A stretch of 64,000 nucleotides of DNA from Macrostomum lignano (GCA_002269645.1 NIVC01001533.1:208877-272876); one strand, 5' to 3'. Shown: positions 1 through 64,000, counted from the stretch's first letter. Numbers and translations are program-made. The notes: generated by a model not told the origin, from the letters alone.

Positions 1-1220
1 GTAGACTACTCAAGTAGACTACTCAAGTAGACTGCTCAAGTAGACTACTCAAGTAGACTACTCAAGTAGACTACTCAAGTAGACTGCTCAAGTAGACTGC
101 TCAAGTAGACTACTCAAGTAGACTACTCAAGTAGACTGCTCAAGTAGACTACTCAAGTAGACTACTCAAGTAGATTACTCAAGTAGTAGACTACTCAAGT
201 AGACTACTCAAGTAGACTACTCAAGTAGACTACTCAAGTAGACTACTCAAGTAGACTACTCAAGTAGACTACTCAAGTAGATTACTCAAGTAGTAGACTA
301 CTCAAGTAGTAGACTACTCAAGTAGACTACTCAAGTAGACTACTCAAGTAGACTACTCAAGTAGACTACTCAAGTAGATTACTCAAGTAGTAGACTACTC
401 AAGTAGTAGACTACTCAAGTAGGCTACTCAAGTAGACTACTCAAGTAGTAGACTACTCAAGTAGACTACTCAAGTAGACTACTCAAGTAGACTACTCAAG
501 TAGATTACTCAAGTAGTAGACTACTCAAGTAGTAGACTACTCAAGTAGTAGACTACTCAAGTAGACTACTCAGGTAGACTACTCAAGTAGACTACTCAAG
601 TAGACTACTCAAGTAGACTACTCAAGTAGACTTCTCAAGTAGACTACTCAAGTAGACTACTCAAGTATATAGACTACTCAAGTAGATTACTCAAGTAGTA
701 GACTACTCAAGTAGACTACTCAAGTAGACTGCTCAAGTAGACTACTCAAGTAGACTACTCAAGTAGACTACTCAAGTAGACTACTCAAGTAGACTGCTCA
801 AGTAGACTACTCAAGTAGACTACTCAAGTAGACTACTCAAGTAGACTACTCAAGTAGACTACTCAAGTAGACTGCTCAAGTAGACTACTCAAGTAGACTA
901 CTCAAGTAGACTACTCAAGTAGACTACTCAAGTAGACTACTCAAGTAGACTACTCAAGTAGACTACTCAAGTAGTAGACTACTCAAGTAGTAGACTACTC
1001 AAGTAGACTACTCAAGTAGACTACTCAAGTAGACTACTCAAGTAGACTACTCAAGTAGATACTCAAGTAGTAGACTACTCAAGTAGTAGACTACTCAAGT
1101 AGACTACTCAAGTAGACTACTCAAGTATACTACTCAAGTAGACTGCTCAAGTAGACTACTCAAGTATACTACTCAAGTAGACTGCTCAAGTAGACTACTC
1201 AAGTAGACTACTCAAGTAGA
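1..1220. repeat. 13-bp satellite (GTAGACTACTCAA)n, truncated by window start
   Basis: Direct reading: roughly 90 units with occasional GTA insertions and CTG/ATT variants. Confidence 0.97.
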
Positions 1221-1341
1221 AGGACGAGAAACTACGTTTCTTGTAAAATTTAAGGAGGCAGCAGTTTTACCGAAAATTAATACATTACGGAAATATGTGG
1301 TTTACAGTTTTTCAGCGCATTTTTAGCAGGCAGGCCCAGTT

Positions 1342-1400
1342 ATGTTCATCTTTTGATATGTCTCGCCTTTCTTATAGCTCTATTGATATTTATAAAGCCT
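1342..1400 (+). repeat. Dispersed repeat fragment, second copy at 22093-22149
   Basis: ATGTTCATCTTTTGATATG...CCTTTCT.ATAGCTCTATTGATATT.ATAAAGC is present at both sites. Confidence 0.7.
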
Positions 1401-1576
1401 TCTTTTAAAAAATGATCATTTTATGTTCATTTTATATCCTACGCGCAATCGTACATAGTGATATACAGTGCCTAAAAATAATAAAATGGCACAGCTCGAC
1501 TCATAGGCTTTACGAATCCATTCTATCATTTTAGCTTTATGTGTAACTTGTAACTAATGTAACTAAAACACAAAAC

Positions 1577-2040
1577 ACTGCTGTTCGAGCGATTTCGTCA
1601 GCGTCCAGGTCTCGGCATTGTACAACAGTACGGTCTCAATCACCGCCTGGAACTTCTGGCGGTCAGGCGGACTGCAGGACAGCCCTCACGGAACGGAAGG
1701 CAGCCCAGACAAGTCCACGGCGACGTCGCAGATCCTCGCGAGCGTCCGGCACCAGACCGTCGAGGTAGAAAAACTGCTGACAGCGTTGAAGCCTCATCAC
1801 CTGTCCATCAGCGCCTGGGTAGAAAATCGCAGCCTCGATGTCGTCCGGCATGCAGAGCACGACGGTCTTCTGCGTGTTGACCACCAGGCCGACACTCGCC
1901 GCAACGCTTACCACCCGGCAACTGGCGATGGGTGTCCTCGAAGACTCTCCGGTTGGCGTCGACCCACGCCTCGAACCAACGTTGCCGGCCTCGCCGGTTT
2001 CGCTCACGCCGACGTACAAACTCGCCGGCGCTCGCTTCGC
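1577..2040 (-). mobile_element. Degenerate RTE-like non-LTR retrotransposon, RT C-terminal fragment
   Basis: Minus-strand translation gives AASVGLVVNTQKTVVL...QQFFYLDG...DLRRRRGLVWAAFRSVRAVLQS, then after a frameshift FQAVIETVLLYNAETWTLT. This matches the LINE thumb motifs GLxIN..KT, FxYLG and LLYGxETWTL. It is frameshifted and truncated. Confidence 0.8.
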
Positions 2041-2586
2041 TGCCCTCGCTTGGTAGAAAGACAATGCATATCAAAATATGAAGCTTGGGTCTGCCTCCTA
2101 TCAAAAGCAATACCAGTTTTTGTACTTAAAAAATAAAAACCTCAAATTTCATAATTTCTTTTTTCGGCAAAACCTGCCTTCTGAAACTTTCCAAGAAACT
2201 TCTACTTGAGTCACCCCCGCGTGAGAAGCCTCAATGCGCAACTTCGACCTCCCCTGGTTTGTTTAGCAATTTCTCACTTCAGCTCTTCACTGAACAGTGA
2301 CAAATGACGCTGCTTGACCCTGCTGTGCAAATCTCTCATCGACTCGGCTGTGCCAGTTTATCGTGTTCGTGAATATGCAATGCCGAATCAGGGTGATATT
2401 TAATAAGTTCAGCTTAAGTATTTACTCAATTTCTAGCTCCTTTTTTCGGTCCACTAACATTTTTTTCGAAATCGCAGGGAAACTGAAGTCGATTGATTTT
2501 ATTGGATATCCGCTACAGACCCCCCAAACTAACCACTTGGCTAAGTTTGCTGTGTTCATAACTTCCCTCGTAGATTAGGTAAATCA

Positions 2587-3150
2587 GAAAGCCTACTCTC
2601 TAATGAGCACAAAGCCTACTCTCTGATGTACACCGGGGTGAGGTGAAGCAGAAAGTCTACTCTCTGATGTACACTGGGTGAGGTGAAGCAGAAAGCCTAC
2701 TCTCTGATGTACACTGGGTGAGGTGAAGCAGAAAGCCTACTCTCTGATGTACACTGGGTGAGGTGAAGCACGAAGCGTATTTTCTGATGTACACTAGGGT
2801 GAGGTGAAGCACAAAGCCTACTCTCTGATGTACACTGGGTGAGGTGAAGCACAAAGCGTATTCTCTGATGTACACTAGGGTGAGGTGAAGCACGAAGCGT
2901 ATTTTCTGATGTACACTAGGGTGAGGTGAAGCAGAAAGCCTACTCTCTGATGTACACTGGAGTGAGGTGAAGCCTGATCAGGTTTTGTGTGCCAGAGCAA
3001 ATAACAAGTGAGGTGAAGCAAAAGTATTCTGATTACACTGATGGTGAGGATGAAGCAAAAATAAAAATAAAAGCCGCTATTTGAAAAACTGTACACTGTC
3101 CCGAGGTGGCAAAATATGCGCGCCATACTGATGTACACTGTGAGGTGAAG
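2587..3150. repeat. 40-bp minisatellite (GAAAGCCTACTCTCTGATGTACACTGGGTGAGGTGAAGCA)n
   Basis: About 9 good units plus degenerate copies towards 3150. Confidence 0.93.
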
Positions 3151-4328
3151 CTAGAAGCGTTCTAGCATTTTGTAGCTTTTTTGTTGGGTCTTCTCGAATT
3201 CGCTCTCGAAATTTTAGCTTTTTCTCCAACCCCACCTCCGCCGCTCAGGTTTGCATGGCCTGCTATTGCTTTCGTTGTCACTGGGGAGAAAATCAGGTTG
3301 CTAGTCTGTCCGCATCCCTTTCTGTTCTATTTGCTCTTGGACCGTCCTGCCCTGGCAACTCACCAAATCGCCTGCCTCTCCCTCAGTCACGTTCTGAAAG
3401 CAAGGAGCACGGACTGGGCGAGCTAGCTGTGTCCGCATCCAACTCACCCTACTCTCTCGCCTATATCCCAACTAGCTCTTTCGGCCCCATCCATTCAGAC
3501 TGTTTCATTTTGTCTCTCGCCCCGTCCTTCCGTTTCCTAGCTCTTTTCTGACGCGCCACAATTGCGCGCGCCGTCGAATCGGAAGGGGAAGCAGCCAGAC
3601 TGGGAGAGAAGGGTGGAGGGAAGTCCAAAATTGCCTATCTGTGTTTGGTAGTCGCAGGCTCGATTCAAACAAACAAACCACCGCGCCAGCAGCATGGCTG
3701 CGACTCGGTCTCATTCCAGCTGGCTGTCCGTCAAAAATATAAATCCCAGTGGCTGTGGTCCGGCCGGGATTGGTTTGGACTTGGATTTTGATTAAACCGA
3801 CTCTGCTAGCTATGCAGACTCACACGCTTCGTTGAGTGAGAGATGGCGCGGTTAAGGAAAAAAACAAGAGAATAAAAAATTTATTGGAAAAACCTCTTCA
3901 TCATGGATTTTCAATGCGTTTGATTGAACGCAAATTTAGTGTTATAGTCAATTTTAATGATTTTTTAAATCAGATTTCAAGCCAGAACTAGAGTTCTGCA
4001 CCCCTCCGGCTGTACCCGTACCGGCAGAATTGCCTCAACCCCCTTTGCTGTACCTCTGGTACTATCCATTGTGAAAGCTTCTGTACCGGAATTTTTAGTA
4101 CAGGTTCGTCATTCTCCCCTTTCTCTATCTTCCCCTCTCGTACTCAGTTTTTATACTGGTATGGACGTTTTTAAAGCTGAAAATTGAATGCAAGCCTGGA
4201 CTCTCTACTCAGGTGTCTCCAGCTGGGGTGAATAAATGTCGATAAAGTAACACTGACAATGAGGCAGTGCCTTTGTTTGGCGCAATATAATTAATAATTA
4301 TTATTGTTGGTTACACCTGAACTAATCT

Positions 4329-4492
4329 GCAGATGTGCAACCGACAGCTCAGCCGCAGCTATATTGCGCGGCGCATCTGAAAGCTGCGTACGGCTGTTCA
4401 GTCTATAAGGACTGGGGGGTCGCCACACACACACCTTCAATTGCCCCAGCTAATGCTGGCACCCATTTTAAATCTGGGTGAACTGAAGCAAT
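4329..4492 (-). mobile_element. SINE family A, partial copy (core and 3' tail)
   Basis: Near-identical to 52091-52240 and to the reverse complement of 20456-20556. Confidence 0.8.
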
Positions 4493-5574
4493 AATAAGTA
4501 GCCGATGCACAATTAAATGTTATTGATTCGCGAATGAGTTTTTAAAACATTTATTGATGTAACATACGGACACGCAGCTATATAGCGGACAGGGGTTACA
4601 GGGTCAATTATTCAATTATTTCTATTATCAGTTTGGGGACTGAACAACGTTGATTAAAATCGAGATAGAAATTAGATGGGACAAAAGAGTGGCAAGAAAA
4701 ATTTGCTTCAAAAATCTACAAAAATTGCGTTGCTAATGCATCAAACTCTGGTGGTGTGCTCGACCGTGAGCAGGAGTCACAACATTACGAGACTGACAAT
4801 CAATCAATAGGAGCATAATGCAACAACAAAGCAAATAAAATAACAATTTCCTGCAAAAGCTGACTACTTCTATCACGCAATTGGGTTATTGTACTTGTAT
4901 ACAGGTATCTATATTAATCTAGTCATTAATTTGAAGCAATAATTTTTTTGTCTAATTGAGAAGTCCCTTCTGCTTCTGCACTTCTTTATTGCACACCACA
5001 AAAGCTATTGTTTTCCCCAACACAATTGCCTCCTGTCTGATAGCAGGCCCTGCATGCGATAGGATGCTGTCACAGTTGTAAATAACAAAGAGCGGCAGAA
5101 AACGGCATTAAAACCCATGCAGCCTAACAACTATAGGTACTTCAGTATAAGCGGGGACTGTGGGTGCAGTAGTCCCCCTTAATTGTCAGAATCCACGGAT
5201 AGCCGCGGGTTCGTACACAGGGGATTATACTGCTGTATTTCTTGTGCTGTCAGGTATGCCTGTACACTTTTACTATTTTAATAGGTTTCAAATCAGCCCC
5301 AAGCTGAGGACTCAATGAGAGTCACTAACTTTTTTGTGAATACACAGTTGGAGACGAGCCCGGGTCTTTGTAGGGATCCAAGATATAGTAAAAATATATC
5401 TAAATTTTGCTAAAAAAGCGCCAACAACATTTTATGAGCGCAACAATAGTTCCAAGGATAATCCAACATTTACAGCTCTAACGAATTACAGGAGTCATAT
5501 AAGCTTGCGGCGCGTTTTACATGGGCTCAGAAGACAGACGTTGCCGAAGGTTTCTCAGCCATTCGGGAACATTT

Positions 5575-6909
5575 TCAGCTCTCATCATTTTGCGATCGAC
5601 GATCTCCGCTCACAATCAGTGCCTGGGTCACCTCGCTGCAAGGCTGCACCGCCTCCACGGGCGCGGCCCCTGCTTCGGGCTTTGTTGTCACTGACGCCTG
5701 TCGGCCGCTTGGGGCCGCGAGCTCGAGTTTCTCACCCCCATTCTTCATTACCGCCGCTCCCGTCACGGATTTGCGACCACCAGCGCCTCCGCCATGACTG
5801 CCGCCTCTGCAGTAGCGCAGAACTCGCGACCGGAAGACAGTCGACGAGATGAAATACGCGACAAAGTTGGTGGCGTTGTTAGCAAACATCAGCGTCTTCA
5901 ATGCGTTCAGAGTCACGCGGCGCATTGCAGCGTCGTCTGGAAACTTGTAACCGTAGACATTTAACACCTGAGTGATGGAAGCCGGCAGTGTGGTGATGAT
6001 GTGGATGACGGTAAGAACTGCCAATATCTTCATCACGCTCTCCGGCTTGCGACGACCTCCGCCGCCTCCGTCTTGTTTATTCCGATTATTGCTCGTCTTC
6101 TTGCTCTTGTGCTGCTTCACGGCGGCGGCTTGTCGCCGAATGGCGGCGTAGATGTAGATATTGCAAAACAGGAGGATGGTGTAGGGAATGAACAGATAGG
6201 TGACCAAGTCCAGTTTAGCAAACCACTGGCCAAACGCTTTGTCGTAGCTGCATCGATGCGGCAGCACCGTATAGTCGGTGTCATCAAGATCGTTGACCAG
6301 CTGCTCCCAGCTGACTTGATTATTGACCCTGGTGAGGTTCTTCGCCGGACTGCTCAATAGCCGAACGCATTCAACGACATGGCGATAGAACACAATGGGC
6401 GCATTCTTGGCCACCATAATCGCAACTAGGGAGCCGTAGGCTATTCCCAGATTGCGACCCGTCAGCAGCTGTTGCACCCGGTAGGGGAAAGCGACAGCGA
6501 TGAAGCGCTCTACTCCGATGCCGCAGAGCGTGTACACTGCCACGTCGCTGACGGTGGCTACGACCGCCTGGTGCCAGAAGCACACCACCGGGTGCAGGTC
6601 GCGAATGTCGACTTGCAGTGTCTCCGTCAGCCAGTAGCGCACAACAGCCAGTAGCAAAACGGCGCAATCAGTGAGCGCCAGGCTGACCATCAGGAAGCGA
6701 GTGGTGCCACGATTAGACCGCTCGGTGCCCTGAATGTAAGCCGTGGCCAAGTTGCCGGCAGCGCCGCCGACAATAATGATGGCGCCAAATACTCGGATGC
6801 ACCATTCGGCGGCGACCAGTCTGGTGCTTTTGTCGCCGGAGTGCCCTGCGCTGGGGCAGACGTTCACGTAGCCGCTTGAGTTGTTTGCGGCGAAGTTGGC
6901 GATCGACAT
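5575..6909 (-). CDS. Intronless rhodopsin-like (class A) GPCR, peptide/FMRFamide-receptor-like orphan, 444 aa
   Basis: Seven hydrophobic helices; GN in TM1, LALTD in TM2, ERFIAVAFP (DRY-like) after TM3, FIPY in TM5, TLP in TM6, NNATNFVAY in TM7; N-glycosylation sequon NSS near the N-terminus. Confidence 0.9.
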   Translation of the reverse strand: MSIANFAANNSSGYVNVCPSAGHSGDKSTRLVAAEWCIRVFGAIIIVGGAAGNLATAYIQGTERSNRGTTRFLMVSLALTDCAVLLLAVVRYWLTETLQVDIRDLHPVVCFWHQAVVATVSDVAVYTLCGIGVERFIAVAFPYRVQQLLTGRNLGIAYGSLVAIMVAKNAPIVFYRHVVECVRLLSSPAKNLTRVNNQVSWEQLVNDLDDTDYTVLPHRCSYDKAFGQWFAKLDLVTYLFIPYTILLFCNIYIYAAIRRQAAAVKQHKSKKTSNNRNKQDGGGGGRRKPESVMKILAVLTVIHIITTLPASITQVLNVYGYKFPDDAAMRRVTLNALKTLMFANNATNFVAYFISSTVFRSRVLRYCRGGSHGGGAGGRKSVTGAAVMKNGGEKLELAAPSGRQASVTTKPEAGAAPVEAVQPCSEVTQALIVSGDRRSQNDES

Positions 6910-7574
6910 CCAGCCGTTGTTCCTCTGTCTGACGACAATGAAAGAGCCGCGTAAGCGTGTTGAATCGGGAGGCGATGGCTACACGCGCGAACGCAAGCCT
7001 TCTTGACTTTGTCGCGGCCTTTATTTGCCTGCTGTAGGGCCAATGGAATCGGTTGAGCTGGGGTGGGCTAACGAGGAAGGAACGAGGAAGGCCACTGGGC
7101 GCCAATCTCTTTCAAGCATTGTTGAGTTTCACATGCCCATTATACGAGCTCGTTTCTGCCTATCGGTCCATTTTTGTCTAAGAGAACCGATTGTCTATCA
7201 TGGCTGCTCTACGTGCTCTGCATCCATTGTGCATATCTCACTGTCAGATTTTCTCAGCCATGCTGTCTACTTTTCAATCTAGCATATATAGAACTTCCTA
7301 GTCTTGCAGATACGAGTATTTTAAACGGTTAAATCAATGGAAAAGGCGATATAGAGCCTACGCTCGTATCAAAGCAGCTCTCGCGTCAGCCCTTATCCCA
7401 TGCAAACACGAATATATAATTTTCATCGATTTCGCATCTTTCGCTTCGCTTCAAATCCGCTTTTCAAAGCTGGACTCTGGGCCTCGCTTGCTCAATTATT
7501 CTTTTTTAGTCTGCGCCTGTTCATGGATCAGGGGAACGGCCTAGCTGTTTGAATCCGCGCTTGCTGTGAGTCCG

Positions 7575-8300
<726 letters not shown>

Positions 8301-9149
8301 CAGAAATGCGAGAGATTATTGTACAGCCGCTGCATTTCTAGACAATTTCTTGCCTCAAGTTATCCGTCACGATCGGGATTAGAAGAATATGAAGCAGGGT
8401 TAAGCGCCTTCTCACTAGTATTATTTATTCTCTGAAATCCCCCCAACCCAGTGCCTCCTACAGTCTGAGGAGGCAGTTTCAGTGAAGCGGAACCTCAGCC
8501 CTTCAGCTAATTACATTGGAAGTTAAGCAATTTAGCGAGATATGAGATGATAATTCCGCCGCCATAGTTTTCAATCAGCCCTCAATCATCTCGTCCGCAG
8601 TCTCGTAACTTCCTCTTTGCTATTATTATGCCTCAACTTTGCAATTGACGCTGACTGACTGTAATTTCCGCGGTTGGGAAAATCCTTCCAAGAAATATGC
8701 GGCAGCCATTGTAGTTGAGTAGTGCGAAATGGCACAGGCGACAGCGGTAAGGCCTCACGCACACGAGAGGAAACAATAAACTGCTCTAAGGGAGCCGGTT
8801 ATGGCTTCGGTGTAGTCAGCCTTTTTCTGGTCATTTTCTTCTCACTCTGCGGTGATCCGCGTGCGTGCAAAGTATTTTTTTCCGATAAAAATAACAATTA
8901 GCACTTCAATCAAGTTGCCACCTGATCAACCGACCGCTACTTTGTGCTGCTTTGATATTCTAAGGCTTCAGTGTAAACAACAGATGCCATGCAGCTTTCT
9001 TTTTGCTGCAAACTTTGTGAATTCAGGGAAACTCTCACGCTAGTAAGACCCGATTAGCAAACGACAAAGAGGAAGGGCGAAGGTTGGAAAAATCAAAGGT
9101 AGAGAGGCACATAAATACAGAGGAAAAGTTAATAAAATGGACAGGCAAC

Positions 9150-9930
9150 AAGGGAAAGGGCGGGAGTGCATGAGAGGTAGACAGTGTGTGTGGGAGCTTG
9201 GAGGAATTTGGAGAGGGAGAGAGTGGGAGAGGTGAGAATGAGAGAGGGCAGAGTTGGAGAGGGAGAGTGGGAGAGGTGAGAATGAGAGAGGGCAGAGTTG
9301 GAGAGGGAGAGTGGGAGAGGTGAGAATGAGAGAGGGCAGAGTTGGAGAGGGAGAGAGTCGGAGAGATGAGAATGAGAGAGGGCAGAGTTGGAGAGCGAGA
9401 GTGGGAGAGGTGAGAATGAGAGAGGGCAGAGTTGGAGAGGGAGAGTGGGAGAGGTGAGAATGAGAGAGGGCAGAGTTGTAGGGAGAGTGGGAGAGGTGAG
9501 AATGAGAGAGGGCAGAGTTGGAGAGCGAGAGTGGGAGAGATGAGAATGAGAGAGGGCAGAGTTGGAGAGGGAGAGTGGGAGAGGGGAGAATGAGAGAGGA
9601 CAGAGTTGGAGAGGGAGAGTGGGAGAGGTGAGAATGAGAGAGGGCAGAGTTGGAGAGGGAGAGTGGGAGAGTGGGAGACGTGAGAGTGAGAGAGGGAGAG
9701 TTCCAGAGGGAGAAGTGGGATTGGAAAGAGAGAGAGGGAGAGCGCAGAGAGATTGGGAGAGTGGGATAGGAAAAAGTGGGAGAGGGAGAGTGGAGAGGCA
9801 GACAGACATTGTTTGGACCTTAGAAACGCTTTCTGTAAACAGAGTGGGAGAGGGAGAGTAGAGAGGGAGTGGAGAGGGAAAGTGGGACAGTGGGAGAGGG
9901 AGAGTGGAGACTAGGAGATGTGGAGGGAAA
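9150..9930. repeat. GA-rich tract with a 44-bp tandem unit in 9212-9670
   Basis: Repeating GAGAGGGAGAGTGGGAGAGGTGAGAATGAGAGAGGGCAGAGTTG. Confidence 0.9.
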
Positions 9931-10611
9931 CAAAGCAGGAGAGTGTGTGACGCAGCAGTTGCGAAGGCATCAGCTCCAGTTAGGCGGCATTATCCAGTAG
10001 GACAGTCGAACTTTATTGGCGGCAATAAAGATTGGTAAAAAAAGGCCGAGACAGCCGACGGAATTCCACTGAGCCGGCCGCTATCTCCTAATCCCCAGGC
10101 GGAACGCGCGGCAGGCGGAAGTCCAATATGTTTTTGCAAATGAGAATTGCAGGGACAGGACTCCCAGCTGAAGGGGGGTGGTGGGGGAGGTCTGTAGTGC
10201 CCAGACAAGGGTAAGAATCGCAGTCGAAGTTCATAGCTCCCTTCTACTTTTATCTCCTCCTCTTATATCGTAGTATATCTGAGGCGTGCTTCAGTTAAAC
10301 CGGATTTTATAGTCATTCTGTTTCTGTGCAGGAAATGCCGATAAGCCTATAATTAGTTTATCGAATGAGATTTGGTGCAAGTACCGTCCTATTGCAGACC
10401 CTCAACCTCATCTCTCTCCAATTTCTATCAAGCATTGTAGAGTTGATCCGCACGAATAAGTTTATCAGGCCGGAATGCCAGTCTATGAGTGTCTTCATTG
10501 CGTCGAAATTGAGTACCATGTCATCCCGCCTGTACTGGGGCAGTGGACAGTGTGTTCTGATTAATCGATCCGCTTTGTTGAAGCCAGGATACACCGGTAG
10601 CGGAGTATTTC

Positions 10612-10975
10612 AGGGTAGATGGTGTTAGGGATAGCATGGGATGTCAGGGTAGATGGTGCTGTGGATAGCATGGAATGTCAGGGTAGATGGTGCTATGGAT
10701 AGCATGGGATGTCAGGGTAGATGGTGCTGTGGATAGCATGGGATGTCAGGGTAGATGGTGCTATGGATAGCATGGGATGTCAGGGTAGATGGTGGTACTA
10801 GGGTTAGCATGGGATGTCAGGGTAGATGGTGGTGCTGGGGTTAGCATGGGGTGTCAGGGTAGATGGTGGTGCTAGGGTTAGCATGGGATGTCAGGGTAGA
10901 TGATGGTGCTGTGGATAGCATGGGATGTCGGGGTAGATGATGGTGCTGTGGATAGCATGGAATGTCAGGTAGCAT
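10612..10975. repeat. 31-34-bp minisatellite (GGGATGTCAGGGTAGATGGTGCTGTGGATAGCAT)n
   Basis: About 11 units read directly. Confidence 0.92.
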
Positions 10976-11649
10976 TATGGAGCAATAATTAGAGGAATTT
11001 TATGGGTAAATGGAAAAACAGATGTGGCAAGGGAATTTAGGGAGAAACCCCAAGGTAGTCTTGAGGCTGGCATGTGGAGTTCTCTATTCAGATCTTTCGT
11101 AGAGCTTAGCAAAAGGTGGAGAGAGTTGAAGATTTCCCCTGAGAAGGATATCTGGTTGCAATCAGTGCTCAAGTTTGCACAGATCAAGCAGAGCATTTTA
11201 GGACTTGACAAACACCTAATTAGTGGGATTTTGTTAGAGATTCACCTGCCTACGCAGAAGGCTAATTGAACTCGTCTCCGTGTATTCCTTTGTCAAATAA
11301 AATAGGGAGTGTACGAGTGCTGGTGTTTAGCGCGGGTCGGAACTACGAGCTAAAAACTCAGAGGGTCACAGGAGGCAGTGAGCAGTAAATCAACTTATAC
11401 CGAATCCGTATTTTAATTGCCATCTATGATGGGGCAACTTTAGTAGAGGTTTCGTGTCTCATAAATCTCATAAATTTAATAAACTGAAATTCTGAATTCT
11501 ATTAATTTGAGAAATATGGAGCAATTCTCTGGTGGAATTACTCTGCTGCCAATTGAGATTCAGCTTGACTCCTAAAAGGAATTGTCAGGGAACCTAAGAT
11601 CCTATTGATAGAAGGCGTCCTGAGTATGATCCGTGACGTACAACTGTCA

Positions 11650-11990
11650 ACAGCTGGATAATCTGCTGTTGTGGAGACTCAACCTGATGATTCATCGGGT
11701 TCTGCGTGCTGGACGACATCGAAGCTGCCATTTTGTGCCAAGGAGGTGCGCTATGTTAGCAGTTCGTCTAGGAGGATGGATCTGTATGCAGCATTGCCGT
11801 GGGCTTTTCAGTAGCCCAAGGCCCTACCTGACCGCTAGAGGGTGGCGTTGTTCCAGGCTTAGAGAGACTTGTTATTTCGTTGACCGCCTACCCGGGTTGA
11901 CGGCACAGCCTACGTTTGCGCCCAGGCACTGAGGCGAGCCCTGTGTGACGCTGATGCTCTGTGGACTAACCTGACAGCGTACTTTGTTGA
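11650..11990 (+). mobile_element. Second, more decayed RTE-like fragment of the same family as 1577-2040
   Basis: GGTTCTGCGTGCTGGACGACATCGAAGCTGCCATTTTG matches the VLCxPDDIEAAI segment; CCTGACCGCTAGAGGGTGGCGTTGTTCCAGGCT reads PDR*RVALFQA. Confidence 0.6.
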
Positions 11991-13150
11991 TGCTCTAATA
12001 GAAATTGGCGGTTAACCTTACTGGAAATCTGCTTGGAAGGAAGGAAGATAGGAACCTGGATTAACGTACCAACTTCGATCTCTTTCTGTACTGCAGTGCA
12101 ATATATTCTCGTTCTCATTCTACTCGTACTTCATAGCTTAGTAAAAATTACTTTTAAATTTCATTTAGCCGAAGTGCTCGCACCTGAATCATTTGAAGCG
12201 GCGCAATTAGCCGTTCATTAGCTGGAGCAGTTGCCCTTACTGAACTCTCACTAGCTACCTGACAGGCTGTTTTTGCTTTGACAAACCTTCATTCAGGATA
12301 TTGGATGGTGAAGTTTGTTTTTCTGGTCTTAAAAAAATTCCGAGTCGAATGATTAGTGCTTTCGATTAATTAAATTATAATTAAAGTCAAATTTGCTTCT
12401 CCAAATTGCGCGCTGCACTGAACTGCCCCCCTCAACTAGACTTTCAAACGTGACTTTGAACAAGATTTTTTCTATCAAATTCATTCCTCATTTGACCGTC
12501 GATGTTCGACCGCCTAGACCATGGTTAGAAAAGCCGATTCGCTTCCTTAACTTATATTCCTCGTCTTCTTCTTCAGAGAAAGAAGCGCCGGCTGTCTGGT
12601 TGCAGACGACAGCGAGTGGATCAGGCGTACAGCAACGGCCTGCGCCGCCCAGACATCCATTTTGTCAATTTTTTCTTAAGAAAAAACACGTCGTACTCCT
12701 GCCTAGGGGAAGGCAGGGAGGGCAAATCCACTTTGTCAGCCGTGTCAGTTTGACAAAGGGGGCAAAGCAAAACACAACGAACGGCGGACGAGCGCCGGGT
12801 TTGGGCTGAAGCCGTCCGCTGGTGGCTTCTTTGGGCTTGGGCCGGTCATTGATTGATTGCATCGGGCAAGAATGCAGAACATTTTTTTCTCTACAGAGCG
12901 ACTGCTCCGTTCAAGTACGCAAAATACGATTGATTGTTTGCACTGGGGCCAAGAAATATGGGCTTTTATTCCTAAATATTCCGAGGTCATTCCATTGTTT
13001 TCCATAAAATACTTGTTAAATTGAAGGCTAGATACACTTTTTTAAATTGGCTATGGCTAGTGGTTCAGTTTCAATGAACTTCAAAGTATCTCGGTCCTTT
13101 TGATTGTCTACTCTACAGTTGTCATAGAGCCTTTCAAACAATTTCAATGG

Positions 13151-13838
13151 CCACTGTCAACCACTGTCTACGGTCATCTTGCACTCCTTCAACCACTGTC
13201 AACAACCATCATGCAACCCTTCAACCACTGTCTACAACAATCATGCAGCCCTTCAACCACTGTCTACAACCATCATGCAGCCCTTCAACCACTGTCTACA
13301 ACAATCATGCAGCCCTTCAACCACTGTCAACAACCATCATGCAGCCCTTCAACCACTGTCTACAACAATCATGCAGCCCTTCAAACACTGTCTACAACCA
13401 TCATGCAGCCCTTCAAACACTGTCTACAACCATCATGCAGCCCTTCAACCACTGTCTACAACAATCATGCAGCCCTTCAACCACTGTCTACAACAATCAT
13501 GCAGCCCTTCAACCACTGTCTACAACAATCATGCAGCCCTTCAACCACTGTCTACAACAATCATGCAGCCCTTCAACCACTGTCTACAACAATCATGCAG
13601 CCCTTCAACCACTGTCTACAACAATCATGCACCCCTTCAAACACTGTCTACAACCATCATGCAGCCCTTCAACCACTGTCTACAACAATCATGCAGCCCT
13701 TCAACCACTGTCTACAACCATCATGCAGCCCTTCAACCACTGTCTACAACCATCATGCACCCCTTCAACCTGTCTACAACCATCATGCAGCCCTTCAACC
13801 ACTGTCTACAACCATCATGGAACCCCTCAACCACGTCT
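13151..13838. repeat. 32-bp minisatellite (AACCACTGTCTACAACAATCATGCAGCCCTTC)n
   Basis: About 20 units; explains the three overlapping ORFs at 13100-13905. Confidence 0.96.
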
Positions 13839-16800
13839 ATTTTTCCCTGGAAAACCTCTAACCCTTAGTCAATGGACACATCTAAAAAGTGTCCAATGTA
13901 TCTAAAAATAAATCAGTAAGTATTATATTCAAATTTCCCGTCCCTAGTTTTTTTATTTCTATTTTTATTTAACGACACGAAAGCTGTAAGTTCTTGCTCG
14001 GATGTGGACACTTTTTGCTATTTGGGCTGAATTTTAACTCTCAGAGGATGCTACAGAAAACACATGGGTTGAAAAAGACAGAGATCGGCTGAAATGAGGA
14101 CAATGACAGTTGCAGTGTTCACGTCAGGCTAAAATGCGACGTGAATAGAAAGTGTAAAAATGTTTGCTTTGTATTTCTTACGCCAGCAAAATTAGTCGAT
14201 GAAGCAAAAGAGGGGCCAGGCGCGGTGCTCGGCTTTACTTTATCAGTTTTCGTTCCAACCCAACACCATCCATTGTTTCATCTCCGGTAGTTCGAGTTTA
14301 AGCCTAGATGGGATTAGTATTTTATTAATCTGTTCCCTGGTCGCGTCTTCTATTCTCGTGTACTTTTTATGTTGCATTGCTGTAACTGAACTGTTGCATT
14401 TCGTGCACTATAACAGCAGAATCCGGCCGCATCAATTTGATGCATTTTTTAGCCAACTGAAAACTTCAACCGATGGCAAAGATTTCTGCCAAAATAAGGC
14501 GCATGGATTCTTTTTTCTTGTACTTTTCTCTATTTAGCGCATTGTGACTGGGGTGACGCAAGTCTCCCCATCTGGTTATTGGAATTTCTATATCTGCGTA
14601 TAGTGGACTGCAAATCGCCGTGACTGAATCAAAGGGGAAGAGAAATTAATACGGCACGAAGAATTATGAGAGGGGTCGGAATTAATGGATGCATGCAGAC
14701 TGTTCAATCAGATGCCGATGCGTGAGCCAAGCTGGTTCCACTATTGGGCTGGGGCCAAGGAGACCCGGACCTAGACCACCCAGAGATGAGATCCAGACTT
14801 CAGGCATCACTTGGCTAACTGAAGTTATCAGAGCATGTTAGTTTGGTTAGACCAAATTTTGTTCATGATCTCATTTAAAGCTGAATAAACGGTTCAACGT
14901 CTCCCTGGCCTTGGCTGGGCTAAGATCCGGGATGTGAATATCATAGCTTAAGATTGCAACTGCGAGCCCCACCCCCCAGTGGGACGCAATAAAAAGTGAC
15001 CCGCGATGATGGTAGAGAATATTTGGCTTCCTTACTGGTTCTCGCGTTCGAGACTTGCACAGATAAATAATTCATTTCGCTTAGACTGCTCAGACAGGAT
15101 TTTCTTAGCCAAATTTACATCTCAAAGAGAAATACATGCAGCGATCTCTGAGAAGATGCCTCTGACAAGCAAGGAGCCGGACAGCGAAAATTAATATTCC
15201 GCGGAATGACCCTGGAAACCAAAACAGCAGCCCACTATTCTCAGCGCTACTCTTTGCCTGCCCTGTACAGTGTTACAGCGCGTAATTCATATTTGAAAGC
15301 TGTGAATTCACGCCCTTATAGTCAATACAACAGCTGCAAACCGGTAGTGGCTGAGGGCAGTCATTATTGAGAATAATTGGTGGGGGGAACTGCAATTTTG
15401 TTACTTATCGATTTTCATCGCCAGCCGCTCTGTAGTCAGAAAGTCATGCAGCTGCGCGGCGGGCTGTCAGTAAGCTGTCAGCCATGTCAGCACTATACTA
15501 TTCAGAAGCTTGTCACGCCCCGCAGGCTCGCTTCTCAACGCCCGGCATGCCACAGCTTACTGACTCACTGCCGGCTTTAATAGTCAACGGCCCACATGAG
15601 GATGCAAGCTCTCCAGTACTCTCTCCCACTGAGTCGGTATTTTTTAATAAGTTTTTTTGTGCTGGATTTATTAACTTTTTTATTTATACTTACAGCTAGC
15701 TATTTTTGTTCCTTCCACCAAGAAAAATTGCAATATTCCGAGAGTTGCAAGCATGCCTGACAGGTTTTAGTAGTCCTTGACCAGCTTTTGATGCAAACCA
15801 GCTTTTGCTTCAACCCGCGAACAATATAACGATTGGATCTAGAAAAAATCTACACACGAACGATTAGAAACGAATGTGCAAAACGAGTGAAGCATAAAAT
15901 GCGTGCTACTTACTCGTTAGTAGCATTTGCGTCTAATAATATCTGTGGTATTCAGAAGACCCGATCGTGGCCGTTAATTGAAAGAAAATAAGTGCAGGTA
16001 AAGAATAAATAGTATCTAGTTCAAGCATATTCCTAAGCTGACAGCTTTTGAGCTAGCAATACTTCTGAAGCCTAGTGCTCTTGATCCACAACGGGAATAA
16101 TAGGATCAATACTTAGTTATATTCCTTCATCATTTGCCCCATCGATATTCTGTTGTTTCTCGTATACGAGTTCAACATGTCCCCACAGGTGTGCCGATTG
16201 GCATGGCAACTGAAATTAATTGCAATGATTTTTCTTACTCCAATTGAATATGAAGATTGTTTCTATTGATTGGGTTGCTGTGTTCTAAAAGGTCATGGAA
16301 TTATCTAGGCTTCTTTTTTTCTATTCTCAGCTAGGCGGCATTGTAAAGAGACAGCAGCCGTCCTATCCAGCCCTGAGCCCATGCAGTTAAATTTAACTCT
16401 TCATCACTTTATATTGCCAAGCATTAATTCGAATTGTACTTTTACCTTTTAGAGCGTGTAGGATGACAAAACCTTGAGATGCATGGAGCTTGAGGCTTTT
16501 TAACGCTCTTGTAATGCTCCGAATTGTAAGTTTAGCAAACACCTGAATAATGCATCGCGCATGAGTTTAAGAGGCGGTAGAAAATTCTCAACACCAATTC
16601 TTCGGGCCACTTGTTCACATTAATTTTTCTTGGCGCCAAAGCAACTCTTGGCGACGCGCACACGGTAAGCTTTCAAGCTTATACAATGAAATCAGTGAGA
16701 ATAAAAGGGGTAATCGAGAAGCGCGAACAGACTGGAAACTGGAACTTGTTACGAAATAACTAACAAAGCTGACCAGAACTATTGCTCTATGCACTGCGCC

Positions 16801-16991
16801 CCGCGGCACGTGTTGCACGGGCCCATGTTCAGCGCCAGACTCGTGCAACTGTTGCGGCGAGAGAGCATTCCATTCTTCAAAATAACTTCTACCGACCTTA
16901 CCAGAAGATTGTTAAAAAGACAGAAAAATGCTAGACTGTAAAGTTTGAAACTAGTGCCAGCACAAATCAGCGCATACTCTCGACAATAGCT

Positions 16992-18828
16992 ATGTCTCAG
17001 CAGCAGCAGGAGGAGGACAAGTACGTGAAAATGTCCGAGGAAGGCGAGGAACATGAAGTTCCAACGCTGACTAGAGGCGAATACATCTTTGTGAAGTTTG
17101 TCCGGCCGGGTCTGGCCAAATTTTTCGGCATGCTACTGTTCGTATTCGTGGACATCATGGCTGTGTATTCCACGCAGAAGATCACTGGAATAGCGATTGC
17201 TCACGGCTTCGGCTTGTTTGTATTGGTGACCGTCATGGCACCCATCAGGTAAATGCTACCGAATTGGCACTTTGGAACTCGTTTCTGGGTTTTTAGTGAG
17301 ACTTAGTGGGCGTCACTTTCTGTAGGCAGGAGTCAGGGAGGCGCATGGTCAAAGAATATTTGTTCAATATTTCATTTCAGCGGCGGCCACCTGAATCCGG
17401 CTGTGTCGCTGCGCGTCTTCGTCGCTGGAAAGAGGACATGGCCGTTGCTGATTTTGTATCCGATTGCCCAGTTGCTCGGTGCTCTGGTTGGCTCCCTGCT
17501 AGCCATGGTGGGTGCATGGCTTCCGAGTCCACGATTTTGCCTGCCGGCAGGCATTCCAAATTTCTCCCGTTGACAATCGCATTCGTTTGCCTATCTCGCA
17601 GGTCTTCAGGATCGGAGTGCCGGAGAGCAAGAGTCCGATGAGCCTGTCAACAGAAACCACCGGGAGCACGAGAATTTCCCGCAGGAAGTTTTCCCGCCGG
17701 GGTTTTCCCGCAGGGTTTTTACAGTCGGAATTTCAAGTCAAATCCAGTCTATAGACAATGCTGGACTAGATTAGAACTAGCCTAGACTAGACTAGTCATT
17801 AACTAGACTAGATTAAAAACTAGACTAGATTAGAACTAGACTAGATTAAAAACTAGACTAGATTAAAAACTAGACTAGATTAGAACTGGACTAGATTAAA
17901 AACTAGACTAGATTAAAAACTAGACTAGATTAAAACTAGACTAGATTAGAACTAGACTAAACTAGATTTCAAATCCGATTACATTTGATTTGAAATTCCG
18001 ACAGGAAAAGCCCTGCGGGCAAACCTCGGCACGAAAACTTCCTGTGGGAAATTCTCATAGACCCAAACCACCCGCTTGGCTGAGCACTTCCCCATCGAAG
18101 GTCTGGATGCCGGACGGGCCATACTGGGAGAAGCAACCATCACTTTCATGCTCGCATCACTTTCATGCTCGTTCTAGTGGTTCTGATGACCACGGATCAG
18201 AAGAACAAGACCGGATTCGCTCCGCTGGCCATTGGCATTGCCGTGCTCTGTGGAGTTCTCTGCAGGTCAGGGTCGCTGAGTGTTAACTTTTTTGAGAAGC
18301 TCTGGGTTTATTTAGGCAATCGTGGGATGTCAACTACTCTACTTTTCCAAGTGACTTTTTAAGTCTATCAAGGGTATTAACTCTATGGTTCTAAACAGAT
18401 GGAGCCAACATCCCTCAACGGTGGTTCAGAAACCTATCGAGTCACTCTTAAATCGTTGCCAACCCGTCCCGTGCAATCACACAGTGGCCACGTGACTGGC
18501 GGCGGCTCAATCAACCCGGTTCGCTCGTTTGGCCCGGCCATTTCAGCTCTGATGATCGGGAACTTCAAGCCAGCCGAGAATCTCTACATTTACTTTTTTT
18601 GCCCCCTGGTTGGCGTGGCCCTGGCCGGCGTTGTATACAAGTAAGTCACGCGTCAATTGGCAATGGCGCAACCAGCACTCATCTACTTACTATAAGTAGC
18701 CACAAAGTACATTTAACAATCAAAAAGAAAACAAAAAATACTGAATTAAAAAGCCGACAATTATCCTTTTCAGAATACTAGCGCCGATTCTCGTTGGGTA
18801 CAAGGACTACTTAAGTTTAACGAAGTGA
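16992..18828 (+). pseudogene. Aquaporin (MIP family, AQP8/TIP-like), disrupted
   Basis: Exons 16992-17248, 17381-17507 (SGGHLNPAVS), 17602-17667 joined to 18061-18265, 18485-18640 (GSINPVRSFGP), and tentative 18774-18828; all GT-AG. A 393-bp insertion with stops lies in exon 3, and a 17-bp tandem duplication at 18138-18171 leads to TAG at 18175. Confidence 0.8.
17668..18060. mobile_element. MITE/foldback element with about 75-bp inverted arms and an internal ACTAG-rich tandem repeat
   Basis: 17670-17743 is the reverse complement of 17983-18056. The interior 17760-17965 is (ACTAGACTAGATTAAAA)-like. Removing 17668-18060 restores the in-frame ...TGS-TQTTRL... Confidence 0.85.
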
Positions 18829-19800
18829 CTTCAGTGGTCTTTGGTTGGGTAATGAAGAAAACGGATTGAGACCGATCGACGAGTGAAGAAGTCTGTTTTT
18901 TGGGACTTTGTTTGCAACCATTCACTCACTAACAGCTATTATTATGGTGTTAAAGCTACACAGCCATTAAGTAGCGTTGAAAAAGTTCTTATTTTTATTA
19001 CGAGCTAGAGTGATTTGAATTTTAACTTGAAAACTTCTAGCTCACATTATATTTAACAGACGTGTTAGTGAGCTGAAGAAAGTATAACATTTTAATTCTT
19101 GTGACACTCTTGTGCTCTGATCTCTAGCGTGATTGAATAGTTTTTTGTTAGGCTCTGTGCACTCTTTGAACATTTTGCTTATGATGAAAGTAGCAGGAAA
19201 CCGTGTAATGAAATAGGGGACAGCGGTTGGTGATCTGGTGTAGCGGTAGCACTCCGTGAGTGTCCTCTATTGAGAGTAGGACCTCGGGATTAGACCAGTA
19301 TTAGGTCAACTTCTCCGTTAGTCGACCTATCTACTCATTTTCAATCTTCTATTCATCTACCGCGAGTCCGTCTTATTCATTGCTGAGATTTGCTTGCCAA
19401 ATTGCGTTGAATCACTCGTATTAAGCGTTTAATTTACAAGTCAATTATCTGAATCCTGTGTATCGAGAATCAAGTAAACGAATTCAAGACCTATTATTAG
19501 TTAGCCCCCGTTATTATCAAAATCAAATGATCACTCAATCTAAATCAATCTGGACTTGTCTTATCCGTGTCATTCATTTACTTGTACCGTACCTGCGACT
19601 ATTGGAGAAAGTTTGGTAGGACTCAATAATTTTAAACTCTCCGATTGCTCCAGTAGGTTTGTCTAGGTCCTAAACTATTTGCCGTATCGTAAATATTACA
19701 GGGACAAGGTAGCAAAAGATCAAGCCGTCTTTTCCGTAGATGAGGACGTCTATGGCCAAGAGACCATTGATTTAGTGCAAAGTCAGCGAGGGGCGAAAAC

Positions 19801-20444
19801 TGACTGACTGACTGACTGACTGACTGACTGACTGACTGACTGACTGACTGACTGACTGACTGACTGACTGACTGACTGACTGACTGACTGACTGACTGAC
19901 TGACTGACTGACTGACTGACTGACTGACTGACTGACTGACTGACTGACTGACTGACTGACTGACTGACTGACTGACTGACTGACTGACTGACTGACTGAC
20001 TGACTGACTGACTGACTGACTGACTGACTGACTGACTGACTGACTGACTGACTGACTGACTGACTGACTGACTGACTGACTGACTGACTGACTGACTGAC
20101 TGACTGACTGACTGACTGACTGACTGACTGACTGACTGACTGACTGACTGACTGACTGACTGACTGACTGACTGACTGACTGACTGACTGACTGACTGAC
20201 TGACTGACTGACTGACTGACTGACTGACTGACTGACTGACTGACTGACTGACTGACTGACTGACTGACTGACTGACTGACTGACTGACTGACTGACTGAC
20301 TGACTGACTGACTGACTGACTGACTGACTGACTGACTGACTGACTGACTGACTGACTGACTGACTGACTGACTGACTGACTGACTGACTGACTGACTGAC
20401 TGACTGACTGACTGACTGACTGACTGACTGACTGACTGACTGAC
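19801..20444. repeat. Perfect (TGAC)n microsatellite, about 644 bp
   Basis: Direct reading. Confidence 0.99.
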
Positions 20445-20455
20445 CTCCGAAAAAA

Positions 20456-20556
20456 GGGTGTGCGTGGTGACCCCCAGTCCTTGGACTGAACAGCCGTACG
20501 CAGCCTTCAGATGCGCCGCGCAGTAGCTGCGGCTGAGCTGTCGGTTGCACATCTGC
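20456..20556 (+). mobile_element. SINE family A, 5'-truncated copy (3' tail only)
   Basis: Reverse complement of the left part of the copies at 4329 and 52091. Confidence 0.8.
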
Positions 20557-22642
20557 TTATCTGCTATGCATTCATACGTAGCATAATCACTAGGTTCAGC
20601 GCTCTTCTCTGCCAATTAAGTCAGTGACGACTTTGAAGTCCAGACTCCGAAAAGAGGTTTGCTGGTCATAATTGTTTGCTGCTACTACGGCCCGTATTAA
20701 CAATATTTTTTTCCATTTTTGTTTTTGCCACAATCGTGGTAGCAAGTTACCGCGGGACTCAGTTTGCCCAACAGTTCCTAAAAAATGGAGCTACCATAGA
20801 CAACATAGGGAATACAAAATTCCGAGTTTTGCTAATCCCGGGATTTTCCTTCCGGATCGGGGTATCTTTGTTCTAATCATTGTTGGTACAATTTAGGTTT
20901 ACGAAGCCATCTAACCTGATTTAAAAGGGCTTTCAATGATGAATGCAGAACAGAATAAAAGATTTTGCAAACAAGAAACTGACAGTTTGCTTTTAACTGG
21001 GTGTACGGGCTGGCGAAATAGGTGTGCCTTTTTACATGCCAGTATCAGCTCAGGAAGATCACACTTGACTGGGGGATGACAGCTTACGAGCTATGGCCCG
21101 AGGTACTGATACCAGGGTAGAGGGGATCAGACCTCACTCTCCCAGGGGCGACCGCCCTAGATGGAGAATTGGTAGCTTGGGTTGTGGTCCGATTAGCAAG
21201 GTCCCACTGTTCTAATCCCAACCACGATCAATCGATCAAGGAGTTTTGAAGCTAAGGGACTGCATTATTACACCTTAAATCTCCTAATGATCTGCTAACA
21301 GCATCTGTTTTGCATCCCTGCAGCCCTAGCCTTCTCACTAGCCTGCATGATTAAAAGATTAATAAATCAAACCAGGACAACTAAGTTATGATTTTCACCT
21401 GACAAGTATCTCAGCTACAGATACTGCATGCTACTCAAGAATGAATTATTGAATTATTGCAAAGCGGAACCGGGATCGGGATCCCGATGGTCGATCCCAG
21501 GATTCGAAATTCCGGACAATTGTGATCTTGGGATTTAGAATCCCGGGATTTGGGCCCGGGATTGCATTCCCTATGGACAACCATCCGCGCGGTGAGCGCG
21601 TTACTCGTTTCACTTATCTCCCTCCAGTGTCTTAAACTGTCTGTGAGAAGCTCAATCGGTCTCCGTAAGAATTCATCTGACATATTAGCTCCAAATGTTG
21701 CGGAATTAAATAGATGATGTCAGCACGATTGAGAAATACTCGTGGTGATTGTGAAGGTCTCCACTGGTGCAGCACTCCAGCACTACAGGGTCGAAATCTG
21801 TCAATTAATCAAGCAGATAGAAAAGCTCGGATCTGAGTTGACCTCAGAGAAATCTCTGACTAGCCTTCTTGCTTTTCTTTTCTTGTAAGCACGATTTACA
21901 TGAAAACATTGTGCTACCCATGTAAACTTACACAAACACACGCTTTACCAGTGGCGCAGAGTTCTTTTACTGAGATTAGTCGTGTTATACGTTGTCAAGC
22001 AGCAGACAAGCAAACTGCGCTCAAAACAACAAAAAACAAAACAAACAGCTTTCAGCACAAAAATTGTTATTGCTTCCGATGGGATGCATGGGATGTTCAT
22101 CTTTTGATATGTGCCTTTCTCATAGCTCTATTGATATTCATAAAGCTTTTTGTTCCAAAAATTAGGATTCTGTATCAACAGTCAACAGTATCAACTGTCC
22201 GCTACCACAACCAGTCCGCTACCTTGCCATCAATACGCGGCCAGGCTCGGTTAAAGTCTTCTCGAAGCAACGTCTTGTAGAAGAAAAGGGTCCGGAAGAG
22301 TGACAACAAAAATAGTGTTAAATTCATGGGTTTTCCGGGCAAAACTACTCAGAAATTCCATAATGTAAAGCGATATTTAAAGCAAGTGCTTGTAACAATC
22401 GTTCGTGGTGGTGAAACATGCTAAAAAAGTCTGGAAGTAAATTGTTATATGTATGTGCCCTCAAGATCGACATGGAAGGAGCATAATATCGATAGACCTA
22501 TCGATAGAGCCATAAAAATATCTATTAAAATGTACGCTGTGAAAGGTTTGAGAATTTTCTAACGATTAGACAGTCAAATTTCTTCAAAGAGAAAGAGAAA
22601 GGATCAAAGAGAATTAATTCCCTCAAATTTACGAATAAGTGG

Positions 22643-22762
22643 GGCAGGACTGCCAGCTAAATAGTGACGAGCTTTTTTGACCGGCAGGACTGCCGGCTAG
22701 TGACGAGCTTATTTGATCGGCAGGAGTGCCGGCTAAATAGTGGCGAGCTTATTTTACCGGTG
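22643..22762. repeat. About 3 copies of a roughly 38-bp unit (GGCAGGACTGCCGGCTAAATAGTGACGAGCTT...)
   Basis: Direct reading; lies about 370 bp upstream of the inferred MDH1 start. Confidence 0.75.
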
Positions 22763-23133
22763 CCAGCTGAATACTCGTAGTACAAACTTACGTCCGGTGA
22801 CCGCCGCGCCGGCCAAGCACTGCTTTATTTTAAACCGAGTTAGGCTTTATCTAAAGAGTAAAACAAAGATTATAAAATATATTATCAGAAAAAATTATTT
22901 ATGCTATCAATAGGAACATCCTAGTAATTTTTTGCTATTTTTTTTTTCTAAATTTAGCTTTTTAAACAGTTTAAGTTAGTGGCGCTACAAGGTCAGTAAA
23001 GTTTTGTCTGAGATATAATTTACATAAGTAATTTTCAAAGTTCATCACGATCTTCTTGCTGCCGAAGTTTGTTTGGATCGAGCTCTGCTACCTTCGTTTG
23101 TTAACTCTCTTCTTGACTTAATCAAAATCTATC

Positions 23134-26100
23134 ATGGCTCAGGTATGTAGTTTTTGCGTCTCTTGTTGACACGATTTGATTTTAGATGAATAAACTTAGA
23201 GAGCCTTTTCATATTGCTTGCTCTGGTTCCAGAACCAGAACCAATTTGTGAAGTATAACTTTTTGTCTCCATAACTAGAGGGAGATACGTGCTATAAAGT
23301 TTTTATTATTGAATGACAATCGCCAAGAAGAAAGTGAAAAATTGTGCTAAGTTAGGTTGTTAAGGCAGTCAAATATTAACAGAGTTTAATAGTTATACTG
23401 CTGTTTTTCTTGGAATTCCGAACCGATTCTGGTTCTGGAATTGGTAATATGAAAAGGCCCAGAGTAGGTCCTATGACTAGGCCTGCCCTAAATTTTATCT
23501 TAGTTAGGCCTAACTATCTTTAAAGCTAAGCTAATCAATGTTTATTGAATTGTTTCATTTTTCGTCAGCTATACAGTTTGTCAACACATTAGCTTTCTAT
23601 AAAAATCCACATATTTGTGGGACATTTCATTACCTCTACAGAAATGAGTCATTTCGAAGGTGCCCGCGCCCTCCTTTATCTCTTTTATTTAAATTATTTC
23701 CTTTATTCTCCTTTATCTCCTTTATCTCTTTTATTTAGAAGATTTTTGGGACTCTCTCTTTTATTTTAGCCACTTTAGCTCCTAGCACTTGTGGGGAAAT
23801 CCAAAAATCGGGGGCAAGTTTTATGAAAATTCGTTTTTTGGCAATTTGAAAGCAATAAAGCTATAAAATAAATTTATTCAAGTTTTTAAAACGTTAAAAA
23901 GTCTATTAAAGCACAAATTATTTTCGTATAGCTTTATTTTTAATAAAATGATTTGTTAAAACGGTAAGTTTAATTACGACCTAAAATGAGTCTAATGAAA
24001 ATGATTGAAAAGCTATAATAATGTATTTTATTAACTTTAACTATCTTATAATGTTACACTCTATAATTCTACAACATATTTAACATTATTTTAAGGTTTT
24101 ATTTGTTTATCACTTTCGTTACTCTTGACAACGTGCATTTTGTAGAGTTCGTTTGCAATAAATTGTATTCAACGTAAGTTTATTATTTAAACATACAAAT
24201 TCCCGTAAGGATCGGAAAATTGCATTTTACTCAGCTTCTACTAAAGCGATTTGGAAAATTCTTTTTTTCCTGCATACACGCCGCGATGATACATGTTTTA
24301 GTGTAATTTCATTTTTCTTCGTCGCTTAATAAGCATACAGTAAGCATCTGATTTGGAAGCCGGGTAACACATTGGAATTCCCATAAGGATTGGAAAATTG
24401 CATTTTACTCAGCTTCTACTGAAGCGATTTGGAAAATTCTTTTTTTCCTGCATACACGCCGCGATGATACATGTTTTAGTGTAATTTCATTGTTCTTCGT
24501 CGCTTAATAAGCATACAGTAAGCATCTTATTTGGAAGCCGGGTAACACATTGGAATTCCCATAAGGATTGGAAAATTGCATTTTACTCAGCTTCTACTGA
24601 AGCGATTTGGAAAATTCTTTTTTTCCTGCATACACGCCGCGATGATACATGTTTTAGTGTAATTTCATTGTTCTTCGTCGCTTAATAAGCATACAGTAAG
24701 CATCTGATTTGGAAGCCGGGTAACACATTGGAATTCCCATAAGGATAGGAAAATTGCATTTTACTCAGCTTCTACTGAAGCGATTTGGAAAATTCTTTTT
24801 TTCCTGCATACACGCCGCGATGATACATGTTTTAGTGTAATTTCATTGTTCTTCGTCGCTTAATGAGCATACAGTAAGCATCTGATTTGGATGCCGGGTT
24901 CACATTTTGTGGTACCATTTTTTACCCAAAATTTTTAAGTCTAAATATAGGCATATTACAAATACTAATACTATGCAAGTTGATATTTAAATGAAAGAAA
25001 ACAACTTAAAGATTATTTTGCAACAAGGAATTAGCGATATATTTACTTTTAGAAAAAGATGTTTGCTGGCAAACTTTGCACTTTATATTAGTATGAATTT
25101 TTGCGAGTTTATATGGTTTTAGAAAAACTTTGAAATCCTTAGAAATACTTCATCTTTTTGAATTGAATAAAAAGTAAAACACAGATTACTTTCTGTTTTG
25201 TAAGTAGTAAAAAAATTAGCCTTCTCTAAGGCCTACAAGTCTTAAAATTAATTGTTTAATAATGAAAAAAAGTGAAACAAAAAATTGCAAATCGGTCAAC
25301 TCGGACTTTCAAAATGCTTTTTTGTGGTTTTTTCTTATTTATTCAACAATATAAAGCATGAAAACAATAGTTTTTATCCAGAACTATTTTCTAAGGACCT
25401 ATCTATCTTTCAAAAACCTTTTTTAGATACATTACTTTCCATCGAATGTCCGCAGATTTGTTTTACTGTTTTATCCCACGTTTTTGGATTTCGCCTTGTA
25501 CTTAATGTGTTGTTACTTTAGGGTCCTTTTAAATAATCATTTTTAAGACTATTTTCCTAGGCAAAGTTATGTAGAAAAATAGTTTATAAGTCTCAACAAA
25601 GGTTTGTATATATGATTAGTTAATATTTGAACAAACTTTAAAGCAGCAACCCTAGATTAGCCACAATATTAGATATGTGGAACTGTGGAGCTAGAAATAT
25701 ACAATTTCTTCTTAGGACTGCAAATTAGCTAGAAAGATGATATGATCAAAGTAGTCAACAAATAGGCCACAGAATAAAACAACCATAAGAGTATTATGTC
25801 CCTTGAGAGTACAACTGGGAGAGTACATGAGTACAACTGGCTTTTAAAGCAAGGATTGGTAGATTTTTACCTTAAAGGCCAGATAAAGAATCCAGCTAAT
25901 TGCTGCAAGGGCAGATAAAAATGGAAAGAAGAATGAATAGACAATAAGAGAAAAAAGAAGTAAGAGAAGGGATAGGAGAATAGATAAAAATATAAGAAGA
26001 GACAGGAGGGTAAGGAGAGAGAGTAGAGAAGAGGGAGGAAGGAAAAGGAGTGCAAGGACAATGGAAGGGAAAAGAGGCAAATAAGAAAGACAAGAAGAGA

Positions 26101-29100
26101 GAGGAGAGATGATATGAGAGAGAGAGATATAAAAGAAAAAAGAGGAAAGAGGAGAGAGGAGAAAGATGAGAGAAAAGAGATTAAAAAGGAGAGATAATAG
26201 GGAAGAGAAGAGAGGAGATAGAGGGGATAGCAAAGGAAAGAGAAAAGAAGAGGGGAGAGATGAGAGAAAAGATAAGAGATCCCAGAGAGGATATAGGAAA
26301 TAGTAGAAAAAAGAATAGAGATAAGCAAGATGAGAGAGAAAAGAAAAGAATAAAGAATAGAGATAAGCAAGATGAGAGAGAAGAGAAAAGAATAAAGAAT
26401 AGAGATAAGCAAGATAAGAGAGAAGAGAAAAGAATAAAGAGGATAAGAGAATGGGAAAAATAGAAAAGAGATGAAAGGAAAGATAGAAGAGAGGAGACAA
26501 AAAAGATAGAAGTTTCAGAGGAGCCAAAAGACATAGAGATGCAGAGGCAAAAGGCCAGAGTTTGCCTATACAGGCCTTAGACAGACATTGCCTGTCATTG
26601 TTACATTACCAAATTAAATCTCCTTTATTTTGGGGTCAGTCAAACAGTTTCCTTTATTTTACTTTCTCAAAATGTGCCAGCACCCTGCATTTTGTCTATA
26701 TATTTCTTTATTACATTGACATAGATTCCTACTTTTCTGGGCCTATAATCCTATATGTAGTAGGTGGTTGGCCTATATAAAGGAATTTTAGCAAGAGTTA
26801 TTATAATTTATAGTATTGAGATAGAAGGCCTTTATGTTTAATAGATGTAATAGCAGCAAAAATTTGCTGCTTTGCACATTATGCATAGGCCTATTGGTGC
26901 ATGACTAAGACCGCCACATACCAAGATTGCCATAATACTATTATTGGCTCCTAGTATTGAGGGGAGCTACTAATCTTCTAGCATTGCTATTCCTCTTATA
27001 AATTCCTCTCTTGCAGGCTTGTCCTGTTAGCTATCCAGTCCTATCCATTTATCTCTTCTTTAGCACCATTCAATAATACATTGAGCCAAATTCCTCTCTC
27101 AGCTCCTCAAGTGTGGCAGTCTTGGTCCTACACCAGCCTATTTATATTTAAAAAGCAGCACAAGATTGAGGGGCCTATGGAGGTGCAAAAAGGTAGTGTG
27201 ACCATACTTAGGATCATGTCATGTATGCTGGAAATTTCTGGCGCACATTTGGGACAGCTGGCATACACTTGGTGTACAAAATTTTTGAAAGGGTCTTCTG
27301 GCATACACCTTGGCATATATACAATTGGCGCACCCTGCATGGCGCACACACATGGTACACACTGCATGGCGCACATGCATGGCGCACACTGGCTAGAAGA
27401 GACTGCGCCACGGCTACTACGAAAGACAAATCAAAGAATGTAAAGTATGTGAAGCGTGAAATTTTGCACAAAATTTAACAATGATTGTGCAAATATATTG
27501 TAATGACAATATACAACTGTTGCTTTATTTTAAATATTCTCTAAATCGTGTTTTATTTCTCCTTTTTATAATTTATTTTTGAAATTAAAATATAAATCTT
27601 CAAATCCTCAATTTATAATTTTTACTTGCAATTACACAAACATTACAACTTACAATATATTGTGATTAGGATTTAGGACTGGCACACCTGGCGCACTTGT
27701 GCATTTTGCCTAGCATACCTGGCTTCTGGTGCACACATAGCATGATCCTGACTATGGGTGTAATAAACTTTGCCAACCCACTGGCTTAGTGAGCTGGCTA
27801 GCTTGGTGCACCCATCCCACCTTAGCTAGACAGAGATTGGGGGGTTTCAAGTATGGCTATATTGGTGCTTGCCAGTTGCATATAGGCCTATTCTGGCAAA
27901 TTTCTTGAAATAATTCAACAAGTGCTCTAAGAAATCTAGGAATGGTTTTAGTGAACAAGTTTCTATAGTTCAAAAACAAGCTGCAAACAAGTTCAAAAAA
28001 GTTGCTCTCTCCTTATAATGTGCTTCTATTTATACTAAAAAATTACATATTGCCAAATACTTATAACAAATTTTACAACTTGAAAATATTTTGCATATTG
28101 TAACAAAAGGAATATTTATTTAATGCTAATTTGAAAGCAACATTTCCTAGAAACATAATTAATAATCTAAAATGACTTTAAGTGATACTATTAATTAGGT
28201 ATCATAAAATATTGTCTATAGATTCTAAAAACAAGTGGTTACATCTTTAAAATCTAAAATTCAGATTTCATGACTGAATGTCCACTTCTTGTGGAATTTC
28301 CCATATGTTTAATTATTATAATGTTAAATTGCTATTTGGCATTCACTATACATGACTATCAACAATCAAATGGTTTGTAATTTCAATTGGCACCTCCTAG
28401 ACCTAGTTATTTTTGCATCACAGTTTTAGGCATATAATGCCAAATGACATGACGATTTCGACAAAAAAGTCCAATTGATGGAGCGACAGAAAAATATAAT
28501 TAAATGTTTTTTGCACCCTCCCAATTTGCTTTGCCACTCAAGCCACTGCGAGTTCTTGTCACCGGTGCCGCCGGCCAGATTGCCTACTCCCTGCTGTTCC
28601 CCATCGCCAATGGCGACGTGTTCGGCAAGGAGCAGCCTATTGTCCTGGTCATGCTCGACATCCCCCAGATGGTTGGCATCCTTGAGGGCGTCTGCATGGA
28701 GCTGCAGGATTGCGCTCTGCCTCTCCTCAAGGAGGTGATCGCCACCGACAAGGAGGAAGTGGCCTTCAAGGATCTGGATTACGCCCTGCTGGTTGGCGCC
28801 ATGCCCCGCCGCGAGGGCATGGAGCGCAAAGATCTGCTCAAGGCCAACGTCAAGATCTTTCAATCGCAGGGTCGTGCGCTGGACCAGTATGCTAAGAAGA
28901 CCTGCAAGGTGAGCGGGATTCTTTTACCCTAGCAACTAATTTTTACTATGCCATTTTCTGCACTGTGAACTATCCAGGTTGTGAAGAGAAACCCTACAGT
29001 GGAATTTCGTTTCTTAGAAAACACATCCCATCTCCATAGTGTATTTTTCGCGCACACCCAAGCGTCCGAAGGTTTTCTAAGAAACAAGATTACGGATCTG

Positions 29101-31568
29101 TCTACGTAAGTAATTTTCGATTAAATCACGGCTAATTAAATTACTTGGGAACAAAATATAGAGCCCATATAACGCCGCAGACTATAATTTAGCGCCACAG
29201 GCTAGATTTTAGCGCCACAGGCTAGATTTTAGCGCCACAGGCTAGATTTTAGCGCCGCAGACTATAATTTAGCGCCACAGGCTAGATTTTAGCGCCACAG
29301 ACTAGATTTTAGCGCCACAGGCTTGATTTTAGCGCCACACGCTAGATTTTAGCGCCACAGGCTTGATTTTAGCGCCACACGCTAGATTTTAGCGCCACAG
29401 GCTAGATTTTAGCGCCACAGGCTAGATTTTAGCGTACATGCTAGATTTTAGCGCTACAGGCTAGATTTTAGCGCCACAGGCTAGATTTTAGCGCTACAGT
29501 CTAGATTTTAGCGTCACAGACTAGACTTAAGCGCCACAGGCTAAATTTTTAGCGCCAATTTAGCGCTTTAGATTGAAAACTTTAATGGTCAGATCTCTTT
29601 TGGAGGGGTCATGACCCTCTCCGGGCTACGCCAATGTTACCATTCCAAAATCTCGCAGGTGGTGGTTGTTGGCAACCCGGCCAACACCAACGCCCTGATC
29701 TGCAGCAAATTCGCGCCCAGCATCCCGGCTAAGAATTTCTCGGCCCTGACTAGGCTGGATCAGAACCGCGCCCGCGCCCAGATCGCCGCCTATTTGGGCC
29801 TGCCCTGCAACAGCGTCAGCCGCACTGTCATCTGGGGCAACCATTCCAACACGCAGTTCCCCGACGCTAGCAACGGCGTTGTTCGCGGCCTCGACGGCGT
29901 CGAGAAGTCTGTCTATGACGCTGTGGCTAATGAGGAATGGCTGAAGGGCAAGTTTCTAACTACCGTGCAGCAGCGCGGCGCCGCCGTTATCAAGGTAAAT
30001 CTATTATTTTATTGCATAGCAACTGCCTGTTTTAGGCGTATACTAAATACTATACCTCATACATGCGCAACAGTCGGCCGATCCGGCCGACCGATTTGGC
30101 GGCCAACCAAGGAAGTCGCAAAAATGCCCACCCAAAAAAACACCAAAGTAGTAGTACTAAGTAGCTGACGAGGCATTGCGGCTTAATAAGACAGTCATAG
30201 TTACTCCTGCCGTTTACCCAAAGTTGCGTTAATTTTGCTTTTGGGTTTTTTACATGTAAGTCGCATTTTGGCCAAAAACTACGTCGCATTTTTGTTAAAA
30301 CTAAGTCGCACGGCCGACCGAATTTTGGAGGTTGCGCATGTATGCTATACCTCAACTACATACATAGACTCCGTTACTCAATAGCGTGTCTCTATAATAC
30401 TTTCAGTAGCTCTCTAAAGTTTCAGAGTCTAGCTGTCATTGCTAAGTCGACGAAAAGAAACGTGCATAGAGTAGATAAAAACGGAGCATCTCAATTCATG
30501 CGGGTTTTTCGTAGTTTAGCGTCAAACTGTGAATAGTTGATCGACTTTTCAGTGATTCAGTTTGCAAAATTTATAGGTTACGCTAAGACCATGTACCCTG
30601 TTTTATCTTTAAGACTAGTTTACAGAAAACTCTAGTAATATTCAGCTTTTAGTTTCCCCTAAGAAATTAGGCTGACGTTATCTTTTTTCTTGTCTGCGTT
30701 GTTTCTCTTAAGATAACTGTTTTAGTGGTAACACCGCTTCTTCGGTTTAATCTTTGATAGTGTATGTGTGTGTGTGTGCATTGCATGTTTCAGTATGATT
30801 TCGCATGTCCTAGCTCTGACGGTCAACTTTTAAACTCTTAAATAAGCCTTGAAAAGACCGATTGTTGTAGCTTTCCAGCCAAGAAGGAAGCCTTTTGTCT
30901 ATACGAAGGCTTTGACTGTACAATACATTGTTACTTATGTTGCATATGATTGATCAGCTGGTTGCTCACCATACTACTCTGGGAAAGGCTCTGGAAGAAC
31001 ACAAGCTTGTCTCGCGCTCAGTAACTAAGGCGTTTTTGTTTAGGCTGTGTGCGCCCTGGCGGCATTACTGCCCATTCCGCCGACTCCCCTGAACAGGCAC
31101 ACACGTATGCAGTCATACGCATAGCCTCAGGAGTGTACAGCTGCTTCCTAACTTTATTTATCGGAAAATTTATTTGGCTGCACTGGGAATCGAGCCTTGA
31201 CCGCTGGCACATCAGAGCGCCGCGCCAGACTACTGGCCCCCTAATTAATAAATTACTATATTGTTATTTCTCAGGCCCGCAAGCTCAGCAGCGCCATGTC
31301 GGCCGCCAAAGCTATCTGCGACCACGCCCGCGACTGGCATTTCGGCACGCCGGCCAGCGACTTCGTTAGCATGGCCGTCATCTCCGACGGAAACGGCTAC
31401 GGTGTGCAGAATAACCTGATGTACAGCTTCCCGCTGACTATTAGCAACGGCGAGTGGCGCATCGTTGAGGGCTTGAATCTCAACGACTGGGCTAAGGAGA
31501 AGCTGAAGGCTACGGAGGCTGAGCTGATCGAGGAGCGTGACACCGCGCTCAGCGTGTGCGAGGCTTGA
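23134..31568 (+). CDS. MDH1: Cytosolic malate dehydrogenase, 334 aa, 4 exons
   Basis: Exons 23134-23142 (ATG GCT CAG|gtatgt, inferred), 28543-28908, 29659-29994, 31275-31568. Motifs: [78 protein letters not shown]. Phases are consistent; exon 1 is less certain than the others. Confidence 0.93.
23201..23460. mobile_element. MITE-like element in MDH1 intron 1
   Basis: Termini GAGCCTTTTCATATT and AATATGAAAAGGCCC are inverted; subterminal TTCCAGAACCAGAA / TTCTGGTTCTGGAA are also inverted; AGA flanks both ends (possible 3-bp TSD). Confidence 0.65.
24200..24900. repeat. Four near-identical 178-bp tandem units
   Basis: TTCCC(G/A)TAAGG recurs at 24200, 24378, 24556 and 24734. Confidence 0.95.
25900..26530. 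repeat. GA-rich low-complexity tract
   Basis: Almost pure purine on the plus strand. Confidence 0.85.
29173..29567. repeat. 20-bp minisatellite (TTTAGCGCCACAGGCTAGAT)n in MDH1 intron 2
   Basis: About 19 units. Confidence 0.95.
30058..30344 (+). mobile_element. Non-autonomous DNA transposon, 287 bp, 14-bp TIR and 8-bp TSD
   Basis: CATACATGCGCAAC at 30058-30071 and GTTGCGCATGTATG at 30331-30344; CTATACCT duplicated at 30050-30057 and 30345-30352. Confidence 0.92.
31043..31238 (-). mobile_element. SINE family B (tRNA-like head) in MDH1 intron 3
   Basis: Shares GGAATCGAGCC..G..CGCTGGCACATCAGAGCGCCGCGC.AGAC.ACT and GCAGTCATACGCA with 42075-42314; the minus strand has A-box-like and B-box-like (GGCTCGATTCC) motifs. 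Confidence 0.65.
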
Positions 31569-31696
31569 ACTATCTTCTAGCTGTTGTTGGCTGAATGTCA
31601 ACTAGGATTGAGACTAAGACAATGCCCCTCCCCTAGTAAACTGTTCTGTCGTGTGTCCTTAGTTGTCTCCCCTCTAGGTACATGCATTATACTCGT

Positions 31697-31702
31697 AATA
31701 AA
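31697..31702 (+). promoter_or_regulatory. Candidate MDH1 polyadenylation signal AATAAA
   Basis: First AATAAA after the MDH1 stop, about 130 nt downstream. Confidence 0.45.
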
Positions 31703-33010
31703 TAGGAAATTGGTGTTCCGAAATTCTCTTAAGTGTATTTCAATTTGGCTGCAACTGAAGCTCTCTTTGTCGCGTCGGTCGGAACAGCCGGTTCCTCCCA
31801 TTGCCCAGCGGCAGTAGTGGGTTAGCTTTTAATTAGCTCTTGGTTGTCGCGATTGTTCAGATTGCTTCAACACAGTTTAAATTTAACTTGGTAGTGTGGC
31901 ATCGTTTAGTTTAGACTGACTGCATATGTATTGATTATATTTAACTCCCCAGAATTGCCTAGTAGATAGACTGTGTTTCCATCCTTTGTTACTCGCTTAA
32001 TAACAGTTGAAGCAAATCGTTATCTGAAGATCTGCTTCTATCCACCACAATAATATAATATTCTTTTTCAATAGTTAATGCACTATAATGCTATTATTTC
32101 TTAATTCAAGAATAACCCCGTGACACTGGTAGTTTCCCTAATGTGTTTTTAGTTTCTACCAGTTTAATAGCCTATGAAGCTCAATTTTTAATTAGCACTA
32201 TAGAATCTTTGTTCTGCAACTCCAAGTCCCAGACTAAAATTGTGCATCTAATGAGCTATTGCTATAGGAAAAATAAATCTTGAAAGTTAGAAAAAACGTA
32301 GTGTTTCGTTCGAGTCTTATTAGTTGCCCCTAAATGTGATTAATAACCGTTCATTGTTACAATTTTCTTTTCCGCGTGCGGAATAAAAACATGCTGATGC
32401 TGAGCGCATTCGTCCTTCGCATCGCGTAAGTCCGGATCACATCTAGATGCTACAATACTAAGTAATCAAGTATCGCGACTTATTGCACCTGCAGTTTAAT
32501 GGTCCTAAAGTTATTGGGGTGATATAGCCAGTTATATCATCTATCGTTAGTCACATAGCCAGCCAGACGGTTGATTCTTGATGGGGCAAGCCCAGGGCGC
32601 CAGCATCAAAGAGCGTTACAGCTGCTCATTGATCATTAAGATCTATGATTTCTTTTAAAAGCAGTATTGTTTGAACAATTGCAACTACTCTTTCGTTTGA
32701 ATACATCGTTACTTGCATTAAGAAAATGTAGAACCGGAACTGAATTCGTTACACACTTGCTTGTACGTGTGGTCAATAAAGTATTAAACCCGAAAATACA
32801 AAGCAATGGCGTTTAGTTAATCAGAAATATGTTTATAATTTGTTTAATATTATAATTTTATTATAACCGTTTTTGTTTTTAAAAGGCCGTAACGAGTTTT
32901 TAAATAACGTCAAGTCTTAAATTTCAAGTCGCGCGGCGGTGAGGTCCCACAAACGCATTGTGTAGTTTTTTTGTGTTTTAGTATATTTTTTTAATTGTTG
33001 CTCAAGACAT

Positions 33011-33023
33011 ATCTTATTTTTAG
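33011..33023 (+). promoter_or_regulatory. Candidate 3' splice / SL trans-splice acceptor 13 nt upstream of the ATAD3 ATG
   Basis: ATCTTATTTTTAG|TGAAATTTTTGGA-ATG. Confidence 0.45.
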
Positions 33024-33036
33024 TGAAATTTTTGGA

Positions 33037-36000
33037 ATGTCTTGGATTTTTGGTGGTGGATCTAAACCGCCACAGGGGAGCAACAATGCACCTCAACAAC
33101 AAAATGCACAGAACCAAGGCCAAGGAGCAAAGTCGTCCAAAACAACAATACCAACTGATAGTGGTTACAGTTTTGATTCTGAGGCTTTGGAAAGAGCGGC
33201 TAAGGCAGCTAAAGAATTGGAACACTCTAGTAAGTTTTTAGCTTTTGATTTGTTTGACAATGTAATGTAACTTTGTAAAAGACACTAGGCCTATTGCCAT
33301 TGGTCCTTAGGGTGTCTAGCTCTAGAGTCTAGCTTACTAAACTCTACTAAACTCTTGAATTTTATATGCATTCTAATTTCTATACTTAGAGGCAAGCTAT
33401 CTATTTTCCATTTATTCTTATAATTTTGTTAGTTGTGGCTTCAAAAAGTTTTTATTTGTATATTGTTATTGTCCTAAATTAATTTTGTCTTATATAATTT
33501 AGGCCCTATGCTTTTCTTTAGATGTTATAATTGGAAGTGCTTATCCCAATGGTCCCGTGCCGATAATTCCAATTTTATCCACATGGAACTGTGTCAATAA
33601 TTTTCAGCTTATCCCCATAGCTAAGATTGTGCAGTTGTTTGTGTTTAGTTTTGTGTACTGATATTAAATCAATATTGTCATTATTATTAGCAATATTATC
33701 ATTATTACTATATAAAGTTATTTTGCAAGTTGAATTTTGCAAGTCTCATTCGCCTTGATCTTTAGGTCGTTCAGGGGTGGACTGAGGGGGGAGGGCAAGG
33801 GAGCCATGGGATGGCCCCCCCTCAGCTCTGCCACAAAATCCTCAGATGTATTGGTATCATGCTGTATTGGTATCATGGTACCCTAATTGCAGCTTTGGCC
33901 TAACTAGACAAGAGGCTTGCCCCTCAATAAAATCCTGGGTCCATCCTTGAGGTCATTTAGTTGTTCTAAGTAAAATTGGCAGCTAAGCAAACATACATGC
34001 GCAACTTCTGAAATTACGCTGGCCGTGCGACTTAGTTTTCGATAAAAAAAATGCGACTTACCTATAAAAGAGCCAAGCAAAAACTTTAGGTAAACGGCAG
34101 AAGTAACTATGACCATATTTTTAAAGCTAAATGCCTCGCCAGCTAATTAGTGCTGCGTGCAGATTCCGCGTTTTTATAACAGCTAATCAGTATGTCATCT
34201 AGTGGCGGCATGAAGCAATTAGTAAATTGTCAGTACAGTGTAGTGAGCATACTACAAAAGTCATGATTCATGAATGTCCAGAAGTAAGTGAAGTGAATAC
34301 AGTGTGACCTATAGCTCAAGAACGATTTGCTAGACGATTTGGCATGGAAGATGAGAGCCCTGATTCAGATGGCTCATCAGATGCAGAATACGAATCCAGT
34401 AGAGATACAAGCTGTGAAAACCCACAGATTTTTAAACCACTGAATTCTAATTCCCGGAACTATTTTTGCATAGATTCTAAATTTGAAGTCATGCTCAAAC
34501 AAAAACTTGTTAACAGTTAGGAAAAAGGCAAAGATGGGAGAAATGCATGTTAAACTAAGAGTTGAGGCCTTTGCAAATTCTCTCCATTCCTCAATCTTCT
34601 CATCCTCTTTTTCTTTTCTCTCTCATCCCTTATCCCTTCTCTCTTTCCTCTCCTCTCTCCTCTCCTCTCCTATCTCTTCTGTCTCCTCTCTATTTTCTTA
34701 TCTCTCCTCTTGTCTCTCTCCATTCTACTCTACTCTCTCATCTTATCTCTCCTCTCTTTTCTACTCTCTCATCTCTCCTCTCTTCACTCTCCTCTCATCT
34801 CCTCTTTATCCTCTCTTCTCTCATCTACTCTCTCCTTTTTCCTCTTTCCTCTCTTCTGATCTCATCCATCATCTTTTCTTTCCTCTTTCCTCTTATCTCC
34901 TCTTCTCTCTCATCTCTTTTTCCTCCCTCAGCTTTTCTCTCCTCTTCTATCTTTTCTCCCATCGCATCGCTCGCCTCTCCTCTGCTTATCTCTAATCTTC
35001 TATTCCCTCTACTTTGAAGTAAGAAAATATGCACATATTTTTGCTGAAGATAAGAGGAGAGAAGAGGGCATTGAGGAGAAAGGGTAGAGAGAAAGGGGGA
35101 GAAGAGAGGAGAGTAAAAATGAGAGGAGAGAGAAGAGGGAAAAGGGGGGAGAGAGAGAAGAGGGGAGGCAAGGTAGAGAAGAAGAGAGAGATGAGAGTTG
35201 AAGAGACACCAACCTAAGTAATGTTACCAACCTTAAGAAAGTAGTGTTACTTTTGCTTGGTGTGGACGTATGGACAGTCACACTTGCATGTGCTTGGTGT
35301 CATTTGAAAGCGGCAAGTCTCTTCTTTAAAATGACACCAATTGCAAGAGATTTGAATCCGCGCTTCAAGAGACATGGACGATTAAGTAGAGAAAGGTCAG
35401 TCATAGACTCACAGAACCCCAAAAATGTCAACAGAAAACTTTTATCACGAGCGTAATTACTCCAGAAAAAACAAAAAACACAACAGTACAGTACAGAAGC
35501 AGGTGAAACAGATAACAAGCAAATTATCACACAAGCGAACAACATTAAAATCATTCATTGGTTGGCAGACTTGTCATCTTGCTGACAGCATGGTCGCCAT
35601 GAGCTGTGCAAAGTTGCCTGTGGATGTCAGCCGATTTGGTTCCGGAGCTCCAAAGTGTAAAGATGGCATGTCGCTGCCCAGTCTTTGAATGCACATCCAT
35701 TTGCAGTTCACAATTGAAAATTGAATGTCAATAAACTTTGCAGGCGCAGCAGAAGCAGTTGTACAAGTCTCGTAGTTTTATGAGACAGCCCCTCTCGTTC
35801 ACTGCATCACATTTGGCCATAGACAGCCCATGATTACAAAAAAATCGATAAAATCGTAAAAGTTTTCTGTTGACATTTTTGAGGTTCTGTAAGTCTATGA
35901 CTGACCTTTCTCTACTTAATCGTCCATATCTCTTGAAGCACAGATTCAAATCTCTTGCAATTGGTGTCATTTTAAAGAAGAGACTTGCCGCTTTCAAATG

Positions 36001-39000
36001 ACACTAAGCACATGCAAGTGTGACTTTCCATACGTCCACGCCAAGCAAAAGTAACACTACTTTCCGGACGCCCCTCGTGGTCAGGAAGTTTCAAAGAACC
36101 CGAGGGGCAAGGGCCAGATAGAGGGGCTTCGCGAGCCGGAGTTTGCCAACCCCTGCTCCAGAGTTTAAGAAATCAATGGGAAACTGTTGATGCGGGCTTC
36201 TGATTTCAAAGATCTTGTCTGTTGTTGAAGGCTTCTATTCTGTTTTTGCTCTCCTGCCACACTTGCACCTACTACCCCCCTGATTGCCTTTGATTGTGAC
36301 TTACTTCCCTCTTATTGCGACTTAGTTGCTTCTTTTTGCGACTTACCTAACCCTTTTGCGACTTACCTAATCCTTTTTGTGACTTACCTAACCCTTTTGC
36401 GACTTACCTAATCCTTTTGCGACTTACCTGATCCTTTTTGCGACTTACCTGATCCTTTTTGCGACTTACCTGATCCTTTTTGCGACTTACCTAATCCTTT
36501 TGCGACTTACCTGATCCTTTTTGCGACTTACCTAACCCTTTTGCGACTTACCTGATCCTTTTTGCGACTTACCTGATCCTTTTTGCGACTTACCTAACCC
36601 TTTTGCGACTTACCTGATCCTTTTTGCGACTTACCTAACCCTTTTGCGACTTACCTGATCCTTTTTGCGACTTACCTGATTATTTTTACAACTTAGTTTG
36701 CTTCTTTTGCGAATTGTTTTTCTTTTGCTTCACGATTTTCCCTGAACTGCTCTTTTTTCGCTTTCCTCTTGCCTTTCTTGGTTCTTGTGTTTTTCTGTTT
36801 TTGGTTGACTCAATTTTGCGACTTACCCCTGGTCAGCCACGATTTACAGTGGCCGGATCGGCCAGGTCGGCCAGCAGTTGCGCATGTATGTAAGCAAATA
36901 TTTAAAATTAACCCTTTTAATGATGAAAAGTTTTAACAAAGTACTCAATACTATTCAGTATTTAATACATGTAGTTTATTTAGAAGATTTGTAAAATAGT
37001 GAAAACAAAAAGACAATTTTTGAACAGATTCATTTTAAGGTTCTTTATTTTAATAAGTTGTTGTAGGGATAAGCTAGAAATTATCAACATAGATCTGTGT
37101 GGATAATATTGGAATTATTGGCATGGGGCCGTAGATCTTGGGATTTTCAGACTTTATATTTGAGCTTATAGGTATGCTATAATCATTGATATACAACTCT
37201 GGATCTAGATTGTGTAATAGTATATGCTGGAACAAGAATCCTATCTTAGCTAAATATATGCCAATATATGCTGAAACAAAAAAAATCCCTAAAATGTATG
37301 CCAAAAATTTCTCCTGAAAAGGTCATTTGATTTTCACAAATGGAAGTTTCCTAAGAAAGGCTTTTGTACAAAAAGTCTTTAAAATATTACAAATATTTTC
37401 ATTTTAAACAAATTTAAATTAAACCTATAAAAATGGTAATGCAAAATTTATGTTTTAGCAATCATTTATACAATTCCATACTCTCTTGGCTATGGCTAGT
37501 GTCAGTGTCGGTTCTGTCTTTAGTTTTTTATTTTCAATCTTTACAAAGCAAAGTTTATTACTGACTTTCTAGACCATACAAATTTTCCTTTATTTTATGT
37601 AAAAACATTAATTTACCTTATAATTTTCATGCATGACATGAATGTATTCACCAAAATTAGTACCACAAAAAATTGGCATGAAATTGTGCACCAATTTTTA
37701 AAAGGGTCATTTGTATGCTGGAATTTTCTGGCGTAATGTAACCTTCCAGAGTCTGGTATACAACTTATGTTCTATAGGGCTCTCTCATAAGTAAATGATG
37801 GCTTAGAGGATATATCAGTTGCCTTATGGTTGCATATAACAAGATTCAAATCCTAGATGGCTGCAGTTTTTTTAATTTGAATTTTTTTAATGAATAGAAT
37901 TTTTGCATCTTGAACTTTTTAAGTTTTTTAATTAAAATACTAAATAATAAATTAAATTACATTAATTTTTTAATTAGAGTAATAATAAATCTTAAAGAGT
38001 GGCCATAATTATATATATAGCAACTAAAAAATAAATATTTTTTTCAATAAGTATTGGCCACTCTTTGTTATGAGTTAAACATTATATAGCCTTACTAAAG
38101 CTAGGGGTATAGGGGTGGCAAGCCCCCTCCCCCCACTAGCCTTACTAAAGCCAATGATATTTGTAGTGACATTCTCTACCTAAGAAGGCAACAACTAAAC
38201 TAAATATAGTCCAATAAGCTTCTTAGTTATTAATATTTAGGCTAAATACATAACAATAAAAACACAATACCCATCATCCCACCTTGAAGACAACAAAAAA
38301 GGGGCTTATCCTCAATTTGCTGAATCCCAATTTGCCGATTCCTAGCTTGCCGAACCCCAATTTGCCGATACCTGGTTTGCCAAAATTCCCAAGTTGCCAA
38401 TTCCCAATTTGCCAAAATTCTTGATTTGCCAAAATTACTTATTTGCCAAAATTCCTCATTTGCTGAATCCCAATTTGCCAATTTCCTGATTTGCCAAATT
38501 TGCCAATTCCTGGTTTGTCAGAATTCCTGATTTGCTAAAATTCCTGATTTGCCAAATTTACTATTCTTAACTATTAGTAGAGATAGTATTAGTATTAGTA
38601 AGTCACTTTAGAAATAGTAGAGTAAATGATAACAAGCAAAAATATACAAAAAGTTTGAACAAAGAATGGCCTATCTATTATCTAGCACAGGTCATAGGCA
38701 TTACCAAAGATTCGACATAATATAAATTGGCTAAATAGTGAATTCAGGCAAATCAGGAAATTGGCAAGTCAGGATTTGGCAAATGAGGAATTTTGGCAAA
38801 TTAGGAATTTTGGCAAATTAGGAATTTTGGCAAATTAGGAATTTTGGCAAATTAGGAATTTTGGCAAATTAGGAATTGGTGACTTGGGAATTTCAGTGAA
38901 CCAGGAATTGGCTAATTGGGATTCAGTGAGCTAGGAATTGGCAAATTGGGGGTTAACCAAAATAGGCTAGTAGGGGGGCTAGCCACATCCTACATCCCTG

Positions 39001-42000
39001 GCTTTAGTAAGGCTAGTGGGGGGGACTTGCTGTCCCAATACCCCTGGCTTTGTAAGGCTATATAATGTTTAACTTATGGCAAAGTGTGGCTGATATGTAT
39101 TAAAAATTCAAGTAACAAATAAAAAAATGTTTAAAAATTCTTGTTTAAAAATTCTTGTTTAAAATGTTTAAAAATGTTTTAAACATGGCAGCTATGCCTA
39201 TAAGCTCCAATATCATATATGCCCAACACCTGTCCAACCCATCCAAACTGGACAGATGAAATGGCTGCCAGCCAAGGTAAGTCTCAAAATTGAAAAAGCA
39301 AAGAATGAAAATTTGGGATAGAAAGAAAGAAAAAAAGAGAAAGGGAAAGAAAAGAAGGAGAAGAGAAAGAAGAAAAGAGAAAAAGACAAGAAAAGTCATA
39401 TACAAAGTAAAAATTAAGTTGCAAACAGGGGAGCTAAGTCACAATCGGGAGGAACTAAGTTGCAATTGCACATAGGTAAGTTGCAAATTTGGACAAAACT
39501 AAGTTGCACTGGATGGGTGAAATTTTGAGGTTGGGCATATATATCCAATATTATAGACACAGCCACCAGACCATGTTTCTAAGTATAAATCCATTCAATA
39601 TTAACAACACAGCCACCCACCATGTCTCTAAGTGTGAACCCATTCAATATTAATGACACAGCCGCTGTGCAAGCTTCATTGACACAATGGCCATCTATAA
39701 GTTTCTGCATTATAGACACAGCCACCGTGTCTCTAAGTGTGGTATTTATTTTAACATTTTGATAATCATTAATATTTAAGCCTACATGAACAAACATTAG
39801 AAAAACTTGGCTATATTATTATAAAATCTTTTGTTAAAAAATTGCTGGAATTTGAATTCTTTTTGTTTTTCAAGTCTAAAAATATGATTCAAGTGAATGA
39901 ATTAATAGTTAAGTATATACTAGCAGCTAAATTATTTATTATAGTTAATCCCTATTGATATAAGTGGACAAAAAGTGTCCAACTGTCCATCGCAATTTTG
40001 GAATTTTGTGGTGTTGCATTGTGGCTTAAGTCAACGCAGGTAGTGTTGCAGGGCAATGTGGTTTTAGATAAATGGCAAGAGTAACTTTGACTGTCTTATT
40101 AAGGCTAAATTAAGGTGAAAGTAGGCGAAATTTGTGTTTTAGCAGTTGTGAAGTTTAGCTAATGTGAAGTTTAGCGCTTGTGAAAGTAGGTGACAAACTC
40201 GTAGCTAATGTGAAGTTTAGCGCTTGTGAAGTTTAGCACTTGTGAAATTTAGCGTTTGTGAAAGTAGGTGGCGAATTTGTAGCTATTATGAAGTTTAGCG
40301 CTTGTGAAGTTTAGCACTTGTGAAATTTAGCGTTTGTGAAAGTAGGTGGCGAATTTGTAGCTATTATGAAGTTTAGCGCTTGTGAAGTTTAGCACTTGTG
40401 AAATTTAGCGTTTGTGAAAGTAGGTGGCGAATTTGTAGCTATTATGAAGTTTAGCGCTTGTGAAGTTTAGCACTTGTGAAATTTAGCGTTTGTGAAAGTA
40501 GGTGGCGAATTTGTAGCTATTATGAAGTTTAGCGCTTGTGAAGTTTAGCACTTGTGAAATTTAGCGTTTGTGAAAGTAGGTGGCGAATTTGTAGCTATTA
40601 TGAAGTTTAGCGCTTGTGAAGTTTAGCACTTGTGAAATTTAGCGTTTGTGAAAGTAGGTGGCGAATTTGTAGCTATTATGAAGTTTAGCGCTTGTGAAGT
40701 TTAGCACTTGTGAAATTTAGCGTTTGTGAAAGTAGGTGGCGAATTTGTAGCTATTATGAAGTTTAGCGCTTGTGAAGTTTAGCACTTGTGAAATTTAGCG
40801 TTTGTGAAAGTAGGTGGCGAATTTGTAGCTATTATGAAGTTTAGCGCTTGTGAAGTTTAGCACTTGTGAAATTTAGCGTTTGTGAAAGTAGGTGGCGAAT
40901 TTGTAGCTATTATGAAGTTTAGCGCTTGTGAAGTTTAGCACTTGTGAAATTTAGCGTTTGTGAAAGTAGGTGGCGAATTTGTAGCTATTATGAAGTTTAG
41001 CGCTTGTGAAGTTTAGCACTTGTGAAATTTAGCGTTTGTGAAAGTAGGTGGCGAATTTGTAGCTATTATGAAGTTTAGCGCTTGTGAAGTTTAGCACTTG
41101 TGAAATTTAGCGTTTGTGAAAGTAGGTGGCGAATTTGTAGCTATTATGAAGTTTAGCGCTTGTGAAGTTTAGCACTTGTGAAATTTAGCGTTTGTGAAAG
41201 TAGGTGGCGAATTTGTAGCTATTATGAAGTTTAGCGCTTGTGAAGTTTAGCACTTGTGAAATTTAGCGTTTGTGAAAGTAGGTGGCGAATTTGTAGCTAT
41301 TATGAAGTTTAGCGCTTGTGAAAGTAAGTGAGTTAGCGGTTATGAAGTTTAGCGCTTGTGAAAGTAGGTGAGTTAGCGCTTATGAAGTTTAGCGCTTGTG
41401 AAGTTTAGCGCTTGTGAAGCCTCCCCCTTTAAATATTGTATATTTGCATTTTTGGATATTAATCTACATTACATAAAACCTTCAACCAATTATAGAATAT
41501 GCTAAAGAAGCATTTGAGCTTACCAAACAGCAGGAGGTTACTAATCAGCTCTCCAATCAGGCCAACATCAAGGTAAGACTTTGTTGCATAAATAATCATG
41601 TAGCTCTGACCAAATGCTTGCTGCAAGTGTTGTTAAATACTTAAATGCTACCCTCACTACTACCATCACTATCGCAGCAATATGAGCTACAAATCGAACA
41701 GATGAAAGGCGAACAAATTCGAGTTCAAGAAGATGAGAGAAGGAAAACTCTTCTAGAAGAGGCTCGAATGAAGAAGGCCCGCGAAGAATACCAGGACCAG
41801 TTGGCCAGGCAGCGCCATCAGGATCAGCTGGCTACGAAGGCTCGAGCCGAAGAAGACAGCCTCCGTCGTCAGGAAGAGTCCATCCAGCGGCAGGAGGCAC
41901 TGCGCCGGCAAACAGTCGAGTATGAGCAGGACCTGCGCTACAAGAACGATATGAAACTGTTGGAGGCCAGGCTGCGCGGCGAGGCTCAGGTTGAGCGCGA

Positions 42001-45000
42001 GAATCGCGACGTCCGATTGGAACAGGTTGGCTAAGCTTGCTTTGTGGGTTCGCAATTCTTTTATTAGAGACAGGGAGCTGTGTGCACCCTGGCGCACTTT
42101 AAGCGACATTGTCACACAACCGGCGAGAGGTATTACTGCCAATTCCGTACGCAGTCATACGCACAGGCACACTGTGCCTTGGGGGTTGGTCACCAAGACC
42201 GCTAATTGCACGAGCAGAGCCAAGCCGAGATTCCAATTTAGCCCCAAATTAATGTGACTGCACTTGGAATCGAGCCTGGGTCGCTGGCACATCAGAGCGC
42301 CGCGCTAGACCACTATAGGCTCCTTTGGCTTTTGGAAGCTTTTAGAAAAGTTAAGCAAAGTTGGTTCCGGTAAGTACCCAACTGAATGGGCTATTGGCAT
42401 TACCTTTCAAAGCAGTCTTAAAATTGAAATGAAGTTGAGCTCCAGTTCAGAGTAACAGCCTTAAGCTGTGCCTGTGGTAGAATTAATTCAGGGTGGAATC
42501 GAACCCGGCTATTTTGACGCGTTTACCGCTGAGCTGCTCTGCCCCCCCCCCCGAGCGCATTTTAGCGCTGCTGTAGAAATACTCCTCGTGCATCAGCAAG
42601 GGCATAAAACAGGGGTGGGCTAGCTCCGGCCCGCAAAGCCTCTCTATCCGGCCCTCGGGTCCTTGGACACTTTAGAATGGCAATCCGGCCCGCTTAAGGT
42701 TTGTCTCTTCTCAGTTATCTCTCCTGCTCTCCTCTCTTCTCCACTCCTGTCTACTCTCATCTCCTCTCCCTCTCCTCTCTTCTCTCCTCTCAGCTCCTCT
42801 ACTCTACTCTCTCATCTCCTCTCATCTCCTCTTATCTCCTTTCGTTTCACTCACCTTAGATTAGAAAGACAGGGCCGTGAGGAATGGGCTGAATCGCCTC
42901 AGCGCCGGTTGTGGGACGATGTCGCCGAAGGTGCCCACTGCCTTTCTGCGATTATTATTGCTAATATTATTATATTATTTCTATTATCCCACAATAACCA
43001 TTTCCCAGGTCAAGGCCAAAGCCGTAGAAGATCGGGCCACCTGGCAGGAGTCGCTGCGCACAAGCGGCGACCTGGTTGCTAAGGCCTACCACGCCCTATT
43101 TGCTGATTGGACTCGAACTGTACGAACGGTAGCCCAGGTGGGCCTGCTAGCCGGCAGCATCTACGGCGTCAAATACGGCCTCGGGGTTGGATTTCGCGCG
43201 GCCGAAGCTCGAATTGGCAAGCCGTCGCTGGTGCGCCAGACCTCCAGGTTGAACGCCGTAGACTTGGTGAAATCTCCCGTGCTAACTGCGCGCCGGTTTG
43301 TTTCTAAACCGTCCGACGCTCTGAAGGGCATTATACTCAAGCCCGAGCTGGAGGCCAGACTGCGCGAGGTTGCCATAGCAACTAGGCACACTAAGAAGAA
43401 TAACGGATATTATAGGAATCTGTTGATGTGCGGACCGCCTGGCACCGGAAAGACTATGTTTGTTAAGGTGAGCTCTATACTATTATTAATTGCTTCTTCT
43501 AGGAGCAGAAACTGTACCAATTGCCTTAGAAAACTACTAGTGATAGTCTACTGGGCACGCCCGTTGAAAAGAAGTTGCAATATATTTGATTAATCTATTT
43601 GGCAGAGCTTGGCGCTGCACTCTGGCATGGACTATGCTATCATGACTGGAGGCGATGTGGCTCCCATGGGCAAGGAGGGCGTCACCGCTGTGCACAAAGT
43701 GTTCGACTGGGCTAGCACTAGCCGGAGAGGGTGAGCTGAGTCTACTACTACTGTCAGTAGCTTGTGGCATGTCTTGCAGTTTTATTGTCCATTATATAAG
43801 ATTCAGCTTATAGTCAAAGGTGTATAGAATCGCTGAAACAAGTAGGATAGAATCCCTGCCACAAGTAGGATAGAATCCCTGCCACAAGTAGGATAGAATC
43901 GCTGACACAAGTAGGATAGAATCCCTGCCTCAAGTAGGATAGAATCGCTGAAACAAGTAGGATAGAATCCCTGCCACAAGTAGAATAGAATGACTGACAC
44001 AAGTAGAATAGAATGACTGACACAAGTAGGATAGAATGACTGACACAAGTAAGATAGAATGACTGACACAAGTAGTATAGAATGGCTGACACAAGTAGGA
44101 TAGAATGACTGACACAAGTAGTATAGAATGGCTGACACAAGTAGGATAGACTGACTGACACAAGTAGGATAGAATGGCTGCCACAAGTATGATAGAATGG
44201 CTGACACAAGTAGGATAGAATCGCTGACACAAGTAGGATAGAATGGCTGACACAAGTAGGATAGGATCGCTGACACAAGTAGGATAGAATCGCTGACACA
44301 AGTAGGATAGGATCGCTGACACAAGTAGGATAGGATCGCTGACACAAGTAGGATAGAATGACTGACACAAGTAGGATAGAATCGCTGACACAAGTAGGAT
44401 AGTATCGCTGACACAAGTAGGATAGAATGACTGACACAAGTAGGATAGAATCGCTGACACAAGTAGGATAGAATCGCTGATACAAGTAGGATAGAATCCC
44501 TGCCACAAGTAGGATAGACTGACTGACACAAGTAGGATAGAATGACTGACACAAGTAGGATAGAATGACTGACACAAGTAGGATAGAATGACTGACACAA
44601 GTAGGATAGAATGACTGACACAAGTAGGATAGAATGACTGACACAAGTAGGATAGAATGACTGACACAAGTAGGATAGAATGACTGACACAAGTAGGATA
44701 GAATGACTGACACAAGTAGGATAGAATGACTGACACAAGTAGGATAGAATCGCTGACACAAGTAGGATAGAATCGCTGATACAAGTAGGATAGAATCCCT
44801 GCCACAAGTAGGATAGACTGACTGACACAAGTAGGATAGAATGACTGACACAAGTAGGATAGAATGACTGACACAAGTAGGATAGAATGACTGACACAAG
44901 TAGGATAGACTGACTGACACAAGTAGGATAGAATGACTGCCACAAGTAGGATAGAATGGCTGACACAAGTAGGATAGAATGGCTGCCACAAGCATGATAG

Positions 45001-47964
45001 AATGGCTGACACAAGTAGGATAGAATCGCTGACACAAGTAGGATAGAATCGCTGACACAAGTAGGATAGGATCGCTGACACAAGTAGGATAGAATGACTG
45101 ACACAAGTAGGATAGAATCGCTGACACAAGTAGGATAGAATCGCTGACACAAGTAGGATAGAATCCCTGCCACAAGTAGGATAGAATGACTGACACAAGT
45201 AGGATAGACTGACTGACACAAGTAGGATAGAATGACTGACACAAGTAGGATAGAATGACTGACACAAGTAGGATAGAATGAGTGACACAAGTAAGATAGA
45301 ATCGCTGACACAAGTAAGATAGAATCGCTGACACAAATAAGATAGAATCGCCAATTAGATAGAATATAGAATATAATAGACTATAGACCAATTTAGATTT
45401 TAGCCTGCGGCCTCTCACTCCCGTCTTTCAAGCGTTCTTCTATTCGTTGACGAGGCCGACGCATTCCTGCGCAAGCGCAGTCAGGAGCGCATTAGCGAAG
45501 ACATGCGCGCAACGCTGAACGCTTTTCTCTATCGGACTGGCGAACAGTCGCAGAAGTTCATGCTAGTGTTGGCGTCCAATCAGCCTGAGCAGCTGGACTG
45601 GGCCATCAATGACCGGGTGGACGAGATTGTGGAATTCGACCTGCCTGATCTAGCCGAGCGAGAGAGGCTGGTTGCTCATTATTATGAAAAGTACGTTTGA
45701 CTCGGGCCTGATCTCTGGGGCACGGATTGTGACAGGAGATTGTTTAGTGTGGTTCTCCTTCGCCTAAAAACTGAGGATCGGGTTTGATATTTCAACTGAA
45801 AAATGAGGTTCCACCTAAATATTGGACATGGGACCGAATTCATTTTCGCAGGCCTTGGGGATGGGACTGAGAGCCCCACCTAAATATCGGGGTGGGACTG
45901 AGAGCCCCACCTAAATATCGGAATGGGACTGGGAGTCCTCCTAAATATCGGGAGTGGGACTCGGAGTCCACCTAAATATCGGGATGGGACTGGGAGTCCA
46001 CCTAAATATCGAGATGGGACTCGGAGTCCACCTAAATATCGGGGGAGACTGAGAGCCCACCTAAATATCGAGATGGGACTCGGAGTCCACCTAAATATCG
46101 GGGGAGACTGAGAGCCCACCTAAATATCGAGATGGGACTCGGAGTCCACCTAAATATCGGGGGAGACTGAGAGCCCACCTAAATATCGGGAGTGGGACTC
46201 GGGAGTCCACCTAAATATCGGGATGGGACTAGGAGCCCACCTAAATATATGGGACTGGAATCTACCTAAATATGAGGATAGGACTGGGAGTCCACCTAAA
46301 TTTGAGGATGGGACTGGAATCCACCTAAATATTAGGATGGGACTGGGAGTCCACCTAAATATGGGTGGTGGGACTGGAATCCACCTAAATATGAGTGGTG
46401 GGACTGGAATCCACCTAAATATGAGGATGGGACTGGGAGTCCACCTAAATATCGGGATGGGACTGAGAGCCCACCTAAATATCGGGATGGGACTGGGAGT
46501 CCAACTAAATATCGGGATGGGACTGGGAGTCCACCTAAATATCGGGATGGGACTGGGAGTCCACCTAAATATCGGGATGGGACTGGGAGTCCACCTAAAT
46601 ATCGGGAGTGAGACTCGGAGTCCACCTAAATATCGGGATGGGACTGGGATTCCACCTAAATATGGGGATGGGACTGGGAGCCCACCTAAATATCCGGATG
46701 GGACTGGGAGTCCACCTAAATATGGGGATGGGACTGGGAGCCCACCTAAATATCCGGATGGGACTGGGAGTCCACCTAAATATGGGGATGGGACTGGGAG
46801 CCCACCTAAATATCCGGATGGGACTGGGAGTCCACCTAAATATGGGGATGGGCTGGGAGTCCACCTAAATATCTGGATGGGACTGGGAGTCCACCTAAAT
46901 ATCCGGATGGGACTGGGAGTCCACCTAAATATCCGGATGGGACTGGGAGTCCACCTAAATATGGGGATGGGACTGGGAGCCCACCTACATATCCGGATGG
47001 GACTGGGAGTCCACCTAAATATCGGGATGGGACTGGGAGCCCATCTAAATATCGGGATGGGACTGGGATTCCACCTAAATATGGGGATGGGACTGGGAGC
47101 CCACCTAAATATCCGGATGGGACTGGGAGTCCACCTAAATATGGGGATGGGACTGGGAGCCCACCTAAATATCCGGATGGGACTGGGAGTCCACCTAAAT
47201 ATGGGGATGGGACTGGGAGCCCACCTAAATATCCGGATGGGACTGGGAGTCCACCTAAATATGGGGATGGGCTGGGAGTCCACCTAAATATCTGGATGGG
47301 ACTGGGAGTCCACCTAAATATCCGGATGGGACTGGGAGTCCACCTAAATATCCGGATGGGACTGGGAGTCCACCTAAATATGGGGATGGGACTGGGAGCC
47401 CACCTAAATATCGGGATGGGACTGGGAGTCCACCTAAATATCGGGATGGGACTGGGAGCCCATCTAAATATCGGGATGGGACTGGGAGTCCACCTAAATA
47501 TCGGGGGTGAGACTGGGGCTCACCTATTGTAGATATTGGAGATGGGATTCAGTGGTCCGCCTGAAAATGGTTCGTGGTTCAGTGGTTCGTCACAACACAG
47601 CAGTATAATAATCCTCGCTCCCTGATTTAGGTACGTACTGCAGCCGTCCATAGACAAGCGCAACAAAATCACCGTGGACCCCAGCATCGATCACACGGCC
47701 AAGTGTCGCGAAATTGCCGCCAAAACTGCCGGCTTATCTGGCCGAGAGATCTCCAAGATTGCCGTGGCCTGGCAGGCGGCCGCCTACGCTTCAGAGACTG
47801 GCGTGATCGATGCCAACCTGCTAGACGAGAAGGTCGCCCTGTCCGTGGCCGCCCACGCCAAGAAGGTGCAGTGGGCGATGCACACTCTGCCATTGGAGTC
47901 GGCTCCAGATGCTACTGCCGGCTCTAAGCGAGACTATCTGTCGCCGAGTGTGCCGACATCTTGA
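33037..47964 (+). CDS. ATAD3: Mitochondrial AAA+ ATPase ATAD3, 597 aa, 7 exons
   Basis: Exons 33037-33229, 41496-41572, 41678-42025, 43009-43467, 43606-43730, 45433-45690, 47631-47964 (1794 nt, phases consistent). MSWIFG N-terminus, [17 protein letters not shown], coiled coil, Walker [26 protein letters not shown], Walker [26 protein letters not shown]. Confidence 0.95.
34575..35205. repeat. CT-rich tract (34575-35005) directly followed by a GA-rich tract (35045-35205)
   Basis: Direct reading; source of spurious L/S-rich and R/E-rich ORFs. Confidence 0.85.
35238..36063. repeat. Long inverted repeat: 35238-35444 and 35857-36063
   Basis: Arms of about 207 bp with about 8 mismatches by manual alignment. 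Confidence 0.93.
36085..36155 (-). mobile_element. hAT/Charlie-like terminal fragment; related end at 42610-42690
   Basis: Reverse complement CAGGGGTTGGCAAACTCCGGCTCGCGAAGCCCCTCTATCTGGCCC aligns to CAGGGGTGGGCTAGCTCCGGCCCGCAAAGCCTCTCTATCCGGCCC at 42610. Confidence 0.55.
36334..36680. repeat. 21-22-bp minisatellite (TTTTGCGACTTACCTAATCC)n inside the 2.9-kb element
   Basis: About 16 units. Confidence 0.93.
38041..39106. mobile_element. Foldback-like element in ATAD3 intron 1
   Basis: Outer arms 38041-38152 and 39000-39106 are inverted; inner AATTTGCC repeats (about 38300-38555) are mirrored by GGCAAATT repeats (about 38730-38960). Confidence 0.75.
40140..41420. repeat. 78-bp higher-order minisatellite built from 16-bp TGAAGTTTAGCGCTTG subunits
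   Basis: AAAGTAGGTG recurs with period 78 (40261, 40339...); about 14 units. Confidence 0.96.
42075..42314 (-). mobile_element. SINE family B, second copy (ATAD3 intron 3)
   Basis: Homologous to 31043-31238. Confidence 0.65.
43822..45350. repeat. 23-bp minisatellite (TGACACAAGTAGGATAGAATCGC)n filling ATAD3 intron 5
   Basis: About 65 units. Confidence 0.97.
45805..47525. repeat. 30-bp minisatellite (GGGACTGGGAGTCCACCTAAATATCGGGAT)n filling ATAD3 intron 6
   Basis: About 55 units. Confidence 0.97.
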
Positions 47965-48474
47965 ATGCAATCGTTAGAACTATCTCCGATGGTTTGTGTC
48001 TTTTATATACAATTTATAAACTGTTTGCTAGGTACAATTTTCCAACTTTATGAATCATTTATTAGCAGTCTGTCGTATTGCTTGAATACACTTTTTAATA
48101 GCTAAAAAATAATGTTAGTGCAAGTTGTGAGCTAATTTTTTATAAACTTGCATTTTCAATTACTGGCGCATTCTGAGACAGTCCAACCAGCTTATTGACT
48201 CCTCACTGACGCCTGTTGTCATTGACAACCGTCTCCAATGCCCACAAACCTTACTTAATCTATAGCACCATCTTGTTCAACCCTGAGTCGAGTAGAGGCA
48301 AATAATTATTGTTTCTGGTTATTGCTTTGCTTATATTCTCTAGGCTGACTATTTGAATTTAACTATATTTTTAGCTTTGAATTTGTTAAATAAAACCAAT
48401 AAGCCATTTGGCCAACTCTCATTGCAGTTTTCTTCTTTTATTTCAAACTAGGTATTCTTGCGGTCTTAGAAATT

Positions 48475-50726
48475 GGTAGATAGCGGCTGTTACTGCAGGA
48501 GCTACTGAATGGGGGCAGGGTAGATAGCGGCTGTCTCAGCAGTAGCTACTGAATGGGGGCAGGGTAGATAGCAGCTGTCACTGTCTCATCAGTAGCTACT
48601 GAATGGGGGCAGGGTAGATAGCGGCTGTCACTGCAGTAGCTACTGAATTGGGGCAGGGTAGATAGCAGCTGTCACTGCAGTAGCTACTGAATGGGGGCAG
48701 GGTAGATAGCAGCTGTCACTGCAGTAGCTACTGAATGGGGGCAGGGTAGATAGCAGCTGTCACTGCAGTAGCTACTGAATGGGGGCAGGGTAGATAGCAG
48801 CTGTCACTGCAGTAGCTACTGAATGGGGGCAGGGTTGATAGCAGCTGTCACTGCAGTAGCTACTGAATGGGGGCAGGGTAGATAGCGGCTGTCTCAGCAG
48901 TAGCTACTGAATGGGGGCAGGGTAGATAGCAGCTGTCTCAGCAGTAGCTACTGAATGGGGGCAGGGTAGATAGCAGCTGTCTCAGCAGTAGCTACTGTAT
49001 GGGGCAGGGTAGATAGCAGCTGTCTCAGCAGTAGCTACTGTATGGGGGCAGGGTAGATAGCGGCTGTCTCATCAGTAGCTACTGTATGGGGGCAGGGTAG
49101 ATAGCGGCTGTCTCATTAGTAGCTACTGTATGGGGGCAGGGTAGATAGCGGCTGTCTCATCAGTAGCTACTGTATGGGGGCAGGGTAGATAGCAGCTGTC
49201 TCAGCAGTAGCTACTGTATGGGGGCAGGGTTGATAGCGGCTGTCTCAGCAGTAGCTACTGAATGGGGGCAGGGTAGATAGCAGCTGTCTCAGCAGTAGCT
49301 ACTGTATGGGGGCAGGGTAGATAGCAGCTGTCTCAGCAGTAGCTACTGTATGGGGGCAGGGTAGATAGCAGCTGTCTCAGCAGTAGCTACTGAATGGGGG
49401 CAGGGTAGATAGCGGCTGTCTCATCAGTAGCTACTGTATGGGGGCAGGGTAGATAGCGGCTGTCTCATCAGTAGCTACTGTATGGGGGCAGGGTAGATAG
49501 CGGCTGTCTCAGCAGTAGCTACTGAATGGGGGCAGGGTAGATAGCGGCTGTCTCATTAGTAGCTACTGTATGGGGGCAGGGTAGATAGCGGCTGTCTCAT
49601 CAGTAGCTACTGTATGGGGGCAGGGTAGATAGCAGCTGTCTCAGCAGTAGCTACTGTATGGGGGCAGGGTAGATAGCAGCTGTCTCAGCAGTAGCTACTG
49701 TATGGGGGCAGGGTAGATAGCAGCTGTCTCAGCAGTAGCTACTGAATGGGGGCAGGGTAGATAGCGGCTGTCTCAGCAGTAGCTACTGTATGGGGGCAGG
49801 GTAGATAGCGGCTGTCTCAGCAGTAGCTACTGAATGGGGGCAGGGTAGATAGCAGCTGTCTCAGCAGTAGCTACTGTGGGGGCAGGGTAGATAGCGGCTG
49901 TCTCAGCAGTAGCTACTGTATGGGGGCAGGGTAGATAGCGGCTGTCTCATCAGTAGCTACTGTATGGGGGCAGGGTAGATAGCAGCTGTCTCAGCAGTAG
50001 CTACTGAATGGGGGCAGGGTAGATAGCAGCTGTCTCAGCAGTAGCTACTGTATGGGGGCAGGGTAGATAGCAGCTGTCTCAGCAGTAGCTACTGAATGGG
50101 GGCAGGGTAGATAGCAGCTGTCTCAGCAGTAGCTACTGAATGGGGGCAGGGTAGATAGCAGCTGTCTCAGCAGTAGCTACTGTATGGGGGCAGGGTAGAT
50201 AGCAGCTGTCTCAGCAGTAGCTACTGAATGGGGGCAGGGTAGATAGCAGCTGTCTCAGCAGTAGCTACTGTATGGGGGCAGGGTAGATAGCGGCTGTCTC
50301 ATCAGTAGCTACTGTATGGGGGCAGGGTAGATAGCAGCTGTCTCAGCAGTAGCTACTGAATAGGGGCAGGGTAGATAGCAGCTGTCTCAGCAGTAGCTAC
50401 TGTATGGGGGCAGGGTAGATAGCAGCTGTCTCAGCAGTAGCTACTGAATGGGGGCAGGGTAGATAGCAGCTGTCTCAGCAGTAGCTACTGTATGGGGGCA
50501 GGGTAGATAGCAGCTGTCTCAGCAGTAGCTACTGAATGGGGGCAGGGTAGATAGCAGCTGTCTCAGCAGTAGCTACTGTATGGGGGCAGGGTAGATAGCA
50601 GCTGTCTCAGCAGTAGCTACTGAATGGGGCAGGGTAGATAGCAGCTGTCTCAGCAGTAGCTACTGAATGGGGGCAGGGTAGATAGCAGCTGTCTCAGCAG
50701 TAGCTACTGAATGGGGGCAGGGTAGA
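48475..50726. repeat. 44-bp minisatellite (GGGCAGGGTAGATAGCAGCTGTCTCAGCAGTAGCTACTGAATGG)n between ATAD3 and the Kelch gene
   Basis: About 51 units. Confidence 0.97.
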
Positions 50727-50852
50727 CAGGCTGCTCTAGCTCAGCAGCCATCGAGCCTGCTAAAAGCGGAGCTGCATTAAACTCTGTGTTGCAATTGTCT
50801 GCATGCCAATCGCATTAGTTGGGCACGATCCGCAGCCTGCGGCAACTCGCAC

Positions 50853-53800
50853 ATGGACGGCAGCAGCGCAAGCTCGGCCGCTCAGCAGCAGCAGGAGGAG
50901 TGCAACAAGGAGACGGCCAGCCTTGTCGGCTTGGAGCTGCTTGCCGCACTGCGGGCTGAACGCTCAGAATCCGCCGCAGACGTGGCTGCTGGTGCCGACA
51001 AGCGTCCAACAGACCTCGACTTGCTGCTCGCTGACGGTCGCTTATTAAGCGTCCATTCCACCGTGATGCGAGTGTTCAGCGAGTTCTTTCGAGTCATGCT
51101 GTCTGTTGAAATGCGCGAACGCCGCGAAGGTCGAGTAGATCTCAGTCATTTGGAAGCTAGGCACGTGGCTTATTGCATCGACCTGCTGTACGGCGATGTA
51201 CAACCGCTTGATAAAGATTCCGTGCTGGATGTGGCTTATGTGGCAAACTTTCTCCAGCTACCGGTTGCCACCCGGCATTGTCAGCGGTTATTAATGCGCT
51301 GTTTTACTACGGCCGAATTGGACTCAGCTTACGCATTGTTTGAGCGTTTGAGTTGGAACGAGTTTATGGATGAGCTTAATCGCCAGGTGAGCAGCTGGCT
51401 GCTGTAGCAACAGAGGCTTGGTTAGTTTTCTCTAGAGAGAGAGAGAGAGAGAGATTCAATTTAGACTACTGAGAAAAGTAGACGAATAAAGATTTGAATC
51501 GTAAAATCTCTTGCATAGACCACAGATACTAGAATAACTCTCTCGTAGATAGGCCACTCAGGCCTATCTTCATCAGGCCTACTTAGTAAAACAGCTTTCT
51601 ACTTTCAGTTCAGTAGCAATGAAGAATACATAAGCTATATTATAAGAATAAAGTCAGCTGAGATAACTTTGATAAGTTAAGAAGCCCAAGCTTGCAGACG
51701 CAAACGGCTTGCTAATTGGTTCAGTCATAATGTACATTAGCCACTGAAATGTACAAGGCAGACTTAGGCAGGGATTGAGGTTCTGTGTGGAGTTCTGTGT
51801 GTGTGAACTGACTGACGAAAGCAAACAAACACAAACTGCTTTTGGTCTGTCTGCGCGAGGTTAGACCCCCCCCTCCTCACTTCTAGTGTGTCACACACCC
51901 CAGTCCAACTGTAAAGCAAGCCTTAAAATCATCAAGAGACGATTAAAAAATAAAATAGCGGTATATAAAACGACGATAAAATGACTGACAGCGTTTAGTA
52001 GGCAATTAAAAACGTTTGTAAAGTACTCGGGAGTAAGAACTGGGTATAAAAGAACTAACGCTCTTAAAATGACGGAACCAGAATTGTATGACCGACAGCT
52101 CAGCCGCAGCTATTGCGCGGCGCATCTGAAAGCTGCGTACGGCTGTTCAGTCCAAGGACTGGAGGGGGGTCGCCACACACAGCCTCAATTACCCCAGCTA
52201 ATGCTGGCACCCATTTTACAGCTGGGTGAACTGAAGCAATGCAGAGTTGTTTTGCTCCAGGACACATTGTTCCAATAGGATCGGGAATCGAACCCCCAAC
52301 CTTGAAGTCGCGAGTCCGACGCTCTAACAGCTAGGCTGCAACCCCCTTAAAAATTAGAAGAAAACAGTTGCCATGACAACTCACTCATCCCCGCCCTTGC
52401 TAACCAAATCGCTCAGGTTCGCCTGGACAGCTGGGAGGATGCCAATCGGGTTCATAAATTTTCATTCGACCGGCTTCTGAGCGTTCTGAGCCGACCGGAG
52501 CTATCCGTCTCGGGCGAGGACCGCGTCCTGGACGTCTGCAGTCGCTGGATGGACGATCAGCGTATCGGCGTTGGCAACGGGCCAGCAACTGCCGCTCAGC
52601 GAATCCGCCTGCTGTCCTGCATCCGGCAGCTGTATCTGGGGCCGGATTGTCTCACTAAATTTCGAACTCTGGCCGCCGCCTGCGGTTTCCCCGGCTCTTT
52701 GCCGGCTCAGCCGCCTCTGAATACTCCGTTCCGGCGGCTGGAATTGGCCGCCGCCGGTGCCGCTCCAGCCGACCTGCTGATGCCTCGCTGTTGTCAGGAA
52801 CGGATGCTGTTCATATCCGGACCCGACATTCAGGTAAAATTGATTGACAGGCGCTCAATCATTGGCTTAGTTAGTCACTCACTCTCATTCATGAGCTCGC
52901 TCATAGGCTATGTAATCATTTAGTCACTCACTCTCATTCATGAGCTCACTCATAGGCTATGTAATCATTTAGTCACTCACTCTCATTCATGAGCTCACTC
53001 ATAGGCTATGTAATCATTTAGTCTCTCACTCTCATTCATGAGCTCACTCATAGGCTATGTAATCATTTAGTCTCTCACTCTCATTCATGAGCTCACTCAT
53101 AGGCTATGTAATCATTTAGTCTCTCACTCTCATTCATGAGCTTACTCATAGGCTATGTAATCATTTAGTCACTCACTCTCATTCATGAGCTCACCCATAG
53201 GCTATGTAATCATTTAGTCACTCACTCTCATTCATAAGCTCACCCATAGGCTATGTAATCATTTAGTCACTCACTCTCATTCATGAGCTCACCCATAGGC
53301 TATGTAATCATTTAGTCACTCACTCTCATTCATGAGCTCACCCATAGGCTATGTAATCATTTAGTCACTCACTCTCATTCATGAGCTCACCCATAGGCTA
53401 TGTAATCATTTAGTCACTCACTCTCATTCATGAGCTCACTCATAGGCTATGTAATCATTTAGTCACTCACTCTCATTCATGAGCTCACTCATAGGCTATG
53501 TAATCATTTAGTCACTCACTCTCATTCATGAGCTCACTCATAGGCTATGTAATCATTTAGTCTCTCACTCTCATTCATGAGCTCATTCATAGGCTATGTA
53601 ATCATTTAGTCACTCACTCTCATTCATGAGCTCACTCATAGGCTATGTAATCATTTAGTCTCTCACTCTCATTCATGAGCTCATTCATAGGCTATGTAAT
53701 CATTTAGTCACTCACTCTCATTCATGAGCTCACTCATAGGCTATGTAATCATTTAGTCACTCACTCTCATTCATGAGCTCATTCATAGGCTATGTAATCA

Positions 53801-56692
53801 TTTAGTCACTCACTCTCATTCATGAGCTCACTCATAGGCTATGTAATCATTTAGTCACTCACTCTCATTCATGAGCTCACTCATAGGCTATGTAATCATT
53901 TAGTCACTCACTCTCATTCATGAGCTCATTCATAGGCTATGTAATCATTTAGTCACTCACTCTCATTCATGAGCTCATTCATAGGCTATGTAATCATTTA
54001 GTCACTCACTCTCATTCATGAGCTCACTCATAGGCTACATAATTCATTCGATTATTCACTTATAAATTCATGAACTCAGTCATTTCATTTCATGAACTAA
54101 ATCATTCATGTTTGTCCTTAAGAATCAATTATCATAGCTAGAATTCATAGCTAGAATTGTAATTGACCTTAACCTGTTGTTTGCAGGGCGCCTGTCTATC
54201 ATTATTTTTTGTGGACCCATTAGAATTGAAGCAGCAAGGTCAACAGCAGCAGCTCACTCTGCACTGCGAACAGCTTGACGCTCCGGAATTTAAGATGCGC
54301 ACAGTTGAACTGCAGTGCTGCGTTGGTGGCGGCGGATGCGTGTTGTTCCTACATGAGACTGTCATGAATGTGATGTACAGTTTCGTGTCCATGCCGGCGC
54401 CTTCTAGTCTGTACGCCATCGACCTGGCCGGAGTGCTGCCCGTGCTGCGCTATCAAGGCGTACCCGATTCGCTAATTGGATTCCGGATGCTCTGTCTAGG
54501 CAGCCGTCTGTACGCCTTTGGCGGCCGCGACTGTCGCATGACTATCCGCGATCTCGTGTTCGTGTTTGATAGCGTCACGCCTGGCGGCACTATGAAATGG
54601 GATCACGTGTTTTATCCCTTGGAGAGCACTGGCGGTAGGAAGGTAAGGATTTGTTCTGAATTTGCGGCCTGGAGTGCTTAATACTAAATTTGATTTTGCA
54701 TCATTTCCCGCTCTCAGGTGCCCGTACTGTTGCCTCAGCCAATGAGCGAGCTGGCTGTACTAGCTGTGCCGTCTGCCGCCCTGCCCCAGTCCGCCCCCGA
54801 CTCGGTCAACAAAGCTGCCAAGCTGGACAGAGCAGCGGCGGCGTCCCGCCACGTGCTGCTCTCCGGTGGGCGAACTAACGGCGACGAAGAGGGCGATCCT
54901 AGGCCTGCGCTGAACTGTCTGTACAGGTTAGGTTGGGTCCTCGGTGCGGTTATGATCATCCTGAATCGAATCACCCCGAATCAAACTGGCATCAACCCAA
55001 ATCCCCAGATCAACTGGCATCATCCCAGATCCCCAATCAAACTGGCTTCATCCCAGATCCCCAATCAAACTGGCTTCACCCCAGATCCCCAATCAAACTG
55101 GCTTCATCCCAGATCCCCAATCAAACTGGCTTCATCCCAGATCCCCAATCAAAATGGCTTCATCCCAGATCCCCAATCAAAATGGCTTCATCCCAGATCC
55201 CCAATCAAAATGGCTTCACCCCAGATCCCCAATCAAACTGGCTTCATCCCAGATCCCCAATCAAAATGGCTTCACCCCAGATCCCCAATCAAACTGGCTT
55301 CACCCCAGATCCCCAATCAAAATGGCTTCATCCCAGATCCCCAATCAAAATGGCTTCACCCCAGATCCCCAATCAAAATGGCTTCATCCCAGATCCCCAA
55401 TCAAACTGGCTTCATCCCAGATCCCCAATCAAACTGGCTTCATCCCAGATCCCCAATCAAACTGGCTTCACCCCAGATCCCCAATCAAAATGGCTTCATC
55501 CCAGATCCCCAATCAAAATGGCATCATCCCAGATCCCCAAATCAACTGGCATCACCCCAGATCCCCAAATCAACTGGCATCATCCCAGATCCCCAATCAA
55601 ACTGGCTTCGCCCCAGATCCCCAATCAAACTGGCTTCATCCCAGATCCCCAATCAAACTGGCTTCATCCCAGATCCCCAATCAAAATGGCTTCACCCCAG
55701 ATCCCCAATCAAACTGGCTTCACCCCAGATCCCCAATCAAACTGGCATCATCCCAGATCCCCAAATCAACTGGCATCACCCCAGATCCCCAAATCAACTG
55801 GCTTCACCCCAGATCCCCAATCAAACTGGCTTCATCCCAGATCCCCAATCAAACTGGCTTCATCCCAGATCCCCAATCAAACTGGCTTCATCCCAGATCC
55901 CCAATCAAACTGGCTTCACCCCAGATCCCCAATCAAACTGGCTTCATCCCAGATCCCCAATCAAACTGGCTTCATCCCAGATCCCCAATCAAACTGGCTT
56001 CACCCCAGATCCCCAATCAAACTGGCTTCACCCCAGATCCCCAATCAAACTGGCTTCACCCCAGATCCCCAATCAAACTGGCTTCATCCCAGATCCCCAA
56101 TCAAACTGGCTTCACCCCAGATCCCCAATCAAACTGGCACCCTCTTCCCTGCGGCCCCCCCAGATACGACAGCCATCGAATGGAGTTCAGCCGCCTGGCG
56201 GACATGAACCGCAGCCGATTCGGCCACAGCATGCACCTGGTCGGCAATCGAATATTCGTATTCGGCGGCACGCCCGATTCATCGGAGAGCCCGTTCTCAT
56301 TCGCCGAGTATTACTCTCCGGACACCGACCAGTGGACGGTGGTGTCCGCTCTGGAGAGCCTCGGCCCGTCCCGCCCGCTGACATCAATTTTGGGCGGCCG
56401 AATTTTCTACATTGGCCGGCCGCACGGCCAAGAGATGCTGCGCGACGGCCTGTGGGAATTCGAATTGGACAACGGCTACGAAGGGGTGACATCGTTGCAT
56501 CACCTGCGCGACCTGCCCGTTGCTATGCGAGACGCCACCAGAAGGGAGACTCACTGCGTGGCCCTGTCCGTGAACGTTAGTCCGTCCGGTTTGCGCTCCC
56601 TGCGTCAGCTGCTACTGTCGCCTAGCGAAGATGCCGATGCCAGGTCGAGCGAGAGCGGCGGTGGCTCGAGACGGGCGTCCCGTGCGCACTAA
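50853..56692 (+). CDS. BTB-BACK-Kelch (KLHL-like) protein, 714 aa, 5 exons
   Basis: Exons 50853-51386, 52417-52833, 54187-54642, 54718-54926, 56164-56692 (2145 nt). BTB: TDLDLL...VHSTVM..FSEFFRVMLSVEMRE...LLY...ANFLQL. BACK: LSVSGEDRV...W. Kelch: LYAFGG, LLSGG, RFGHSM..GNRIFVFGG...EYYSPDTDQW. Confidence 0.88.
52091..52339 (-). mobile_element. SINE family A, most complete copy: tRNA-like head, central core and 3' tail
   Basis: Minus strand reads GCAGCCTAGCTGTTAGAGCGTCGGACTC...GGGTTCGATTCCC (A/B boxes), then TGCTTCAGTTCACCCAGCTGTAAAATGGGTGCC, then the tail shared with the 4329 and 20456 copies. Confidence 0.82.
52868..54038. repeat. 49-bp minisatellite filling Kelch intron 2
   Basis: (TAGTCACTCACTCTCATTCATGAGCTCACTCATAGGCTATGTAATCATT)n, about 24 units. 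Confidence 0.97.
54965..56140. repeat. 28-bp minisatellite (CCCAGATCCCCAATCAAACTGGCTTCAT)n filling Kelch intron 4
   Basis: About 41 units. Confidence 0.97.
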
Positions 56693-56814
56693 TTTGAACT
56701 AGTTGTGTCTATTAGTTTACTCTTCTTGATTTTTCCTGTGTCTGGGGGTTTAGCATTTCCTGTGTACGTTTTAATTAACTGTGTAGTACTGCGTTGCTAA
56801 TATTTTATGGTGTC

Positions 56815-57130
56815 AGTAGTATATATAGCTAGTATTCTTTCAATGATGTCAGTATGTATAGCTAGTATTCTATAGTGTCAGTAGTACATACAACTAGTAT
56901 TCTATAGTGTCAGTAGTACATACAACTAGTATTCTATAGTGTCAGTAGTACATACAACTAGTATTCTATAGTGTCAGTAGTACATACAACTAGTATTCTA
57001 TAGTGTCAGTAGTACATACAACTAGTATTCTATAGTTTGAGTAGTATATATAGCTAATATTCTATGGTGTCAGTAGTATATATTATAGCTAGTATTCTTT
57101 GGTGTCAGTAGTATATATAGTGTTTTATAT
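56815..57130. repeat. 32-bp minisatellite (CTAGTATTCTATAGTGTCAGTAGTACATACAA)n downstream of the Kelch stop
   Basis: About 5 clean units plus degenerate flanking copies. Confidence 0.88.
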
Positions 57131-58126
57131 GCTCAGTACCGTCTATAGCGTCAGTGTCAGTCAGTAGTATCTAGAGTTTCAAAAGTGCCTAATGTCTCAG
57201 TCACGTGTGTCAAATATTTCTATTATCTCGATGTGTGCAGAGTCACTTGTCAAAACTTGTTCAAAAGTATTGCTACACCTCCTGTTGGTGTCTGGCAGTA
57301 GTATCTGTCGTTTCAATTGGCTTGTACAGTCGACATTTAGCCTTTTTTAATGCTGGCGAATTGCCTAACCCTTATTAACTGCTCCAACCTGTCATGAAAG
57401 CTGCTATCCCCTGACTGCTGCACTCGCGTACGAGCTACTAGTTTCAGTAGTATGCACGCGTTAAATGTTAGTTTTAGCGCGCACCGGTGCAATAGAGCCT
57501 TTCAACTGGTAAAGATTTCTTCAATTGTTGTACTTTTATACCAGCTCAGCCACCAGCCGTCTCTTCTGCCTAGTCCTGCCACTTAATCCCCTGGCAACTG
57601 ACCGACTTGAGCTGGTTTGAACCATGAGATTGTTTGTTTGTTATGCCTCTTGTTGCTGTGTTCAAGCTGTTTTAATTAATAATATAATCAAGCGCCAATC
57701 CTGATTTAAAGCTGTTAACCCGATCTATTCGTGTAATTAATTATTTATCTGTTCTGAAAGAGTCACTGTAAGCAAAATTATGCGCTTCTAAGATCGATTT
57801 TTCCGGATTCAATCCGAAACTTTTTATTTTTTCTCTAGCCACTGTTCCTTTTATATATTAATATCAGTAGTATTTGTACGTTTTTAACGTCATTAATTGT
57901 GTTCTTGTACTTATAATTTCTAATCGTTACTTTAGTTTTTTTTAAAGAAGTAAAATTCCAAGCCTGCTATTTGTGTTTAATAATCGTCTAACGACATCTG
58001 GTTTTCAACTGATTCAATCTGACCGATTGGTGTGTTAACTAATAAACTGCAAATTGGCTTTGTATTGTCAACTTTTGCAGACTTGTATTGTGTGCGACTG
58101 ATCTGATCTACTTACTTCGTTATATC

Positions 58127-58844
58127 TGCTGGGCCAGCCTCCCAGATCCTCAGTTGCTGGGCCAGCCTCCCAGATCCTCAGTTGCTGGGCCAGCCTCCCA
58201 GATCCTCAGTTGCTGGGCCAGCCTCCCAGATCCTCAGTTGCTGGTCCAGCCTCCCAGATCCTCAGTTGCTGGGCCAGCCTCCCAGATCCTCAGTTGCTGG
58301 GCCAGCCTCCCAGATCCTCAGTTGCTGGGCCAGCCTCCCAGATCCTCAGTTGCTGGGCCAGCCTCCCAGATCCTCAGTTGCTGGGCCAGCCTCCCAGATC
58401 CTCAGTTGCTGGGCCAGCCTCCCAGATCCTCAGTTGCTGGGCCAGCCTCCCAGATCCTCAGTTGCTGGGCCAGCCTCCCAGATCCTCAGTTGCTGGGCCA
58501 GCCTCCCAGATCCTCAGTTGCTGGGCCAGCCTCCCAGATCCTCAGTTTCTGGCCAGCCTCCCAGATCCTCAGTTGCTGGGCCAGCCTCCCAGATCCTCAG
58601 TTGCTGGGCCAGCCTCCCAGATCCTCAGTTGCTGGGCCAGCCTCCCAGATCCTCAGTTGCTGGGCCAGCCTCCCAGATCCTCAGTTTCTGGCCAGCCTCC
58701 CAGATCCTCAGTTGCTGGGCCAGCCTCCCAGATCCTCAGTTGCTGGGCCAGCCTCCCAGATCCTCAGTTGCTGGGCCAGCCTCCCAGATCCTCAGTTGCT
58801 GGGTCAGCCTCCCAGATCCTCAGTTGCTGGGCCAGCCTCCCAGA
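58127..58844. repeat. 28-bp minisatellite (GCTGGGCCAGCCTCCCAGATCCTCAGTT)n immediately upstream of NFS1
   Basis: About 25 units. Confidence 0.97.
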
Positions 58845-58861
58845 AATATTTAGTGATAAAC

Positions 58862-58879
58862 TATTCCTTCTAAATTCAG
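58862..58879 (+). promoter_or_regulatory. Candidate 3' splice / SL trans-splice acceptor 9 nt upstream of the NFS1 ATG
   Basis: TATTCCTTCTAAATTCAG|CCGCTCAGC-ATG. Confidence 0.45.
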
Positions 58880-58888
58880 CCGCTCAGC

Positions 58889-61825
58889 ATGTCATCTCTG
58901 ACTGCGCTAACCGCTATTCACCGAGGCTGCCGAAGCTTGCTACTCATGCGCCAGTCGGCTCTTAGATGCAACTGGCAGCGCCTTCTGGGCACGGAGGCTG
59001 CCGCTGCTGCTACTGCTGCTCCGGCTAGCACCGATTCAACTCCGGCTGCTGGGGAGTCTCCATTCCGACCGCTGTATCTGGATCTTCAGGTGTGCTTTTT
59101 ATTGTTTCATTATTATACTCGTAATACAATATATACGTCATTCTCTGATTAGTCGAAAATGTGACAGGGTCTGATTGATTAAGAGTATAATAATTCGATT
59201 CTCTGATTGGTCATAAGAAACAGCGGCTGCTGTTCTCCAATTGGTCAAGGGAATGGCGGCTGCTGTTCTCCAATTGGTCAAGGGAATAGCGGCTGCTGTT
59301 CTCCGATTGGTTAAGGGAATAGTGGCTGCTGTTCTCCGATTGGTTAAGGGAATAGTGGCTGCTGTTTTCCAATTGGTCAAGGGAATGGCGGCTGCTGTTC
59401 TCCAATTGGTCAAGGGAATAGCGGCTGCTGTTCTCCAATTGGTCAAGGGAATAGCGGCTGCTGTTCTCCGATTGGTTAAGGGAATAGCGGCTGCTGTTCT
59501 CCGATTGGTTAAGGGAATAGCGGCTGCTGTTCTCCGATTGGTCAAGGGAATAGTGGCTGCTGTCCTCTGATTGGTAAGGGGAATAGCGGCTGCTGTTCTC
59601 CGATTGGTCAATGGAATGGCGGCTGCTGTTCTCAGATTGGTCAAGGGAATAGTGGCTGCTGTCCTCTGATTGGTAAGGGGAATAGCGGCTGCTGTTCTCC
59701 GATTGGTCAATGGAATGGCGGCTGCTGTTCTCAGATTGGTCAAGGGAATAGTGGCTGCTGTTCTCTGATTTGCCGGATCGAGTCGCTTTTCGTGCTCTCC
59801 CTAGTGTGTGAACTAAAACCGACACGATGTCCACACTTCTCTGAATTGCTCAAAAATAGGCGACGACTCCGCTGGATCCTCGTGTCCTGGACGCCATGCT
59901 GCCCTACTGTACCGGCCTGTTCGGCAACCCGCACTCTCGCTCACACGCCTACGGCTGGGAGACCGAGACCGCTGTTGAGAAGGCCAGAGCACAGGTGGCC
60001 CAGCTCATTGGCGCCGATCCCAAAGAGATTGTGTTCACTAGCGGCGCCACAGAGTCTAATAATATCGCTATTAAAGGCGTTGCCAGGTTCTACAAGTCAA
60101 GGAAGCGTCACCTCATTACTAGCCAGACTGAGCACAAGTGCGTGCTCGACTCGTGCCGCGCGCTAGAGTCCGAGGGATTCGAGGTTTGCTTGCCGAATTG
60201 TTCCTTGCTTTTGTCCAGGCCGCCACGGTGCCAGCCCTCCCCTTTGCCCAGGCCGCTACGGTGCCAGATCTTTGATCATGCCGCCATATCCCTCCTCGCT
60301 TATCTTTGATCATGCCGCCAAAACCCTCCACCACTTATCTTTGATCATGCCGCCATAACCCTCCCCCACTTATCTTTGATCATGCCGCCATAACCCTCCC
60401 CCACTTATCTTTGATCATGCCGCCATAACCCTCCCCACTTATCTTTGATCATGCCGCCATAACCCTCCCCCACTTATCTTTGATCATGCCGCCATAACCC
60501 TCCCCACTTACATGTATTTTTGATCATGCTGCCATAACCCTCCACCACTTATCTTTGATCATGCCGCCATAACCCTCCCCCACTTATCTTTGATCATGCC
60601 GCCAAAACCCTCCACCACTTATCTTTGATCATGCCGCCATAACCCTCCCCACTTATCTTTGATCATGCCGCCATAACCCTCCCCACTTACATGTATTTTT
60701 GATCATGCTGCCATAACCCTCCCCCACTTATCTTTAATCATACCGCCAAAACCCTCCACCACTTATCTTTGATCATGCCGCCATAACCCTCCACCACTTA
60801 TCTTTGATCATGCCGCCATAACCCTCCACCACTTATCTTTGATCATGCCGCCATAACCCTCCCTCACTTATCTTTGATCATGCCGCCATATCTTTGACCT
60901 AATTGATCCATCCTCTCACCCTCCGAGATTAGCTATGATAAATCTCTATATTCACCCAAACCGCCAGGTAACTTACCTGCCAGTGAAGCCGTCTGGTCTA
61001 CTAGACCTGGCCAGCCTAGAGTCCGCCATCCGCCCCGACACCGCCCTGGTGTCGGTCATGACAGTCAACAATGAAATCGGCGTCCGTCAGCCTGTTGAAA
61101 AGATCGGCGCCCTCTGCCGGTCCCGCGGCGTATTCTTTCACACAGACGCTGCTCAGGCAGTTGGCAAAATGCCAATCGACGTCAACGCCGCCTGCATCGA
61201 CCTGATGTCGATCTCCGGGCACAAGCTCTACGGCCCAAAAGGTGTCGGCGCTATCTACGTTCGTCGGCGTCCGCGCGTCCGACTGGAACCGTTGCAGAGC
61301 GGCGGCGGCCAGGAGCGCGGGATGCGATCTGGCACGGTGCCAAGCTTCCTGGCCGTCGGCCTCGGCGCCGCCTGCCAGCTGGCCGGCCAAGAGATGGCCT
61401 TCGATGCCGAGCGGGTTGACCGGCTGTCCCAACGCCTAATCGATCGGATAGTCAGCCAGCTGAGTCACGTGGTGGTTAACGGCGACCGGGACAGCTGCTA
61501 TCCCGGCTGCGTTAATCTCAGCTTCGCCTGCGTCGAAGGCGAATCCCTGCTGATGGCGCTGAAAGACGTCGCCTTGTCGTCCGGCAGCGCGTGCACCTCG
61601 GCCAGCCTGGAGCCGTCCTACGTGCTCAGGGCTATTGGCGCCGATGAAGATCTGGCTCATTCCAGCATCCGCTTCGGGATTGGCCGGTTCACTACAGAGG
61701 CCGAGGTGGACTACACTGTTGACTTGTGCGTCAGGCAGGTCCGCCGGCTCAGGGAGCTCAGCCCGCTCTGGGAGATGGTGCAGGAGGGCGTCGATTTGAA
61801 GAGCATCCAGTGGACTCAGCATTGA
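58889..61825 (+). CDS. NFS1: Mitochondrial cysteine desulfurase NFS1, 460 aa, 3 exons
   Basis: Exons 58889-59089, 59860-60183, 60968-61825. R/L/S/A-rich presequence; RPLYLDLQ|[47 protein letters not shown] (PLP lysine), [17 protein letters not shown] (catalytic Cys), C-terminal IQWTQH. Confidence 0.96.
59220..59768. repeat. 33-bp minisatellite (GCGGCTGCTGTTCTCCGATTGGTCAAGGGAATA)n in NFS1 intron 1
   Basis: About 16 units. Confidence 0.95.
60285..60892. repeat. 34-35-bp minisatellite (CCACTTATCTTTGATCATGCCGCCATAACCCTCC)n in NFS1 intron 2
   Basis: About 17 units. Confidence 0.95.
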
Positions 61826-61877
61826 GTTTTTGTTCGGAGTCTAATGTGTCTAAATAAGGGTTGCGACGCACTAAAAA

Positions 61878-62330
61878 TTTCCTAATCCCAATCGCTAATC
61901 TGGGAATCCCAATTCCTAATCTGAGAATCGCAATCGCTAATCTGGGAATCCCAATTCCTAATCTGGGAATCGCAATCGCTAATCTGGGAATCCCAATTCC
62001 TAATCTGGGAATCGCAATCGCTAATCTGGGAATCCCAATTCCTAATCTGGGAATCCCAATCCCTAATCTGGGAATCCTGATTCCTAATCTAGGAATCCCA
62101 ATTCCTAATCTGGGAATCCCAATTCCTAATCTGGGAATCCCAATTCCTAATCTAGGAATCCCAATTCCTAATCTGGGAATCCCAATTCCTAATCTGGGAA
62201 TCCCAATTCCTAATCTGGGAATCCCAATTCCTAATCTGGGAATCCCAATTCCTAATCTGGGAATCCCAATTCCTAATCTGGGAATCCCAATCTCTAATCT
62301 GGGAATCCCAATCCCTAATTTGGGAATCTT
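61878..62330. repeat. 21-bp minisatellite (CTAATCTGGGAATCCCAATTC)n just downstream of the NFS1 stop
   Basis: About 21 units. Confidence 0.95.
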
Positions 62331-62894
62331 GGGAATGCCTATCCATAATCAGCTAGGAATCCCTTGGGATTTCCAGCAGTTAAGAACCTCGTACGCATGC
62401 TTCAGGTTTAACAAATAAGAATCCTATTTTATTACAGGTTTTTGATTGACAGTCAATCGTTATTCAGTGTACATGACCATCTATCTGTCAAACTGACTCT
62501 GTGACACCCCAGCTAATTTGTTTTTTTTCGGCTAGCGCTGCAAATTACCGCTGACCGTCTTGATGATAAAAATCGTACATTATATCCAGAAAAGCGTCGG
62601 TTACATTCTTCTAGAATAGAAGGATGATTTGTCGCTTACATTTTTTCTTTTTTTCATGTGCTTTGTGCACTAGCACAGTACATACTACTAAACAAGTCGA
62701 GTAGCGTAGCATTAGAAACATGTTTATATCGCCCGCGTGTTTTTTGTTTGTTCACTGCCGATTAATTAATTAGGCTTGATGCTGCTCACTCAAAGACATA
62801 CATAGTATAGAGCTTGTAACTTCATTATTGTTATGCGCTCCTATTGTTATATATGATTGAGCATCTGACAAGAAACATCAATTAGTCCTCCATC

Positions 62895-63335
62895 CATAAT
62901 CTGGGAATTCCAATTCCTAATCCGGAATCCCAACCCCTAAATCTAGTAATCCCATCCATAATCTGGGAACCCCATCCCTAATCTAGGAATCCTCCCATCC
63001 ATCATCATGCTAAAAAATGTGATGTCTATATACATCCCTAATCTAGAAATCCCATCCCTAATCTAGGAATCCCCATCCCTAATCGGGAATCCCCATTCCT
63101 AATATGGGAATACTATTCCTAATCTAGGAATCCCTTCCCTAATCTGGGAATCCCATCCCTAATCTAGGAATCCCATCCTAATCTGGGAATCCCCATTCCT
63201 AATATGGGAATACTATTCCCTAATCTAGGAATCCCCATCCCTAATCTGGGAATCCCCATCCCTAATTCGGAATCCCATCCTAATCTAGGAATCCCCATCC
63301 CTAATCTGTGGATCCCATCCCTAACCTAAGAATCC
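62895..63335. repeat. Diverged 20-21-bp array (CTAATCTGGGAATCCCCATCC)n related to 61878-62330
   Basis: Shared CTAATCT(G/A)GGAATCCC core. Confidence 0.88.
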
Positions 63336-64000
63336 ACACGTTCGTATGTAACTTAACTTTCAAATGTCATAATGCAAAAAGCTTGAACGCAGGGTGTACG
63401 GTGGCCCTGACTTTGTCATACTGTCATGTTTTTTTCAATTTTAGTACCGATCCATCAGCCATTTGAATGCTAACAAATAAAACAGAATGAGACTATGTTT
63501 GCAACACTTGAAGTTTCGTATTTCACATCTGGTTGCGCGGTTTCAGAAAAAAATCGAATGTTGACCCACTTATAAGAGCTTGTGCTTTACTCCGTAAAAC
63601 CGCTTGATTCACTGACTAAGTTAAGCAAAGTTGGCCTCGGTTAGTACGCAGATGAATAAGCCCAATGTTATATAAGTTTAATTGTTGCCCAATTTGAATG
63701 TCCTCATTCTTAATTAGCCTTAATCCAGTATTTATAGCTTTATTATTTATTCCTATTTTTCTACTAAGAAATTTTTTGTTGCCCGTCAATATTCTGGCTA
63801 GAGAAGGAAATTGCATGCCCGATTTTCAGCTTCCAGTAGCCGAAATCTCCCCAACCCTTTTTAGCTATTAATGCATTCCCTGCGCTTATATAGTAAACTC
63901 TTGCGGAGAGTTCCAGCCGCTGCTCTGAAATATTTCTTGACCCTCCAATTTCCTGTTCTACATTGTAGATGGTCTCAAGCCATTCTGGGCTGTGTGCCTC

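Follow-up and report, generated by a model that had tools for sequence, protein, structure and literature searches.

Gene content of the locus

The window, the 64-kb stretch of M. lignano DNA analyzed here, is the last 64 kb of contig NIVC01001533.1 and is identical to positions 208877-272876 of that contig in assembly Mlig_3_7. Exon models with canonical GT/AG sites placed MDH1, ATAD3, a BTB-Kelch gene and NFS1 head to tail on the plus strand, all intact. These models, together with the Pfam domains of the products (Ldh_1_N/Ldh_1_C in MDH1, ATAD3_N plus AAA in ATAD3, BTB plus Kelch in the Kelch gene and Aminotran_5 in NFS1), upheld the four intact plus-strand genes of the initial annotation. 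Its stop-to-ATG gaps of 1468, 2888 and 2196 nt were exactly reproduced, the tandem arrays of gaps 2 and 3 were found at the positions it gave, and AG sites were located 13 nt (ATAD3) and 9 nt (NFS1) before the ATG as it had described. The features are listed below (SL, spliced leader).

23134-31568, plus strand: MDH1 (cytosolic malate dehydrogenase), 4 coding exons, 334 aa
23134-23142, 28543-28908, 29659-29994 and 31275-31568, plus strand: MDH1 exons, canonical GT/AG model
31569-33036, plus strand: gap 1, 1468 nt, no tandem array
31697, 32272, 32382 and 32775: AATAAA hexamers of gap 1
32426 and 32939: donor-like sites of gap 1, GTAAGT and GTGAGG
Ending 32981 and 33023: acceptor-like AGs of gap 1
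33037-47964, plus strand: ATAD3 (mitochondrial AAA ATPase), 7 coding exons, 597 aa
47965-50852, plus strand: gap 2, 2888 nt
48389: sole canonical AATAAA of gap 2, with a U-rich stretch after it
48475-50747: gap 2 array, 44-nt unit (2252 nt as 48475-50726)
50776: ATTAAA of gap 2
50800-50805: TGCATG of gap 2
50853-56692, plus strand: BTB-Kelch gene, 5 coding exons, 714 aa from the first Met
56693-58888, plus strand: gap 3, 2196 nt
56797-57117 and 58127-58844: gap 3 arrays, 1039 nt together
58041: sole AATAAA of gap 3
58871-58873: in-frame TAA of gap 3
Ending 58879: acceptor of gap 3, ...ttctaaattcAG
From 58880, plus strand: likely trans-spliced exon of NFS1, CCG CTC AGC ATG, in frame with the SL AUG
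58889-61825, plus strand: NFS1 (mitochondrial cysteine desulfurase) coding region, 3 exons, 460 aa from the first Met

By a six-frame scan and the NCBI gene calls, no gene lies between the cluster members on either strand, and the cluster shows the adjacency and shared orientation by which an M. lignano SL operon is recognized (PMC8629364). No tRNA and no Rfam match was found. The NCBI protein accessions are consecutive in all three paralogous copies (here PAA66771/2/3) with no other genes called, and MDH1 is without NCBI annotation in every copy. The same-strand run of four genes is not significant alone.

The first coding exon of MDH1 is only 9 nt long (ATGGCTCAG; MAQ|gtatgt) and is followed by a 5.4-kb first intron. 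This exon is backed by a transcript from a related Macrostomum, which also begins MAQPLRV and encodes a 334-aa protein to which MDH1 is 93% identical; the gene is also intact in paralog L009. The ATAD3 protein equals PAA66771.1 (BOX15_Mlig006034g1) exactly, an entry deposited as a complete CDS, and the BTB-Kelch protein equals PAA66772.1 downstream of that entry's 5'-partial start. A search of 5.8 billion clusters returned no BTB-Kelch homologues outside M. lignano, the matches being solely in this species, which bears out the earlier description of the Kelch gene as lineage specific. Searches of the Logan collection for the exact proteins (NFS1 of 460, 463 or 464 aa, ATAD3 of 597 aa and MDH1 of 334 aa) retrieved NCBI/UniRef entries only and none from M. 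lignano RNA-seq, and the supplements of PMC5816591, PMC5730564 and PMC5173321 contained neither the IDs of these genes nor ATAD3, NFS1 or MDH1 entries.

Tandem arrays account for 32% of the window sequence and 38% of that between 23134 and 61825, introns counted, so their presence in the gaps is not special. Acceptor-like sites, defined as NAG preceded by 12 nt of which 9 or more are pyrimidines, occur within 15 nt of about 8% of random noncoding positions in the window, and their occurrence before both ATAD3 and NFS1 (2/2) is therefore mildly above chance. An 8-nt SL tail at 63810 was the same in all copies, had a chance-level frequency and was rejected as a signal.

Intergenic distances and mRNA 5' ends

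M. lignano uses one 35-nt SL. Trans-splicing affects about 30% of its genes and 45% of the conserved ones, about 15% of genes are in operons, and about 60% of the trans-spliced genes lie outside operons (PMC8629364). Repeats inflate its operon intergenic distances, whose mode lies near 100 bp after subtraction of the repeats, and a repeat-adjusted distance of 1 kb served as the operon cutoff (PMC8629364). The trans-splicing that the initial annotation had drawn from several flatworms and nematodes, and repeat-inflated operons with it, are thus documented for this organism itself (PMC8629364, PMC5730564). In our adjusted distances, tandem arrays were subtracted and dispersed repeats were left in.

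Without its array, gap 2 shrinks to 636 nt between stop and ATG, and to about 120-140 nt between the AATAAA (+25 nt) and the Kelch 5' end, within the 1-kb limit. In gap 3, the stop-to-ATG distance falls to 1157 nt, and the stretch between the sole AATAAA (+25 nt) and the acceptor to about 96 nt, so that this gap falls within the limit only if the AATAAA at 58041 is used. The gap 2 array ends about 58 nt short of the Kelch 5' end, and the second gap 3 array about 35 nt short of the NFS1 acceptor. At about 100-140 nt minus repeats, the ATAD3-Kelch and Kelch-NFS1 gaps fit the published repeat-inflated operon spacers, with the putative poly(A) sites guessed from hexamers only.

Gap 1 offers nothing repetitive to subtract, and its raw 1468 nt exceeds the 1-kb rule unless the MDH1 3' untranslated region (3'UTR) is longer than about 470 nt; an MDH1 poly(A) site would lie 182-1302 nt from the ATAD3 acceptors, according to the AATAAA chosen. 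In paralog L010, a 9.4-kb transposon-like insertion lies between MDH1 and ATAD3, 82 nt upstream of the ATAD3 ATG. The MDH1 transcript of the related Macrostomum carries a 48-nt non-SL leader, with no SL at its 5' end. MDH1 most likely has its own promoter, and the MDH1-ATAD3 link is unsupported.

Upstream of ATAD3, an acceptor-like sequence (...cttatttttAG) ends at 33023, predicting an exon start at 33024, 13 nt before the ATG, where SL joining had been proposed. Since ATAD3 was deposited as a complete CDS, the annotated mRNA must have an in-frame stop upstream of the ATG. A transcript from 33024 would lack one; 33024 is therefore not the annotated mRNA start, SL joining there is incompatible with the complete CDS, and the mRNA reaches beyond 33024 or has another exon. 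SL addition at the acceptor ending at 32981 is possible, and a cis-spliced 5'UTR exon is a live alternative, given the strong donor-like sites at 32426 and 32939 upstream of the acceptors. The ATAD3 transcript of a distant flatworm has no SL at its 5' end and is uninformative for this gene.

The Kelch CDS at NCBI is 5' partial. It begins at 50814 both here and in L001 (ISW...), and the third copy (NRIS...) has its start 6 nt farther 5'. These starts place the annotated mRNA 5' end at about 50806-50814, 39-47 nt before the ATG, instead of at the SL site proposed near 50819-50853, and an AG directly before it is absent in all three copies. An ATTAAA is found 30 nt upstream of the 5' end. The lack of an AG, the 6-nt shift between copies and the ATTAAA at -30 together look like a real transcription start site (TSS). 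An SL-like TGCATG is present just before the 5' end in two of the three copies. Trans-splicing at 50806 would make the SL AUG the start of an overlapping, out-of-frame open reading frame of 81 codons in the Kelch gene. The TGCATG at 50800-50805 could be a footprint of SL-bearing RNA-seq reads used in assembly polishing; if such footprints are real, SL-like bases in the assembly would mark trans-splice sites within the genome sequence. The CATG before the NFS1 exon in L001 was also considered as a polishing artifact, a candidate that was dropped: the transcript of the related species has ATG there too, so natural retention of the L001 ATG is at least as likely.

For NFS1, the acceptor-like sequence (...ctaaattcAG) ends at 58879, predicting an exon start at 58880, 9 nt before the ATG. 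In each of the three paralogous copies, the deposited NFS1 CDS is 5' partial and begins 0-3 nt past the acceptor, the proteins starting with PLS... (58880 equivalent, L001) or LS... (58883, this copy and L007). These partial starts, with the in-frame TAA located 9 nt before the exon start, restrict the mRNA 5' end to 58872-58883. A leader of 6-9 nt would be below the normal length for a capped mRNA and fits SL addition, although a tight TSS cluster could also give the 5'-partial starts. When the SL AUG is placed before the exon, the product reads MPLSMSS... in frame. At the matching position, the NFS1 transcript of the related species has a genomic ATG CCG CTG, and the contig of this transcript begins with GCATG, the SL tail. 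L001 and the related species thus have a genomic ATG directly before CCG CT, where this copy and L007 have a splice acceptor (ttCAG|CCG CTC). As the acceptor sits exactly where the others have ATG, the terminal AUG of the SL would restore the ancestral Met. These features are suggestive of SL use at 58880.

Transcriptional organization of the cluster

The most likely reading, which we put at even odds, is that the downstream genes form a partial SL-type operon within a cluster of ordinary intact nuclear genes. In the proposed mechanism, the single 35-nt SL is probably trans-spliced to NFS1 at the AG ending at 58879, and its terminal AUG would then be the NFS1 start codon, giving MPLSMSS.... 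NFS1 would probably be cotranscribed with the upstream Kelch gene, and ATAD3 may possibly belong to the same unit. Cleavage and polyadenylation of the upstream mRNA would use the lone AATAAA found about 65 nt ahead of each intergenic array, and the arrays would be neutral growth within an intercistronic spacer that at first measured ~100 nt. The gene models, gap sizes, array and AATAAA positions and the 5' limits of the annotated CDSs are observed, while SL use at NFS1, polyadenylation at these sites and cotranscription are inferred, the last from geometry alone. The further proposal that the NFS1 start codon was handed from the genome to the SL, and that kilobase arrays grew inside ~100-nt spacers with the unit unbroken, is put forward only tentatively and we regard it as rather unlikely.

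Somewhat below the partial operon in probability is an arrangement of four independent transcription units that are merely co-oriented, each with its own promoter. The AGs of ATAD3 and NFS1 would then be cis acceptors of short 5'UTR exons or trans acceptors of monocistronic outrons. The donor-like GTAAGT at 32426 and GTGAGG at 32939 upstream of the ATAD3 acceptors agree with this, as do the complete ATAD3 CDS at NCBI, the Kelch 5' end with its ATTAAA at -30 and no AG, the 9.4-kb insertion that L010 tolerates 82 nt upstream of the ATAD3 ATG, the lack of synteny in cestodes and the finding that most trans-spliced genes are monocistronic (PMC8629364). Separate transcript-cluster names point the same way: the prefixes Mlig006034, Mlig004235 and Mlig006032 of the three annotated genes differ, which means that they were not merged as a single unit in the published assembly. 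According to the authors of that assembly, transcriptional units get split at repeats. Reading the locus tags (MligNNNNNN.gK) as "transcriptional unit.gene" proved wrong; the prefix denotes a 95%-identity transcript cluster and g1-g3 denote paralogous copies, so the tag names give no sign of a shared unit. Against independent units, there is scant unique sequence for promoters (the ~58 nt before the Kelch 5' end and ~35 nt before the NFS1 acceptor), the sole AATAAA of the previous gene precedes each array by about 65 nt, the repeat-adjusted spacers of about 100-140 nt agree with the published operon mode of M. lignano, and an NFS1 mRNA from its own TSS would carry a leader of only 6-9 nt. The ATAD3-Kelch-NFS1 order is common to all three paralogous copies, which says little about selection because the copies are 97-99% identical.

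The unit originally proposed, with one promoter upstream of MDH1 and a 38-kb pre-mRNA resolved by the SL at 33024, about 50819-50853 and 58880, appears very improbable. All genes are on the same strand with nothing between them, acceptor-like sites precede ATAD3 and NFS1, and the first spacer would shrink to about 180-225 nt if the AATAAA at 32775 were the MDH1 poly(A) signal. M. lignano operons reach nine genes and 18% begin with a non-trans-spliced gene (PMC8629364), and the non-SL leader on the MDH1 mRNA of the related species is what would be expected of a first cistron. However, an ATAD3 mRNA start at 33024 is excluded by the complete CDS, gap 1 lies beyond the 1-kb rule unless the MDH1 3'UTR is that long, no AG marks the Kelch 5' end, and the 9.4-kb element splits MDH1 from ATAD3 in L010. 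Published operons are 75% two-gene and 18% three-gene (PMC8629364), and the joint probability is low because each of the three links is uncertain. Of the cotranscribed cluster originally claimed, the geometry of gaps 2 and 3 and the NFS1 5' end fit, while a single four-gene unit from an MDH1 promoter is unsupported. Its mitochondrial theme was post hoc, MDH1 being cytosolic and the Kelch gene without a known role.

If the downstream genes are cotranscribed, the partial operon would be one more among the thousands already estimated for M. lignano, a clear case of spacers inflated 10- to 20-fold by minisatellites and of help in defining operons in repeat-rich genomes, and NFS1 would be a tidy example of an SL AUG replacing a genomic ATG.

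Comparison with known operon systems

In the operons of C. elegans, SL2-type as well as hybrid or SL1-type, a polycistronic pre-mRNA is resolved by 3' end formation coupled to downstream trans-splicing across a ~100-nt spacer, and such operons are enriched in mitochondrial and housekeeping genes, features that the proposed M. lignano operon would share. M. lignano, with its one SL, has no specialised SL2, and the raw spacers here are 1.5-2.9 kb, those of gaps 2 and 3 being 2-3 kb because of the arrays; the cluster therefore lacks both the specialised SL2 and the ~100-nt raw spacer of the C. elegans type. The hybrid operons of C. elegans contain an internal promoter, and the same may apply at the Kelch gene.

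In the SL operons of Schistosoma mansoni and cestodes, intercistronic distances have a median of about 99 bp and the second gene is trans-spliced (PMC12582326), but their gene content is not shared with the M. lignano cluster. In Echinococcus and Hymenolepis, the neighbors of ATAD3 are prenylcysteine oxidase and AHSA1 genes on the opposite strand, and at the two cestode loci inspected (E. multilocularis and H. diminuta) no MDH1, Kelch gene or NFS1 lies beside it. The synteny in other flatworms by which the initial annotation proposed to check its unit is thus absent in cestodes, and the order is confined to the three recent M. lignano paralogous copies.

Use of the 3'-terminal AUG of a flatworm SL as initiator Met has been documented by Cheng et al. 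(2006), as cited in PMC9851317. NFS1 resembles that system in that the predicted exon at 58880 is in frame with the SL AUG and matches in position the genomic ATG of the related species and L001, but translation could alternatively begin at the genomic ATG at 58889, 9 nt downstream.

The closest counterparts are the operons of M. lignano itself (Ustyantsev and Berezikov 2021, PMC8629364; units of Wudarski et al. 2017, PMC5730564), which belong to the same species and use the same SL. In contrast to them, the cluster is known from sequence only, its genes are named as separate transcript clusters, and the Kelch 5' end is without an AG. Like them, it comprises same-strand neighbors and conserved housekeeping genes, with tandem repeats filling the spacers and adjusted distances of about 100-140 nt. 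The cluster is an ordinary candidate of a known type and leaves the current understanding of trans-splicing unchanged.

Gene models and surrounding sequence

The window was found to be identical, base for base, to the final 64 kb of contig NIVC01001533.1 of the M. lignano assembly GCA_002269645.1 (Mlig_3_7). The locus has two more paralogous copies, on NIVC01002553.1 (loci L001 and L010) and on NIVC01000793.1 (L007 and L009). Exon models combined translations in all six frames with canonical splice sites, and all four gene identities were confirmed by Pfam.

Gene models of the cluster
23134-23142, 28543-28908, 29659-29994 and 31275-31568, plus strand, MDH1, 334 aa
33037-47964, plus strand, ATAD3, seven exons, 597 aa
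50853-56692, plus strand, BTB-Kelch, five exons
58889-59089, 59860-60183 and 60968-61825, plus strand, NFS1

The ATAD3 model protein matched the NCBI entry exactly, and the Kelch and NFS1 proteins matched theirs except for extra residues at the 5'-partial N termini. No M. lignano MDH1 protein was present in the NCBI annotation or the searched protein collection. A related Macrostomum transcript contig (Logan SRR28338165, 1,958 nt) encodes a protein 93% identical to MDH1 that begins MAQPLRV; this start, together with the presence of the exon in a paralogous copy on NIVC01000793.1, bears out the tiny first exon (ATGGCTCAG/gtatgt) of the initial annotation. At least two copies have an intact MDH1 (window 23134-31568 and NIVC01000793.1 copy L009, 1226-8530), and the related species has an expressed ortholog.

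No further gene, tRNA or Rfam RNA was found between the four genes. The BTB-Kelch protein, used as a query, hit a single cluster, BOX15_Mlig004235g1 of M. lignano, and no relatives outside this species were detectable by word-indexed search. Elsewhere in the window, the sole clear minus-strand gene is a single-exon rhodopsin-family GPCR open reading frame (ORF) of 444 aa at 5575-6909 (Pfam 7tm_1, E = 4e-21). The plus strand, which also carries the cluster, has aquaporin-like exons with NPA-type motifs (SGGHLNPAVS and GGSINPVRS) at about 16900-18700, 4.4 kb before the first exon of MDH1. Two tetranucleotide microsatellites are very long and near-perfect, (TCTA)x181 at 7575-8300 and (ACTG)x161 at 19799-20444. 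ATAD3 intron 1 contains two arrays of 17-nt units (38313-38556 and 38727-38950) that are roughly reverse complements (TTTGCCAAAATTCCCAA versus TTGGCAAATTAGGAATT) and form a large inverted pair.

Intergenic spacers

M. lignano has a single 35-nt spliced leader (SL) with the 3' end ...TTGCATG, which is added to about 30% of its genes and 45% of its human-conserved genes (PMC8629364, PMC5730564); an SL-containing read would carry …TTATTGCATG. About 15% of the genes belong to operons, 75% of which have two genes and 18% three, and the first gene is not trans-spliced in 18% of operons (PMC8629364, PMC5730564). Repeats inflate the intergenic distances within operons; repeat-subtracted distances peak near 100 bp with an operon cut-off of 1 kb, and RNA-seq-based transcriptional units often break at repeat-rich spacers (PMC8629364, PMC5730564). 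The general idea of a trans-spliced polycistron here is therefore plausible, and of a kind already described.

The stop-to-ATG gaps were exactly the 1,468, 2,888 and 2,196 nt claimed, and the tandem arrays lay where they had been placed. Such arrays make up 32% of the window and also occur in introns, so finding them in the gaps is not informative on its own. Between ATAD3 and Kelch, a single canonical AATAAA at 48389, 424 nt past the ATAD3 stop, is followed by a U-rich tract; 65 nt separate the hexamer from an array of 44-nt units (48475-50747), which ends 58 nt before the annotated start of the Kelch mRNA. Between Kelch and NFS1, a single AATAAA at 58041 is followed after 67 nt by an array of 28-nt units (58127-58844), which ends 35 nt before the NFS1 acceptor. 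Assuming cleavage about 25 nt past the hexamer and subtracting the repeats, we obtained spacers of about 140 and 96 nt, respectively, which match the published operon mode. The MDH1-ATAD3 gap is array-free and has four AATAAA hexamers, giving a spacer to the ATAD3 acceptors of 182 to 1,302 nt depending on the hexamer used.

The 28-nt unit (…GCCAGCCTCCCAGATCCTCAGT) carries pyrimidine-rich AG motifs, so that about 25 tandem acceptor-like sites precede the likely real NFS1 acceptor. The final unit ends at an AG, and a related species' mRNA has its 5' end at the aligned position.

Transcript 5' ends of NFS1, Kelch and ATAD3

Pyrimidine-rich tracts ending in AG before ATAD3 and NFS1 were recovered as described in the initial annotation; they end at 33023 and 58879, leaving 13 and 9 nt, respectively, to the ATG. 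Both score equal to the true internal acceptors of these genes. A comparable site occurs within 15 nt of about 8% of random non-coding positions in this window, and its presence near the ATG in two of two genes is mildly non-random. Deposited M. lignano gene boundaries derive from RNA data, trimmed SL reads included (PMC5730564), and a CDS marked 5' partial is thus one with an ORF open up to base 1 of its mRNA model.

The NFS1 CDS is 5' partial in all three M. lignano copies, beginning PLS... (equivalent to 58880) in the NIVC01002553.1 copy L001 or LS... (58883) in this copy and the NIVC01000793.1 copy L007. Combined with an in-frame TAA upstream at 58871-58873, these starts place the beginning of the mRNA model within 58872-58883, at the predicted acceptor. 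A leader of 6 to 9 nt would be abnormal in a primary transcript with its own cap and normal once the SL was added, and joining the SL AUG to 58880 onward gives an in-frame MPLSMSS.... The NFS1 transcript of a related species (Logan SRR30276812, positions 1-60) has a genomic ATG CCG CTG at the place equivalent to 58880 and a Leu codon at the position of the window ATG at 58889. This contig starts with GCATG, the SL tail, and its next 32 nt align to window 58844-58879. A genomic ATG also stands at this place in L001 (17211-17230; aaatcATGCCGCTC), and this copy and L007 have ttCAG/CCGCTC (window 58875-58891). From these comparisons, NFS1 is likely SL trans-spliced, with the SL AUG replacing an ancestral genomic ATG. 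The SL AUG is documented as a start codon in schistosomes (Cheng et al. 2006, as cited in PMC9851317).

The Kelch CDS is also 5' partial. This copy and L001 share a start at 50814 (ISW...), and the L007 start (NRIS...) lies 6 nt upstream of that point. The AG proposed for Kelch in the initial annotation, ending at 50818, falls within the annotated mRNA, and no AG precedes the annotated start at either point. These starts could be a real transcription start site, in keeping with a pyrimidine-purine step at both and an ATTAAA at 50776, about 30 nt upstream. The competing reading is an SL site with its acceptor corrupted in the assembly; RNA-seq reads were used for polishing (PMC5730564). TGCATG, identical to the SL's 3'-terminal six bases, occupies 50800-50805, directly before 50806; it is also present in L001 (9987-9992), L007 (3275-3280) reads CCGCTG instead, and of seven differences in 201 aligned nt, four fall in four adjacent columns there. 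Against this second reading, the AUG of an SL joined at 50806 would begin an ORF of 81 codons that is out of frame and overlaps the start. The TGCATG may be a polishing artefact from SL-bearing reads or may be due to chance.

The ATAD3 CDS was deposited as complete in all three copies. Between 33024 and the ATG there is no in-frame stop, so that a transcript beginning there would have been annotated as partial; the proposed site is therefore not the annotated 5' end, although it could be used in another way. Splicing to an alternative acceptor that ends at 32981, with 10 pyrimidines among 12 bases, would bring an in-frame TAA into the mRNA. Upstream lie donor-like GTAAGT (32426) and GTGAGG (32939), both rated good, from which a 5' untranslated exon could be cis-spliced. 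Such an exon had been named in the initial annotation as evidence against trans-splicing. In NIVC01002553.1 (L010, 501-9912), a 9.4-kb insertion, probably a DNA transposon, precedes the ATAD3 ATG by 82 nt. It has terminal inverted repeats of about 770 nt built of 183-nt subrepeats, and neither of the two long ORFs within it, of 505 and 366 aa, had a Pfam match. It is not decisive, because either an intron or an outron would tolerate such an insertion.

Possible co-transcription of the cluster

The three M. lignano copies share the order ATAD3-Kelch-NFS1, with MDH1 upstream in at least two of them, but this carries little weight because the copies are 97 to 99% identical. In Echinococcus multilocularis and Hymenolepis diminuta, the ATAD3 neighbours are opposite-strand prenylcysteine oxidase and AHSA1 genes; judged by this gene order, the cluster is not an operon of long standing in flatworms. 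ATAD3, Kelch and NFS1 have different transcript-cluster prefixes and were therefore left unjoined in the published assembly, which is weak negative evidence, as published units tend to split at repeats. Look-ups by exact protein sequence gave no transcript contig from M. lignano, and the published M. lignano supplements had no entries for the cluster genes.

To weigh the links, priors from the literature were combined with the geometry of the spacers and the evidence on 5' ends. The chance of a true operon in at least one downstream pair is roughly even to slightly better than even. Co-transcription of Kelch with NFS1 falls just short of even, that of ATAD3 with Kelch is doubtful, and that of MDH1 with ATAD3 is unlikely. 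Complete independence of the four genes keeps about a one-in-three standing, and the single four-gene unit first proposed is very improbable. What survives of that proposal is a plausible role for NFS1, and perhaps for Kelch, as a downstream cistron in an SL operon with spacers enlarged by repeats; one mitochondrial operon of all four genes is unlikely. Such operons are already well described in M. lignano, and mild novelty is confined to two leads, the likely start-codon hand-over in NFS1 and the bases resembling the SL at junctions.
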